Part shown: positions 1 through 64,000 of the stretch, piece after piece
Numbering within the stretch: the first letter of the stretch is position 1
Layout: every line of letters begins with the position of its first letter
DNA from: Prevotella sp.
Lineage (GTDB): Bacteria > Bacteroidota > Bacteroidia > Bacteroidales > Bacteroidaceae
Assembly (NCBI GenBank): GCA_017561825.1
Contig: JAFZBK010000042.1
Coordinates: 10,524 to 74,523 of the forward strand
Length of the DNA stretch: 64,000 nt
Direction: 5' to 3'
The notes under the pieces: model-generated
Databases searched by the model: none
The model's input: only the letters and a program-made list of their open reading frames with translations
What the model was told of the DNA's origin: nothing
Made by a program: the position numbers and the translations under genes

Positions 1-1
1 T

Positions 2-172
2 GTGGAAGGTGCCTTCCAGCTGCTCCGACCCTCAGACCTAACTGGAAAGCACGTATTGTTGATTGACGATGTAGTAACCACAGGCGCCACTCTTGTGGCC
101 TGCGGACAAGAAGTGATGAAAGCGAAGCCCCGTGCCATCAGCGTATTCTCACTGGGTTACACACGAGACTGA
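2..172 (+). CDS. comF: ComF family (phosphoribosyltransferase-like) protein, 3' end only
   Basis: Frame 2 reads ...GKHVLLIDDVVTTGATLVACGQEVMKAKPRAISVFSLGYTRD*; LLIDDVxTTGAT is the PRTase motif typical of the ComF C-terminus; truncated by the window edge. Confidence 0.8.
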   Translation: MEGAFQLLRPSDLTGKHVLLIDDVVTTGATLVACGQEVMKAKPRAISVFSLGYTRD

Positions 173-182
173 TCGCTTCTTT

Positions 183-1355
183 TTACCATTTATAGTTGGT
201 CCTCCACAGGTTCGGCAGGAAGCGGAAATAGAGGAGATGCCGCCATGTCACGAGATCGTGCGCTCCGCCACCACCTACATAGAACTCATGCTTTACACCT
301 AACTTATCGAGCTGTTCGTGCAACCGCTCATGACGAGCCATGAACCCCGTCTCGTAGGTTCCACCTCCGATGAAGAGATAGTCGATGCGGTTGTTCACAT
401 CGGGCTCATTGACAACAGGTGTTTCCGACAATTCGATGGCTGCAGAGAGGATTCCCATGGAACCGAACACATCGAGGTTACGCAGTCCTACATACTGCGT
501 CATACGTCCACCCATGGAGAGTCCGCTGAGAGCACGGGCGTGCTTGTCCTTGATGACACTATAGTGAGACTCTACATAAGGAATCACACACTCTATCAGC
601 TCGCGCTCCACCAAGGGGAAGGCCAGTTCAGTGTGTTGGGGATGCGAGCGAGTCACCATCTGGTCGTTGGGGAAGCACACAATCATCTCACGTGCCTTTC
701 CCTCGGCAATGATATTGTCGAGGATGAAGTTCGCCCGTCCGTGCATCACCCACGTCTCGGTAAGATCGCCCGAGCCACCCATCAGATAGAGCACAGGGTA
801 CTTCTTCTTCGGGTCGTAGTTAGCCGGTGTATAAACCATCATGTCACGGAGTCCGTTGGTCACCTTGGAATAGTAATAATGCGTGGTGACGCTACCGTGA
901 GCCACTTCAGGCTTCGGGTCGTACCATGCCGGTTTGTCATCATGCACGAACAACATACTGAACGAAGGCATGGCCGCATGACCGGTGAACTCGTTGTTTG
1001 CATCGATGTTCTGCACACCGTCGATGATGATATAGTAAAGGTAGATCTCTGGACGCAGCGGTCCTAACGTCAGGGTCCACACGCCGTCGTCGCCTTTGGT
1101 GAAGTCAGCTCTCTTACGTGCCTCCGGTCCTACAAACATCGAGCCCGTGAGCTGCACGCTTTTGGCTTCTGGTGCTTTTACGCGGAAGATGACGGTATGG
1201 TCGTCACGCACCTCAGGTGAGAGCACTTGCGTACTAAAGGGCAGGATGCCCTCGGTGTTACGCTGTGGATCGTACTGGATATTGACACGTGTTTGTTGTG
1301 CCAACACGGGCACTGCTGCAAGAAGGTACAGTGCCAGGAACAATAGTTTTTTCAT
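183..1355 (-). CDS. Secreted alpha/beta-hydrolase esterase (CE1-like) with N-terminal CBM48/Ig-like domain
   Basis: Signal peptide; VYTPANYD..YPVLYL, GLSMGG nucleophile elbow, C-terminal AHDLVTWR His motif. Confidence 0.85.
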   Translation of the reverse strand: MKKLLFLALYLLAAVPVLAQQTRVNIQYDPQRNTEGILPFSTQVLSPEVRDDHTVIFRVKAPEAKSVQLTGSMFVGPEARKRADFTKGDDGVWTLTLGPLRPEIYLYYIIIDGVQNIDANNEFTGHAAMPSFSMLFVHDDKPAWYDPKPEVAHGSVTTHYYYSKVTNGLRDMMVYTPANYDPKKKYPVLYLMGGSGDLTETWVMHGRANFILDNIIAEGKAREMIVCFPNDQMVTRSHPQHTELAFPLVERELIECVIPYVESHYSVIKDKHARALSGLSMGGRMTQYVGLRNLDVFGSMGILSAAIELSETPVVNEPDVNNRIDYLFIGGGTYETGFMARHERLHEQLDKLGVKHEFYVGGGGAHDLVTWRHLLYFRFLPNLWRTNYKW

Positions 1356-1385
1356 CTACTTTTTATGTTATTAGTGTTTTGTCTG

Positions 1386-1393
1386 CAAAGATA
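1386..1393 (-). promoter_or_regulatory. Bacteroidetes sigma-A -7 box (TATCTTTG) for esterase
   Basis: Matches TAnnTTTG, 30 nt upstream of the start codon. Confidence 0.65.
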
Positions 1394-1427
1394 CAATTAA
1401 GTAGAAACAATACAAAATAAATAACAT

Positions 1428-1558
1428 GGAAACTGTAAATAAATTTGCGTTTTCGCTCGTTTATGCGTAACTTTAACTACGTTGAAAGTACTTTCACTCG
1501 ACTATCAAAAGAAAAACACGTTTTCCTTTTGATTTGTGCTCGCTTAATCGTACCTTTG
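1428..1558 (+). repeat. Promoter-carrying structured repeat, copy A (partial unit plus full unit), upstream of murQ
   Basis: cgtaacttt|aactacgttgaaagtactttcactcg..hairpin..ctcg..cgtacctttg; TTTG(1528-31)-N19-TACCTTTG(1551-58). Confidence 0.8.
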
Positions 1559-1569
1559 CACATGAGATC

Positions 1570-1617
1570 ATGAAAGCACATCCCCGTGCCATCAGCGTTT
1601 TTTCGCTGGGATATACA
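1570..1617 (+). pseudogene. Diverged duplicate of comF 3' end (MKAHPRAISVFSLGYT)
   Basis: 40/48 nt and 15/16 aa identical to 116..163. Confidence 0.75.
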
Positions 1618-1635
1618 AAGAAAGAGGATTTGAGA

Positions 1636-2448
1636 ATGAAGACAGAGGACAAGATTACCGAGCGACCCTCACATTTCGACCATCTTGAGCAGATGTCGGT
1701 GAAGGAACTGCTGCAGCACATCAACGAGGAGGATGCGCTGGTGGCTGGTGTGGTGCATGAGGCGATACCACAGATAGAGGCCTTGGTGGAAGCGGTTGAG
1801 CCGAGGATGAAGCAAGGTGGCAGACTCTTCTATGTAGGCGCCGGCACCAGTGGAAGATTAGGCGTATTGGATGCCAGTGAGCTGCCTCCCACTTTCGGTG
1901 TGCCAGAAGAATGGGTGGTAGGACTTATTGCCGGAGGTGACGAGGCCTTGCGGCACGCTATCGAAAAGGCAGAGGATGTGCCAGAACAAGGCTGGCGTGA
2001 CTTAGAGACTTATCATCCAACAATAAATGACACTGTGATTGGCATTGCCGCCTCTGGTACCACACCCTATGTTATTGGGGCTGTCAGTGAAGCCAAACGA
2101 CAAGGATTGTTGACAGGCTGTATTACCAGTAATCCCCAAACCCCGTTGGCTGAGGTTGTCGATTTCCCCATTGAAACCATTGTAGGACCAGAGTTCGTAA
2201 CAGGCTCCAGTCGTATGAAAAGCGGAACGGCCCAGAAGATGGTGCTGAACATGATTTCCACCACGCTGATGATTCGTTTGGGACGTGTAGAAGGTAACCG
2301 CATGGTTAAGATGCAGCTGAAGAACGCTAAACTTGTAGATCGCGGTACACGGATGATCCAAGAGTCGTTAGGTATTCCCTACAACGAGGCTGAACGTCGT
2401 TTGCTGGAAGCGGGCAGTGTGGATGGGGTGTTGAAAGATAACCTTTAG
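1636..2448 (+). CDS. murQ: N-acetylmuramic acid 6-phosphate etherase
   Basis: GAGTSGRLGVLDASELPPTFG, GIAASGTTPYV, GPEFVTGSSRMKSGTAQKMVLNMIST; start placed at ATG 1636 (ATG 1570 is in frame). Confidence 0.95.
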   Translation: MKTEDKITERPSHFDHLEQMSVKELLQHINEEDALVAGVVHEAIPQIEALVEAVEPRMKQGGRLFYVGAGTSGRLGVLDASELPPTFGVPEEWVVGLIAGGDEALRHAIEKAEDVPEQGWRDLETYHPTINDTVIGIAASGTTPYVIGAVSEAKRQGLLTGCITSNPQTPLAEVVDFPIETIVGPEFVTGSSRMKSGTAQKMVLNMISTTLMIRLGRVEGNRMVKMQLKNAKLVDRGTRMIQESLGIPYNEAERRLLEAGSVDGVLKDNL

Positions 2449-2530
2449 CTTCGCCGAAAGTACTTTCACTCGAAAATGAAAAGAAAAGTAATCTTTCCTT
2501 TTGCATTTTACTCGTTTATCCGTACCTTTG
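2440..2530 (+). repeat. Promoter-carrying structured repeat, copy B, upstream of pyrE
   Basis: accttt|agcttcgccgaaagtactttcactcg..hairpin..ctcg..cgtacctttg; TTTG(2500-03)-N19-TACCTTTG(2523-30). Confidence 0.8.
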
Positions 2531-2539
2531 CACAAAAAT

Positions 2540-3178
2540 ATGAATATGGATACATTGAAGAAAGCATTTGCCAGGAAACTCCTGGAAGTGAAAGCCGTTA
2601 AACTGCAGCCCAACAACCCGTTTACATGGGCCAGCGGATGGAAGTCACCGATTTATACTGATAACCGCAAGACCCTTTCCTACCCGGAACTGCGCACGAT
2701 GGTGAAACTTGCCCTGACGCACATGATCCTCGAACAGTTCCCTGAGGCAGAGGCCGTTGCAGGTGTGGCTACAGGAGCTATTGCTCAAGGTGCCTTGGTG
2801 GCTGATGAGCTGAACCTGCCTTATGTATATGTAAGACCCAAACCGAAAGATCATGGTATGGGTAATCAGATAGAAGGTGAGCTGCCCGAAGGTGCGAAAG
2901 TGATTGTCGTGGAAGACCTGATCTCCACGGGTGGCTCCTCTCTGAAAGCCGTTGACGCCTTGCGCCGCGCCGGCTTTGAAGTGGTTGGTATGGTGGCCAG
3001 CTACACCTATGGATTCCCCGTAGCTGAAGAGGCATTCCGTGAGGCTGGTGTCAAACTGCTGACCATCTCCGACTACGAGCATGTGGTGGCAGAAGCATTG
3101 TCAACAGGTTATATCGCCGAGAACGATGTAAAACTCTTGCAAGAGTGGCGGAAAGATCCGGCAGGATGGAAAGTGTAA
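2540..3178 (+). CDS. pyrE: Orotate phosphoribosyltransferase
   Basis: FTWASGWKSPIYTDNR, VVEDLISTGGSS PRPP-binding motif. Confidence 0.95.
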   Translation: MNMDTLKKAFARKLLEVKAVKLQPNNPFTWASGWKSPIYTDNRKTLSYPELRTMVKLALTHMILEQFPEAEAVAGVATGAIAQGALVADELNLPYVYVRPKPKDHGMGNQIEGELPEGAKVIVVEDLISTGGSSLKAVDALRRAGFEVVGMVASYTYGFPVAEEAFREAGVKLLTISDYEHVVAEALSTGYIAENDVKLLQEWRKDPAGWKV

Positions 3179-3260
3179 GGGACTTGGTCAAAGGGATTCG
3201 GTCAAAGGCCAAAGGCTAAAAGCCAAAAGCTAAAGTAATCATAATTAAAGTTCAAAGCTA
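3178..3260 (+). repeat. Heptamer-based tandem array (TCAAAGG/TCAAAGT-like)
   Basis: ggtcaaag/gccaaag/gctaaag/gttcaaag units; related block at 3679-3792. Confidence 0.75.
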
Positions 3261-3265
3261 ATAGG

Positions 3266-3679
3266 ATGAGTACATTCGAGAGTAGCGTAAAGATTGTGGA
3301 ATATCCTCAGGAGAAGGTGTATGCCACGTTAAGCGACCTATCCAACCTGGGTAAGCTGGAAGGTAGGTTCCCAGAAGATACGTTCCAAGATTTCGAGTTC
3401 AGTGCAGACAGTGTGAGCATCAGTGTGCAACCTGTAGGTAAGGTGGCCATGAATATCGTTGACCGCGAAGAACCGAAATGCATCAAGTACGAGACGATAC
3501 AGTCGCCTGTACCTTTCAACCTCTGGGTACAACTGCTTCCTGTTACAGAGACAACCTGTAAGATGAAGCTTACCATCAAGGCCGACCTGAATCCGTTCGT
3601 CAAGGTTATGATTTCAAAACCGCTGAACGAAGGATTGGAGAAGCTGGCCGATACGCTGGCACAGGTGAGGTATGAATAA
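3266..3679 (+). CDS. SRPBCC/START-like (CoxG/polyketide cyclase-like) protein
   Basis: 137 aa, PQEKVYATLSDLSNL pattern; pyrE-SRPBCC-argH order is common in Bacteroidales. Confidence 0.7.
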   Translation: MSTFESSVKIVEYPQEKVYATLSDLSNLGKLEGRFPEDTFQDFEFSADSVSISVQPVGKVAMNIVDREEPKCIKYETIQSPVPFNLWVQLLPVTETTCKMKLTIKADLNPFVKVMISKPLNEGLEKLADTLAQVRYE

Positions 3680-3792
3680 GGGATTCGGTCAAAGGTCGAA
3701 GGGACTTGGTCAAAGGTCGAAGGCCGAAGGTTTAAAGCTAAAGTAATCATAAAGTTCAAAGTTCAAAGATCAAAGTTCAAAGAACAAAGCTA
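3679..3792 (+). repeat. Heptamer tandem array (TCAAAGT/TCGAAGG)
   Basis: aaagttc aaagttc aaagatc aaagttc aaagaac; shares gctaaagtaatcataa with 3178-3260. Confidence 0.8.
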
Positions 3793-3797
3793 CGAAG

Positions 3798-5132
3798 ATG
3801 AAACTGTGGGAGAAGAATTATCAGGTGAACGAGGAGATTGAACGCTTCACCGTAGGTCATGACCGCGAGATGGATCTCTATCTGGCTCCATACGATGTGT
3901 TGGGCTCGATGGCGCATATCACCATGCTGGAGAGTATCGGACTGTTGGAAAAAGAAGAACTGCCCCAACTGCTGAGTGAGCTGCGCAACATCTACCGACT
4001 GTGCGAAAACGGCGAGTTCATCATCGAGGATGGTATTGAGGATGTACACTCGCAAGTGGAGCTGATGCTGACCCGTAAGTTGGGCGACATGGGAAAGAAG
4101 ATCCATAGCGGACGGTCGCGCAACGATCAGGTACTGGTGGATCTGAAACTCTTCACCCGTCATGAACTGAAGGAGATTGCCGATCTCGTCAAGATCCTGT
4201 TTGACGAACTGATCGCCAAGAGTAATCAGTATAAGGATGTGCTGATGCCTGGATATACGCATCTGCAGATTGCCATGCCTTCCTCTTTTGGACTGTGGTT
4301 TGGTGCCTATGCTGAGAGTCTGACCGATGATATGCTCTTCCTGCAGGCTGCCTACCGCATGACCAACCGGAATCCCTTGGGATCAGCTGCCGGCTATGGT
4401 TCATCGTTCCCGCTGAACCGTCAGATGACCACCGATCTATTAGGCTTTGACTCGATGGACTACAACGTGGTCTATGCCCAGATGGGACGTGGCAAGATGG
4501 AGCGCAACGTCGCCTTTGCTCTGGCTTCAATCGCAGGAACCATCGCTAAGATGGCCTTTGATGCCTGTCTGTTCAACTCACAGAACTTCTCGTTTGTGAA
4601 ACTGCCCAAGGAGTGTACCACTGGTAGCAGTATCATGCCGCATAAGAAGAACCCTGATGTGTTTGAACTGATCCGTGCCAAGAGCAATAAGATACAAGGA
4701 CTTCCCCAGCAGGTGATGCTGATCATGAACAACCTGCCCGTGGGCTACTTCCGTGATCTACAGATTATCAAAGAGGTGTTCCTGCCTGCCTTTGACGAAC
4801 TGAAGGACTGTCTGCAGATGACCGCCTACATCATCAACAAGATGGAAGTGAATGAGCATATCCTCGATAATGTGATGTACGACCCAATCTTCTCGGTGGA
4901 GGAAGTGAACCGTCTTGCCGCCAACGGTATGCCGTTCCGTGATGCTTATAAAAAGGTAGGACTGGATATCGAGGCTGGAGCCTTCCATGCTGACAAGCAG
5001 ATTCATCACACCCACGAAGGAAGCATCGGTAACCTCTGCAACGATAAGATCGAGGCACTGATGAAACAGATTCTCGGCGAGTTCCATTTTGAACGAACTG
5101 AAATCGCCATTAGGCGATTAGTTGACAGTTGA
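3798..5132 (+). CDS. argH: Argininosuccinate lyase
   Basis: EDVHSQVE, HSGRSRNDQV, MPGYTHLQ, GSSIMPHKKNPD signature. Confidence 0.95.
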   Translation: MKLWEKNYQVNEEIERFTVGHDREMDLYLAPYDVLGSMAHITMLESIGLLEKEELPQLLSELRNIYRLCENGEFIIEDGIEDVHSQVELMLTRKLGDMGKKIHSGRSRNDQVLVDLKLFTRHELKEIADLVKILFDELIAKSNQYKDVLMPGYTHLQIAMPSSFGLWFGAYAESLTDDMLFLQAAYRMTNRNPLGSAAGYGSSFPLNRQMTTDLLGFDSMDYNVVYAQMGRGKMERNVAFALASIAGTIAKMAFDACLFNSQNFSFVKLPKECTTGSSIMPHKKNPDVFELIRAKSNKIQGLPQQVMLIMNNLPVGYFRDLQIIKEVFLPAFDELKDCLQMTAYIINKMEVNEHILDNVMYDPIFSVEEVNRLAANGMPFRDAYKKVGLDIEAGAFHADKQIHHTHEGSIGNLCNDKIEALMKQILGEFHFERTEIAIRRLVDS

Positions 5133-5158
5133 TAGTTGATAGTTGATAGTGATAGTGA
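5121..5158 (+). repeat. Heptamer tandem repeat (GTTGATA)n over the argH stop
   Basis: gttgaca gttgata gttgata gttgata gtgata gtga. Confidence 0.75.
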
Positions 5159-5709
5159 AACGTTGGGTAATAGGGCTATTAGGACTATTCGTCTTAGGTT
5201 CGTGCGGTAAGAGTGAGTTCGAGTATTCGCCACACCGTGCACGACTGGTTTATGACAACAGTGTACATCTGGATGCTACCCTCTCGGTAGCGATGAATGC
5301 CATGGCTCCAGGTATCTTCTGTCGTGTATCTCTTTCAGGCAATTACTTCATCTTTACGAACAATCAAGGACAGAGCAGTAAGCAACCCATGACATCCGTG
5401 GAACAGCAGCGGATTCCCATACTGGGTGTTAACAACGAGAGTGGAGTGATTGTGGGGTTCGGTCTGCTGAACGACCCGGCAGTGTTCTATGCCTATGATG
5501 CACAATGCCCGAACTGTTACGAGAACGACAGTCGGCCACGCTACCTGTTATCCATGACTTCCGACGGAAAGGCCAAATGCGGAAAATGCGGACGGGTGTA
5601 TGACATGAACAACAGTGGAATCGTTACCGATGGCGGTCCTGGCGAGAAGCTATATCGCTACCATGCCTCCACTACAGGTCCCAACGGTATCCTATCTGTA
5701 AATAATTAG
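5143..5709 (+). CDS. Lipoprotein with Cys-rich Rieske-like fold (hypothetical)
   Basis: LGSC lipobox; YDAQCPNC...AKCGKCGRVYD; start codon uncertain (TTG/GTG inside the repeat). Confidence 0.6.
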   Translation: MIVIVKRWVIGLLGLFVLGSCGKSEFEYSPHRARLVYDNSVHLDATLSVAMNAMAPGIFCRVSLSGNYFIFTNNQGQSSKQPMTSVEQQRIPILGVNNESGVIVGFGLLNDPAVFYAYDAQCPNCYENDSRPRYLLSMTSDGKAKCGKCGRVYDMNNSGIVTDGGPGEKLYRYHASTTGPNGILSVNN

Positions 5710-5790
5710 ACGTATATATTAAAAGGTGCAAAAAATTTTGGCTTTTAGAAGAAATCCCACTATCTTTGCACCGTTTTAACAAATCCACAG

Positions 5791-5866
5791 GCGGAAATAG
5801 CTCAGTTGGTAGAGCACAACCTTGCCAAGGTTGGGGTCGCGGGTCCGAGTCCCGTTTTCCGCTCCA
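5791..5866 (+). tRNA. tRNA-Gly(GCC)
   Basis: Cloverleaf GCGGAAA..TTTCCGC-T-CCA, anticodon loop TTGCCAA; TATCTTTG promoter box at 5761. Confidence 0.95.
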
Positions 5867-5886
5867 TTCATGATAGCGATAACCAT

Positions 5887-5972
5887 GCCGCAATGGTGGA
5901 ATTGGTAGACACGAGGGACTTAAAATCCCTTGGCCAGTGATGGCTGTGCGGGTTCGAGTCCCGCTCGCGGCA
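5887..5972 (+). tRNA. tRNA-Leu(TAA)
   Basis: GGTGGAATTGGTAGAC D-arm, loop CTTAAAA, long variable arm, GGTTCGAGTCC. Confidence 0.95.
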
Positions 5973-5992
5973 CCTTTAAATCTTTATTCATT

Positions 5993-7672
5993 ATGCGCAA
6001 AAATCTGATTTTATTCGTTTCTGCTGTCGGCATGATCATGATGACCTCATGTTCCTCGAAGCTGGGTGCTCTCTCCGCCGACAATTTCAATGTTGTTCCT
6101 AACCCCATGGAAACAGAGGCAGGAAAGGTTCCTGTAACCATCAACGGTATGTTCCCCGAGAAATACCTGAAGAAGAAGGCTGTTGTTTCCGTGATTCCTG
6201 AGATCCGTTGCAGCAACGGTGATGTGGTTCAGGGACAGAGTGCTTCATTCCAAGGCGAAAAGGTTCAGGGTAATGACCAGACCATTTCCTATAAGTTAGG
6301 TGGAAACTACACCATGAAGAACATCTTCACTTATATTCCTGCCATGCAGAAGAGCGATCTTTATCTGACCTTCGATGCCAAGGTAGGAAAGAAGAAGGTA
6401 AGTGTTCCTGCCGTGAAAGTAGCAGAAGGTGTTATTGCCACCTCTGAACTGTACCGTAACCTGCTCACTTCAACAGGTGCTTGTATTGCTCCTGATACGT
6501 TCCAGCGCATCAATGCCCACAAGCAAGAAGCACAAATCAAGTTCCTCGTCAACCAGGCTAACCTGCGCAAGAGCGAGCTGAAGAACAACTCTGTTACAGA
6601 GTTCGTGGAGATGCTGAAGAGAATCAACCGTGAGCGTGAGACCCTTGCCATCAAGGATATCGACGTTTTGGGCTTCGCTTCTCCTGAGGGTGCATACGAC
6701 TTCAACGACAAGCTGGCTAACAAACGTCAGAACACCGCTGAGCAGTATGTGAAGGATCAGTTGAAGAAGACCAAGGTGAACACGGATATCAATGCCAAGT
6801 ATACGGCAGAGGACTGGGATGGATTCCAGCAGTTGGTACAGGCCAGCAATATCCAGGATAAGGATGTGATCCTCCGCGTGCTCTCCATGTATAAGGATCC
6901 GCAGGAGCGCGAGCAGCAGATCCGCAACATGTCTGCCGGCTATCGCGAGTTGGCCGACGGCATCCTGCCAGAACTTCGTCGTTCACGCATGATCATCAAC
7001 TACGAGACCATCGGTCGCAGTGATGAGCAGATCCAGCAGCAGTATGTAGCCGACCCGGCACAACTCAGCGTTGATGAGTTGCTTTATTCTGCTACGCTGA
7101 CTGATGATGTCAACAAGCAGGAAGAGATCTACAAGACCGCTGCCAAGTTGTATCCCGCCGACTACCGTGCACTGAATAACATTGCTGCCCTTGAGTTCAA
7201 CAAGGGTAACAACAGTGCTGCCAAGGAGTACATCAATCAGGTGTTCAATGTGCTGAGCAACGCTCCTGAAGCCAATGCCAACCTCGGTATGATGGCTCTG
7301 CAGAACGGTGACGTTGCCAATGCTGAGAACTATATCGCCAAGGCTACCAATGCTAACGGTCTGAACAACGTGCTTGGTGCGCTGAACATTGCCAAGGGTA
7401 ACTACGCAGAGGCTGCCAAGAACCTGGCTAACTCCGAGAGCAACCTCGCTGGTCTGGCTGAACTGCTGAACAAGAACTATGCTACTGCTGAGGTTATCCT
7501 GAACAGTGTGAAGAACAAGGATGGCATGACCAAATACCTGCAGGCACTTGTAGCAGCTCGTCAGGGTCGTTCCAGCATCGCCTCTGGCTTCCTGAAAGAG
7601 GCTCTGAACCTTGATCCGAGTCTGGCAGCTTATGCCGCTAACGACTTGGAGTTACTGAACGTCAGCAAATAA
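5993..7672 (+). CDS. Lipoprotein with OmpA-like domain and C-terminal TPRs
   Basis: MTSC lipobox; GFASPEG..N..LA..R OmpA-like motif; Ala/Asn-rich TPR helices. Confidence 0.8.
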   Translation: MRKNLILFVSAVGMIMMTSCSSKLGALSADNFNVVPNPMETEAGKVPVTINGMFPEKYLKKKAVVSVIPEIRCSNGDVVQGQSASFQGEKVQGNDQTISYKLGGNYTMKNIFTYIPAMQKSDLYLTFDAKVGKKKVSVPAVKVAEGVIATSELYRNLLTSTGACIAPDTFQRINAHKQEAQIKFLVNQANLRKSELKNNSVTEFVEMLKRINRERETLAIKDIDVLGFASPEGAYDFNDKLANKRQNTAEQYVKDQLKKTKVNTDINAKYTAEDWDGFQQLVQASNIQDKDVILRVLSMYKDPQEREQQIRNMSAGYRELADGILPELRRSRMIINYETIGRSDEQIQQQYVADPAQLSVDELLYSATLTDDVNKQEEIYKTAAKLYPADYRALNNIAALEFNKGNNSAAKEYINQVFNVLSNAPEANANLGMMALQNGDVANAENYIAKATNANGLNNVLGALNIAKGNYAEAAKNLANSESNLAGLAELLNKNYATAEVILNSVKNKDGMTKYLQALVAARQGRSSIASGFLKEALNLDPSLAAYAANDLELLNVSK

Positions 7673-7684
7673 TCACACTTCTTC

Positions 7685-8695
7685 ATGAAGCGATACAGCT
7701 ATATACTACTCGCCCTGATTCTGGTTTCATGTGGAGCACCCAGCGGTCAGTTCAAGATCGAAGGACGTTTCCTCAACCTGAACCAGGGTGAGTTCTATGT
7801 ATATAGTACCGACGGACTGATCAATGGGGTGGATACCATCCATACCACTGGTGGTCGCTTCAGCTATCAGATTCCCTGTGAGGATAAGGGTACGATCATG
7901 CTGGTGTTCCCCAACTTCTCCGAACAACCCATTTTTGCAGAATCAGGTAAGACTGCTCATGTCAAGGCTGATGCCACCCACCTCAAGGAGATGGTGGTGG
8001 AAGGCTCTGATGCCAATGAACTGATGAGCCGCTTCCGTCAGGCTGTGGCCACCGCGTCACCACCTGAGACGGTTCAAAAGGCGGCATTGTTCATCAAAGA
8101 CAACCCGAAATCACCAGTCAGCATCTACCTGCTCAAACAATACTTCATCCTTTCAGCCACGCCCGACTACCGTCAGGCTATCCAACTGGCTGATGTATTG
8201 ATCAAGGCACAGCCTGAGAATGTCAAACTGATCCGCCTAAAGCATGACCTCGACATTTTGAACACCATGCAGGTTAATGCCAAGATGCCTTCATTCACCG
8301 CCGTTGACATCTACGGACGTAGTGTTTCCGATGCTAGTCTGCGAGGAAAGGTAGCTGTGGTTCATGTCTGGTCATCTTGGAACTACGAGAGTCAGGACAT
8401 TCTGCGTCGTCTGCGCAATCTATATACAGATAACCGTAGTCAGTTGGGCATCGTAGGTATCTGTATTGATGGTTCTAAGCGCGACTGCCGGAACTTCCTG
8501 AAGCACGACTCGGTACCATGGCCTACCATCTGCGACGAACAGATGTTCGAAGGTCAACTGATTGCGAAATTCGGTCTTTTATCCATCCCCGACAATGTCG
8601 TCATGGATACCAATGGAAAGGTTGTTGCCCGCGGATTGAATGCAAATGAATTACGCGAACGGTTAGAGAAGATGCTGAAGAAAGACTCGCCATGA
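7685..8695 (+). CDS. DUF4369 + TlpA/AhpC-TSA thioredoxin-fold lipoprotein
   Basis: LVSC lipobox; PSFTAVDIYG..LRGKVAVVHVWSSW, IPDNVVMDTNGKVVAR; lacks CxxC. Confidence 0.75.
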   Translation: MKRYSYILLALILVSCGAPSGQFKIEGRFLNLNQGEFYVYSTDGLINGVDTIHTTGGRFSYQIPCEDKGTIMLVFPNFSEQPIFAESGKTAHVKADATHLKEMVVEGSDANELMSRFRQAVATASPPETVQKAALFIKDNPKSPVSIYLLKQYFILSATPDYRQAIQLADVLIKAQPENVKLIRLKHDLDILNTMQVNAKMPSFTAVDIYGRSVSDASLRGKVAVVHVWSSWNYESQDILRRLRNLYTDNRSQLGIVGICIDGSKRDCRNFLKHDSVPWPTICDEQMFEGQLIAKFGLLSIPDNVVMDTNGKVVARGLNANELRERLEKMLKKDSP

Positions 8696-8749
8696 TCTGT
8701 TTTCTTCCCTAGCTCACAACCGATTTATCAACTTAATCATAAGTCTAAT

Positions 8750-10306
8750 ATGTTAGTAAAAACATTCTGTGCAGCCGTTAACGGCTTAGACGTTACTACC
8801 GTAACCATCGAAGTAAGCATGACAAGAGGAGTGCTCTATCATCTCACAGGACTGCCTGACAGTGCCGTGAAGGAGAGTCATGACCGCATAGCAGCTGCTT
8901 GTCAGAATATAGGATACAAATTCCCAGTGGCCGACATTACCGTAAATATGGCTCCCGCCGACCTCAGGAAGGAAGGCAGCGCCTACGACCTTCCTTTGGC
9001 CATTGCCATCCTTGCCGCCAACAACAAGGTGGAAAGCGGTCATCTCCACGAGTATATGCTGGTAGGAGAGTTAGGACTCGACGGTAAGTTGCAACCCATC
9101 CGAGGTGCTTTGCCCGTTGCCATCCGTGCCCGTGCTGAACAGTTCAAAGGACTGATCGTGCCGATACAGAACATCCGCGAGGCGGCGGTAGTGAACAACA
9201 TCTCCGTTTATGGCATGGAGAGTTTGATGGACGTTATACAGTTCTTCAACGGCTCAAAGTATTACGAGCCGACGGTCATCGATACACGGAAGGAGTTCTT
9301 TCAACAGCAGTATCATTTCGATCTGGATTTCTCTGATGTTCGCGGACAGGAGAATGTGAAACGTGCCATGGAAGTTGCCGCTGCTGGAGGACACAACCTG
9401 ATCATGATCGGACCGCCGGGAAGTGGTAAATCCATGATGGCCAAACGACTCCCCAGCATCCTTCCTCCACTATCGTTAGCAGAGAGTCTTGAGACTACCC
9501 AGATCCACAGCGTGGCAGGCAAGTTAGGACATGGCATGAGCCTCATCTCTCAACGGCCGTTTCGCTCCCCACACCACACCATCTCGCAAGTGGCACTCTG
9601 CGGAGGCGGTAACAATCCCCAGCCCGGTGAAATATCCTTGGCCCACAATGGAGTCCTCTTTCTGGACGAGATACCTGAACTGAGCAGATCCGTACTTGAA
9701 GTTCTGCGTCAGCCCTTGGAAGACCGAAAGATTACCATCAGCCGTGCCAAGTACAACGTGGAGTATCCCTGTTCCTTCATGCTCGTTGCCTCCATGAACC
9801 CCTGTCCTTGCGGCTATTACGGAGACGTCACCCACAACTGTGTCTGCACCCCAGGGCAGATCCAGCGGTATATGAACAAGATCAGCGGACCTTTACTCGA
9901 CCGTATAGATATCCAGTGCGAAATCCAGGCTGTTCCCTTTTCGGAACTGTCGCAGATGGAAGCTGGCGAGCCAAGCGAAAAGATACGCGAAAGGGTTATA
10001 AAGGCACGACAAATCCAAGAAGTTCGCTTTAAGGACTACAAGGGCATTCATTGTAATGCGCTGATGACCGAGCACATGCTTCACGAATATGCTGAGCCAG
10101 ATGCCGACAGTCTGAGTATGCTCCGCATGGCCATGGAGCGTCTGAAACTCAGTGCCCGTGCCTACAGTCGTATTCTAAAGGTGGCCCGCACCATTGCTGA
10201 TCTTGACGGCTCAGAGAATGTACAGAGTACGCATATCGGCGAGGCCATTGGCTACCGCAGTCTAGATAGAGGTGATTGGGCAGAACGTGGCATTACATGT
10301 GGATAA
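8750..10306 (+). CDS. comM: YifB/ComM family Mg-chelatase-like AAA+ ATPase
   Basis: GLPDSAVKES, NMAPADLRKEGSAYDL, GPPGSGKS, PFRSPHH, LAHNGVLFLDE, MNPCPCG. Confidence 0.9.
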   Translation: MLVKTFCAAVNGLDVTTVTIEVSMTRGVLYHLTGLPDSAVKESHDRIAAACQNIGYKFPVADITVNMAPADLRKEGSAYDLPLAIAILAANNKVESGHLHEYMLVGELGLDGKLQPIRGALPVAIRARAEQFKGLIVPIQNIREAAVVNNISVYGMESLMDVIQFFNGSKYYEPTVIDTRKEFFQQQYHFDLDFSDVRGQENVKRAMEVAAAGGHNLIMIGPPGSGKSMMAKRLPSILPPLSLAESLETTQIHSVAGKLGHGMSLISQRPFRSPHHTISQVALCGGGNNPQPGEISLAHNGVLFLDEIPELSRSVLEVLRQPLEDRKITISRAKYNVEYPCSFMLVASMNPCPCGYYGDVTHNCVCTPGQIQRYMNKISGPLLDRIDIQCEIQAVPFSELSQMEAGEPSEKIRERVIKARQIQEVRFKDYKGIHCNALMTEHMLHEYAEPDADSLSMLRMAMERLKLSARAYSRILKVARTIADLDGSENVQSTHIGEAIGYRSLDRGDWAERGITCG

Positions 10307-10339
10307 GTACAAATTATTTTGGCTTTTTCGTCGAATATT

Positions 10340-10422
10340 CGTAACTTTAACTACGTTGAAAGTACTCACGTTCGGAAAACTGCAAATAAATTTGCATTTT
10401 CGCTCACTTAATCGTACCTTTG
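10340..10422 (+). repeat. Promoter-carrying structured repeat, copy C, upstream of metG
   Basis: cgtaactttaactacgttgaaagtact identical to copy A; TTTG(10391-94)-N20-TACCTTTG(10415-22). Confidence 0.8.
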
Positions 10423-10440
10423 CACCCAAATTCAATAAAA

Positions 10441-12510
10441 ATGGAAGAGAACAAGAGATTCAAGCGCACGACGGTGACGTCGGCGCTACCATACGCCAAT
10501 GGTGGTGTGCATATCGGTCATCTGGCCGGTGTATATGTGCCTGCTGATATCTATGTGCGTTATTTACGACTGAAGAAGCGCGAAGTACTGTTTATCGGTG
10601 GTTCGGATGAGCATGGTGTGCCCATTACTATCCGTGCCCGTAAGGAAGGTATCACTCCGCAGGATGTTGTTGACCGTTACCACGAGATGATCAAGAAGAG
10701 TTTCGAGGAGTTCGGTATCTCATTCGATATCTATAGTCGTACCACCAGCGATACCCATCATAAGTTTGCTGCTGAGTGGTTCCGCAAACTTTACGATGAA
10801 GGAAAGCTGACAGAGGAGACTACCACCCAGCTTTACGATGAGGAAGCGAAACAGTTCCTGGCCGACCGCTATGTAACAGGCGAGTGTCCTCATTGTCATA
10901 ATGAGGGAGCCTATGGCGACCAGTGCGAGAAGTGTGGTCGTGACCTCTCTCCTACTGAGCTTATCAATCCTAAATCCACCATCTCTGGCTCTACTCCCGT
11001 CTTGAAGGAGACCAAGAACTGGTACCTCCCCCTGAACGAATATCAGGAGTGGCTGAAGCAGTGGATCCTCGAGGAGCATAAGGAATGGCGCCCGAATGTG
11101 TATGGACAGTGTAAGAGCTGGCTTGATATGGATCTGCAGCCCCGTGCCATGACACGAGATCTCGACTGGGGTATTCCCGTTCCTGTAGAAGGAGCTGACG
11201 GTAAGGTGCTCTATGTATGGTTCGATGCGCCCATCGGCTATGTATCGAACACCAAGGAGCTATGCGACCGCGAGCCTGAGAAATGGGGTTCATGGGAGAA
11301 ATGGTGGCAGGATGAAGATACGCGTTTGGTGCACTTCATCGGCAAGGATAATATCGTGTTCCACTGCATCATCTTCCCTGTGATGATGAAGGCTCACGGC
11401 AAGTATATCATGCCCGACAACGTGCCGGCTAACGAGTTCCTGAATCTGGAGAACGACAAGATCTCCACCTCTCGTAACTGGGCTGTATGGCTGCACGAGT
11501 ATCTGGTGGATATGCCTGGTAAGCAGGATGTGCTGCGCTATGTGCTGACCGCCAATGCCCCGGAGACCAAAGACAACAACTTCACTTGGAAGGACTTCCA
11601 AGACCGCAATAACAACGAGTTGGTTGCCGTATATGGTAACTTCGTGAACCGTGCTTTGCAGCTGACCAAGAAATACTGGAATGGTGTTGTTCCCGCTTGT
11701 GGCGAACTGACGGATGTTGACAAGCAGGCCTTGGCGGAATTCAAGGACGTGAAGGAGAAGGTTGAAGATCTCTTGGAGAAATTCAAGTTCCGCGATGCCC
11801 AGTTCGAGGCTATGAACCTGGCTCGTATCGGTAATAAGTATATTACGGATTGTGAGCCTTGGAAGGTTTGGAAAGTCGATCCGAAGCGTTGCGAGACCAT
11901 TCTGAATATCTGCTTGCAGTTGACAGCCAACCTCGCTATTGCATTCGAGCCGTTCCTGCCGTTCAGCAGTAAGAAACTTCGCGAGATGCTTCACATCGAT
12001 TCTTTCGAATGGGAGCAGTTAGGTAGCACAGATCTTCTGAAGGCTGGTCATCAGTTAGGCGAGCCCTCACTGCTTTTCGAGAAGATTGAGGATGAGACCA
12101 TCCAGAAGCAGCTCGACAAGCTGGAAGCTACCAAGAAAGCCAACGAGGCAGCAGCCTACAAGGCTGCACCCATCAAGGACAATGTGGATTTCGAGACCTT
12201 TGAGAAACTCGACATCCGTGTAGGTCTGGTAAAAGACTGCCAGAAGGTGAAGAAGTCGAAGAAACTGTTACAGTTCACCATCGATGATGGCTCTGGCACA
12301 GATCGCACCATCTGCTCAGGTATTGCCGCTTTCTACGAGAACCCAGAGGAACTTATCGGCAAGCGTATCCTCTTCGTGGCCAATTTCGAACCACGTAAGA
12401 TGATGGGCATTGAGAGTCAGGGAATGATCCTCTCAGCCGTCGATGCAGATGAGAGCCTCAGCGTGGTGACTACTACAAAGGACGTGAAACCAGGTAGTCA
12501 GGTTGGATAA
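10441..12510 (+). CDS. metG: Methionine--tRNA ligase
   Basis: ALPYANG..HIGH, Zn knuckle CPHC..CEKC, KISTS, C-terminal tRNA-binding domain. Confidence 0.97.
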
Positions 12511-12561
12511 TTCAACTATTGTATTCCTATAGTCATTGACTCTAGTTTTTATAAATAGAAT

Positions 12562-12585
12562 CAGGCTGCACTTACGTGCAGCCTG
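12562..12585. terminator. Intrinsic terminator hairpin
   Basis: caggctgcac-ttac-gtgcagcctg perfect 10-bp stem downstream of metG. Confidence 0.7.
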
Positions 12586-12838
12586 TTACTGTTTCCCTAC
12601 TACTTGAGTCTTTTTCAACCTGCAAAACTTTAACGACTGTGTCAATCATTCAGATAAACTGAAGATGACTATATATTGTAACTAGTTATGTGTTTCGTGT
12701 GCAAAGATATGGCATATTTTTCAATAGGCAGGTACTCAAATGTTTTCTTTTAGTAGTTAAAATGTTAAGTGGTTGTTTTTTTTGGTTTTTCGCTCGGTTA
12801 TTAGTACCTTTGTCGAACGAAAACAGCCTCTTTTGACT

Positions 12839-12910
12839 GGTCTAATAGTTCAATGGATAGAACAAGTCTCTCCTAAAGATTAGATCCGGGTTCGATTCCC
12901 GGTTGGACCA
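12839..12910 (+). tRNA. tRNA-Arg(CCT)
   Basis: GGTCTAA/TTGGACC acceptor, loop CTCCTAA, GGTTCGATTCC; TACCTTTG box upstream. Confidence 0.93.
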
Positions 12911-12932
12911 CAAACTACTAAACACTACCATT

Positions 12933-13721
12933 ATGTTAGGAGCCATTATCGGAGATATCGTAGGATCGCGTTTTGAATTCTCTGAGCCTCCCAAGCCCGG
13001 ATTCAAGTTATTTACGCCCGAATGTAGTTATACAGATGATACGATCTGTACAATTGCCATTGCTGATGCCATCATGAACGGTAAGAGTTACCGCGCCGCC
13101 CTTTTGGAGTGGTGCCGCCGCTATCCCCATCCCATGGGAAGTTATGGGGGAAGGTTCTATGAATGGATTAACAGCGACGATCCGCAGCCATACAACTCTT
13201 TTGGTAACGGATCAGCCATGCGTGTCAGTCCGGTGGCATGGCTCTTCGATGATTACGAAGATGTTCAGGAACAGGCGCGTCTTACTGCCATGCCCTCACA
13301 CAACCATCCTGAAGGCATCAAGGGAGCAGAGTGTATAGCCACCCTTTGCTACTGGCTGCGCACTTGCAGAATCACCAAAGACGAGGTGGAACGCAAGGTG
13401 GAGAAGAAATGGGGATACGAGATCCTGTCGTTGCGTGACATCTATAAGATCGGCAGTGAGAACCATTTTGACGTCACCTGCATGGAAACAGTCCCCATGG
13501 CTATCCGTTGTTTCCTGGAGAGTCAGAACTTTGAAGACGCCATCCGCATAGCAGTCCTTGCAGATGGTGATACCGACACGAAGGCAAACATCACAGGTGC
13601 CTTGGCCGAATCGTTCTACGAAGTACCGGAACAGTTGATCGAGCAAGCCTTTGAATACTTGCCAAGTGAGATGTTGGACATTATCACGCAGTTCTACCAG
13701 CGTATCGGAGAACAAATCTAA
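12933..13721 (+). CDS. ADP-ribosylglycohydrolase family protein
   Basis: MLGAIIGDIVGS, YTDDT, SFGNGSAMRVSP, GDTDT motifs. Confidence 0.92.
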   Translation: MLGAIIGDIVGSRFEFSEPPKPGFKLFTPECSYTDDTICTIAIADAIMNGKSYRAALLEWCRRYPHPMGSYGGRFYEWINSDDPQPYNSFGNGSAMRVSPVAWLFDDYEDVQEQARLTAMPSHNHPEGIKGAECIATLCYWLRTCRITKDEVERKVEKKWGYEILSLRDIYKIGSENHFDVTCMETVPMAIRCFLESQNFEDAIRIAVLADGDTDTKANITGALAESFYEVPEQLIEQAFEYLPSEMLDIITQFYQRIGEQI

Positions 13722-13724
13722 ACA

Positions 13725-16376
13725 TCAGGACTCTTTGAAGAAGGAACGGATGGAACGAAGATAGGGAGTGATTTCCCGTGCCATTATCCTGCCCCATGGC
13801 GACACATACTGACGTGAATAGGTGATGGTGAGTCGTTTCTTGGCTCGTGAGATGGCTACATAGAATTTTCGTGCTTCCTCTCCCTGAATGGCGATTTCAT
13901 CGGCATAATAGCTGGGGAACTTCCCTTTTACGGCATCATACACGATGACATTGTCGAATTCCAAGCCCTTTGCCTTATGGACTGTGGAGACAAAGACCCG
14001 TTCGCGCATGCTCTTGCTACCACAGAGATCAGCTTCCTTCATGGTATTAATCTCCTGCAGATGTGCTGATAGCTGTTCGTACAACGACTCTTCCCCTTGA
14101 AGCATGTCCTCAGCGAAATAATCCAGGATGTAGGGCAGTTTGGGAATCTCACCAATTCTTCTGATCTCACGTAATTGTTCAAAGACATACTGCATCTCAT
14201 GTACCAGATGGGACGCTTCGTCTCTTTGGAACAACAGCTGACAGGTATGCGAATAGATCGGTCCATAGAGATTACGCAGACGGGCGGTCACAGTGGCATA
14301 ACGATGAAGGAATGCCAATTGCTCCTCAATCAACAGCTTTCCCCTACGGTAGCACTCATTCACTACGCTTAACGTAGCAAGGATGTCATCGTTTGCCAAG
14401 TGCGAGTTTTCTCCTTCCAGATGAAGGGTTGTCAGCAGGTTCTTCAGTTTGTAACTCTTCAGTTGCGGAGCCACCAGATGCATCAGTTTCAGGGAATCAT
14501 AGTAATGAGGCCATAGTTGTTCCATCCTACAACCCTGACAATACCGTTGCATATTGTGGTCCATGATCTGGTAGTCGTAATTTACGTTATGACCTAAGAG
14601 TATACTTCCTGCCGCAAACTCCGCAAAACGGGCCATTGCCTCACGATGACTCAGATGCTCATGACTGGCATATTCTTCAACTAACGGATTAACGGTATCG
14701 CCCAACATGGCGGGAATCTCACGGTCGGTTTCGATAAACAGATTGAGTTCTCCTGTTACTTCACCGTCTTTTACCTTGATGGCAGCAATCTGCACCACAT
14801 CATCTTCAAAGATGTTCAGACCAGTAGTCTCCGTATCGAAGATCACAAACTCCCGTTGGGTATAGTTCTTCAGAAACTCATTCAGATAGGAAGAGCCATC
14901 ATACTCCAAGAAATCTACAGGTGAAAGCGCGTGGTTCATCACCTCATGGGCAAACTGTCGTGCTGCCGAATGACTGCCGAAGAGTTTCAGTCCTGTGAAG
15001 ATCCGTGCCCAGGCAATGAAGTTATTCTCCTGCATCACCACATTGAAATGGGAAAGTAGCAGACGCACATCCGGTGTACTGAAGACATCGATGCCGGAGA
15101 TCTTGAAATGGGGCACGCGCAACATATTGCTCACCTCATCGGCATCCGCATTAAAGGCCACCACAACAGCAATCGTCTCGTCAGGACTTTCCTTATATAA
15201 CTGCTCTACTCTTCGAGCCACTTCATGACACGAATTGATCGTGTTCTCGTTCTCCACCAATACTACTTGATTGGTTACTTCCTCCTTGGCACCATCTTCC
15301 TCGTACGAGCGAGGCAACAAATCCTTGGCAATACCCAACTGCTGCTCGCCATAGGTGTTATAGATATCCAACAAGTACTTCGGAGAACGGTAGTTGACAT
15401 AGAAGTTATGCAGTCCTGTGGTTCCACATCGCTGCCTCAGCATGTTCAAAGTATCGAGCTTGGCCCCCATGAAAGAAAAGATAGCCTGCTGTGCATCACC
15501 CAGATATACCACCGTGGCATTCTCTGCAGTAAACAGATCAATGATCGCCAGCTGCAAAGGATTCAAGTCCTGCACTTCATCCACCTGTATCCAACGGAAC
15601 TTCTTCAGTGGCTGTTCTTCTTCTGAATCCTGTTTACGTGCGGTCACCTCATCATAGGTTGTGAGCAGCAGATCCTCAAAATCGAGCAGATCATGCTCCC
15701 GTTTGTACGTTTCATAGCACCAGGCAGCATACAACGCCTTGACAAGCGCCTGGGCCTCAGCACTCATGTATATCGGCTGACTGGCGTAATGTTCGATATG
15801 CTCATACAGTTCAATGACTGAATCCTGAGAATACGACAAGCTGAAATCCGTACACAGCTCTCGCAAAGCCATGGGGGAAAGGGCATCACGGTGAATCATC
15901 AGATCACTGGGATAATGCTTGCGACACTGGTACATCAGATGCTGAAGGTTCATCACCTGAGCATATCGCTGTCGTTGTTTATTGTCACCTAAGACATGCA
16001 ACTCATCCTCTCCCATGTAGTCGGCAATGATGCTGATGGACATGTCGTTGTCGATAATGGTGGTGCTCTCAGCCACTAACTGGTTGGAAAACAGGAACTG
16101 CGAACAGAAACGATGGACATTTCCGACAAACAGCTGACTGGTATCCAAAGGACCTACCGATGCTTCTATCCGCTCCTTCATGCCCCGCGAGGCCCTGTTC
16201 GTGAAAGTAAGACAAGCCATATCCTCAAAGGGTACGCCACGTTGATGGGCTCGAAGGATACGCTCCGCCAATACGGCCGTCTTTCCGCACCCTGGAGGAG
16301 CCAAGACCAAATGATAACCGCCCGTGGCCTCTATCACGGCCAACTGTTCCTCATTGAATTGTTTCTGGTTTTCCAT
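13725..16376 (-). CDS. UvrD/Rep-like SF1 helicase with inserted DEDDh 3'-5' exonuclease domain
   Basis: APPGCGKT, LTFTNRA, VDEVQD, GDAQQAIFSF, NYRS, STVHKAKGLEFD, YVAISRAK; exonuclease FDTETTG..GHNVNYD..SHLANDD. Confidence 0.9.
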   Translation of the reverse strand: MENQKQFNEEQLAVIEATGGYHLVLAPPGCGKTAVLAERILRAHQRGVPFEDMACLTFTNRASRGMKERIEASVGPLDTSQLFVGNVHRFCSQFLFSNQLVAESTTIIDNDMSISIIADYMGEDELHVLGDNKQRQRYAQVMNLQHLMYQCRKHYPSDLMIHRDALSPMALRELCTDFSLSYSQDSVIELYEHIEHYASQPIYMSAEAQALVKALYAAWCYETYKREHDLLDFEDLLLTTYDEVTARKQDSEEEQPLKKFRWIQVDEVQDLNPLQLAIIDLFTAENATVVYLGDAQQAIFSFMGAKLDTLNMLRQRCGTTGLHNFYVNYRSPKYLLDIYNTYGEQQLGIAKDLLPRSYEEDGAKEEVTNQVVLVENENTINSCHEVARRVEQLYKESPDETIAVVVAFNADADEVSNMLRVPHFKISGIDVFSTPDVRLLLSHFNVVMQENNFIAWARIFTGLKLFGSHSAARQFAHEVMNHALSPVDFLEYDGSSYLNEFLKNYTQREFVIFDTETTGLNIFEDDVVQIAAIKVKDGEVTGELNLFIETDREIPAMLGDTVNPLVEEYASHEHLSHREAMARFAEFAAGSILLGHNVNYDYQIMDHNMQRYCQGCRMEQLWPHYYDSLKLMHLVAPQLKSYKLKNLLTTLHLEGENSHLANDDILATLSVVNECYRRGKLLIEEQLAFLHRYATVTARLRNLYGPIYSHTCQLLFQRDEASHLVHEMQYVFEQLREIRRIGEIPKLPYILDYFAEDMLQGEESLYEQLSAHLQEINTMKEADLCGSKSMRERVFVSTVHKAKGLEFDNVIVYDAVKGKFPSYYADEIAIQGEEARKFYVAISRAKKRLTITYSRQYVSPWGRIMAREITPYLRSIRSFFKES

Positions 16377-16380
16377 ATTA

Positions 16381-17784
16381 TTATTCTGATTGTGTTTGAC
16401 GATGAACAAGACCCTTCATCCAATTGCCGCGGAACATGCGCCACAAGAAGAGGATGCCCCTGAAGGTTAACTCTATGGCCATGGCCGTCCATACACCCCG
16501 TAAGCCATAGTCCTTGGCCAGCCATGCCGCCAAGGTGAGTCGTACCAGCCACATGGAACAGAGGTTCATAACTGCAGGACGCAACGTATCGCCTGCTCCT
16601 ACAAAGACGCTATAGCATACAATGGAGGCTGCAAACATCGGCTCTGCAAAGGCCTCGATGCGCAAAACGGATGCGCCAAGATCTACGATCTCCTGTACAG
16701 GAGTCATCAATGCCATCAATTGGGGAGCTAAGAGATACATGATAGTACCCATCAATGCCATGACCAGCATTCCTGAGAACACCGTCATCCTGGCAAAACT
16801 CCTGCACAACTCCCTTCGTCCTGCCCCCATACTCTGTCCGACAAGTGTCGTGGCCGCCTCACCCAGTCCGTAGCCTGGCATATAACACAAGCTCTCTGCT
16901 GTGATAGCAAAGGTGTTGGCGGCAATGGCGATATTCCCCAAAGGAGCGACAATCATTGTACTCACGATCTGTGCACCACTCATCAAGATACTCTGTGCTG
17001 CCATCGGCAGACTGATGTGCAAGGCGTTGCGGATATAGTCCCAGTTGAAGTATTTGACTAAGATTCTCTCTTTCACCAAGGCCAGTTTATCGCTCTTAAC
17101 GATGGCATAATAGGTCTGTACACTTCCCACGATAATGATGGAAAGGGCTGTTCCCATGGCCACACCGAGAACGCCGAGATGAAAGATAAAGATTAAAATG
17201 AAATTGAACGTCACGTCCAACACGCACATGATGATACTCAACATACTCGGAATGCGCATGTTTCCGGCACATTTCAGCATACCGCCCGACAGTCCGAATA
17301 GTTGGAAGAAAGGTATTGCCAGCATGAACACAGAGATATAGGTGGTAGCATCGCCAGCTATATCAGCCCCACCACCCAGCCAATAGGGTAAACGAGGTGC
17401 TATAAGGAGACCTGCCACCATGATGCACAAACTGAAAACCAGCGTACACAACAGTCCATGTCGAAACACATCTCGCGCCTTATCGAAATCGTTTGCCCCA
17501 ATGAAATGAGCTACCTGTACGGAGAAGCCCATCGAGGCAGCACCCGTCATACTACCGCAAAGCCATGTGCTCGACTCCACCAAACCGCACGCGGCAGCTG
17601 CCTCCACGCTGATTCGTCCTACCATGGCCTGATCGATGAAGAACATCATGACACTGGTAATCTGAGCCAGAATGGAAGGAATACTCAATTGAACGATCAG
17701 ATTGAGCTTCTGACCGCCCGTCATCGACTGTCCATTACGGATCAGTTCCAACAGCGCCTCGCTTTTCTTTACGGATAAAGACAT
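16381..17784 (-). CDS. MATE family efflux transporter
   Basis: About 12 TM segments, FFIDQAMVGR, duplicated MATE halves; start ATG 17784. Confidence 0.92.
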   Translation of the reverse strand: MSLSVKKSEALLELIRNGQSMTGGQKLNLIVQLSIPSILAQITSVMMFFIDQAMVGRISVEAAAACGLVESSTWLCGSMTGAASMGFSVQVAHFIGANDFDKARDVFRHGLLCTLVFSLCIMVAGLLIAPRLPYWLGGGADIAGDATTYISVFMLAIPFFQLFGLSGGMLKCAGNMRIPSMLSIIMCVLDVTFNFILIFIFHLGVLGVAMGTALSIIIVGSVQTYYAIVKSDKLALVKERILVKYFNWDYIRNALHISLPMAAQSILMSGAQIVSTMIVAPLGNIAIAANTFAITAESLCYMPGYGLGEAATTLVGQSMGAGRRELCRSFARMTVFSGMLVMALMGTIMYLLAPQLMALMTPVQEIVDLGASVLRIEAFAEPMFAASIVCYSVFVGAGDTLRPAVMNLCSMWLVRLTLAAWLAKDYGLRGVWTAMAIELTFRGILFLWRMFRGNWMKGLVHRQTQSE

Positions 17785-17791
17785 AGGGTGA

Positions 17792-17903
17792 CAAAGATAC
17801 GAAAAATCGAGCGCAGGACAAAAGAAACGAGTTCCTTTTTTTGTTGAAGAGAATAAGTTTCCTTGAGCAAAGCGAAAAACTTCGTAAGTTTGGGACAAAG
17901 TTA
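17792..17903 (-). repeat. Promoter-carrying structured repeat, copy E (diverged), upstream of MATE
   Basis: Minus strand: TAACTTTG...gaaacttat..caaaaaaggaactcgtttcttttg..gcgctcgatttttcgTATCTTTG. Confidence 0.6.
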
Positions 17904-17972
17904 TGAAAATGTTCAGTATTTTTTTTGTATCTTTGCAATGTCATTCAAATACTAACTAAAGAAAGAACGGAT

Positions 17973-20900
17973 ATGAAACAAATTACCTTAACCTTTATTT
18001 TGACACTCATAGGAGTCTTTACAAGTGTCAGTTTGCATGCCGACGATAAGCAATCCGGTAACGATTCAGATCGCATCAGTGTGAACACAGCCTGCGAAAA
18101 TGCCCAGAAGTTTATCAACTCTCTTAAAGCAACAGGACATCAAGGAATACGTAAGGCACCAATGAAACAAGCAGACCTCACATTGTGCGCTGAACGACCG
18201 AACATGTATATTTTCAATGTAGGAACATCAGAGGGTTTCGTGGTAGCTTCGGCTTGTGGTGCAACACGTCCCATCCTCTGTTATAGCACCGATGGACAAT
18301 GGGATGATAATAGTATGCAACAGGCATTAGGATGGCTTTTTGAGCAATATGATACAGAAATAGCCAACATCAAGAAAAATAGAGCCAGAGCCGCCAACGG
18401 CAGCATTAGCAAGATTCCCATAGATCCGCTGATCAAGACAAGGTGGCATCAGGATGCACCATATAACAACAAACTGACTGCTTTCTCTTGGGACGGCAAT
18501 ACTTATCATGTCAAGACGGGCTGCGTGGCAACAGCCATGGCTCAAATCATGAACTACCACCAATGGCCCAAGACCATCAAGCAGACTATACCTGCAGTGA
18601 ACCACGGACAGGTGATCGGCGAGGATGCAACTGAAGTTATAGTAAACGAAGTTCCTGCAGGAACGGAAATCGATTGGAAGCACATGAATGCTGAAAGTAT
18701 CTGGACAGACAGCGATCCAGCTATCATCAATGCTATATCTAGCCTGATGAGCTATTGTGGCACCGCCGTCAGAATGTATTACGGTGAGTTTGATTCCTCG
18801 TCACACAATCTTAGCGCAATGTATGCATTAAAGCATTATTTTGACTACGATCCCACGATCTATATCGCTGACCGCTCGAATTTCTCCTATTACGATTGGT
18901 GTAACATGCTCTACGACGAGTTGCGTGCAGGTCGCCCTATCCTTTACAACGGACAGAGTAACTATGGCGGACACTCGTTCATCATCGATGGCTATGACGG
19001 GAATGAAATGTTTCACTTTAATCTCGGATGGAATCTAAAAACATCTGTCTATGCCATTCTAAGCAGCGTGGGCCACGACTCTGCCATCGACAATCCCGAC
19101 GCATATGATAGTCCTGATGGCTATGTCTTTCACCAGACAGCCGTTATGAACATTCAGAAATCGGGACTGAGCACAGGCACCTATCACGTGTCGCTGACCA
19201 GCAACTACTACTTTCAGTCGGAGAATTCCGTCTCTTGTACCTATTTTAATAATGAGGATGAAGGCTACACCTTCGATTTGGGAATAGGCTATCGCGACAA
19301 CGACGGCAATATTCAGGTAGCGAAAGCCATTGAAGGCGTGAACATTGCGGCAGCATCTTCTAATACTCAACAATACAAGGCTTCATCACTCAACATGGCC
19401 AAAGGAACTTATCATTTACTGCCTATCGCACGTCTTAGCGGAGGCTTGTCTGAATGGCAATTTGTTTCCAATGAACTTGACTATCAAGTTGCAAAGGTAT
19501 CCTCCAAAGGTAAGGTAACCTTTACAGAACACAAACGGTTAGCTAATCTAACTGCAGAAGCGATGACCTTCAGCGGACATCCATATGCAGGTCAGGAACT
19601 CTATGTGTTTTGCAACATCAAAAACAATGGTGAAGAAGACTTCTTTGACAAACTCTATTTTTTCTGGAATGATAATCCTGCCAACAAAGGCATTGATGCA
19701 GGACACTATCTGCTCTGGTCGCACGCCACCGTCAATGCTGGTGGCACTGCTCCTGTGGAGTTTTATTTCACGCCCGAACGTGCCGGTGATTATACCGTGT
19801 GGGTGACCACCGATGCTGCAGGAGAGAACGTAGTGGCCCAGGCAGAAGTGACAGTGGGGAAGAAGATGCCTTATCAAGTGAACAACGACACGCCTATCAC
19901 ACTATCGAATATCAAGGTGGCCAATCTTCAGAATGGCGTTATCTTAGGTAATGATGTAGTGGTTGATTTTGATGCAACCAATACCAGCAAAAAAGACTAT
20001 TACTATGGATTTGTGGATATAGGTGTCATCTTATACCATGACGGTTATTCTCAAAATGAACTCTATCCAGATGGTATTATCAAGAGTTACGAGATAGCAC
20101 CTGGTCAGACACGTCATTTCCAGTTTGGCATTCCAAACGTACAGCCTGATTACGACGTCAGTATTAAACTGTTAATAGGAAGTTGGGATGCATCTTACAC
20201 TTCCGACATATACAAAATGGAACAGGCTGTTTTAGCCTATACTCCCGATGGCGTGAAAACACCTGTCAAGGCTGCCGCTTCTTTTACCGTTCCTAAATCG
20301 GCAGGAGCCGTTGACCTCACCATGGTGGCGCAAAAGGTGAAAAAGGTGGTCCCCAACAGTAATCCCAATACCATCTATTATCTCAATGATGGCGATGCAA
20401 TACCCGAAGGACTCGAAAACCACAATATTGTCTTTGGCGACCATTCCGACAACATCGTCCTCGATGGAACCTACGGCGTGGCTGTTCCCAAACAGTTCAC
20501 CGCCCGTTCGGCAAGCTTCACCAAGCAACTGAAGAAAGGAAAGTGGAGCACAATTTGTCTACCCTTTAGTTCCAGCCTCTCCAACAAACAATTGGAGATT
20601 GCCGTTGTCACTGACGAGGATGTCAGCCATATCCACACCAATCCCACCAAATGGTTTAATGCCTATCAAACTTGCTTTATCAGGAGTAAGAAAGATGGAG
20701 CTCAAACACTTTCTGGAAGTAATGTACTGTTTCCCAAGCAAAACAATGCCATCGTCACTTTAAACAACTATAAGGCACAGGGAGTCATGGGACAAACCAC
20801 CGTCAAGAAAGTCTATGTACTCAATGACGACGGAACAGCTTTGTCACTTAAGTCATCTGTTAAGATGGAACCCTTCACCTCGTTCTTTGTCGTTTCCAAA

Positions 20901-21098
20901 CGTGGCACCGTTGCTTCCTCAACTATCACTCTCGACTTCGACAGTACGCAAGAGGTGGAGAATGGCATCATAGATGTTATTGCATCAGACAAGACTCCTT
21001 CAGAACATAGCTACCGCTATAACTTGTCTGGACAACGCGTCGGTCATGACTATCGCGGCATCGTAGTGGTAAAGGGTCGTAAAATACTGGTTAAATAA
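17973..21098 (+). CDS. C10 family cysteine peptidase (streptopain/interpain-like), probable T9SS cargo
   Basis: Signal peptide, pro-domain, WHQDAPYN, TGCVATAMAQIM (Cys), GGHSFIIDGY (His), HFNLGW; tail YNLSGQRV..GRKILVK. Confidence 0.9.
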   Translation: MKQITLTFILTLIGVFTSVSLHADDKQSGNDSDRISVNTACENAQKFINSLKATGHQGIRKAPMKQADLTLCAERPNMYIFNVGTSEGFVVASACGATRPILCYSTDGQWDDNSMQQALGWLFEQYDTEIANIKKNRARAANGSISKIPIDPLIKTRWHQDAPYNNKLTAFSWDGNTYHVKTGCVATAMAQIMNYHQWPKTIKQTIPAVNHGQVIGEDATEVIVNEVPAGTEIDWKHMNAESIWTDSDPAIINAISSLMSYCGTAVRMYYGEFDSSSHNLSAMYALKHYFDYDPTIYIADRSNFSYYDWCNMLYDELRAGRPILYNGQSNYGGHSFIIDGYDGNEMFHFNLGWNLKTSVYAILSSVGHDSAIDNPDAYDSPDGYVFHQTAVMNIQKSGLSTGTYHVSLTSNYYFQSENSVSCTYFNNEDEGYTFDLGIGYRDNDGNIQVAKAIEGVNIAAASSNTQQYKASSLNMAKGTYHLLPIARLSGGLSEWQFVSNELDYQVAKVSSKGKVTFTEHKRLANLTAEAMTFSGHPYAGQELYVFCNIKNNGEEDFFDKLYFFWNDNPANKGIDAGHYLLWSHATVNAGGTAPVEFYFTPERAGDYTVWVTTDAAGENVVAQAEVTVGKKMPYQVNNDTPITLSNIKVANLQNGVILGNDVVVDFDATNTSKKDYYYGFVDIGVILYHDGYSQNELYPDGIIKSYEIAPGQTRHFQFGIPNVQPDYDVSIKLLIGSWDASYTSDIYKMEQAVLAYTPDGVKTPVKAAASFTVPKSAGAVDLTMVAQKVKKVVPNSNPNTIYYLNDGDAIPEGLENHNIVFGDHSDNIVLDGTYGVAVPKQFTARSASFTKQLKKGKWSTICLPFSSSLSNKQLEIAVVTDEDVSHIHTNPTKWFNAYQTCFIRSKKDGAQTLSGSNVLFPKQNNAIVTLNNYKAQGVMGQTTVKKVYVLNDDGTALSLKSSVKMEPFTSFFVVSKRGTVASSTITLDFDSTQEVENGIIDVIASDKTPSEHSYRYNLSGQRVGHDYRGIVVVKGRKILVK

Positions 21099-21187
21099 TT
21101 ATTGGCATTCAACATGGATCATTGACATGACCTGCTTGACCTACATCAAGAAAACAGGAATAATAAGATAAAAACGAAGAAAAAACA

Positions 21188-21217
21188 TTGCTGTGTGCGA
21201 AAACAGTCGTAACTTTG
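21188..21217 (+). promoter_or_regulatory. sigma-A promoter with no large downstream gene
   Basis: TTG(21188-90)-N19-TAACTTTG(21210-17). Confidence 0.7.
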
Positions 21218-21430
21218 CACTCGAAATCAAGAGGTATTAGAAGGTAAAGATTGTATAAAGGTTCGATAGTTTTTTCATAGGTTTTCATAGGTTTTTAGTT
21301 TTAGGTTAGAAAGGTGATTCAATAGGATTAGTTAAGGTAAGTAAAGGTTGGATAAGGATAACACGATGCCCGTGAGGGCGGGACTATACATAGAAGTTGA
21401 ATATATTAAATTTCAGGAAAGGGTAACAAC

Positions 21431-21514
21431 ATGAGTATTTCAACATTGTGCGCCCTGTTTGCAGTCTTCGCAATTACAGGCATGTGGTTAGACCATGACA
21501 TGCAGAACCGCTGA
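21431..21514 (+). CDS. Small hydrophobic peptide MSISTLCALFAVFAITGMWLDHDMQNR (27 aa)
   Basis: ATG..TGA read by eye; single TM-like stretch followed by a polar tail. Confidence 0.45.
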   Translation: MSISTLCALFAVFAITGMWLDHDMQNR

Positions 21515-21557
21515 CACGGTCAACACCACTTAACAAGAAAGTTCTTAAACAATGAAT

Positions 21558-21597
21558 AAATGAGGAGCGACAGTGACTGTCACTCCTCATTTCTTTT
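21558..21597. terminator. Bidirectional intrinsic terminator
   Basis: aaatgaggag-cgacag-tga-ctgtca-ctcctcattt followed by T-run. Confidence 0.8.
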
Positions 21598-21607
21598 ATC
21601 TCATTTC

Positions 21608-22207
21608 TTAAGGCTTACGATAACCCACAAGTCTTAAGTCGAAAATCAGTGTGGAATAAGCGGGAATACTGCCAGAACTGCTGCCATATCCCAGTCGGTA
21701 GGGAATATAAACCTTCCAATGGTCACCTATATGCATGTGCTGCAGCGCTGTTGCGAACCCGTCAACAAAACTGTTAACCGTTCCGGAATAAGGCTTTGAT
21801 GTAGCCGCATTGAATGATCCCGACCAACTCTTGTCAAACTCATAACCTTCCGGATAAGATGCTGAAGGCATCAAACGACCGGAATAATGGATATACACAG
21901 AGTCGGTATAGATGGGACAACCGCTACCTGTACCCGATTCAAGAACCTGCACAACGATATGGTCTTCTGCCTTCGTAGCCATCTCCTCATTGAGACTCCA
22001 CTGGGTAATGACCTTCCATTCACCTGTACTGCTGCTCTTGGCACGGTTATACACCTCATTAAAAAAGGAGTCGTTACGTTCCTGCCAGTTGTCGAACTCT
22101 GTGATCTCTTCATCACTCTCGCTGCAGGAAGTGAGCAATGCCATGGGCAGCACCGTCAGTACTGCCCACGCAAGCATCAGTATTCTCTGATAGGTGGTTT
22201 TCTTCAT
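21608..22207 (-). CDS. FKBP-type peptidyl-prolyl isomerase lipoprotein
   Basis: LTSC lipobox; VYIHYSGRL, GFATALQHMHIGD, IPYRLGYG, IPAYSTLIFDLRL. Confidence 0.92.
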   Translation of the reverse strand: MKKTTYQRILMLAWAVLTVLPMALLTSCSESDEEITEFDNWQERNDSFFNEVYNRAKSSSTGEWKVITQWSLNEEMATKAEDHIVVQVLESGTGSGCPIYTDSVYIHYSGRLMPSASYPEGYEFDKSWSGSFNAATSKPYSGTVNSFVDGFATALQHMHIGDHWKVYIPYRLGYGSSSGSIPAYSTLIFDLRLVGYRKP

Positions 22208-22219
22208 ATTCCTTGATGA

Positions 22220-23761
22220 TTATTGAAGCTTCTTCAACAAGCTGGCAATGCTCACCTTGTCCTCGATGATACCCAACAATTGATCGATGCTGACACGCTC
22301 CTGCTCCATCGTATCACGGAAACGCAGTGTTACGGTATTGTCTTTCAGTGTGTCATAGTCAACCGTCACGCAATACGGTGTACCCACAGCATCCTGACGA
22401 CGGTAACGCTTACCGATGGTATCCTTCTCATCATAACTGCAGTTGAAATGGAACTTCAAGTTGTCGATGATTTCGCGAGCCTTCTCTGGCAGACCGTCTT
22501 TTCTTACCAGCGGCAGTACAGCCAACTTAGTAGGAGCAAGGGCTGCAGGCAACTTCAAGACCACACGGGTCTCTCCATTCTCCAGCTGCTCCTCCTGATA
22601 AGAGTGGCACATGATGGAGAGGAACATACGATCCACACCGATAGATGTCTCGATAACGAACGGAGTGTAGCTCTCGTTAGTCTGGGGATCGAAGTACTTG
22701 ATACTCTTGCCACTATATTTCTCATGCTGAGAGAGGTCGAAGTTCGTACGGGAGTGGATTCCCTCCACCTCCTTGAAGCCGAACGGCATGTGGAACTCGA
22801 TATCGGTAGCAGCATTGGCGTAGTGAGCAAGTTTCTCATGATCGTGGAAACGGTAGTTCTCTGCGCCGAAGCCCAGAGCCTGATGCCAAGCCATACGGGT
22901 CTGCTTCCACTTCGGGAACCACTCCAGTTCTGTGCCGGGCTTTACGAAGAACTGCATCTCCATCTGCTCGAACTCACGCATACGGAAGATGAACTGACGG
23001 GCCACGATCTCGTTACGGAAGGCCTTACCGATCTGGGCAATACCGAAAGGAATCTTCATTCTACCTGTCTTCTGTACGTTCAGGTAGTTCACGAAGATAC
23101 CCTGCGCCGTTTCCGGACGGAGGTAGATCTTCATGGAGTTGTCGGCAGAAGCACCCATCTCGGTAGAGAACATCAGGTTGAACTGGCGTACATCGGTCCA
23201 GTTGCGGGTACCGCTGATCGGACAAACGATCTCTTCATCGATGATGATCTGCTTGAGTTCATCAAGATCCATGGCGTTCATGGCTGCAGCATAACGCTCA
23301 TGCAGGGCATCACGCTTCTGCTGGTTCTCGAGTACACGACCGTTGGTCTCACGGAACTTCTGCTCGTCAAAGCTGTCACCGAAACGTTTCTTGGCCTTGT
23401 CGATCTCCTTCTGGATCTTCTCCTCATATTTGGCAATCTGATCCTCGATGAGTACATCAGCGCGATAACGCTTCTTTGAGTCGCGGTTATCGATGAGCGG
23501 ATCATTGAAGGCATCCACGTGTCCGCTGGCCTTCCATATGGTGGGGTGCATGAAGATGGCCGAGTCGATACCCACGATATTATCGTGCAACAGTACCATA
23601 CTCTTCCACCAGTATTCCTTGATATTGTTCTTCAGCTCAACACCGTTCTGACCGTAGTCATAAACAGCGCCTAATCCATCGTAGATCTCACTGCTGGGAA
23701 ACACGAAACCATATTCCTTACAATGCGATACGATCTTCTTAAAAACGTCTTCCTGTGCCAT
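22220..23761 (-). CDS. glyQS: Glycine--tRNA ligase (alpha2 type)
   Basis: SSEIYDGL..YDYG, YLRPETAQGIF, GKAFRNEI..FIFRMREFEQMEM, IGKRYRRQD. Confidence 0.97.
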   Translation of the reverse strand: MAQEDVFKKIVSHCKEYGFVFPSSEIYDGLGAVYDYGQNGVELKNNIKEYWWKSMVLLHDNIVGIDSAIFMHPTIWKASGHVDAFNDPLIDNRDSKKRYRADVLIEDQIAKYEEKIQKEIDKAKKRFGDSFDEQKFRETNGRVLENQQKRDALHERYAAAMNAMDLDELKQIIIDEEIVCPISGTRNWTDVRQFNLMFSTEMGASADNSMKIYLRPETAQGIFVNYLNVQKTGRMKIPFGIAQIGKAFRNEIVARQFIFRMREFEQMEMQFFVKPGTELEWFPKWKQTRMAWHQALGFGAENYRFHDHEKLAHYANAATDIEFHMPFGFKEVEGIHSRTNFDLSQHEKYSGKSIKYFDPQTNESYTPFVIETSIGVDRMFLSIMCHSYQEEQLENGETRVVLKLPAALAPTKLAVLPLVRKDGLPEKAREIIDNLKFHFNCSYDEKDTIGKRYRRQDAVGTPYCVTVDYDTLKDNTVTLRFRDTMEQERVSIDQLLGIIEDKVSIASLLKKLQ

Positions 23762-23847
23762 AATTAATTACTAAAATTTCGAAATTTGGCGCAAAGTTAC
23801 TGCTTTTTTCAAAATTTCTTTGTATTTTTGCGTTAAATTTGAGTAAA

Positions 23848-26565
23848 ATGGACGACGAAATCAAGAATATAGAATCAGACGACACACTGAGTGAGGACAG
23901 CCACTCCGACTACAAGCCTGTTGACCGCTTCGATGCAGCCGCCGTACATCACCTGAGCGGCATGTATCAGAACTGGTTTCTCGACTACGCATCCTATGTA
24001 ATTTTGGAACGTGCCGTGCCTCATATAGAGGACGGTCTGAAGCCTGTGCAACGCCGTATCCTGCACTCCATGAAACGTATGGATGACGGTCGTTACAACA
24101 AGGTGGCCAACATCGTGGGACACACCATGCAGTTCCATCCTCATGGCGATGCTTCCATCGGTGATGCATTGGTGCAGTTAGGACAGAAAGACCTGTTGGT
24201 TGACTGTCAGGGTAACTGGGGAAATATCCTCACAGGCGACCGTGCCGCAGCACCTCGATATATTGAGGCACGACTGTCGAAGTTCGCTCTCGACGTGGTG
24301 TTTAATCCCAAGACCACCGAGTGGCAGCTAAGCTACGACGGTCGAAACAAGGAACCTATCACCCTGCCTGCCAAATACCCGCTGCTGCTAGCCCAAGGAG
24401 CAGAAGGTATTGCTGTAGGATTGAGTTCGAAGATCCTCCCCCATAACTACAATGAAATCTGCGAAGCCGCTATCGCCTATCTGAAAGGTGAGCGCTTCAT
24501 GCTGTATCCCGACTTCCCCACTGGCGGAAGCATTGATGTCAGCAAATACAACGACGGTCAGCGGGGTGGTATGCTCAAAGTGCGTGCGAAGATCGAGAAG
24601 CTCGACAACAAGACGCTGGTCATCCGTGAACTCCCCTACTCCAAGACCGTAAACACCTTGTGCGAGAGTATCACGAAAGCCATTGAAAAAGGAAAGATCA
24701 AGGCCAAGCATGTTACCGACCTCACCTCAGCCGAGGTGGAGATACAGGTTCATCTGTCGCCAGGCGTCTCCTCTGATAAGACCATCGATGCCCTCTATGC
24801 CTTTACCGACTGTGAGATCAATATCTCTCCCAACTGCTGCGTGATCGAGGACAACAAACCGCAGTTCCTGACCGTGAGCGATGTGCTACGGCACTCCGTT
24901 GATCGCACGATGGGACTGCTGCGCAAAGAACTGGAAATCCGCAAGCACGAGTTGTTGGAACAGTTGCATTTCTGCTCTTTGGAGAAGATCTTCATCGAAG
25001 AGCGCATCTATAAGGATAAGAAGTTTGAGCAGGCACCGACCATGGATGCAGCCTGTGAACATATCGACGACCGGTTAACACCGTATTATCCGCAAATGAT
25101 CCGCGAGGTGAGCAAGGATGATATCCTCAAGCTCATGGACATCAAGATGGCACGAATCCTAAAGTTCAACAGCGACAAGGCCGATGAGCTAATTCTCCGA
25201 CTGAAAGACGAGATTGCCGACATCGACGATAAGCTGGCACACATGGTACGTGTCACCATCAAGTGGTTCCAATATCTAAAGGACAAATATGGAGCTGAGC
25301 ATCCGCGACTCACTGAGATCCGTAACTTCGATACCATTGAAGCAACAAAGGTGGCAGAGGCCAACGAGAAACTGTACATCAACCGTCAGGACGGATTCAT
25401 CGGTACAGGACTGAAGAAAGACGAGTTTGTATGCAACTGCTCTGACATCGACGATATCATCATCTTCTACCGCGACGGTAAGTATAAGATCATCCGCGTA
25501 GCCGAGAAGATCTTCGTAGGCAAGAATATCATCTACCTGGCTGTATTCAAGAAGAGCGACAGTCGTACGATATATAATGTGGTATATCGCGACGGACGTA
25601 AGGGTTTTTATTTCATCAAACGCTTCAACGTGACCAGCGTGACTCGCGATCGTGAATACGACCTTACTCAAGGGAAGGAAGGTAGCAGGGTGCTCTACTT
25701 CACTGCTAACCCGAACGGAGAAGCAGAGGTAATCAAAATCACCTTCGAACCCAGCGTGCACAAGAAGAAACTGTTTATCGACAAAGACTTCAGCGAACTG
25801 GTCATCAAAGGAAAGAACGCAAAGGGCTACCTGCTGACGAAATATCCCGTGCATCGCATCTCGTTGAAGAGTCATGGGCGTTCCACACTCGGCGGAAGGA
25901 AGATCTGGTTCGATCCGGATATCAACCGCCTGAACTACGATGAGCACGGACAGTTCCTCGGAGAGTTCCATGATGATGATCAGATCCTGGTGATTCTGAA
26001 GAACGGTGAGTTCTACCTCACGAACTTCGACGTGTCGAACCACTACGAGAACAATATCCTGCGCATTGAGAAGTACCAGCCCGATAAGGTGTGGACGGTG
26101 GTTCTCTATGATGCCGACCAGCAGGGCTATCCCTATCTCAAGCGATTCGTGGTGGAAGCATCGAAACGCAAGCAGAACTTCCTAGGTGAGAATGCCAATT
26201 CCCAGCTGATTCTTCTTACTGATACGGTTTATCCGCAAATCAAGGTGACCTTTGGTGGAAACGACGCCTACCGCGAACCTTTGGAGATTGATGCGGAGCA
26301 GTTCATCGCTGTAAAAGGCTTCAAGGCGAAAGGAAAGCGCATCAGCACATGGGCTATTGGCGGCATCGAAGAGCTGGAACCCCAGCGTTTCCCTGAGCCA
26401 GAGGAGACGGATGAAGCAGAAGAGTTAGTTGATATGGATGATTCTGAAGATACAGAAGGCCCGGATAATCCAGAAATTCCGGAAAATCCGGAGAATCCGG
26501 ATAACCCGGATAACCCAGAAACCACCGATAGCCACCGCCAATTAAGCTTGTTTGATGACTTATAA
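23848..26565 (+). CDS. parC: DNA topoisomerase IV subunit A (GyrA/ParC family)
   Basis: DGLKPVQRRILHSM, FHPHGDAS, AAAPRYIEARL (catalytic Tyr); acidic tail. Confidence 0.9.
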   Translation: MDDEIKNIESDDTLSEDSHSDYKPVDRFDAAAVHHLSGMYQNWFLDYASYVILERAVPHIEDGLKPVQRRILHSMKRMDDGRYNKVANIVGHTMQFHPHGDASIGDALVQLGQKDLLVDCQGNWGNILTGDRAAAPRYIEARLSKFALDVVFNPKTTEWQLSYDGRNKEPITLPAKYPLLLAQGAEGIAVGLSSKILPHNYNEICEAAIAYLKGERFMLYPDFPTGGSIDVSKYNDGQRGGMLKVRAKIEKLDNKTLVIRELPYSKTVNTLCESITKAIEKGKIKAKHVTDLTSAEVEIQVHLSPGVSSDKTIDALYAFTDCEINISPNCCVIEDNKPQFLTVSDVLRHSVDRTMGLLRKELEIRKHELLEQLHFCSLEKIFIEERIYKDKKFEQAPTMDAACEHIDDRLTPYYPQMIREVSKDDILKLMDIKMARILKFNSDKADELILRLKDEIADIDDKLAHMVRVTIKWFQYLKDKYGAEHPRLTEIRNFDTIEATKVAEANEKLYINRQDGFIGTGLKKDEFVCNCSDIDDIIIFYRDGKYKIIRVAEKIFVGKNIIYLAVFKKSDSRTIYNVVYRDGRKGFYFIKRFNVTSVTRDREYDLTQGKEGSRVLYFTANPNGEAEVIKITFEPSVHKKKLFIDKDFSELVIKGKNAKGYLLTKYPVHRISLKSHGRSTLGGRKIWFDPDINRLNYDEHGQFLGEFHDDDQILVILKNGEFYLTNFDVSNHYENNILRIEKYQPDKVWTVVLYDADQQGYPYLKRFVVEASKRKQNFLGENANSQLILLTDTVYPQIKVTFGGNDAYREPLEIDAEQFIAVKGFKAKGKRISTWAIGGIEELEPQRFPEPEETDEAEELVDMDDSEDTEGPDNPEIPENPENPDNPDNPETTDSHRQLSLFDDL
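26461..26523 (+). repeat. 9-bp tandem repeat encoding P(D/E)N in the ParC tail
   Basis: ccggataat ccagaaatt ccggaaaat ccggagaat ccggataac ccggataac ccagaaacc. Confidence 0.8.
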
Positions 26566-27334
26566 ACAACTGCTCATAGGGATTGTCTGTGTTACAGGTA
26601 CGCTTGCTGCCACGGCACAGGAGGTTAACTACAAGGTTGACATGGTGGGCATCGGCTCCACCAACATCCTTGACACCTATATCAGTCCTGAGAAATATTC
26701 GGGCACCGAACTGCGCTTCCTCAGTCAGTCGCACCGCCAATGGATCAAGCACCCCGCATGGAACAGTCAGTCAACATTTTCTGTGTCATTCCAGGAAGCG
26801 GCGCAGCGTGCTGATAACAGCAATGAACTTGGTGGACTCATCACCGTAGCACACGCTATCCGTCATGCCTGGCAACCTAAAGACACGTGGCGGATAGAAG
26901 CTGGCGGACAGGTCGAGGGCGGTGTAGGCTTCCTCTACAACACCCGCAACACCAACAATCCTGCTCAGGCCCGTGCTTATCTGCATGTAGGACCAGATGT
27001 GATGTCCTCTTGGCGGTTTCCGCTGTTCCGCAAGCAATCCCTCCTTCGTTATGAGTTATCTGCACCGCTCTTAGGACTGATGTTCAGTCCGAATTACGGA
27101 CAGAGCTATTATGAGATCTTCTCTCGTGGCAACTACGACCATAACATCGTGCCAACCACCCCCATCTGTGCACCATCCCTACGACAGCAACTGACACTCG
27201 ATGTTACGACCAAACGATTCACCTTCCGTATCGGTTATCTGGGTGACTACCAGCAGGCGGAGGTGAACAAGCTGAAATATCATACCTATTCCCATATGCT
27301 ACTCCTCGGACTCGTCCGACCTTTATCCCGTTAA
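26552..27334 (+). CDS. Outer-membrane beta-barrel-like protein (DUF3316-like)
   Basis: Signal peptide; DTYISPEKYSG, YNTRNTNNPAQ, FSPNYGQSYYEIF; precedes an S41 peptidase as in other Bacteroidales. Confidence 0.65.
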   Translation: MMTYKQLLIGIVCVTGTLAATAQEVNYKVDMVGIGSTNILDTYISPEKYSGTELRFLSQSHRQWIKHPAWNSQSTFSVSFQEAAQRADNSNELGGLITVAHAIRHAWQPKDTWRIEAGGQVEGGVGFLYNTRNTNNPAQARAYLHVGPDVMSSWRFPLFRKQSLLRYELSAPLLGLMFSPNYGQSYYEIFSRGNYDHNIVPTTPICAPSLRQQLTLDVTTKRFTFRIGYLGDYQQAEVNKLKYHTYSHMLLLGLVRPLSR

Positions 27335-27344
27335 AGATAGAAAC

Positions 27345-28349
27345 ATGAACCGTCGTCAATATATCTACCTTCTCATAGTGCTATGTCCACTACTCTTTTC
27401 CGCCTGTATCGACGAAGAGGAGTTCCCCGATAGTCCTAACGGTAACTTCGAGGCTTTGTGGAAGATCATGGATGAGCACTACTGCTTCTTCGATGAGAAA
27501 GGAGTGAACTGGAATGATGTCCATACGAAATACCAAAAGCAGCTGACAGCCGGCATGAGCGATGCCCATCTCTTCGAGGTATGCGCCAACATGTTGTCGG
27601 AACTCAAAGACGGTCATGTGAACATCTTCTCTTCTTTCGATATGGCCCGCAACTGGTCGTGGCACGAGGACTATCCCGAGAATTATGATGAATTACTCAT
27701 CAACGGGTATATGGGAACCGATTATAAGATCGCCTCCTCGCTCCGCTATAAGGTTTTAGATGACAACATCGGATACTTGCGATACTCATCGTTCCAAAGT
27801 GATTTCGGGGCAGGGAACATCGATCATGTATTGCTGGAGTTTGCGCCTTGTCAGGCCCTTATCATTGATATCCGCAACAACAGCGGCGGTCTGCTGTCGG
27901 TTGCAGAAAAGTTGGCGGCACGATTCACCAACGAGGAGATCCTTGTGGGTTATATGCGACACAAAACGGGAAAGGGGCACAACGACTTCTCCGACATGGA
28001 GGAGCAGCGCATCAAGCCCAGCAATGGTGTGCGGTGGCATAAGCCCGTGTATGTGCTTACCAACCGACAGGTATATAGTGCCGCGAACGAGTTCGTGAAA
28101 TACATGAAATGCTGTCATGCCATCATCGTTGGTGACCATACAGGAGGTGGTGCTGGAATGCCCTTCAGTAGTGAGCTGCCCAACGGATGGGGCGTACGCT
28201 TCTCTGCCTGTCCGATGTACGACATTAACAAGCAGAGTACCGAACAAGGAATTGCCCCCGATTATTCAGTGGCCTTGACGCAAGAAGATGCTGCCCGCGG
28301 TCTTGATACCATCATCGAGTTCGCCCGAAATCATGCAGCATCCCATTAA
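27345..28349 (+). CDS. S41 family peptidase lipoprotein
   Basis: FSAC lipobox; NIGYLRYSSF, LIIDIRNNSGG, YSAANEF, VGDHTGG, GIAPD. Confidence 0.9.
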   Translation: MNRRQYIYLLIVLCPLLFSACIDEEEFPDSPNGNFEALWKIMDEHYCFFDEKGVNWNDVHTKYQKQLTAGMSDAHLFEVCANMLSELKDGHVNIFSSFDMARNWSWHEDYPENYDELLINGYMGTDYKIASSLRYKVLDDNIGYLRYSSFQSDFGAGNIDHVLLEFAPCQALIIDIRNNSGGLLSVAEKLAARFTNEEILVGYMRHKTGKGHNDFSDMEEQRIKPSNGVRWHKPVYVLTNRQVYSAANEFVKYMKCCHAIIVGDHTGGGAGMPFSSELPNGWGVRFSACPMYDINKQSTEQGIAPDYSVALTQEDAARGLDTIIEFARNHAASH

Positions 28350-28384
28350 TTTTCAATTCCCAATTCTCAATTTTCAATTTTCAC
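28348..28384 (+). repeat. Heptamer tandem repeat (TCAATTT-like)
   Basis: aattttc aattccc aattctc aattttc aattttc immediately after the stop codon. Confidence 0.7.
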
Positions 28385-28389
28385 TTTAT

Positions 28390-29163
28390 ATGATTTCCCT
28401 CCGCTCCCTCTCTATAGGCTATCAGCAGAAGAACAACCAGAAGGTTGTAGCAGAAAACATCACCTCCGTTATCCGTCCCGGTGAGCTCACCTGTCTTATT
28501 GGTCCTAACGGTGTGGGAAAGTCAACCTTGCTCCGCACCCTCAGTGCCTTTCAACCGCTGTTGGCAGGAGACATCTTAGTGAATGACAAGAATCTCGCTG
28601 AGCTAACCGACAGACAGATTGCCCGACTGATCGGAGTGGTACTCACCACCAAGCCTGATGTACAGAACATGACCGTTAGTGAACTGGTGGCATTAGGTCG
28701 TGCACCCTATACAGGTTTTTGGGGACGACTGAACAAGAAGGATGAAGACGTTGTCAATGAGAGCATCCAGATGGTGGGAATCGAGGAACTCAGTCAGCGA
28801 ATGGTGCAGACACTCTCTGATGGTGAACGACAGAAGATGATGATTGCCAAGGCATTGGCACAGCAAACACCCGTGATCTACCTCGACGAGCCCACGGCCT
28901 TCCTCGACTACCCCAGTAAGGTAGAGATCCTGCACTTACTGAAGAAGCTCAGCAGGGAGACACAGAAGACTATCTTCCTCTCCACCCATGATCTGGAACT
29001 GGCCTTGCAGATGGCCGACACGCTCTGGCTCATGCAGCCCCAACAACCCATCGCTATCGGTTCACCGCAGGAGTTAGCCTCCAACGGCAGTCTTGGACAG
29101 TTCCTCAACCGTCCTGGTCTACACTTTGACCCAGAACATATGAGCATCCAGGTACAGTTGTGA
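28390..29163 (+). CDS. ABC transporter ATP-binding protein (FecE/BtuD-like)
   Basis: GPNGVGKST, LSDGERQK, LDEPT, STHD. Confidence 0.9.
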   Translation: MISLRSLSIGYQQKNNQKVVAENITSVIRPGELTCLIGPNGVGKSTLLRTLSAFQPLLAGDILVNDKNLAELTDRQIARLIGVVLTTKPDVQNMTVSELVALGRAPYTGFWGRLNKKDEDVVNESIQMVGIEELSQRMVQTLSDGERQKMMIAKALAQQTPVIYLDEPTAFLDYPSKVEILHLLKKLSRETQKTIFLSTHDLELALQMADTLWLMQPQQPIAIGSPQELASNGSLGQFLNRPGLHFDPEHMSIQVQL

Positions 29164-29164
29164 T

Positions 29165-29365
29165 TCATTCCCTTTCCAGTCCATCATCTTCGTCCATATC
29201 CTCCCAGATGTCGAAATATACCGAGTTCTCTTTCGACAAGATTTGATCGGAATCAGTGATCTCGGTCTGCGACACCCCTAAGGTTTTATCAGATGACTGT
29301 CTTTGTAACGTTGCTTCCATCTCTCCTTCCACTCTACTGATCCAAGGTTGAACATATGTTTTCAT
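29165..29365 (-). CDS. Small acidic protein with MKTYxxP N-terminus (66 aa)
   Basis: MKTYVQPWIS...DIWEDMDEDD; starts 20 nt after the upstream co-directional gene. Confidence 0.6.
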   Translation of the reverse strand: MKTYVQPWISRVEGEMEATLQRQSSDKTLGVSQTEITDSDQILSKENSVYFDIWEDMDEDDGLERE

Positions 29366-29384
29366 GTGTGTTCCCTTTCGTATT

Positions 29385-30506
29385 TCATTCGTTGATGATG
29401 TGTTTCTTTCCGTTTCTAATATACAGGCCTTTCGTGGATGGTCGCCCACTGAGTTTTCTGCCATCGATAGTATACCATTCAACATCTTCCTGATGACAAA
29501 CGCGGACGATATCAGTTGTTATACCACGGTGCTCAACCAGACTCATCGTGAGACATCTCGACAGGGATGCTTGTTCCTGTGCAATCTGCAGATACACTTT
29601 TCCTGCTGGTATTACCACATCTTGTCCTACTAGATAGAAGGCAACTACACCATCGATGTTAGCAAGAGAATAGATGGTTTGGCGATTGCCAGTAACAGAT
29701 CCGTCACTCACCTTCAGCAGATTCCCTTCCACGGCACTCACCCCTTGATTGGCATAGCTCAGGTAATAGATTCCCGGAGCACCATGTAAGACAACTGGCG
29801 TATTTTTGGGAATGACATTGATACTTGAAAGGATAACCTCTTCTGTGGATGCTTGAGTCACCGTATAGGCCATCAAACCGCTGGTTACACGGAGATTTAT
29901 CTTGGCAGGTGCCACAAAGGACACATATCCTGCCCCACCCACTACAACCTGCTTGGCCTTCGTAGCCACCTTTTTATATAAACAGGTCTTGATATGATCG
30001 TTTTTCTGGGTATATACTCCGAACTTAGAATAATACGGGGAAATGAAGTAGTTTTTCCTATTGGCACAATCCACGCTCACACCATTCGACGTCGCATTGA
30101 ATGACCATTGTGCGTTCCAGTCACTCGTTGACATCACCTTACTCCGCAGATAGTTACTGCTTCCATCGTAATAGATGAACTCACTACTGCCCACATACTG
30201 AATACAATAGATATTCTCTTTCACATTCACCAACCGGAACTCGTCGGGAACCGAACTCTTATCAGGGTCGATGATGAGGTAATCACCCTTCAGGTCATCT
30301 TGCCGGATATTCATGGCCCCAAGGAAACTCCCGTTCGTCTTGCGGATGGCATGAGTACTACCTTCATCACAGATGATATACGCATCTGTCTCATTGAGTT
30401 CACTGGGCGAATAAACCTTTTGATACACCTCGTCGGCACACACAACACTGCTGCAGCACAACAATGCATACACACATAAAAGTCTGAAGATTTTCATGTC
30501 TTTCAT
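29385..30506 (-). CDS. Secreted protein with Prevotella-type T9SS C-terminal tail
   Basis: Signal peptide; IPAGKVYL; WYTIDGRKLSGRPSTKGLYIRNGKK. Confidence 0.75.
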   Translation of the reverse strand: MKDMKIFRLLCVYALLCCSSVVCADEVYQKVYSPSELNETDAYIICDEGSTHAIRKTNGSFLGAMNIRQDDLKGDYLIIDPDKSSVPDEFRLVNVKENIYCIQYVGSSEFIYYDGSSNYLRSKVMSTSDWNAQWSFNATSNGVSVDCANRKNYFISPYYSKFGVYTQKNDHIKTCLYKKVATKAKQVVVGGAGYVSFVAPAKINLRVTSGLMAYTVTQASTEEVILSSINVIPKNTPVVLHGAPGIYYLSYANQGVSAVEGNLLKVSDGSVTGNRQTIYSLANIDGVVAFYLVGQDVVIPAGKVYLQIAQEQASLSRCLTMSLVEHRGITTDIVRVCHQEDVEWYTIDGRKLSGRPSTKGLYIRNGKKHIINE

Positions 30507-30681
30507 TCTTTAGTTTAACATTAACAATCAGCGCAGCTATCTTGGAGACACTTCCTCCAAACATCAACATACGCTTTTACCAATGCAAAAGTAATAAGAA
30601 ATGATGAAACTCAGCCAAACAAACACAAGGATTTGGCTTTATTTAACAAAGCGGAGTGACATAAACGATACAACAACCAAA

Positions 30682-30743
30682 TATTCCCAACGTGGGAACA
30701 GTTTATTCCCAGCGTGGGAACGTTTTATTCCCAACGTGGGAAC
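30682..30743. repeat. Three tandem 22-bp palindromic units (TATTCCCAACGTGGGAAC)
   Basis: Units start at 30682, 30704 and 30726. Confidence 0.85.
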
Positions 30744-30750
30744 ATTCAGT

Positions 30751-30848
30751 TTTTCGTAATTTTGGCTATGCTGAACTTATAAAGCGCTCAGTAATGAAAA
30801 GAAAATCTTGTTTTTATTTTGTATTACTCTCGACTTTTCGTAATTTTG
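30751..30848 (+). repeat. Promoter-carrying structured repeat, copy F, upstream of tRNA-Leu/Val
   Basis: Exact 14-bp direct repeat TTTTCGTAATTTTG at 30751 and 30835; TTTG(30818-21)-N19-TAATTTTG. Confidence 0.8.
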
Positions 30849-30878
30849 CAGCGGCTTACGAAAAACGGGTAAGTTTAT

Positions 30879-30960
30879 GCGCCTGTGGCGGAATTGGTAG
30901 ACGCGCCAGACTTAGGATCTGGTGTTTCACGACGTGCAGGTTCGAGTCCTGTCAGGCGCA
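30879..30960 (+). tRNA. tRNA-Leu(TAG)
   Basis: GCGCCTG/CAGGCGC acceptor, loop CTTAGGA, long variable arm. Confidence 0.95.
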
Positions 30961-30969
30961 CTGGAAAAA

Positions 30970-31043
30970 GTCGGCATAGCTCAGCTGGTTAGAGTATCAC
31001 CTTGACATGGTGGGGGTCGTTGGTCCGAATCCAACTGTCGACA
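30970..31043 (+). tRNA. tRNA-Val(GAC)
   Basis: GTCGGCA/TGTCGAC acceptor, loop TTGACAT, T-loop TCCGAAT. Confidence 0.92.
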
Positions 31044-31050
31044 CAAAATA

Positions 31051-31084
31051 AAAAGAGGTGAGATTTAATTCTCACCTCTTTTCT
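31051..31084. terminator. Bidirectional terminator
   Basis: aaaagaggtgaga-tttaat-tctcacctctttt between the tRNAs and convergent asd. Confidence 0.85.
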
Positions 31085-31090
31085 TGTTTA

Positions 31091-32104
31091 TTATTTCTTT
31101 AATCCGTTTACCTTAATTAAATACTCTCCAATCTGCACGGCATTAAGTGCTGCACCCTTGCGGATCTGATCACCAGAGAGCCAGAAGGTGAGTCCGTTCT
31201 CGTCAGAGAGATCCTTGCGAATTCGTCCTACATAGACATCATCCAGTCCGGCTGTCTCTAACGGCATCGGATAAACAAGGTTAGAAGGATCGTCCTTCAA
31301 GGTTACGCCTGGAGCAGCAGCCAAGGCCTCACGAGCCTCTTCCACACTGATAGGACGCTCTGTCTCGATCCATACGCTCTCGCTATGACTGCGCAGGGAA
31401 CTCACACGGACACACATGGCCGAGCACTTGGCATCGGTATGCATGATCTTCTGTGTCTCGTTGAACATCTTCATCTCTTCCTTGGTATAGCCGTTAGGCT
31501 GGAAGACGTCAATCTGAGGAATCACGTTATAAGCCAACTGATGCGGGAATTTCTTTACGGTAACAGGCTTACCTTCTACAATCTCACTGTATTGCTGCTC
31601 TAACTCAGCCATGGCGGCAGCACCTGCACCACTGGCACTCTGATAACTGGCCACGTGGATGCGCTTGATATGTGAAAGATTCTCCAGTGGCTGCAGACAA
31701 ACCACCATCATGATGGTAGTGCAGTTGGGGTTGGCAATGATGCCACGAGGACGGTTCAATGCATCTGCGGCATTGCACTCAGGCACCACCAGAGGCACAT
31801 CATCATCCATACGGAAAGCACTGGAGTTATCAATCATCACTGCTCCGTACTTGGTAATGGTCTCTGCAAATTCCTTGGATGTGCCAGCACCTGCTGAGGT
31901 AAAGGCGATATCAATGTCCTTGAAATCGTCATTATGCTGTAACAGCTTCACCTCAATCTCCTTACCACGGAAGGTATATTTCCTACCTGCTGAACGTTCG
32001 CTACCGAACAGTACAAGCTCATCCATCGGGAAGTTACGCTGATCAAGAATACGTAGGAACTCCTGTCCTACTGCGCCACTGGCACCAACAATTGCTACTT
32101 TCAT
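31091..32104 (-). CDS. asd: Aspartate-semialdehyde dehydrogenase
   Basis: [40 protein letters not shown]. Confidence 0.96.
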
Positions 32105-32197
32105 ATTTTCTGCCTTTTATGTTTTGGCTACAAAATTACAACTTTTCGGGCGATTATACGCAGAATTGAATGGAAAATTCGTAATTTTGCACTCAGA

Positions 32198-34339
32198 ATG
32201 ATAAACTTTACCTCATATTTCCCCATTACCGACAGTACATGGATCTTTTTCATCGTACTGCTAATCATCCTCTTTGCGCCGATGATTATGAGTAAGCTGC
32301 GCATTCCGCACATCATCGGAATGGTGCTGGCAGGTGTCGTAGTGGGAAAATATGGCTTGAACATTCTACAGCGTGACGGCTCTTTTGAGTTGTTCGGTCA
32401 GGTTGGTCTTTACTATATTATGTTCCTGGCAGGACTGGAGATGGATCTGGATGGTATGAAGAAACACATGAAGCGGATGATCATCTTCGGTCTGCTTACC
32501 TTCCTGATGCCCTTCATCCTGGTGTATTTCGCAGGAATATACATGATGAACTACTCCAAGGAAGCCACATTACTGCTCTGCTGCATCATGGCTTCTAACA
32601 CCCTGATTGCCTACCCGATTGTCTGCAAATACGGTCTGCAACGCCATAAGGCGGTAAGTCTGAGCGTGGGTGCAAGTATGATTGCACTGCTGTTGGCACT
32701 GCTGTCACTGTCATTGTTTGTGGGAGTTATCGAGAAGTATCAACAGGGTAAAGGACTCGGTAGCGTGGCAGTACTCGTGGTATGGATACTGGTCAAACTG
32801 TTTCTTTACTGTGCAGCTACCACATTTGTCATCCCCAGAATCACCCGCTGGTTTCTGCGAAGGAATGCAGATGCTGTAACGCAGTTCATCTTTGTGCTGG
32901 CTATCCTGTTCCTGAATGCAGCAATGACATCACTTATCGGTTTGGAAGGAGTGTTCGGTGCTTTCTTCGCAGGACTGCTTCTGAACCGCTATATACCGCG
33001 TGTGTCGCCGTTGATGGCAAGGATTGAGTTCATTGGTAATGCCATCTTCATTCCATATTTCTTGATAGGTGTGGGTATGCTCATCAATATCAGGGCACTG
33101 TTTGAGAGCTGGCATACGGCCTATATCGTGGCTTGCATGGTAGTAATCGGTACGGTGGGCAAGATGATTGCCGGTTATGTGGCGGGCATTGGCTTCCGAC
33201 TGCCATTATCCCATGGACACATGATGTTCGGTTTGACCTCGGCTCATGCCGCTGGTTCTATCGCCATCGTTATGGTAGGTATGAAACTCATGGTGGAAGG
33301 ACAGACAATGGTGGATGCGGAGATGCTGAATGGTGTGGTAATGATGATCCTGTTTACCTGTGTGATCTCCTCCATTGTCACTGAGAAAGCCTCGCAGCAG
33401 ATCGTTCTTGAAGACACGCCTGTGAATGAAGAGAAGTCTGGTGATGACGAGAAGATTCTGCTGGCAATCAAGAACCACGAAAACATGGAGACGCTGGTGA
33501 ACCTAGCCATCCTAATGAGGAACGAACGATTGAACCGCGGAATAATCAGTCTGAATGTCGTGTTAGATGACAAGAATACTACCAAGAACCAGAATCAGGG
33601 AAAGGTGCTGTTGGAGCAGGCCACGAAAGCAGCAGCTGCAGCAGATGTGAGGATGCAGACGCAGAGTCGTATCGCCACGAATATCGCCAACGGCATCATG
33701 CACGCCTTCAAGGAGTTTGATGCCAGTGAGGTAATCTTAGGGATGCATGAGCAGACATGTGAATCGGACAGTTTCTGGGGGATGTTCACAGAGGATCTGT
33801 TTACGGAACTAAACAGACAGATCATCATCGTTAAACTGGCACAACCTCTCAACACCATACGAAGGATACAGGTGGCTGTGCCGAGTCGTGCTGAGTTCGA
33901 ACCAGGATTCCACCGATGGATCGATCGCCTAGCTCGCGTAGCAGAGAACCTTGAATGTCGAATTCAGTTCCACAGCAAGTCATCCACCCTATCGCTCATC
34001 AGTCAGTATATCCAGAACGTCTATCCTGATATCAGAGCCGACTACCAACAGATGGCCCATTGGAACGAGTTCCCGCAACTGGTGCAACAGGTGAACGATG
34101 ATCATCTGCTAGTGGTGCTGACAGCACGTAAGGGAACGGTTTCTTATAAGCCCGTGTTCGAGAAGATGCCGCAGGAACTGAAACAACACTACCATCAACA
34201 GAACTTGATGATTATCTTCCCGGATCAGTATGGGGAGGCAATGGATACGATGTCGTTCGCTGCTCCACAGAAACACGAACAACTCAGCGCCTATACACAA
34301 TTGCGCGACTGGTTTACAAAGAAAAAGATAAAGCATTAG
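32198..34339 (+). CDS. Cation:proton antiporter (CPA2) with C-terminal USP-like domains
   Basis: Multi-TM N-terminal half ([19 protein letters not shown]), soluble C-terminal half. Confidence 0.85.
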
Positions 34340-34343
34340 TATT

Positions 34344-35006
34344 ATGATAGATATTAAAGATGTAACAAAGAGTTTTGGGAATCTGAAGGTGCTCAAAGGA
34401 ATCACCCTCCATATCGACAAAGGAGAGGTGGTAAGCATTGTCGGTCCCAGCGGTGCAGGAAAAACTACGCTCCTGCAAATCATTGGCACATTAGACAAGG
34501 CCGACAGCGGTGAGATACGTATCGATGGCAAGGAAATCAGCAGCATGAGTAAAAAACGCTTATCGGATTTCCGTAATACACATATCGGCTTCGTGTTCCA
34601 GTTCCATCAGCTCCTTCCAGAGTTCACGGCATTGGAGAACATCATGATTCCTGCTTATATAGCAGGGAAGAGTAGAAGCGAAGCGAAGAAACGTGCCATG
34701 GAATTGCTGCAGTTCATGGGACTGACAGATCGTGCCTCACATAAGCCCAATGAACTGTCTGGCGGAGAAAAACAACGTGTCGCAGTAGCAAGAGCATTAA
34801 TAAATAACCCCGCAGTCATCCTTGCAGACGAACCTAGCGGAAGCTTAGACTCCAAGAACAAAGCGGAACTACATCAATTGTTCTTTGATCTTCGCGACAA
34901 GTTCGGACAAACCTTCGTAATCGTTACGCACGATGAAGAACTCGCCAGCATCACCGACAGAACCATCCACCTTCGAGATGGCGTTATCATAGATCCAACA
35001 GAATAA
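34344..35006 (+). CDS. ABC transporter ATP-binding protein, LolD-like
   Basis: [51 protein letters not shown]. Confidence 0.9.
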
Positions 35007-35009
35007 AAG

Positions 35010-35050
35010 CTAGTAAAACTAGTAACTCTTGTTAAACTAGTAATAATAGC
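35010..35050 (+). repeat. 9-bp degenerate tandem repeat (CTAGTAAAA)
   Basis: ctagtaaaa ctagtaact cttgttaaa ctagtaata atag. Confidence 0.6.
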
Positions 35051-35127
35051 CATTTCTATAAAGAAAGAAGGAGCATCACAATAGCGATGCCCCTTCTTTT
35101 TGGATAATTTATTTATTAGTCCTCTGA

Positions 35128-36267
35128 TTACTCGGGATTAGCAATACAGATAGATACACGGTTCAGGTCATTCTCAGCGAACGGCTGAACAGTGTCACCA
35201 TAGCTATCGTAGGTAATACGATCAGCAGAGATACCGTACTTCTCAATCAGGTCACGAACAACAACGTCGGCACGACCAGCAGCCAGACGAGCGTTGATCT
35301 GAGCGTTACCTGTACCCTTGTCAGCATAACCGCTAACAGTTACCTTAGCCTTCGGATACTTCTTCATGTAGTCAGCGATATCCTTGATCTTAGCCTGCTC
35401 AATGTCAGCAACAACGATAGAGTTGATGGTGAAGAAGATGTCACGACGGATCGGCTCAATCTTCTTGGGCTCCTCGATGAACTTCCAAACGGTGTCATTG
35501 TGAACAACATCACGATAAACATCGGTGTATATAGCCTTGCGACTCTTGCCAAGGTTGATGCGGAGACCAGCCAGTGCATTGAAGTACCAGTCAGGATTGT
35601 CAGCATGCTTTGAGTTGTAGTGGTCATTAATGATATTGGCATTACCCTCTAACATCAGACTGATTGCGTCGCTCAAACGGAAGTTGAACTCAAGACCGCC
35701 ACGTCCAATAGGACTCAAAGAGTTAGCACTGTAGATGTGCTGCATTACATAACCAGACTTTACAAGATTCTCAGCATCTTCATTGTCTGTAACAATGTTA
35801 GCACCAGCGCCCAAGAATGCGGTTACATTGAGGACACGATCCGGATTCCAACCACAGAACAAGTTGCTCAGGTTGAACATGAAGTCGATACCAGGAGCAA
35901 AGTACTTGATATCATAAGTAGTATTCTCAATTCTTCTGTCATTGAGAATGTAGGTCTTCCAACCACCCTTGCTGGTAAGACCGTTTGCAGCAATACGAGC
36001 AGCAAATACAGGAGTGAACTGATAACCTAAGCCAATCTGGAAGTTAGGAGCGATCAGATCCTTGAACATTGCCTCACCGAGAGTATACTGTGCACCACCC
36101 TGAAGATCCAGGAATGCATGGCTCTTGAACTGATAGGATACATCCTGACGGTCAAGAACCTTCTCTACACGCTGGTCAACACGGTCAACCACCTTACGAG
36201 TCTGAGCCATTGCAGTTGTGCTGGCTGTCAGCAAAGCAACTGCCAAAAGTGTTCTGAATAATTTCAT
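35128..36267 (-). CDS. OmpA family outer membrane protein
   Basis: Signal peptide, beta-barrel, C-terminal GYADKGTGNAQINARLAAGRA..NRVSI. Confidence 0.9.
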   Translation of the reverse strand: MKLFRTLLAVALLTASTTAMAQTRKVVDRVDQRVEKVLDRQDVSYQFKSHAFLDLQGGAQYTLGEAMFKDLIAPNFQIGLGYQFTPVFAARIAANGLTSKGGWKTYILNDRRIENTTYDIKYFAPGIDFMFNLSNLFCGWNPDRVLNVTAFLGAGANIVTDNEDAENLVKSGYVMQHIYSANSLSPIGRGGLEFNFRLSDAISLMLEGNANIINDHYNSKHADNPDWYFNALAGLRINLGKSRKAIYTDVYRDVVHNDTVWKFIEEPKKIEPIRRDIFFTINSIVVADIEQAKIKDIADYMKKYPKAKVTVSGYADKGTGNAQINARLAAGRADVVVRDLIEKYGISADRITYDSYGDTVQPFAENDLNRVSICIANPE

Positions 36268-36278
36268 AGACTATAAAT

Positions 36279-36800
36279 TTAGTTTTTAATTAAAGTTCCG
36301 TGGGTTCCAATCTTGTCGGTCATCGTATCAGCCATTGTCAGATACCAACGACCATCGACGCGAACAGGTTTGAGAAAGAATTGTGCCGTGTTGGGGCGTG
36401 GATCACCTTTCTGTTTCTCGAAAAGGGTCACCACATAGCAGGCTATATTGTCATACTCTTGCGAATAGACAATGCGCTGAAGCTCGTATCTGACGCCACG
36501 GAAACGCTTGATCATTGCAAGCTGCCTCTGCTTCAACTCCTTCGGCATGGGAATGATTTTCGGACCATTCATATAGTAGAGCATATCTACAGCGTCATCG
36601 AACTGATTATCGCGCAATAACTGCAGGTAGTTATCTACCAAAGCTCTTACCTCTGTAGAGTCAGACTGTGTCAGAGAAATAGCCGGCTTCGTAAGATACT
36701 CCTCACGATACTCATCGAGCGTTTTCTTCTTCTTACCACATGAACAGACCATGCAAAGAGCAAGTACCATCAGAATGGTGAAAAACAGATTCTTCTTCAT
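36279..36800 (-). CDS. Hypothetical lipoprotein (NTF2-like fold possible)
   Basis: VCSC lipobox; KPVRVDGRWYL. Confidence 0.65.
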   Translation of the reverse strand: MKKNLFFTILMVLALCMVCSCGKKKKTLDEYREEYLTKPAISLTQSDSTEVRALVDNYLQLLRDNQFDDAVDMLYYMNGPKIIPMPKELKQRQLAMIKRFRGVRYELQRIVYSQEYDNIACYVVTLFEKQKGDPRPNTAQFFLKPVRVDGRWYLTMADTMTDKIGTHGTLIKN

Positions 36801-36816
36801 TTCAATTGTTTTTGTT

Positions 36817-36847
36817 AAAAAGGGGTGCCAAAGATTGACACCCCTTT
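36817..36847 (-). terminator. Terminator/attenuator after the large lipoprotein gene
   Basis: aaaaaggggtg-ccaaagattga-cacccctt; U-tract on the minus strand. Confidence 0.7.
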
Positions 36848-36879
36848 GAATGTATCTAATAGATGTTATCTATCGATGA

Positions 36880-39800
36880 TTAGTACTTCTTTGCAGAAGC
36901 ATCAGTACCAACAGTCTTCTTAACCTTGATGCTAGCCCATACCTTGAAGGTAGTAGAAGCCTTGTGACCCCATCCGTAGTAAACAGAGATCGGAACGAAG
37001 ATGTGGAACTCCTGAACGTTACCACCATTGTTGGTGTACTCAAGAACTGTCTGCGGAGCCTGATTACCAATAAGCTTAGCACCGTTGAAAGTCTTCAGTG
37101 TATTATCGAGTGGCTTAACCTTCAGATACGGATCCTTCAGTGAAGGAATCTCAGTAACCTTGTTCAGTGAGAAGTTCTTGATGATTGAAGGAATAGTCTG
37201 CTTGTCGTTCAGTGCAGCCTCGATAGCATCACGATCGCTCTTCTCCTTAGCGTGGTCAGTGCAAATGTTATTATAATCGATGCTAATCTGTTCGATATTG
37301 TAGTAATCCCATCCAATCTCACCTTCCTTGAAGGTATAGTTTGTATTGTTACCATCCTTCCAGTCAACGTCGAGCTTGATGGTGTAGTCACGCCAATCCT
37401 TAGCCACGAGCAGATCGATCGGGTTCAGAGTCTGAACGGCATTGAATGCATCGTCCCACTCATAGTTCTTACCCCAAACGTTAATCGGGCGGAGGAACTT
37501 AGCATTGAAGTAACGATCCTTCAGCAAGAGCTCATAGCAATCGTCGTTGGTCTTGATCAACAGGTAAGCTGTGAAGCTCTCCTTGTTTACACCATTCTCA
37601 AGATAGAACGGTGTGCTCTCGCCTTCTTTAGCCTTGTTGTTACCGAAGTCATCGTAGCGACCAGCATGGTTCAGAATGTCATTAGCGCAGTCTGCGTCAA
37701 TCATGCGGATGTACGGCTGACCGTCCTTATCGGCGATGACAGCAATCTCATCATTGTGCTGGTCGAGGATAGCCTTCTTGTCAGCACTCAGATGGAGTGA
37801 GTACTTAGCACCAGAATAACCAAATACGTCCCAAGAACCATTTACATGACTGAACTCAGCATTTACACCCTGAACAGGAAGTGTGAACTCGAAGTCGATG
37901 TTCTTGTTGTTCGTGTAGTCATACTTGTTGAAATTCTTCTCCTTACCGCCCATGTTCACTGAAACGATACCGTTGAGGAAGTTCTCATAGAGAGGACGCT
38001 CGAATTCGATGCTGTTCGGGCAACCTACACCAAGGTTCTTCATTCCATTCTCAGCAGGTGTCGGAACATTCTCGAGAATGTCGATAGCAGTACCTTCCTT
38101 CTCAGAACCATGCTTGTAGCTGTTCAGAGCATACCAGTGAGAGAGGTCTTTCTTCTCAACCTTACCATAAGCGAAGTGTACCTGAGGAGCAGGAATATTC
38201 AGTGTTACATAGATTGCTGACATATCCTTGTACTTCTCATCGATGCCCTTCTTCACGAAGCGGATAGTTGTAGAAAGCTGGTTAGGTGCAATACCGTCAC
38301 CTTCGCTCTCCAACAAGGCAGCACGTGCAGCATCAGCATTTGCCTGACCAGTGATAGCCTTAGCAATTGATGCATAGTCTGTACCAATAGCCCACAGAAT
38401 CACGTTAGTCTGCTTGTCCTTCGGATCGTCGATTGTAATCTTGGTATACTCAACATCACCCAGAGGATTAGCGTCGATCTTCCACTGACCACCAGCATTA
38501 ACGAAACGCTGTGCGTATGTAGCGTCCTTCAGATCAATCTCATACTCATCCTCGAACTGCTTCTTGGTGTAACCGTTCTCGCCAAGGATAGAGAGAATTG
38601 ACTCCTCAACCTGTGACCACTTAATGCCACCCTTAGCAGTACAGTTCATCCAATAGTCGTCCTCGATAGTCAAAGCAACCGGCTCAACCATATAGTTATC
38701 GGTAATCAACAACTTGATGTAACCAACCTCAAGAACCTGATTCTGCGGATCAACAATCTCAACCTTGATCAACGGTTCACGATCGATGGCCTCACGAGTT
38801 GCAACCTTATCCAAGATAGTAGAATAGCTCTTACCTTCCTTGTCGTACTTCACTGAGCGCGGAGTCAGGATAACCTCATCGTAACCGAAGTCAGCAGCAG
38901 AATTCTCAACAGCATCAATAGTGATGTGACGAGACTCACCTGTCTCATGGTTACCGTCCTCATAGTCAACTACTGAGAAGACATACTTCAGACCCAACTT
39001 CTTGAAGGTCTCAGCATCCATTCTCTGATCGTAGCTAGACCAGATGCTGTTAACACCGATATAGGTGAAATGTGTCTCAACGAATGGGAGGATATCCAAA
39101 GTCTTGTTGTAAGGAATTGAGTGGGTGAAGTCCTTGTCAATTGCCTGCTCAGCATACTTGAACATATGACCAGCATTGTCATTCTTCTTGGTATACCAAG
39201 CAACGTCAGAATACTTATCATAATTACACTTCAAGACAGGATTCTCCGGTCCATTATCAGCGATAGCTTGGATGTGCAGAAGAGCGGGAACAACAGCAGC
39301 ATAGTCAGAAGTGATTGTAGCAGTGTCACCCTTGGTCATCTGAAGTGCGATGAAGTTCACAGAGTCTCTTACGATAGCAACCTTAGACTTCTTACCCTGG
39401 TTGAAAGCAGCACCGTCGAAGTAGTAAACCAGATCCTCAACATAGTTCTCCCAATCCTTGATTCTGAAGGGAACCTCCAACAGACCATTGTTAACAGTAT
39501 ACTTAGCACCGTCAGACTCGATAGGAGCTGCGAAACTCTCTGCCATACTGTTCAGGTAACCAGTGTTACGAGACTCAACCTCGTCAACAACGGTAGCTGT
39601 ATTGGTATAGAAGCTCAGCTTATAGTCATCAAGCTTCACTGTAGTCGGGTTAACATGATAGGTAGCAATTGCATTAGGAACGAGCTTAGCAGTTCTCAGA
39701 GCGTTGAACTTCTCAACAACACTGCGGAAGATAGGCAGCATAGTGCCTTCACCATCAGGACCAGCAGGGTTGTAACCCTCACCCCTATAGTCATAGCCGC

Positions 39801-40836
39801 TATAGTCATCACTCCAAGTAAAGCCATCTTCCCAAGTAGGAATTGTAGCAGAAGGAGCATTAGCACCGTCGTCGAAACGCCAGTCAAGTCCTTCGAGTCT
39901 CTTACCACTCTTGTCGATATAGTAGTAAGCCTGCTGCTTGCCCTCACCCTTACAGTAGATAACCGGCTGATAATACAGAGCAGGAACCTCAATTGTTGCG
40001 AGACCAGCCGCATAACAACTTGGCTTCAAAATAATAGATGCCAAAGTCTTGTCAATCAGATACTGAATGATATTGATATCGGGACCAGCTTCCTTATTGA
40101 TCAATTCATCAGCCTTAGCAATTAGATCCTTCAATGTCTTAACGTCAGCATCAGTCAAAGCATCTGCAGGATATGAAGTTTCAACGATTTCCTTCATATC
40201 TTCGATTTTCTTCAACAGTTCAACCAACTTGTCAGGATCGATGTTCTCTTTCTCGAGAGCTTCCTTATAAAGGTTCAAAGCATCGAGCTGATTCTGCAAC
40301 TGCTGTGCAGCGGTGGCAACTTTATTATCGACGTACTCAATTGTTGCATATTTTGCAAGAGTTTCATCGATAGCATTAACCTTCTTCATCAGTTCAGCCA
40401 GACCATCTGCAGTAATGCCCTTATCCTGAAGTGACTTGATATAATCAAGTGCATCCTTGATAGCCTCAGCTTTCACATAATTAGCAAGCTCTGCCTGAAG
40501 TGCCTGCAGCGTAACATAAGCTTCCAGATCAGACTGCTTTACGTAGCCTTCCAAAGAAGGAATGTCAGTCAGTTTTGCATAGCCATCCAGTGAAGGAATG
40601 TCAGACAGTTTTGCATAGCCTGCCAAGCTCTGGTGCTCGGTCAGGAACTTAGCGTGCTCTGCCTGGCATCTAGCCTGGCATTCTGCCAACTGCTTTTGAA
40701 GTTCGGCTCTCAGGGCTTCGATATTGGCAGCATTCTTGCTAATGTCGTCATCGTAGTCCTTACAAGAAACGAACATGCTCGTAGAAGCCAATGCGAAGGC
40801 CACTAAGAGCAGCGTACTAAAAATTTTCTTTTTCAT
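36880..40836 (-). CDS. Very large surface lipoprotein (1318 aa), S-layer/adhesin-like
   Basis: FVSC lipobox followed by KDYDDD, coiled coil, 12-aa repeats, beta-rich body; strongly biased codon usage. Confidence 0.75.
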   Translation of the reverse strand: MKKKIFSTLLLVAFALASTSMFVSCKDYDDDISKNAANIEALRAELQKQLAECQARCQAEHAKFLTEHQSLAGYAKLSDIPSLDGYAKLTDIPSLEGYVKQSDLEAYVTLQALQAELANYVKAEAIKDALDYIKSLQDKGITADGLAELMKKVNAIDETLAKYATIEYVDNKVATAAQQLQNQLDALNLYKEALEKENIDPDKLVELLKKIEDMKEIVETSYPADALTDADVKTLKDLIAKADELINKEAGPDINIIQYLIDKTLASIILKPSCYAAGLATIEVPALYYQPVIYCKGEGKQQAYYYIDKSGKRLEGLDWRFDDGANAPSATIPTWEDGFTWSDDYSGYDYRGEGYNPAGPDGEGTMLPIFRSVVEKFNALRTAKLVPNAIATYHVNPTTVKLDDYKLSFYTNTATVVDEVESRNTGYLNSMAESFAAPIESDGAKYTVNNGLLEVPFRIKDWENYVEDLVYYFDGAAFNQGKKSKVAIVRDSVNFIALQMTKGDTATITSDYAAVVPALLHIQAIADNGPENPVLKCNYDKYSDVAWYTKKNDNAGHMFKYAEQAIDKDFTHSIPYNKTLDILPFVETHFTYIGVNSIWSSYDQRMDAETFKKLGLKYVFSVVDYEDGNHETGESRHITIDAVENSAADFGYDEVILTPRSVKYDKEGKSYSTILDKVATREAIDREPLIKVEIVDPQNQVLEVGYIKLLITDNYMVEPVALTIEDDYWMNCTAKGGIKWSQVEESILSILGENGYTKKQFEDEYEIDLKDATYAQRFVNAGGQWKIDANPLGDVEYTKITIDDPKDKQTNVILWAIGTDYASIAKAITGQANADAARAALLESEGDGIAPNQLSTTIRFVKKGIDEKYKDMSAIYVTLNIPAPQVHFAYGKVEKKDLSHWYALNSYKHGSEKEGTAIDILENVPTPAENGMKNLGVGCPNSIEFERPLYENFLNGIVSVNMGGKEKNFNKYDYTNNKNIDFEFTLPVQGVNAEFSHVNGSWDVFGYSGAKYSLHLSADKKAILDQHNDEIAVIADKDGQPYIRMIDADCANDILNHAGRYDDFGNNKAKEGESTPFYLENGVNKESFTAYLLIKTNDDCYELLLKDRYFNAKFLRPINVWGKNYEWDDAFNAVQTLNPIDLLVAKDWRDYTIKLDVDWKDGNNTNYTFKEGEIGWDYYNIEQISIDYNNICTDHAKEKSDRDAIEAALNDKQTIPSIIKNFSLNKVTEIPSLKDPYLKVKPLDNTLKTFNGAKLIGNQAPQTVLEYTNNGGNVQEFHIFVPISVYYGWGHKASTTFKVWASIKVKKTVGTDASAKKY

Positions 40837-40926
40837 TAGACTAAAAAATTAAATTAAACTAAATATATACTTTATGCTAAATTCTCTCAACGAGTCACAC
40901 CTCTCCAGTGGAAAGATGCCAATAAT

Positions 40927-40964
40927 TTGTGCAAATATACGCTTTATTATTATGTTGCGCAAAC
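40927..40964 (-). promoter_or_regulatory. sigma-A promoter for the large lipoprotein operon
   Basis: Minus strand TTTG...TATATTTG. Confidence 0.65.
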
Positions 40965-41207
40965 AATTCTCTATCTTTTTTCATAAAAAGAACAAAATTT
41001 AACATTTTTATTGCCTCTTGCCCTAAATATGAACGCATTTCATGCTAAAACATCAGCATTTACGCGTATTTTGAAAGGTGCACACGATTATCTACACTAA
41101 TCATTTCCAATTTCACTCATTTTAATCATTCCTCCTTCTTTCTCCATAGGCAATTATTGTTTTTAATGTTTCGCGCGTGCGCGCATTATTATAATAAGGT
41201 GTCCCAG

Positions 41208-43133
41208 CTATTTCGCCAACACTTTCTTTCCATTGATTATATAGATACCCTTCTGTGGCTTTACTACACGTTGTCCAGTGAGGTTATAGATAGCACCATC
41301 CTTTGTCTCACCAATCTTCACATTCAGAATACCGCTGGCTTTGTTCAAAGAGACCAAATAGCTCTTCTTGCTAGCAAATTCAGGAGTATTGCCATTGTAG
41401 TTGATGATCTTACCACAGACAATCACCTCATCTTCCACAGCAATCTGCTCATCTCCTTCTTGCCAAGCCTTATTGTCAAAGTAATAGCTACTGTACACTG
41501 TGAACTCCGTACCAGAAGAGCCATCTTCAGAGATGTTATAGGTAGCAGTACCGTACTTGGCACTATACTCAAACTTGATGCTGCAGATCTTGCCCCTTAC
41601 ATAGAAGTCTTCAGCGGACTCTTTGTCACCGATAACTTCGGCTGCAGAGATGGCAGAAGCAACACTGATAGGACTGGTTGACGTTCCGTGATTCAACTTG
41701 TCTTCAGGATTCTCCTGTGGACCGCCTTCATCAGATGTCTTTCCGTTTAACGAGAACAGATAGTTCTTCTTGTCAGCAAACTCTGGAGTATTGCCGCCAT
41801 AAAGAGTTATCTTGCCACAAACTATCACCTCATCACCCACGGATATCTGCGTCTGACCTTCCTTCCAGCTCTTACTGCCGAAATAATAGCTGCCATAAAC
41901 TGTGAATTCTTTTCCAGTGCCTTCTGAACCATCGTCAGAAATGTTATAGGTAGCAGTACCGTACTTGGCACTATACTCAAACTTGATGCTGCAGATCTTG
42001 CCCCTTACATAGAAGTCTTCTGCGGACTCTTTGTCACCGATAACTTCGGCTGCAGAGATGGCAGAAGCAACACTGATAGGACTGGTTGACGTTCCGTGAT
42101 TCAACTTGTCTTCAGGATTCTCCTGTGGACCAGAAGATGTATTACCTATTGTCAAAGTAGAAGATGTTCCAGAAGATACTTTCAAATAAGCCGTATTTGC
42201 AGGAAGATAGGTATCACCTTCATTCACGAGTGAAAGCTCTCCGTTTTTCACTGTCAACAACCGCATGGTCTTTTTATCAAAGGCAGTACGCACAATGTGT
42301 TTGCCACCTGCATTATGGTTGAAATAAACACCTTCCATCAGGTTTGTGGTAAAGGATGATGAAACTGAAGAAGACAGAGGTTGCAGTTTATTTTGGGCTG
42401 GTGAAGAAAAACTACTCTCGAGAATTACTGGTGTTTCTGCTGGTACATTGGAACCGATATCCACCAAGTTCACCTTATCGCCAGAGATCTCAGAAACCAC
42501 GTATGCCTTCATGCCATCCGATAGTTGATACGGAAAATCTGTATAAAGCGTCGTATAATACTTGCCATTGGCATTTAGGTCCATTTTCACACCGAAATAG
42601 TTGTTACCGTCGTTTGTGACAGGTATGATATCCCAAATACCTTTTTCCTTCTTGGCTTTTGTTTCACTGTCAGCATAGCCAACTGAAGCACCAGACCCTG
42701 AATCGGTCAAGTATGCATTCGCATAACCCGTCATTCCACCAGCAGATCCTTTATACGTCACATATACCAAATAAGAATCTGTTGTGACGGACTTAATAAG
42801 CACGTTCGTCTTATTAATAATCTTACTGACTGATGTTCCCTGTGCGGAAAAGTCATAATAACCTGCGCCCTTATCAGTAAGACCAATAATTGTTGCCGGA
42901 TCGCCTACCACATTATCAAATCCAGAGACCATCTCCACAGCCTTCACGTCTGCGGTCTTCTTTGATATATTCACTGACCCTACGTTGTCCCTTACGGAGA
43001 CATATCGTTTGGTTGCTGTGTTCTGAACACGATAATACTTATATTGTTCTGGAGCTAACTGTCCCCATGCACTACTGAAAACAAATGCCAGTAGTACGGT
43101 TATCCACCATTTTGTTTTGTTTATCATACTCAT
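41208..43133 (-). CDS. Secreted T9SS cargo with two tandem OB-fold-like domains
   Basis: Signal peptide; duplicated ~136-aa module; IYNLTGQRV..KGIYIINGKKVLAK tail. Confidence 0.8.
   Translation of the reverse strand: MSMINKTKWWITVLLAFVFSSAWGQLAPEQYKYYRVQNTATKRYVSVRDNVGSVNISKKTADVKAVEMVSGFDNVVGDPATIIGLTDKGAGYYDFSAQGTSVSKIINKTNVLIKSVTTDSYLVYVTYKGSAGGMTGYANAYLTDSGSGASVGYADSETKAKKEKGIWDIIPVTNDGNNYFGVKMDLNANGKYYTTLYTDFPYQLSDGMKAYVVSEISGDKVNLVDIGSNVPAETPVILESSFSSPAQNKLQPLSSSVSSSFTTNLMEGVYFNHNAGGKHIVRTAFDKKTMRLLTVKNGELSLVNEGDTYLPANTAYLKVSSGTSSTLTIGNTSSGPQENPEDKLNHGTSTSPISVASAISAAEVIGDKESAEDFYVRGKICSIKFEYSAKYGTATYNISDDGSEGTGKEFTVYGSYYFGSKSWKEGQTQISVGDEVIVCGKITLYGGNTPEFADKKNYLFSLNGKTSDEGGPQENPEDKLNHGTSTSPISVASAISAAEVIGDKESAEDFYVRGKICSIKFEYSAKYGTATYNISEDGSSGTEFTVYSSYYFDNKAWQEGDEQIAVEDEVIVCGKIINYNGNTPEFASKKSYLVSLNKASGILNVKIGETKDGAIYNLTGQRVVKPQKGIYIINGKKVLAK
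41533..42131. repeat. 191-bp near-perfect internal direct repeat (41533-41723 and 41941-42131)
   Basis: One mismatch seen over 191 nt; offset 408 bp. Confidence 0.9.
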
Positions 43134-43295
43134 TAGTCTTTGCTTTCTCTATTATGCTGCATAATAAAACAGTGCAAAGATATGAAAAGATATGGAAAAA
43201 CAAAACTTTTTTCACAAAAAACGTGCCAAAATGCTATAAATTAAGCAAAAAAGCCCCTCAAACGAGGAGCTTTTCAATAAAAATAGCCTTTTTGC

Positions 43296-44744
43296 TTAGA
43301 ATTCCGCATTCTTGGGAGTTCTCGGGAATGGTATCACATCACGGATGTTCTGCATGCCTGTTACGAACAGGATAAGGCGCTCAAATCCAAGACCAAAGCC
43401 AGCATGAGGACAAGATCCATACTTACGGGTATCAAGATACCACCACAGCTTATCGGTCTCCATTCCACGATCGGTAATCTCACCCATCAGCTTGTCGTAG
43501 CTTTCTTCACGGACAGAACCGCCAATGATCTCTCCAATCTGCGGGAAGAGCACATCAGTGCCTTGCATGGTGGGTCCAGGAGCCACACAACCCTTGTAAC
43601 CAACCGATCCTTCACCCTGCTTCTCGTTCTGTTTCATATAGAACGCCTTGATACATGCGGGGTAGTCGGTCATGATTACCGGTTTCTTGAAATGCTCCTC
43701 AACCAGATAGCGCTCATGCTCACTGGCCAGATCATCACCCCACTCGCAGGGGAACTCAAACTTCTTGCCATTCTTGATGGCTTCCTGAAGTATCTCAATA
43801 CCCTTTGTGTAAGGCAAACGAACAAACTCCTCTTTCAGTACGCCTTCCAAACGAGGAATCAGATCATGCTGTGGCGTAATGAACTTATTGTTGTTGATAA
43901 ACTCCAAGTCGTCCTTGCATTTCTCCAAGGCCCATCGTACGCAGTACTTGATGAAATCCTCTTCCAGGTCCATCAGTTCCTCCTGATCTAGGAAAGCCAC
44001 CTCAGGTTCCACCATCCAGAACTCAGCCAGATGTCGGGGTGTGTTAGAGTTCTCTGCACGGAATGTAGGACCAAAGGTATAAATAGCACCCAATGCCGTA
44101 GCACCAAGCTCACCCTCCAACTGTCCGGATACCGTCAGGGAAGTCTGCTGACCAAAGAAATCATCATCATAGATAATCTTCCCGTTCTCATCCTTCTGCA
44201 AGTCATACAGGTTCTTGGTCGTCACCTGGAACATGTTTCCTGCTCCCTCGCAATCACTGGCCGTGATCAGCGGGGTATGGAAATAGTAGAACCCATGCTC
44301 ATGGAAATAGGTATGGATGGCCATGGCCATGTTATGACGAATACGCATCACGGCTCCGAAGACGTTGGTTCGAAGACGCAGATGGGCATACTGACGCATA
44401 TACTCGAAAGTCTGCCCTTTCTTCTGCATCGGATAATCGCTGCCGCAAAGGCCATATACCGTAATCTCCGTACACTGTATCTCAGAAGCCTGACCCTGTG
44501 CCGGACTCTCTACGAGCGTACCTGTTACACCTATGCAAGCTCCAGTAGTGATATTCTTCAGCGTTGCCTCGTCCACACGACCAGCATCCACCACAATTTG
44601 GATGTTCTTGATGGTTGATCCATCGTTCAGGGCGATAAAGTCAACAGCCTTACTGCTACGGTGCGTGCGCACCCAGCCCATCACAGTGATCGTCTTTCCA
44701 TAATCGGTGCTTTGGAGCGCATCGATGATCTTTGTTCTTTTCAT
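43296..44744 (-). CDS. asnS: Asparagine--tRNA ligase
   Basis: [47 protein letters not shown]. Confidence 0.97.
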
Positions 44745-44753
44745 ATGCATCTA

Positions 44754-46187
44754 TTATTCAAAAGCGCCCATGCGCAACATCTCCACTTCCTTTTCGGTCA
44801 GGAAACGCCAGTCACCACGACGCAGGTTCTTTTTGGTAAGACCGGCAAACTGTACACGATCCAGTTTCACAACACGGTAGCCAAGACTCTCGAAGATACG
44901 GCGAACGATGCGGTTCTTTCCACTGTGGATCTCCACGCCCACCTGACTCTTGTCATTCTCGTTGCAATACTCGATGGCATCTGCGTGTACCTCACCATCC
45001 TCCAGGTCGATACCCTCCTTGATTCGTTCCATATCCTGAGGATCCACGTTCTTGTCGAGGAATACATGATATACCTTCTTCTTCAGGAACTTCGGATGAG
45101 TAAGTTTAGAAGCCAGGTCACCGTCGTTGGTGAGCAACAGCACACCTGTTGTGTTCCTATCCAGACGGCCTACAGGGTAGATGCGCTCAGGACACACGTT
45201 CTTTACGAGATCCATCACGGTCTTGCGCTGCTGAGGATCATCACTGGTTGTTACATAATCCTTGGGTTTATTAAGCAACACATATACCTTCTTCTCCAAA
45301 GATACAGGAGCATCGTGGAATACCACTTCATCTGTGCGCAGAACTTTTGTTCCCAATTCGGTTACCACCTGTCCGTTGACAGTTACAGCACCAGAGAGGA
45401 TGAACTCATCAGCCTCACGGCGACTGCAGATACCTGCGTTGGCCAAATACTTATTCAGACGGATCGGCTCATTCGGATCCACATTCACCTCTTTGTATTC
45501 GATACGCTTCTTCAAGCTATACTTCGCATTCGGATCATAGCCACCACGCTGCTGACCATAACCGCCACGCTGCTGACCATAACCGCCGCGCTGCTGACCA
45601 TAACCACCACGCTGCTGACCATAACCGCCACGCTGCTGACCATAACCGCCACGCTGCTGACCATAGCCGCCGCGCTGCTGACCGTAACCGCCACGAGGAC
45701 TATAACCGCTCTGCTGACGGGGCTGGTAGCCACCTTCTCCTTCATTGAAGTTTGGACGGGGACGATAACCCTGCTGTGGACGCTGGTTGTAACCACCCTG
45801 ACGAGGTTGGTAACCACCTTCACCCTCATTGTTATTATAGTTAGGACGGGGACGATAGCCTTGCTGACCGTGCTGGTTAAAGCCACCCTGGCGAGACTGG
45901 TACCCTCCCTGATTGCCATAGTTATTACGAGGACGGAATGAACGTTGTGCCGAGCTATCCTGTTGTAAGCCGGCTCCGAAACCTTCCGGACGGAATCCTC
46001 CATCCTCTTCTTTGTTACCCCTGTTAGCGCCATAAGGACGAGCAGTGTGTATACGCGGACGCGGACTGCGTCCCGGTGTTCGATAGTTGGAATAGCCAGT
46101 TGTAGGACGGTAGCCCTCACGGCCTCCCTCTTGCTGGTTCTGTTCAGCAGACATTCCTTCAGTTTTGTTTTCTAATTCTTCTGACAT
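44754..46187 (-). CDS. rRNA pseudouridine synthase (RluB/RluF-like) with long low-complexity N-terminus
   Basis: S4 domain RLNKYLANAGICSRREAD, NKPKD, VGRLDRNTTGVLLLTNDG. Confidence 0.92.
   Translation of the reverse strand: MSEELENKTEGMSAEQNQQEGGREGYRPTTGYSNYRTPGRSPRPRIHTARPYGANRGNKEEDGGFRPEGFGAGLQQDSSAQRSFRPRNNYGNQGGYQSRQGGFNQHGQQGYRPRPNYNNNEGEGGYQPRQGGYNQRPQQGYRPRPNFNEGEGGYQPRQQSGYSPRGGYGQQRGGYGQQRGGYGQQRGGYGQQRGGYGQQRGGYGQQRGGYGQQRGGYDPNAKYSLKKRIEYKEVNVDPNEPIRLNKYLANAGICSRREADEFILSGAVTVNGQVVTELGTKVLRTDEVVFHDAPVSLEKKVYVLLNKPKDYVTTSDDPQQRKTVMDLVKNVCPERIYPVGRLDRNTTGVLLLTNDGDLASKLTHPKFLKKKVYHVFLDKNVDPQDMERIKEGIDLEDGEVHADAIEYCNENDKSQVGVEIHSGKNRIVRRIFESLGYRVVKLDRVQFAGLTKKNLRRGDWRFLTEKEVEMLRMGAFE
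45538..45696 (-). repeat. 21-bp tandem repeat encoding (GGYGQQR)x7
   Basis: ccataaccgccacgctgctga units on the + strand. Confidence 0.92.
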
Positions 46188-46261
46188 GGTAATAATGATA
46201 ATAATAAAACAATAAATTAATAAATATAAAATAAAGAGATGCCTAATCGCTTAGGCAAAAG

Positions 46262-47626
46262 TTAAACTCCTGTATAATTATCAGGTGTGATAGCCATCAG
46301 TTCGGCCTTTACCTTATCATCTACATCCAATGACTGGATGAATGCATGAATCGCTTCCTCTGTCATATGTTTATTGGTACGTGTAAGAGCTTTCAGTGCT
46401 TCATACGGATGCGGGTATGCCTCACGGCGCAAGATGGTCTGGATGGCTTCGGCCACCACTGCCCATGTGTTATCCAAATCTCCGGTTAGCTTATCCTCAT
46501 TTAAGATCAGCTTACGCAATCCCTTCAGTGTACTCTGGATGGCAATCATGCCATGACCCAATGGAACTCCGATGTTGCGCAAGACGGTAGAGTCGGTCAG
46601 GTCACGCTGCAAACGACTCACGGGCAGTTTCTGCGAAAGAAACAGAAGTACGGCATTGGCCATTCCCATATTTCCCTCCGAGTTCTCGAAGTCGATAGGG
46701 TTCACCTTATGTGGCATGGCACTGCTTCCCACTTCCCCTTCTTTGATCTTCTGCTTGAAATACTCCATAGAGATATACATCCAGAAGTCGCGGTCAAGAT
46801 CAATGATGATGGTATTGATTCTCCGCAGTGCATCGAACAAGGCGGCCAACTGATCATAGTTACTGATCTGGGTGGTGTATTGTTCACGCTGCAGACCGAG
46901 TTTCTCGCTGACGAAACGGTTGGCGAATGCCTGCCAGTCATACTGCGGATAAGCCACATGATGTGCATTGAAATTGCCCGTTGCCCCTCCGAACTTAGCC
47001 GTAAACGGCACGTTCTTCAATGAAACAATCTGCTGTTCCAGTCGATAGACGAATACCTGAATCTCCTTACCCAGTCGTGTAGGAGAAGCAGGTTGACCAT
47101 GAGTCCTTGCCAGCATCGGCACATCACTCCACTGCTCTGCATCTTCTTTCAAGAGGGTCACGAGTTCCTCCAGCATCGGGATATACGCATCCTCCAGCGC
47201 TTCTTTCACAGAAAGAGGAACACTGGTATTGTTAATGTCTTGAGAGGTCAGGCCAAAATGAATAAATTCCTTGTATTTGTCGAGGGTAGGACATGCTGCA
47301 TCCTTTGATATCTCATCGAATCTCTCCTTGATGAAATATTCCACAGCCTTTACGTCATGATTGGTGATCTTCTCAATGTCTTTCACTCGCTGGGCATCAG
47401 CCACGTTGAAGTCACGATAGATAGAGCGCAGACGACCAAAGAGTGTCTGGTCGAAATCTGCCAACTGAGGAAGTGGCAATTCACATAAGGTAATGAAATA
47501 CTCAATCTCTACCCGTACACGGTAACGAATAAGCGCATACTCTGAGAAATATCCTGCCAACGTCTCTGTCTTACTTCTATATCTACCATCAATCGGTGAG
47601 ATGGCTGTCAAAACATCAAGATTCAT
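46262..47626 (-). CDS. purB: Adenylosuccinate lyase
   Basis: AISPIDGRY, TNHDVKAVEY, ARTHGQPA, GSSAMPHKVNPIDFEN. Confidence 0.96.
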   Translation of the reverse strand: MNLDVLTAISPIDGRYRSKTETLAGYFSEYALIRYRVRVEIEYFITLCELPLPQLADFDQTLFGRLRSIYRDFNVADAQRVKDIEKITNHDVKAVEYFIKERFDEISKDAACPTLDKYKEFIHFGLTSQDINNTSVPLSVKEALEDAYIPMLEELVTLLKEDAEQWSDVPMLARTHGQPASPTRLGKEIQVFVYRLEQQIVSLKNVPFTAKFGGATGNFNAHHVAYPQYDWQAFANRFVSEKLGLQREQYTTQISNYDQLAALFDALRRINTIIIDLDRDFWMYISMEYFKQKIKEGEVGSSAMPHKVNPIDFENSEGNMGMANAVLLFLSQKLPVSRLQRDLTDSTVLRNIGVPLGHGMIAIQSTLKGLRKLILNEDKLTGDLDNTWAVVAEAIQTILRREAYPHPYEALKALTRTNKHMTEEAIHAFIQSLDVDDKVKAELMAITPDNYTGV

Positions 47627-47758
47627 CACTGTCTTTATACGTATTTATACTATGGACTGCAAAGGTAGCAATAATATTCGATAATCCTGCTAACACATCC
47701 TCATTTTTTCGACTCTAATCAAAAAAAACTTCCAGCCATAAGACTGGAAGCTATTTTG

Positions 47759-47833
47759 TGGGCGTTGACGGATTCGAACCGCCGACCCTCTGCTTGTAAG
47801 GCAGATGCTCTAAACCAGCTGAGCTAAACGCCC
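47759..47833 (-). tRNA. tRNA-Val(TAC)
   Basis: GGGCGTT/AACGCCC acceptor, loop CTTACAA, GGTTCGAATCC; TACCTTTG upstream, hairpin terminator downstream. Confidence 0.95.
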
Positions 47834-47956
47834 TTTTTTTCAAAAGCGCTGCAAAGGTACGATGTTTTTTTTATTCCACCAAATTTTCGAAGGTTTTTTT
47901 TCGTTTTCTGTGAAAAAAGAATGGGAATAGGTTGTTTTAGCAGCCCACTTTCGTAT

Positions 47957-48032
47957 AGTCCGCACATTGCGGACTCCCAGTCCGAAGCTTACGGACTCTC
48001 AGTCCGCAACGTCGCGGACTGGGAATCCGTAA
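47957..48032. repeat. Tandem 22-bp palindromic units (AGTCCG-N7/8-CGGACT)
   Basis: Units start at 47957, 47979, 48001, with a partial unit at ~48024. Confidence 0.8.
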
Positions 48033-48060
48033 GTCACAAACTCATCACGAACTTGAATCT

Positions 48061-48486
48061 TTACAGACGATACAAGTCACTTGCCGCAATCAGATCCACT
48101 TTCTTCTCCTCGAGGATACGGTCGCAGCTGTCAAGATCAGTAGGACGAATAACGATATTGGCTACGTCACCATTGGCAAAGCTGTACATATACTCGATGA
48201 AGACGCCATTGTCTGACAGGTATTTCAGCACCAAGGCCAGTGAGCCACTGGTATTCGGACAAGTAAAACCGATCACATCCGTGATCTTCACGGCAAACCC
48301 TGCTTCCTTCAGCACCTTGTAGGCTGCATCAGGATCAGAAACGATACAGCGCAGAATGCCAAAATCGCTATTATCTGCAATACTCATGGCTGACAGGTTG
48401 ATGCCTGCACTTCCCAATACATCTGTTACTTCGGTCAGACGACCGCCTTTATTCTCCAGGAAAACGGATAATTGTTTTGCTTTCAT
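48061..48486 (-). CDS. ACT domain-containing protein
   Basis: QLSVFLENKGGRL..GINLSAMSIADNSDFGILR; usual paaK neighbour. Confidence 0.9.
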   Translation of the reverse strand: MKAKQLSVFLENKGGRLTEVTDVLGSAGINLSAMSIADNSDFGILRCIVSDPDAAYKVLKEAGFAVKITDVIGFTCPNTSGSLALVLKYLSDNGVFIEYMYSFANGDVANIVIRPTDLDSCDRILEEKKVDLIAASDLYRL

Positions 48487-48518
48487 ATGCTTCTTTCTAT
48501 TTGATTGTCAGGTAATTG

Positions 48519-49820
48519 TTATTTAAAAACACGATTATCGAATACACGTTTGGCCTTTCCTGTACTCCGTTCGATGCTCTTCGGCTCAACAAGACGTACC
48601 TTGAAGCCAATGCCAATGACGCTACGAAGCTCTGATTCCAGTTTCTTCTGCAGACCCACCAACTGACCCATCTCGTCTGTGAAGTATTCTTCCTTCACCT
48701 CTACCTTCAATTCAGAGGTGTCGGTATTGTTCACACGGTCAACATTTAGCACGAAATGAGGTTCAAACTCTGGCAGACTGAGGATGACGGCCTCAATCTG
48801 TGACGGGAATACATTCACACCACGGATGATGAGCATATCGTCGCAACGACCCAGGATACGATCCATCCTTACCAACGTACGTCCACATTCACAACGGTCA
48901 TAATGCAAAGCTGTCAGGTCGTGCGTACGATAACGAAGGAGAGGCATTCCCTCTTTGGTGAGATGAGTGAACGCCAGTTCGCCGAATGATCCTTCAGGAA
49001 GTGACTCACCTGTATTAGGATCAAGAATCTCGGGATAGAAATAATCCTCACTGAGATGTGTACCATTCTGGCACTGGCATTCATAACCCACACCAGGACC
49101 AGCAATCTCACTCAGTCCGTAGATATCGTATGCCTTGATGCCCAAGGTGCTCTCAAGTTTTGCACGCATCTCTTCCGTCCAAGGCTCAGCACCGAAAGCA
49201 CCGATCTTCAGTTTGAACTCTTCCCGAGGCCACTCGCTCTCTTGCAGAGCCTCACCAAGGAACATGGCATATGATGGCGTACAGCAAAGCACGGTGGCTC
49301 CAAAGTCATGCATCAGCGTTATCTGTTTCTGGGTATTACCAGAAGACATGGGGATCACACTTGCCCCAATATTGGTAGCGCCATCATGCGCACCGAGTCC
49401 ACCTGTAAACAGGCCATAGCCGTATGACACCTGGAAGATGTCCTCTTTAGCGGCACCATAGGCGGTAAAGGCACGTGATATACTCTCTGTCCACATAGCC
49501 ACATCCTTACGGGTATAAAGAACCACCACAGGCTTTCCCGTTGTACCCGAGGAAGCGTGGATACGTACTATCTGACTCATCGGCACTGCGGCCAATCCAA
49601 AAGGATAGTTGTCTCTCAGGTCGAGTTTATTGGTAAAGGGAAGCTTCACAATGTCATCAATACTCTTGATGTCACCGGGCTCCAGTCCCATTTCCTGAAA
49701 TTTCTTACGGTAAAACGGTGTGTTATGATACACATAATCCGCCATTTTCCTTAAACGCTGGCTCTGGATCTCACGTAATTGCTCACGATCCATGCACTCG
49801 ATACTTTCATTCCAAATCAT
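48519..49820 (-). CDS. paaK: Phenylacetate--CoA ligase family protein
   Basis: HASSGTTGKP, YGYGLFTGGLG, GAEPW, DIYGLSE, RYRTHD, GVNVFPSQIE. Confidence 0.9.
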   Translation of the reverse strand: MIWNESIECMDREQLREIQSQRLRKMADYVYHNTPFYRKKFQEMGLEPGDIKSIDDIVKLPFTNKLDLRDNYPFGLAAVPMSQIVRIHASSGTTGKPVVVLYTRKDVAMWTESISRAFTAYGAAKEDIFQVSYGYGLFTGGLGAHDGATNIGASVIPMSSGNTQKQITLMHDFGATVLCCTPSYAMFLGEALQESEWPREEFKLKIGAFGAEPWTEEMRAKLESTLGIKAYDIYGLSEIAGPGVGYECQCQNGTHLSEDYFYPEILDPNTGESLPEGSFGELAFTHLTKEGMPLLRYRTHDLTALHYDRCECGRTLVRMDRILGRCDDMLIIRGVNVFPSQIEAVILSLPEFEPHFVLNVDRVNNTDTSELKVEVKEEYFTDEMGQLVGLQKKLESELRSVIGIGFKVRLVEPKSIERSTGKAKRVFDNRVFK

Positions 49821-49852
49821 CACTTAAAATCATTATTAATTTGATTTGGGCA

Positions 49853-50022
49853 CAAAGTTACGAAAAAACGAGAGCAGAACAAAAAGAATTCATTCTTTTT
49901 TTATGCCGAGTGCATTGTAAGTTCGCGGATAAGTCCGCAAAGTTACAAAAAATCGAGAGCAGAACAAAATAAACTTGTTTTTTTTTCCGAGTGAATTGTA
50001 AGTTCGGCGAAGCCAAATATAC
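49853..50022 (-). repeat. Promoter-carrying structured repeat, tandem copies G1+G2, upstream of paaK
   Basis: Minus: TATATTT|ggcttcgccgaactta..cactcgg..ttttgttctgctctcg..TAACTTT|gcggacttatccgcgaactta..cactcgg..ttttgttctgctctcg..TAACTTTG. Confidence 0.85.
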
Positions 50023-50063
50023 AAAAAAATCTGCATCCCAATGACAGAATGCAGATTTTTTTT
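50023..50063. terminator. Bidirectional terminator
   Basis: aaaaaaatctgcat...atgcagattttttt. Confidence 0.8.
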
Positions 50064-50078
50064 GATTTTGTTATCAGA

Positions 50079-51281
50079 TTAATCTTCTGTGATCTGAACA
50101 GTTGCACGACGGTTGAAGTCAATCGGAGTCAGGATCTCAACACCACCGAAGTGAGCAGTTGTGATCTTCTCGGGCTTCACACCCATGTTGATCAACTCGT
50201 TCTTCACACGCTCTGCACGCTTGTCAGAGAGCCACATATTGTGCTCAGGAGTACCAGTAGCGCTGTCAGCATAACCCGTAACGAGGATGTTACGATCGTT
50301 CTCGATAGCGAACTTAGCAAGAGCCTTCACGTTTACGAGGTCCTTCAGCACAGCAATCTCTGTCTTGTTCAGGTTGAAGAATACAGAAATCGGAGTAGTG
50401 ATGAAGTCCTTTACGCTCTGAGTAACGATGGTCTCCACGGGCTCTGGAGCGGGCTGGTTGCGCAGACGCTCGATTTCAGCGTTTGCATCAGCGAGCTGTG
50501 CGTTCAGAGCATCGAGCTGAGCCTGACTGAGCTGCTTGATAGCATCAACATCAGGAACAGGATCCCAGTTTGTCTTTCCCAGGTTGTAGGTCAAACCCAC
50601 CTCAGCGGTGAACCAGTGGTCGTGGTTCTTCTGGTTGTGGCCACCCCATACATTACCTTCACCTTCGAAGTCGTCACCACAGATGTTGTAACTAAGGTCG
50701 AGGTTGAGTTTAAACTTGTCGTTCAGTCTCCAAGTGTTCTGGATACCAGTACTGATACCAAGCTCCCATGTATTGTATGAACAGTTACGTACGATGCCCA
50801 GACCTGCATAAGGAGTAACGTTCCATACACGAGTCTCGTTATAACCACAGAACAGGTTGCTCAAGTTCACCATGAACTGCTCCTGAAGGTTGAAGTACTT
50901 GATACCATTGCAATACTGATCGCCCGGAATTGACATCTCACCAAGACGTGCATCGCCATAGCCTTTGCCATACTTACCGATTACACTCTTTCCCCAAAAA
51001 CCAGAGAGCTTTGTACGCAGACCCAGAACCGGAGTGAAGCGCTTACCAACAGCAAATGACAAACCATAGCTGCGACGGAAGTGCTCTAACGGACTCTTTG
51101 CATAACCAAGAGATTTCTCTTCATTGGAGTAAAATGCTGTATAAGATGCGTTGGCCTCAACAAACCAGTTACTCCAGAAAGAATTCATCACGAATCCATC
51201 CTTCAACACAGGAGTCTCCTCCTGAGCCATTGCTGCTGTTGAAAAACTAACAACAGCAAGAAGCATTAAAATTTTTTTCAT
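50079..51281 (-). CDS. OmpA family outer membrane protein
   Basis: Signal peptide, SFWSNWFV barrel start, GYADSATG..HNMWLSDKRA..FNRRA. Confidence 0.92.
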   Translation of the reverse strand: MKKILMLLAVVSFSTAAMAQEETPVLKDGFVMNSFWSNWFVEANASYTAFYSNEEKSLGYAKSPLEHFRRSYGLSFAVGKRFTPVLGLRTKLSGFWGKSVIGKYGKGYGDARLGEMSIPGDQYCNGIKYFNLQEQFMVNLSNLFCGYNETRVWNVTPYAGLGIVRNCSYNTWELGISTGIQNTWRLNDKFKLNLDLSYNICGDDFEGEGNVWGGHNQKNHDHWFTAEVGLTYNLGKTNWDPVPDVDAIKQLSQAQLDALNAQLADANAEIERLRNQPAPEPVETIVTQSVKDFITTPISVFFNLNKTEIAVLKDLVNVKALAKFAIENDRNILVTGYADSATGTPEHNMWLSDKRAERVKNELINMGVKPEKITTAHFGGVEILTPIDFNRRATVQITED

Positions 51282-51449
51282 AAACCTGATATTTTAACTT
51301 CAATAATAATAAAATTCTTAAGAATCCAGTCTATTTGCGCACAAAGGTAACGTTTTTTTTTAATTCCACGATACTTTTTTTAAGAAAAAGTGCAATTAAA
51401 CTAAAAAAAATAAATAAAAAACCATTTTTAACCGCTTTTATGTCAAGAT

Positions 51450-53252
51450 TCAGAACAAATGCTCTATATCTTCCTGTTTTAAAATACTCAGCACAGGTTT
51501 CCCATCCGGCGTATAATTCACTTCTTTGCAAGCAAACAACTGATTAACGATTTCCTCCATTTCCTCATTGGAAAGGACTTGTCCTCTGGGGATGGCAGCA
51601 CAGCGGGCCAGACAAACGGCCAGGGCATGATGAATCTCTTCGCTCATGCTCTTTCCCTGTTCTACTGCAGAGGCGACCATTGACTGCACCAGATTCACCA
51701 TATTCACCCCATCAAGTCCAGTAGGAACAGCATTGATGGCATAGCTCCGATTACCCAAATCGGTCAGTTCAAACCCCAGATGTTCCATCTCAGGAATCAC
51801 CTTCTCAAGGACAACCACTTCTGATGGTGGAAACTGTACGACTTCAGGGAAAAGCATTTTCTGTGACGTGGAGGAATGGCTCTGGAACAGCTGCATATAC
51901 TGATCATATAAAATACGTACATGCGCGCGATGTTGGTCGATAATCATCAAGCCAGATTTCACCGCTGTCATGATATAACATCCTTTGTATTGATAGTGGA
52001 TAAACGACTTCTCCGAAACGACTTCTTGTTCCTCCTGTTGTGCTGGGAATAAAGCTGTTTGTTCAGGCTCCTGTCGTTCCAACCCTTCGTAGAGTTGCTC
52101 CCAATCCTTCACAGATGACTGCTTCCAAGTTGCCGTTTGTTGCTTGAACGGGTTATACTGAGGGTCAACACGTAAATGAGGTGTCCCAACATCGCCAATT
52201 GATGGATTGAATACGGGAATCTCTGGTTTGCCCACCGTATCGAAATCTATCGAGGGAACATCGTTGAACTTCCCTACAGCTTCCCTAACGGCTGCCATCA
52301 GGATTTGCCAGATAGTCTGCTCATTCTCAAACTTAATCTCTGTCTTTGTTGGATGGATATTCACATCGATATCCTCAGCGGGAACATCGAAGTAAATAAA
52401 GTAGGGTACTTGTTCCCCAGCAGGAACCAATCGTTCGAAAGCATTCTGCACAGCCTTATGAAAATATGGATGCTTCATGTAACGACCGTTGACGAAGAAG
52501 AACTGATACGCCCCCTTTTTCTTAGCCGACTCTGGCTTACCAACAAAACCAGAGATCTTGCATACTGTTGTCTCGACTTCCACGGGTAACAAGTCCTGGT
52601 TAACTTTCTTACCGAACACATCAATGATTCGCTGTCGTAAAGCACAAGGGCGCAGATTGAACAGTTCTGTACGATTACTATGAAACGTGAAACCGATCTG
52701 CGGATTCACCAATACGATACGTTCAAAGGCTGTCAGGATATTATTCAGCTCCGTAGCATTCGACTTCAAGAACTTCCTTCGGGCAGGAACATTGAAGAAG
52801 AGATTCTCTACCAAGAAGTTACTGCCCACAGGACAAGCCACGGGCTCTTGTCCTAGAACCTTACTGCCAGAAAGCGATAGGTGCGTACCCAACTCATCCT
52901 CAGCTTTCCTGGTCTTCAGTTCCACCTGTGCCACAGCAGCAATGCTCGCCAGAGCCTCACCGCGGAACCCCATGGTATGCAAGGCAAAGAGATCATCAGC
53001 CGAACGAATCTTCGATGTAGCATGTCGTTCGAAGGAAAGACGCGCATCTGTTTCAGACATACCCTTCCCGTCATCTATCACCTGAATAGACGTTCTACCA
53101 GCATCCACAACAATCACCTGGATATGCTGTGCACCTGCATCCACTGCATTCTCCACCAGTTCCTTGATTACTGAAGCCGGTCGTTGAATTACTTCACCGG
53201 CAGCAATCTGGTTGGCTACACTATCTGGTAAGACTTGTATGATATCTGACAT
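51450..53252 (-). CDS. mutL: DNA mismatch repair endonuclease MutL
   Basis: [54 protein letters not shown]. Confidence 0.96.
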
Positions 53253-53254
53253 GC

Positions 53255-53548
53255 TCAATTGATTAAAACAACACCTATCACTATCAATATGATGATCAAC
53301 AACACCAGGAGTCCTGCATGTGTCTGCCATGTTCCTGTTTGTCGTTTTGAAATATGCTGACTCGTATGACTGGCTGCTTGCAGAAAGGAACCCTTTATCG
53401 TGGAGCCTGGCAACTGCTCCTTGTCCAGCAGTCCCAGTTCCTCCTTGGCCCGCATCTCAATTTCCTTAATGCGTTCTTTCCGTTCATTTACATACTGGTA
53501 AGGATGTGAGAAACGGCGGGGTTTAGGCTGCTTGAAGAATCCCAACAT
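53255..53548 (-). CDS. Small membrane-anchored hypothetical protein
   Basis: [13 protein letters not shown]-terminus and C-terminal TM; fills the operon gap. Confidence 0.7.
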
Positions 53549-55296
53549 CACTCTTCCTCCTGTGATGCCTCTTCCATTTCCTGGGAAGTGTCAGGTGGAG
53601 GAGGCGGTTCCTGTTTGTTTTCAGAGAAATCCGACAGTTTCTGTAAGGGCGCAGCATGTCGTTCCAGGATTCTCATCTCTGATCCTCTGGCCTTACCGCG
53701 CCAATTGAAGATATCCTGTGGGTTCACAGGACGGACATAATCAAACCAGGCAAAATTGCGCAGTTTCATCTTTCCCGGCGGAACCTGTGTGATGGGATAG
53801 AGTGTACACTCCGCCGAAGGCATCCATATCTTATGAAGCTTACGGTCCTGCAAGTACATCCGCATCGTATCAGTCTCCGCATAGTTCAGACCGATAAACG
53901 AACTATCCTTGTCATCAATCGGATAATAGATGGTCTGCACATTCGAGATGGCATCACTTCGATAGACAGCCCCATCACGGAAATAGGCAAACATCTCTTT
54001 AGAGGAAACCTGATTGAAATGGTCCTTGTTGTCGATCTGCTCTACTGATAGTGCCTGACCGATGATATGAGCCCTATCAATGGTTGAATCCTTCATAAAC
54101 ACCTCAATCACCTCTCCCAACAGTTGTCTATTCTCATTCCATGTAATCGGATCCTTGTACATCACCATACAAGAGTCCTTGGTGTCATACACCAGTGAGT
54201 CGCACACCGCCTGTACATCCACCCGATACGCCCTCACCTTGTCGAAGCAATGGAACTTCCGCCATACAGAGTCTGTATCGATGTTATAGGTGTACATCTT
54301 GATGGAGTCGCCATGTACATATAAGGTATCTTTCTGCGAGTAATCCACGAGCTTGGCCCGTTTGGTTGCGTAGGCATAACCTGTCTTGTCGTTATACCAG
54401 AAATAGTCGCAGTACATCTTGTTCTTGTTCACCCTATCGGTATATATCACATTGCCGAATCCCTCACTGATACCACTTTTATCGTTATGATACAGACTAT
54501 CGCCTATTATTTCCTTCTCCTTATTGATAATTGTGGTTCTGCCAAATAGCTGCGCATTCTCCTTATTGGTATCATAATAACCGGATGTGGAACGGATCAC
54601 ACTCTCGCCTGAGGTGATGGTAGAAGGACCTACGATGTGTGCCACTGATGTCCTGGTATCATAATGCAGGGTATCGGTAGTGAGCAGGAACTTCGGATTC
54701 TTGAGGTTCACGTTGTAGTTGAAGATCGCCTCCCGCGAATCGGTATGATATTCACCCCAATCGCTGGTCAGCACATTCTTCTTGTCAATCATCTTTCCCC
54801 CCTCAAAGAAATAGCCGAAGCTATAGAGACGGTCATAATCCAAACTGTCCGTATAGAGTTTTGTGGCTCGGTGGGTAAGCACTACATTACGACGCGCCTT
54901 GGCAAACTGGTCATTCCCGTCGTAATAAGCATAGTCGCTGTTCAGTGTCAGCGTATCCCCCTGTCTCATCTTCACATGTCCGAAGGCCTCAAAGGAATTG
55001 GATGCTTCAAAGAAATAAGCGCTGTCACACGATAAGGTAGCACCTTTGTGCCTGAACTGCACCTTTCCCTTCAGAAACTGTGCATCGGGTTTGGGTCCAT
55101 AACGGTTATAGCTCAGTACGTTGGCATGAACAAGATAGATACGCTCATCCGTCTTTGCCCTGGGACGGCGTTTCTTTACTGGAGCCTGATGAGATTCAGC
55201 CAGACACAGACCGAACAGGCACAGCACCACAACAATCATGGTCCTGTGCCCGCTCAGCAAGTGTTCCAACCATCCTTTCATCTTCATTTGATCCAA
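53548..55296 (-). CDS. OstA-like (LptA/LptD-type beta-jellyroll) protein
   Basis: Repeated CDSAYF/TDSLDYD/TDTLHYD strands; conserved position in the guaB-surA-mutL operon. Confidence 0.8.
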   Translation of the reverse strand: MDQMKMKGWLEHLLSGHRTMIVVVLCLFGLCLAESHQAPVKKRRPRAKTDERIYLVHANVLSYNRYGPKPDAQFLKGKVQFRHKGATLSCDSAYFFEASNSFEAFGHVKMRQGDTLTLNSDYAYYDGNDQFAKARRNVVLTHRATKLYTDSLDYDRLYSFGYFFEGGKMIDKKNVLTSDWGEYHTDSREAIFNYNVNLKNPKFLLTTDTLHYDTRTSVAHIVGPSTITSGESVIRSTSGYYDTNKENAQLFGRTTIINKEKEIIGDSLYHNDKSGISEGFGNVIYTDRVNKNKMYCDYFWYNDKTGYAYATKRAKLVDYSQKDTLYVHGDSIKMYTYNIDTDSVWRKFHCFDKVRAYRVDVQAVCDSLVYDTKDSCMVMYKDPITWNENRQLLGEVIEVFMKDSTIDRAHIIGQALSVEQIDNKDHFNQVSSKEMFAYFRDGAVYRSDAISNVQTIYYPIDDKDSSFIGLNYAETDTMRMYLQDRKLHKIWMPSAECTLYPITQVPPGKMKLRNFAWFDYVRPVNPQDIFNWRGKARGSEMRILERHAAPLQKLSDFSENKQEPPPPPDTSQEMEEASQEEE

Positions 55297-56744
55297 CCCT
55301 CGTATTCAAACTGACAATCCTTGTAACGATCGTTCATCCTTACATAGATATTCTTCAGTTTTTCTTTCACCCATTCCTTCAGGTAGTCATCCCTGCGCTG
55401 AGCAAGCACAACGTTCTTCATGGTTTGGAAGTCCTCTGTAATCGTAGCACGATGTCCTTCCACCCTACTCTTCAGTTTAACGATGGCGCACACCGTCTTT
55501 CCTTTGGGGGTGATCATCTGGAAGGCCTGAGACACCTCACCCACCTTCAACGTATCCACCACGCGGGCCACATCAGTAGAGTATGCTGACAAGTCCTGCA
55601 TGCGGAACTTGGAGGTGGTGGTACGACCATCTTCCATTAAGTTTGCCATCAATCCTTTGCTACTCCTCGTATCCTTGTCATCCGACAAAGCCGTTGCTGC
55701 ATCCTCAAACGAGAACTTCCCTTCACGAATGTCAGCAGCAATAGAGTCAAGACGCTGCTTACCCTGTTCAATAGCCTCTGCTGTCACCTGCGGTTTCAGC
55801 AGGATATGGCGACATTTGATCTTGTCTCCACGTTTGTCAATCAGCTGGATGATATGGAAGCCGAACTCTGTTTCCACGATCTTGGAAATCTTGTTCGGGT
55901 CGGTCAGGTCGAAGGCCACATTGGCAAAAGTAGGATCAAGCATACCTCGTCCCATATAGTCCAACTCACCACCTTGACGAGCAGAGCCGGAATCCTCAGA
56001 ATAGAGTCGTGCAAGGGTAGCAAACGAAGTCTCTCCTCTTGTTACACGATCTGTATAGCTACGCAGCTCGTTCTTCACGCGGTTGATCTCCTCCTGTTCG
56101 ATACGCGGTGTCTTTGTCAGGATCTCCACTTCTACCTCTGTTGGAACAAAAGGAATGCTGTCTTCGGGCAGGTTATTGAAATACCTTCTCACATCAGCGG
56201 GTGAAACAGCGATATCCTCTACCAACTGCTGCTTCATCTTATCAATCATCAGACGGTCGCGCAATGTCTCGCGCATCTCCTGACGCATCTGTGTGATAGA
56301 CTGCTTACGATACTCCTCCAGTTTTTCACGACTGCCGATTCCTTGTATCCAACGGTTGAGGATGCGGTCAACCTCCTGCATAACTTCAGATTCCGTTACC
56401 TCCACACTATCGATGGCAGCCTGATGCAGATAGAGCTTCTGTAGGGCGAGCTGTTCAGGAATGGCGCAATCAGGATCTCCCTCCCATCGAATTCCCTCCT
56501 CTTCAGCCTGCAGGCGCATCGCTTCCACTTCCGACTTCAGTATCGGCTCATCACCTACTACCCATATCACCTCATCTATAATGCTTGATTCGGGGATGGA
56601 TACCACCTTGACAGGTCTTTGAATCGTTGTAGAGTCATTGTCTGTTGTCCATGTGCGGGCAGTACCAGGCAGGTTTGCATGGATACTCAAGCCCACCAAG
56701 GCGACACAAGCCGCCGACACAGCTATCTTCGTTGATACATTCAT
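55284..56744 (-). CDS. SurA-like parvulin peptidyl-prolyl isomerase
   Basis: IDEVIWVVGDEPILKS, FATLARLYSED..GGEL, ETEFGFHIIQL. Confidence 0.88.
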   Translation of the reverse strand: MNVSTKIAVSAACVALVGLSIHANLPGTARTWTTDNDSTTIQRPVKVVSIPESSIIDEVIWVVGDEPILKSEVEAMRLQAEEEGIRWEGDPDCAIPEQLALQKLYLHQAAIDSVEVTESEVMQEVDRILNRWIQGIGSREKLEEYRKQSITQMRQEMRETLRDRLMIDKMKQQLVEDIAVSPADVRRYFNNLPEDSIPFVPTEVEVEILTKTPRIEQEEINRVKNELRSYTDRVTRGETSFATLARLYSEDSGSARQGGELDYMGRGMLDPTFANVAFDLTDPNKISKIVETEFGFHIIQLIDKRGDKIKCRHILLKPQVTAEAIEQGKQRLDSIAADIREGKFSFEDAATALSDDKDTRSSKGLMANLMEDGRTTTSKFRMQDLSAYSTDVARVVDTLKVGEVSQAFQMITPKGKTVCAIVKLKSRVEGHRATITEDFQTMKNVVLAQRRDDYLKEWVKEKLKNIYVRMNDRYKDCQFEYEGWIK

Positions 56745-56768
56745 GTTCTTTCCTTTATCACTAATGGT

Positions 56769-58223
56769 CTAATGTTTATTGACCGTTTGCAATACCTCTT
56801 TGTTCACCACTACAGTGTAGCGTTTCCTGAGTTCTTCCACCCAGGCCTTCTCCAGCTCTTCCTGGTAGTCAGCCACCACAAGTGCACGCACATCCTGGTA
56901 CTCCTCAGGACCTTTCTTCAGCAACTTTCCAAATACAGCATCGATGGGATAGTCCTTCAGGGTTGTCACGGTGGTATCCTTCTTGAACACCATCTTGTCG
57001 ATTACAGAATTATCACCTTTCTTGAAGATACCCTTCTCCACGCGGATGCGGATGATGGAGTCGTTGTTGAACGTATTGCGCAATTTCTCTGCCCACTGAC
57101 TGAACGGCAGTCCTTTCACGCTCTTCTTCACGGCTTTCACGTCAGCCTTATCCTTTACGTGATAGGCGATACCCTTATAGCGCGGCTCGTCCCAGCTGTA
57201 TTTCTTCTTGTTCTTCAGGAAATAGTTCGCTAGTCCAAGTTCATCCTTGGCAGCCTTGTCCCATACGGTCTGGTTACTGATCTCATAGAGCAGCAAACCA
57301 TCGTGATACTCTTGGATCAGGTATTTTAAATCCATATCGTTGGCCGACATCTCAGCAGCCCGTTTCTCCAGTAGTTGTGCCTCAGTTACACCCTGCTGCT
57401 GAGCCATTTCCTTAATAACCTCATCAGCCACATGCTCACGACCTCCTCTACGCTCTATAAAGGCCAAAATATCTGTCTTCAGCGAATCGAAGGGCTCCAA
57501 CTGCTTGCGATCCTTCATGAGGATGATGTGATAGCCGTAAGGCGACTGGAACGGCTGACTCATCTCGCCTTTCTGGAGAGCGTAAGCCTGATCCTCGAAC
57601 TCTTTAACGGTCTGTCCTGGGCCGACCCATGGTAGCGTACCGCCATTCACGGCTGTACCAGGATCCTGAGAAAGTCGTTTGGCTAGATCTGCGAAGTCAG
57701 CTCCGTTTTTGAGTGCGTTATAGATAGAGTCGATACGTACCTTAGCCTTCTGCATCTCCTCGGCAGGAGCCTGCTGTTCCACGTGCATCAGAATATGGGC
57801 GGGCATGATCAGTCCCCTCGGACCGATATTTTCCTTGGTATTTTCATACACTCTCATTGCCTCGCGTAACATACCTTCATCAGTCGCGAACGAAGGTTTG
57901 ATCTGCTGATCGCGATACATGGCAAACTCATCCTTGAATGATGTCAGCGTATCCAGCTTTGCATCCATGGCTGCCTGTACCTTGAGCTTGTAGTTCACAA
58001 ACAGATCCACATATTCATCCACCGACTTCTTGTCAATCACGCCCTCAGAGTTGTTCTTGTTGTACGAATACTCAAACTCCGAACGTGGCACAGGCTTTCC
58101 ATTCACAGTCATGATTACTGGATCCTGCGCTAAAGCGGGGCTCATGAATAATAAACAAATAACAAATAGCAAAGTCCGCAAAGCACTTTGTCTAACTTTC
58201 TTATTCTTGGAAATCATACTCAT
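56769..58223 (-). CDS. PpiC-type peptidyl-prolyl isomerase
   Basis: AHILM, FADLAKRLSQDPGTAVNGGTL, SPYGYHII. Confidence 0.88.
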   Translation of the reverse strand: MSMISKNKKVRQSALRTLLFVICLLFMSPALAQDPVIMTVNGKPVPRSEFEYSYNKNNSEGVIDKKSVDEYVDLFVNYKLKVQAAMDAKLDTLTSFKDEFAMYRDQQIKPSFATDEGMLREAMRVYENTKENIGPRGLIMPAHILMHVEQQAPAEEMQKAKVRIDSIYNALKNGADFADLAKRLSQDPGTAVNGGTLPWVGPGQTVKEFEDQAYALQKGEMSQPFQSPYGYHIILMKDRKQLEPFDSLKTDILAFIERRGGREHVADEVIKEMAQQQGVTEAQLLEKRAAEMSANDMDLKYLIQEYHDGLLLYEISNQTVWDKAAKDELGLANYFLKNKKKYSWDEPRYKGIAYHVKDKADVKAVKKSVKGLPFSQWAEKLRNTFNNDSIIRIRVEKGIFKKGDNSVIDKMVFKKDTTVTTLKDYPIDAVFGKLLKKGPEEYQDVRALVVADYQEELEKAWVEELRKRYTVVVNKEVLQTVNKH

Positions 58224-58275
58224 CTTCCTTATTGATTATTTTGATGATATAATTATTCTTCTTTCGCGAAGAGCT

Positions 58276-59766
<1,491 letters not shown>

Positions 59767-59879
59767 CTACTTGAAAATTTATTGCGTGCAAAATTAGCAA
59801 TAAAAATCCACATAGCGCATCCTTTTCACGAAAAACTTACCTTATTAATACGATTTAACGCGAAAGACGGTTAACGACA

Positions 59880-61193
59880 TCAGCTTACCAGTCCTTGTGC
59901 CTTCATCTCCAAGTAGCGGTTGATGAGGTTGATGGAGAGATGATCAGGGGTGGTAAGTAGGGAGAGAATACCGTATTGTTTGAGGGTATTCACGATCAGT
60001 CGTTTCTCATAGGCGAACTTCTCAGCTATCACATGCTGGAATATCTCCTCAGTATTGTCTGCTGAAGTGGAAAGATACTCACGCAGCTCCACATCCTCGA
60101 AGAACACCACGAGGAGTCGGTGACGACGGTTGAGCTGTTGGAGGTAGGAAAGCTGACGGTTCAGACTGGCCATTCCCATGAAATTGGTGTAGAGCACGAG
60201 CAGACTCCGTTTGCCTATATGCTTGTTCACATGGGCGTAGAGCGCGGAGAAATCCGTCTCTCCAAAGGCTGTCTGTTGCGCATAGAGCGCCTCCTGCATA
60301 GTCTGCATATGTCCCGACTGTCGTGAGGCTGGCACGAAGGAATCAAAGGAATCGGCAAAAGTTATTAATCCCGCTTTATCCTCCTTCCGTATGGCCACAT
60401 ACGAGAGCACCAGTGAGGCATTGATGGCATAGTCGAGCAGCGTCATCCCTTGGAAGGCCTGCTGCATCACACGTCCTTTGTCGATCACGCTATATACCTG
60501 TTGTGAGCGTTCATCTTGATACACGTTCACCATCAGCTGATGCTTTCGCGCCGTAGCGCGCCAGTTGATGGTACGGTAGTCATCACCCTGTACATAATCC
60601 TTGATCTGCTCAAACTCCGTATGATTACCTACCCTGCGGATACGTTTGATACCCGTTTCCGTAAGGTTCTGATGAATGGCCATCAGCTCGTATTGGCGCA
60701 GCATCAAGTAAGAAGGATACACCTTCACCTCGATGGGCTCGCCACAGGTAAAGCGTCGTTGCACCAAACCCAAAAGTGTGGTGGCGAACACCCTTATCCT
60801 GCCGAAGGAATAGACGCCCCTGCTGACGGGTCTCAAGGAATAGCGAATCGTCTGTTCGCCGTTGGAAGGAACCTTTTCCTTGAAGCACACATCCCTACGT
60901 TGGAACACCACGGGCGCCTCATCAATCACCTCTATATGGACAGGAAAGCCGTAGTGGTTCATCACCTGCAACGTCACCTTATTCTCATCGCCGTTGGAGA
61001 ACCTGTCGGCACACAGACGCGAAGCCTCGATGCCCCTTCTGCTATACAGCACCACCACCTCAACCACTGTCAGGATAAGGAACACCAGTAGCAGCCACCG
61101 TCCTATATTGAACAGCGGTGCCACCAGATACCCTGCAGCAATCAGCAGGATCAGCAGGGTCAGCACGATATAAAACCTACGACTCAGGAACAT
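59880..61193 (-). CDS. DUF58 domain protein (MoxR-associated)
   Basis: EFEQIKDYVQGDDYRTINWRATAR, VIDKGRVM. Confidence 0.9.
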   Translation of the reverse strand: MFLSRRFYIVLTLLILLIAAGYLVAPLFNIGRWLLLVFLILTVVEVVVLYSRRGIEASRLCADRFSNGDENKVTLQVMNHYGFPVHIEVIDEAPVVFQRRDVCFKEKVPSNGEQTIRYSLRPVSRGVYSFGRIRVFATTLLGLVQRRFTCGEPIEVKVYPSYLMLRQYELMAIHQNLTETGIKRIRRVGNHTEFEQIKDYVQGDDYRTINWRATARKHQLMVNVYQDERSQQVYSVIDKGRVMQQAFQGMTLLDYAINASLVLSYVAIRKEDKAGLITFADSFDSFVPASRQSGHMQTMQEALYAQQTAFGETDFSALYAHVNKHIGKRSLLVLYTNFMGMASLNRQLSYLQQLNRRHRLLVVFFEDVELREYLSTSADNTEEIFQHVIAEKFAYEKRLIVNTLKQYGILSLLTTPDHLSINLINRYLEMKAQGLVS

Positions 61194-61210
61194 CTCTCAT
61201 TCCACATTCC

Positions 61211-62182
61211 TCATTTCGGCACTTCCACCTTGTTAATCAGTCGTTGCGCCACCTTCAGGGCAGTAAATCCCTCCATTTCAGCCTCAGCCGTGAGGATGAT
61301 GCGGTGCTGCAGCACGGAAGGAGTCACAAACTGGATGTCCTCTGGCGTCACGAAGTCGCGCCCTTGAATCATGGCCATGGCTTTGGCAGTCTGCAGGATA
61401 GCCACTGAGGCACGTGGCGAAGCCCCGAGGAACACCGCCTTGCTCGTACGCGTCTGCTGCACGATCAGGGCGATATAGCGAAGCAGTGACGGATCCACCA
61501 CCACCTGCTCCATCTGCTGACGCATGGCGAGCAGTTCCTGCTTGGTGATCACCGGATTGATCTGTTCCAAACGAGTCAGCGCACTATTGCGGTGATGACG
61601 CTCCAGGATCTCCACCTCCTCATCCAACGAAGGATAGCCCATGGTGATCTTCATCATGAAACGGTCGGTCTGCGCCTCAGGCAGCTTATACGTACCCTCC
61701 TGCTCCACTGGGTTCTGCGTGGCGAGGATCGTATAGACATCCCCCATACGATGACTCTTCCCATCGATGGTCACCTGTCGTTCCTCCATCACCTCGAAGA
61801 GGGCTGCCTGTGTCTTGGCAGGCGCACGGTTCACCTCATCCACCAGGACGATGTCTGCAAATACAGGACCCGGGTGGAAGTCAAATTCACCGCTTTTCAT
61901 GTTGAACACCGTTGTTCCCAGCACATCACTCGGCATCAGGTCGGGTGTGAACTGCACACGACTGAAGTCAGCATCCACCAGCTTGGCCACCAAGCGGGCC
62001 AGTAAGGTCTTGGCCACGCCAGGCACACCCTCGATGAGTACATGACCATTGGCGAGGATAGCCGTGAGCAACAGGTCAACCGTCTGCTCCTGTCCTACCA
62101 CCACCTGAGCGATGTTCTCTTTCAGTGTCCTCACCTTCTCTGCGAACTGGGTGAGGTCGGTTCTTGATTGGTTCTCTTCCAT
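61211..62182 (-). CDS. MoxR family AAA+ ATPase
   Basis: EGVPGVAKT, QFTPDLMPSD, DEVNRAPAKTQAAL, ATQNPVEQEGTY, GASPR. Confidence 0.95.
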   Translation of the reverse strand: MEENQSRTDLTQFAEKVRTLKENIAQVVVGQEQTVDLLLTAILANGHVLIEGVPGVAKTLLARLVAKLVDADFSRVQFTPDLMPSDVLGTTVFNMKSGEFDFHPGPVFADIVLVDEVNRAPAKTQAALFEVMEERQVTIDGKSHRMGDVYTILATQNPVEQEGTYKLPEAQTDRFMMKITMGYPSLDEEVEILERHHRNSALTRLEQINPVITKQELLAMRQQMEQVVVDPSLLRYIALIVQQTRTSKAVFLGASPRASVAILQTAKAMAMIQGRDFVTPEDIQFVTPSVLQHRIILTAEAEMEGFTALKVAQRLINKVEVPK

Positions 62183-63417
62183 ATAGTAGTTATTTGATTG
62201 ATAAGCGATTCCATGGTCTTACGACTCACTGTTGATTCCTCCTCTTCCTCCAAACGACGCATGGTGTCCACCAGCTTTGAAATATCCTGCTCCTCCATAC
62301 CTGTTTGAGCAGCAATGACAGCGAAACTGCGCAGATCCTCACTCCTGTCGGTGAGATCCACATGCAGCACCCTCCTCATCTCCTCGGAGAAATACGCATA
62401 TTTCTTCAGTACCAGGTCACGGTAGTCACGTTTCTGATAATAGAGCGTACCGATGAGTCTCACAAACTCCAAGTTCCTGTTCTTGGGCTTCTCCACCTCA
62501 GGGATGATACGCTGACGACGTTTTGCGGTGAAGATCATGAATACCAATACCGTCAGGAACGCCAATATCACTGCCCACCGCAAGGGCGGTTGGGAGAGGA
62601 AGTAACGCAGGGGCGACTGCTCTTTCTGGGCCGTTGCTGGTGTATAGGCTTCCGTTCTCACGATAGGCAGATCACCTATCTGCGAGAGGATGCGGAAGAT
62701 ATACTCGTGGTTAGGCTTGTCAAGGATGCCATAGTTCGTGAAGAGCAGTGGCGTGGTGGCCACAATCACCACTCCTTTGCCAACAGGGAAGGACACTACC
62801 GTATGGGAAGGGGCATCCATGAGGGGAATACCTGTCGAATCCCCTCGATGATAGATCGTTGCCAACTCTTTGAAGCGGATGGAATCACCCCGTTTCCTGA
62901 TCTGGTATTGTATCATCTGTGGATAGAAATAGTAGTGACGACGCGGATAAACCGAGTCGGCTAACCATTCTACCGTATCACGAGCAAATCCTTTCATCAC
63001 ATAGTCACGAAGTGACAATGACTGATAGGAATGAGTATAATTGAACTGTAGCGTATCGTCCAGGATGCCATTACCGTAGCCACCGCAAACCAGCAAGATC
63101 TTATTCCCTTTCTCAGCAAGCGAAAGCAGCTCTTCCGTATCAACCTTACCCAACGACCCCATACTCTCTGCTACCACCATGATACATCGTTTCCGCTTGT
63201 CACCCTTCATCTGATAGAACGTCTGGTTCGTCACCTCATAGTCTTGTGACAGCGAGGCCGACAAGATACTATCGAAGACATAGCAGCCAAAGGGTTGCTT
63301 GTCGGTATGACTGAAGGTGGGAACCCACTGGAATTTCCTGGGCATGCGGTATTCGGCCACGAAGACGAGGGCGAGGAAGACCACGACGAACAGGATGAAC
63401 CATCGGTTGAACTTCAT
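62131..63417 (-). CDS. DUF4350-like membrane protein
   Basis: DKQPFGCYVF, PLLFTNYG, KRRQRIIP, EFVRLIGTLYY; upstream of MoxR. Confidence 0.75.
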   Translation of the reverse strand: MKFNRWFILFVVVFLALVFVAEYRMPRKFQWVPTFSHTDKQPFGCYVFDSILSASLSQDYEVTNQTFYQMKGDKRKRCIMVVAESMGSLGKVDTEELLSLAEKGNKILLVCGGYGNGILDDTLQFNYTHSYQSLSLRDYVMKGFARDTVEWLADSVYPRRHYYFYPQMIQYQIRKRGDSIRFKELATIYHRGDSTGIPLMDAPSHTVVSFPVGKGVVIVATTPLLFTNYGILDKPNHEYIFRILSQIGDLPIVRTEAYTPATAQKEQSPLRYFLSQPPLRWAVILAFLTVLVFMIFTAKRRQRIIPEVEKPKNRNLEFVRLIGTLYYQKRDYRDLVLKKYAYFSEEMRRVLHVDLTDRSEDLRSFAVIAAQTGMEEQDISKLVDTMRRLEEEEESTVSRKTMESLINQITTIWKRTNQEPTSPSSQRR

Positions 63418-64000
63418 GCCTCACCTCCTTCCTCCGTTGTGACGGATGGCACGACGATCTTCTGTTTCAGCGTCTCCTGCAGACGGTTCATCTCGTTGAA
63501 CAGCGAGGCATCAGCCTCAAAATGCCCGTAGCGCACACGCAGGAAATGATTGGTCAGCTCGCGGAAAGCCGACTCACGACATTCATACACATACTGTGTA
63601 GGGGTCTTATACAGCTGCCAGTCGATCTGGTGCGTATCACTCAGGTAACGCAAGGTCTGCAGATACACCCATCGCACCGCACCGGGGTAATCACCACGAC
63701 TGACAGCGCGCTTGATCTCTGCTTCGAAGTCAATGCCATAGATGGTTTCGCCCTCTTCCTCCTCCGCAAAACGGTTCTTCTTGTTCTTGAAGAACAGCTC
63801 AGGACGATACTTATATAGGAACCATAGGATGAGTCCCAGCAACGCCAGTCCTGCCATGATGACCAGCGGGAGCGTGAGATGATGACCAGTCACCTCACCG
63901 AAGATGCGCCCCAGAAACTCTTCCAGTTTCTGCATCACCCAATCCCACAGGCTCACCTGCGGCGTCACCAGCTCACGATTGTAGTCGTAAGCCCCGTTGT
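63414..64000 (-). CDS. DUF4129-like membrane protein, 5' part outside the window
   Basis: AVRWVYLQTL..KTPTQY..FRELTNHFLRVRYG; the frame appears open to the window edge. Confidence 0.7.
   Translation of the reverse strand, partial: NGAYDYNRELVTPQVSLWDWVMQKLEEFLGRIFGEVTGHHLTLPLVIMAGLALLGLILWFLYKYRPELFFKNKKNRFAEEEEGETIYGIDFEAEIKRAVSRGDYPGAVRWVYLQTLRYLSDTHQIDWQLYKTPTQYVYECRESAFRELTNHFLRVRYGHFEADASLFNEMNRLQETLKQKIVVPSVTTEEGGEA

What the first reader, a model, noticed from the sequence alone, without database searches (positions are those of the whole stretch)
1428..50022. Candidate promoter-targeting miniature mobile element that regenerates the sigma-A promoter it sits in
Seen: six intergenic loci (1428-1558, 2440-2530, 10340-10422, 17792-17903 minus, 30751-30848, 49853-50022 minus tandem pair) share one ~73-100 bp architecture. 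It runs TAnnTTT | short hairpin | GAA(A/C)(G/T)TA | CACTCG-like | long A-rich/T-rich hairpin | CTCG-like | (C)GTAnnTTT|G. The same -7-box-like word lies at both ends; copy F has an exact 14-bp direct repeat TTTTCGTAATTTTG. In copies A, B, C and F the 3' arm of the long hairpin supplies TTTG 19-20 nt before the terminal TAnnTTTG. Every copy points at a gene start a short distance away (murQ, pyrE, metG, MATE, tRNA-Leu/Val, paaK). Established: TTTG-N19/21-TAnnTTTG is the Bacteroidetes sigma-A promoter. Inference: this is a non-autonomous element that inserts at -7 boxes and is tolerated even before essential genes, because it rebuilds the promoter. No mobilising enzyme is encoded in this window. 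Similar repeats may be widespread in Prevotella, and I cannot confirm novelty.
Basis: partly seen in the sequence, partly recalled or inferred. Interest (0 to 1): 0.8.

Follow-up and report, generated by a model that had tools for sequence, protein, structure and literature searches.

The report
Tiny jumping DNA that rebuilds promoters
Gut Bacteroidales carry an about 80-base repeat that is present or absent at the same gene-start signal in related genomes and phages; it lands inside that signal and carries a matching copy at its far end, so it likely keeps the gene switched on while spreading, probably as folded single-stranded DNA moved by an enzyme not yet found.

Summary
A 72-89 bp structured element has 133 loci in this genome, none in a reversed-genome control, and occurs patchily across Bacteroidales and in phages. 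Related genomes give filled/empty pairs in both directions: the empty allele is one TAnnTTTG box; the filled allele keeps that box on the left and ends in the element's own box, so there is no target duplication. 96 of 98 parsed units end in TAnnTTTG, 97 of 98 have TTTG 19-20 nt before it, and 88 of 91 terminal units face an ORF. The element's variable box base matches the empty target in 20 of 29 cases (about 9 expected). Covariation supports a mini-hairpin plus rod; GNA loops and wobble polarity point to the antisense DNA strand. The displaced upstream box often decays. No enzyme, gene-bearing long copy, Rfam family or prior description was found; Y1 and RT genes are missing from some element-rich genomes. 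Verdict: a promoter-targeting, promoter-replacing non-autonomous element; promoter activity and mechanism are inferred.

The parts
1424..1474 (+). Older 3' half-copy ending in the -7 box (1467-1474) into which unit A inserted
   Evidence: G198 and G323 have a half-copy promoter directly before pyrE at this place
1475..1557 (+). Unit A: mini-hairpin 1475-1483, box-complement 1484-1491, rod 1496-1543 with -33 TTTG at 1528-1531, own -7 box 1550-1557; faces murQ
1570..2448 (+). murQ, bracketed by units A and B; absent from this place in G198 and G323; its TAG stop is completed by the first bases of unit B
2439..2446 (+). Left box-like word of unit B, inside the end of murQ
2447..2529 (+). Unit B, -33 TTTG at 2500-2503, own -7 box 2522-2529; faces pyrE
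   Evidence: one contig of run X9 has about 72 extra bases here
10341..10421 (+). Left box 10341-10348 and 73-bp unit C (10349-10421, -33 TTTG 10391-10394); faces metG; G198 has a plain box here
12776..12812 (+).
17792..17903 (-). Degenerate unit D with a nested extra module; faces the MATE gene; G198 has a different complete unit at this promoter
30751..30848 (+). Unit E with the exact 14-bp repeat at 30751 and 30835; faces tRNA-Leu/tRNA-Val
32131..32139 (-). Empty -7 box before asd in this genome; filled by a unit in G198
49854..49938 (-). Unit F2 (long-loop left hairpin), terminal -7 box 49854-49861; faces the PaaK-like gene
49939..50014 (-). Unit F1; its -7 box (49939-49946) is the left box of F2
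50015..50022 (-). Original host -7 box (rare variant GTATATTT); identical to the single box of the empty allele in G198

Best explanation
This is a non-autonomous mobile element of 72-89 bp that inserts into the TTTG of the Bacteroidetes sigma-A -7 box without duplicating it and ends in its own -33/-7 pair, which likely takes over as the gene's promoter; it likely moves as folded single-stranded DNA, cut and joined by a strand-transfer enzyme (most likely HUH-type) supplied from elsewhere. Shown by comparison of genomes: presence/absence at orthologous boxes, the junction inside nTTTG, left box from the target and right box from the element, serial insertion into a box that an earlier copy supplied, and frequent damage to the displaced box and loss of the old upstream region. 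Shown by covariation: a 3-bp mini-hairpin at the left end and a rod whose outer stem pairs the internal box-complement with the terminal box. Inferred: the antisense (template) strand is the folded substrate; the enzyme reads the structure and a TT|S junction that all sister families share; the target is chosen partly by base-pairing to the element's end; an excised circle would be a closed rod with the junction three pairs from a GNA cap. Because every insertion leaves a consensus box before the gene, insertion is tolerated before essential genes and makes a fresh target, which gives arrays. My odds: mobile and -7-targeted 0.95, working replacement promoter 0.85, ssDNA intermediate 0.7, HUH-type enzyme 0.45.
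For: Filled/empty: of 91 terminal units in G000 and 2.38 Mb of G198, 63 had an orthologous box: 29 without element, 16 with a 3' half-copy, 18 filled in both (24 no ortholog, 4 no box). Cleanest pairs: G323 L502 vs G198 L108 (96% flank identity, precise insert), window F vs L063, C2:38672 vs L049, L107, L108, L142 vs G000, phage L478 empty vs L479/L480 filled. Rare target variants stay on the left (F, C26, L055, L067). Serial insertion: L505 vs L123. Promoter match: 96 of 98 right boxes TAnnTTTG, 97 of 98 with TTTG 19-20 nt upstream; ORF within 100 nt in 88 of 91 vs 22 of 91 on the opposite strand. Target matching: variable base equals the empty site's in 20 of 29, against 9.7 by shuffling (0 of 5000 shuffles reached 20) and 8.9 from background. 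Structure: 94.4% of cells paired, 152 cells changed on both sides vs 53.9 shuffled, far above slid controls. Strand: A.C 25 vs G.T 4 in the rod on the sense strand, C.A 13 vs none at a stem-base pair, and 83 of 83 short loops TNC, i.e. GNA on the antisense strand; the commonest loop gives GCGAAGC, a known extra-stable DNA mini-hairpin (PMC13037366, abstract and passages). Sister families change both the internal complement and the end together. Left boxes: 57 of 98 perfect; 84 of 209 with a changed TTT or 1-nt loss.
Against: No enzyme was found: no element beside 6 PF01797 loci and only one partial hit in 30 loci of a Prevotella Y1 family; no Y1 detected in element-rich G511, G718, G917 and that family not in G511, G813, G718, G917, G956, G042. 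No gene-bearing long copy among 65 left ends in G000 or 100 in viral and metagenome loci. No replication-strand bias, which IS200/IS605 elements show (37:22 vs 603:405, p=0.68; local skew is weak). Folding energies do not settle the strand (linear DNA: antisense lower in 62 of 98; circular DNA: sense lower in 59 of 98), and the end pair of the outer stem is G.T on the sense strand. When left and right nn differ, the empty allele matched left 6 and right 6 times of 16, so the junction rule rests on the rare-variant cases. The automatic 'empty' class includes a few alleles with a sister-family end, one deletion derivative and one doubtful box. Flanks next to the junction diverge more than at plain promoters (+2: 0.72 vs 0.94), which a perfectly clean strand transfer does not predict.
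Confidence: 0.6

Rival explanations
1. Same element and target, but a host or visiting tyrosine recombinase (XerCD-like) recombines the folded single strand with the -7 box, as with integron attC sites or phage attP hairpins; the 7-8 bp box is the overlap region.
For: Tyrosine recombinases are in 5 of 5 element-rich genomes tested where Y1 and RT are patchy; strand-specific fold with a bulged G (111 bulged G on the 3' arm); need for matching bases between element end and target.
Against: Those recombinases also ring in 14 of 14 control genomes, so presence says little; only 3 bp and a loop lie on one side of the junction, too short for a binding arm (established knowledge); no attC core motifs; Q and other sister families show little homology between target and end.
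Confidence: 0.15
2. No dedicated enzyme: a strong promoter cassette spreads by ectopic recombination or template switching between promoter boxes, and selection keeps it.
For: No enzyme found; matching of the variable base; raised divergence beside junctions; some arrays look like simple unit duplications.
Against: 8 bp is far below what RecA needs (established knowledge); precise junctions at one position in bacteria and phages; strand-specific structure is conserved by compensatory change, also in sister families that do not end in a promoter box.
Confidence: 0.1
3. Retroposition: a sense transcript is copied by a reverse transcriptase primed at a nick in the target promoter; 3' half-copies are 5'-truncated products.
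For: 3' half-copies are as common as full ones (118 vs 86 among candidate promoters) while 5'-only hits are few; G000 and G198 each have an RT gene.
Against: No RT in G511, G813, G718; the structure favours the antisense strand and DNA-type GNA triloops; three-way comparisons show halves arising by later deletion of the left part (L505, L497); full copies include bases upstream of the expected start site.
Confidence: 0.07
4. A vertically inherited cis-regulatory structure of strong promoters, lost in some lineages; not mobile.
For: Always at promoters; 18 of 63 sites filled in both genomes.
Against: Filled/empty in both directions with one-box empty alleles, different units at the same site in sister genomes (L488 vs L067), nested and tandem units, unrelated downstream genes, patchy distribution and phage copies.
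Confidence: 0.02

Closest known systems
IS200/IS605 single-strand elements and their non-autonomous derivatives (PATEs; name recalled)
   Same: Strand-specific hairpin ends, insertion beside a fixed short sequence without duplication, cleavage site chosen by DNA-DNA pairing with a guide 5' of the hairpin (PMC6006769 and PMC8266576, passages).
   Different: One rod instead of separate left and right hairpins; 5-8 bp pairing instead of a tetranucleotide; no replication-strand bias seen; no TnpA in several carrier genomes; target is the promoter box.
REP/BIME elements with TnpA-REP (RAYT), including the atypical Bacteroidetes subclass 2.6
   Same: Short, intergenic, high-copy, imperfect hairpins with conserved mismatches, in mosaics.
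   Different: No GTAG/GTGG tag, not flanking Y1 genes, direct tandem arrays, 5' of genes, clear filled/empty sites at one target.
Neisseria Correia (CREE) MITEs and IS-borne promoters of Bacteroides (cfiA, cepA, nim)
   Same: Small or mobile DNA that supplies or completes promoters; CREE target duplications resemble the -10 box (PMC9330008, passages).
   Different: Those have terminal inverted repeats and duplicate the target, and create promoters incidentally; this one targets the existing core box, has no inverted ends and replaces the promoter in register.
CGTC-tagged palindromic repeats
   Same: Structured repeats, some in Bacteroidetes, with no known dedicated transposase (PMC3733652, passages).
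   Different: No CGTC tag; promoter-box target; demonstrated insertion polymorphism.
Integron attC sites and IS91/Helitron rolling-circle elements (features recalled)
   Same: Folded single strand with an extrahelical base (attC); no duplication, 3' GC-rich hairpin, tandem units and captured neighbours such as murQ (rolling circle).
   Different: No attC core motifs or integron; no Y2 transposase detected (control silent).

Membership tests
   96 of 98 and 97 of 98 units (the parser required GTA at the right box, so the first count is partly by construction)
Bacteroidetes sigma-A promoter | Transcription starts just downstream of the box | not testable with these tools
   No RNA run was available to lay
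MITE (DDE-type, e.g. Correia) | Terminal inverted repeats | tested here: not met
   Ends are a mini-hairpin and a box; no terminal inverted repeat in 98 parsed units
MITE (DDE-type, e.g. Correia) | Target site duplication | tested here: not met
   Rare target variants stay left while the right box follows the element's internal complement
REP / RAYT system | GTAG or GTGG tetranucleotide at the hairpin foot | tested here: not met
   Absent from the consensus on either strand
REP / RAYT system | Copies flank a Y1 (RAYT) gene | tested here: not met
   0 of 6 PF01797 loci; 1 partial hit in 30 loci; one G000 Y1 gene (C64:79198-80313) has family members on both sides but its G198 ortholog has none
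IS200/IS605 non-autonomous derivative | Insertion at a fixed short target without duplication | tested here: met
IS200/IS605 non-autonomous derivative | Separate left-end and right-end hairpins | tested here: not met
   One rod spans the unit; the only other hairpin is a 3-bp cap
IS200/IS605 non-autonomous derivative | Guide 5' of the hairpin pairs with the cleavage-site sequence | tested here: inconclusive
   On the sense strand the box-complement fits this, but structure points to the antisense strand
IS200/IS605 non-autonomous derivative | Orientation bias to the lagging-strand template | tested here: inconclusive
   37:22 vs 603:405, p=0.68, with weak local skew on draft contigs
IS200/IS605 non-autonomous derivative | Cognate TnpA in carrier genomes | tested here: not met
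   PF01797 not detected in G511, G718, G917; a past or visiting enzyme is not excluded
Integron attC site | RYYYAAC...GTTRRRY core and a linked integron integrase (recalled) | tested here: not met
   Core motifs absent from the consensus; no integrase among 91 of 157 neighbouring ORFs scanned
IS91/ISCR rolling-circle element | Y2 transposase | tested here: inconclusive
   0 of 5 genomes, but the controls were silent too
Rfam RNA family | Match to a covariance model | tested here: not met
   Only tRNAs in the window at gathering threshold; nothing over the elements at E<=1 in five loci

The most novel reading that the evidence does not exclude
A previously undescribed superfamily of minimal single-stranded DNA elements (GNA mini-hairpin plus rod) moved by an unrecognised or host enzyme, whose target is set by a 5-8 base end duplex and can be reprogrammed by changing it; one lineage has locked onto the housekeeping promoter box, installs a replacement promoter, disables the old one, and now supplies more than a tenth of candidate sigma-A promoters in some Bacteroidales genomes.
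Probability: 0.35. Interest if true: 0.92.

Novelty: new variant of a known kind. Interest (0 to 1): 0.8.

Why it matters
A mobile element that uses the core promoter as a safe site by rebuilding it is a strategy I found no bacterial report of in ten library searches. In the two genomes measured, full or half copies end 104 of 883 and 100 of 749 candidate sigma-A promoters, so promoter evolution in these rumen and gut Bacteroidales would be driven largely by an 80-bp parasite that standardises -33/-7 spacing, deletes old upstream regulation and may move neighbouring genes. The covarying end duplex and the sister families with other ends make a direct test of base-pair-programmed insertion possible, and the elements are ready-made portable promoters for poorly tractable Prevotella and Alistipes.

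Tried and rejected
Enzyme hunt, all negative or unclear: PF01797 loci in G000 and five carriers have no element beside them; GIY-YIG hits were only about 610-aa UvrC-sized proteins, and my recalled GIY-YIG link to CGTC repeats was not in the paper; 91 of 157 element-adjacent ORFs in G198 (chosen by me, mostly the shorter ones) gave no transposase or recombinase domain; a Prevotella Y1 family was in 13 of 14 element-rich and 9 of 27 pattern-negative genomes but absent from G511 and five carriers in other families, and lineage confounds it; RT in 2 of 5, Y2 in 0 of 5 with silent control, tyrosine recombinases in 5 of 5 and all controls; paralog clustering and neighbour clustering over 595 ORFs showed no recurring partner. 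A gene-content comparison with a small carrier genome was not done. Sequencing runs: no RNA holder listed; contigs laid on 900-13200 and 30301-50300 gave no joint that skips a unit, and contigs cannot show circles or starts. Old -33 before the left box is not clearly enriched (17 of 46 vs 430 of 1471). The idea that the left hairpin is copied from the target's downstream sequence was rejected (C32 pair). Whether the damaged left triplet is carried by the element or arises later is unsettled: near-identical units at different loci share it in 5 of 11 cases (shuffle 0.085, p=0.009), but one shared insertion has TTT in two genomes and TCT in the third (L503). Earlier-findings look-ups by sequence, words and place returned nothing. 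ISfinder was not available.


Full report
1. Observation. The six loci are present as described, with the corrections given in the observation check. A profile from seven window units found 159 hits in the host assembly G000; a rebuilt profile found 183 hits at 133 loci and none in the reversed genome. The host is probably a Prevotella-like gut Bacteroidales; this is inferred from the titles of records with matching elements and from the habitat labels of runs that hold the window.

2. Anatomy. In promoter-sense orientation a unit reads: 3-bp hairpin with a TNC loop (or a longer-loop variant), GAAnnTAC, 3-5 nt, one arm of a stem, an A/T-rich hairpin, the other arm, 6 nt, GTAnCTTT, followed by the host's G. 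A strict parser found 98 complete units in G000 (58) and in 2.38 of about 3.2 Mb of the relative G198 (40); lengths are 72-89 bp, with peaks at 73 and 83. The internal GAAnnTAC is the complement of the terminal box: its variable base is Watson-Crick with the right box in 94 of 98 units (shuffle mean 34, maximum 49) and with the left box in 60 of 81 (shuffle mean 29). The two CTCG-like words pair with each other around a tandem T.C/C.T mismatch and change together. On an alignment of 50 of the 80 loci plus 5 window copies, the named structure had 94.4% of cells paired and 152 cells changed on both sides against 53.9 in shuffles; slid controls gave 31-51% and 5-38. Many positions were fixed by the search pattern, so only the free pairs (the variable base and the rod) carry this signal, and the shuffle ignores kinship.

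3. Which strand folds. On the sense strand the rod has 25 A.C against 4 G.T mismatches, one stem-base pair is C.A in 13 units and never G.T, and 83 of 83 short loops are TNC. On the antisense strand these become G.T wobbles, tandem G.A pairs and GNA triloops; the commonest cap contains GCGAAGC, described as an extraordinarily stable DNA mini-hairpin found at single-strand origins and the N4 promoter (PMC13037366; search listing, abstract start and passages). Against this, the last pair of the outer stem is G.T on the sense strand, and folding energies split (linear DNA: antisense lower in 62 of 98; circular DNA: sense lower in 59 of 98); these parameter sets may not reward the unusual motifs. 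I infer an antisense single-stranded DNA substrate.

4. It is mobile and targets the -7 box. G198 and G323 are the nearest of 400 genus genomes searched. Of 91 terminal units, 63 had an orthologous box in the other genome: 29 without an element, 16 with a 3' half-copy and 18 filled in both; 24 had no ortholog in the sequence held and 4 no box. By eye a few of the 29 carry a sister-family end, one is a deletion derivative and one box is doubtful. Clean cases run both ways: the window's F pair is absent from G198, where one box with the same rare variant stands; the window's asd promoter is empty here and filled in G198; G323 L502 is a precise insertion into the box of G198 L108 with 96% identical flanks; phage locus L478 is empty where L479 and L480 are filled. 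The junction lies within nTTTG. Rare target variants stay on the left and the right box follows the element's internal complement, so there is no target duplication; across all discordant cases the split was 6 left, 6 right of 16, as expected from drift and repeated replacement between species. L505 shows a new unit added at the box of an older one whose left part is deleted, and L488 against L067 shows different units at one site. One contig of run X9 has about 72 extra bases at copy B, which fits one more unit; it is a single contig.

5. Target choice. The element's variable base equals that of the empty site in 20 of 29 pairs, against 9.7 by shuffling and 8.9 from 652 plain candidate promoters; that base is conserved in 85% of 253 plain/plain pairs, which caps what can be seen. 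This suggests pairing or homology between the element's end and the target. Sister families keep the chassis but change the end and its complement together: one inserts just upstream of the box, one ends in a non-promoter word, one in another family ends in a CTAT-type box, several in distant families end in non-promoter words, and a second family, Q, sits in 7-mer tandem repeats and nests inside the element. By eye nearly all end in TT followed by C or G.

6. Promoter replacement. 96 of 98 right boxes read TAnnTTTG and 97 of 98 units have TTTG 19-20 nt upstream; the consensus is from B. fragilis and stands before 81% of primary starts in B. thetaiotaomicron (PMC7366714, passages). 88 of 91 terminal units have an ORF of 80 or more codons (or one running to the contig end) within 100 nt, against 22 of 91 on the opposite strand. 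Only 57 of 98 left boxes are perfect; counting only boxes that begin GTA, my tally is 14 of 71 damaged on the left against 2 of 98 on the right. In a wider set, after dropping five duplicate loci, 84 of 209 left boxes have a changed TTT or a 1-nt loss. Upstream flanks are less conserved at filled/empty than at plain pairs (9.4 vs 16.2 of 20, ungapped, inflated by decayed older units). Full or half copies end 104 of 883 candidate promoters in G000 and 100 of 749 in the G198 stretches (motif, A/T-rich upstream, ATG within 70 nt). Activity itself was not measured.

7. Distribution. A strict pattern matched 7 of 36 genus genomes and 0 of 24 from other families, and 39 of 300 family genomes in 8 of 27 genera. 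A covariance model matched 15 of 150 order genomes, in 15 families, some weakly and some being sister elements. Record titles include Prevotella, Bacteroidaceae, Alistipes and Muribaculaceae; 9 viral contigs and animal and human gut metagenomes hold copies.

8. The enzyme. Not found; details in Tried and rejected. Y1, RT and Y2 genes were not detected in one or more near-complete carrier genomes, and no left end led into a gene-bearing long copy. An HUH-type strand transfer remains my first choice because it accounts for a folded single strand, no duplication and base-paired target choice (PMC6006769 and PMC8266576, passages), but the enzyme may be visiting, lost, unrecognised or a host protein.

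9. Comparison and novelty. It works like IS200/IS605 and REP elements but fails their membership tests, and those of MITEs and attC sites. Rfam has no match. Ten searches of the open library (listings only, except passages of PMC6006769, PMC3733652, PMC9330008, PMC7366714, PMC8266576 and PMC13037366) returned no description of it. Subscription papers, ISfinder and supplements were not seen; supplementary motif lists from structured-RNA or REP surveys could hold it. I file it as a new variant of non-autonomous single-strand hairpin elements, with a one-in-three chance of being a new class.

10. Verdict. Observation confirmed; interpretation supported on mobility and targeting, inferred on promoter activity and mechanism. 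Interest 0.8.

Noticed in passing
G000 and G198, e.g. G000 C45:27040, C17:18561; viral loci L170-L191: A second structured family, Q (81 pattern matches in the two genomes, a few spurious), with the same GNA cap and end-pairing stem, sits mostly in 7-mer tandem repeats and also nests inside the promoter element.
   Followed up: partly
window 1570-2448; L034:1765-1841; L019:2294-2317: murQ has a different upstream neighbour in most relatives, and in three genomes its 3' end runs straight into an element end before different genes; possible gene capture or element-bounded deletion.
   Followed up: partly
G000 C34, C32, C9, C64:79198-80313; L106, L065, L138; alignment A1: A multi-copy family of 320-390 aa Y1/HUH proteins with a long C-terminal domain that Pfam does not name (looks DprA/SLOG-like, recalled); mostly missed by PF01797.
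   Followed up: partly
L232-L281 (Alistipes-labelled), L361, L399, L531, L533: Long direct arrays in which inner boxes are damaged, often by the same change, and only the last box is intact.
   Followed up: partly
L479 vs L480: Two near-identical phages carry the same unit at the same site but differ in the terminal box base and the whole short leader after it.
   Followed up: no
G000 C23:126483-126578: A complete unit stands before what looks like the RNase P RNA gene (label recalled).
   Followed up: no
L534 (G198), L535 (G000 C50:575-1201): One reverse transcriptase gene of about 400-430 aa in each of the two genomes; type not determined.
   Followed up: no
window 45512-45716: 21-bp tandem repeat inside a coding region, with length differences in runs X9 and X10.
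   Followed up: no
window 41343-42131: Internal duplication in a 641-aa ORF, including a 206-nt repeat at 98% identity.
   Followed up: no
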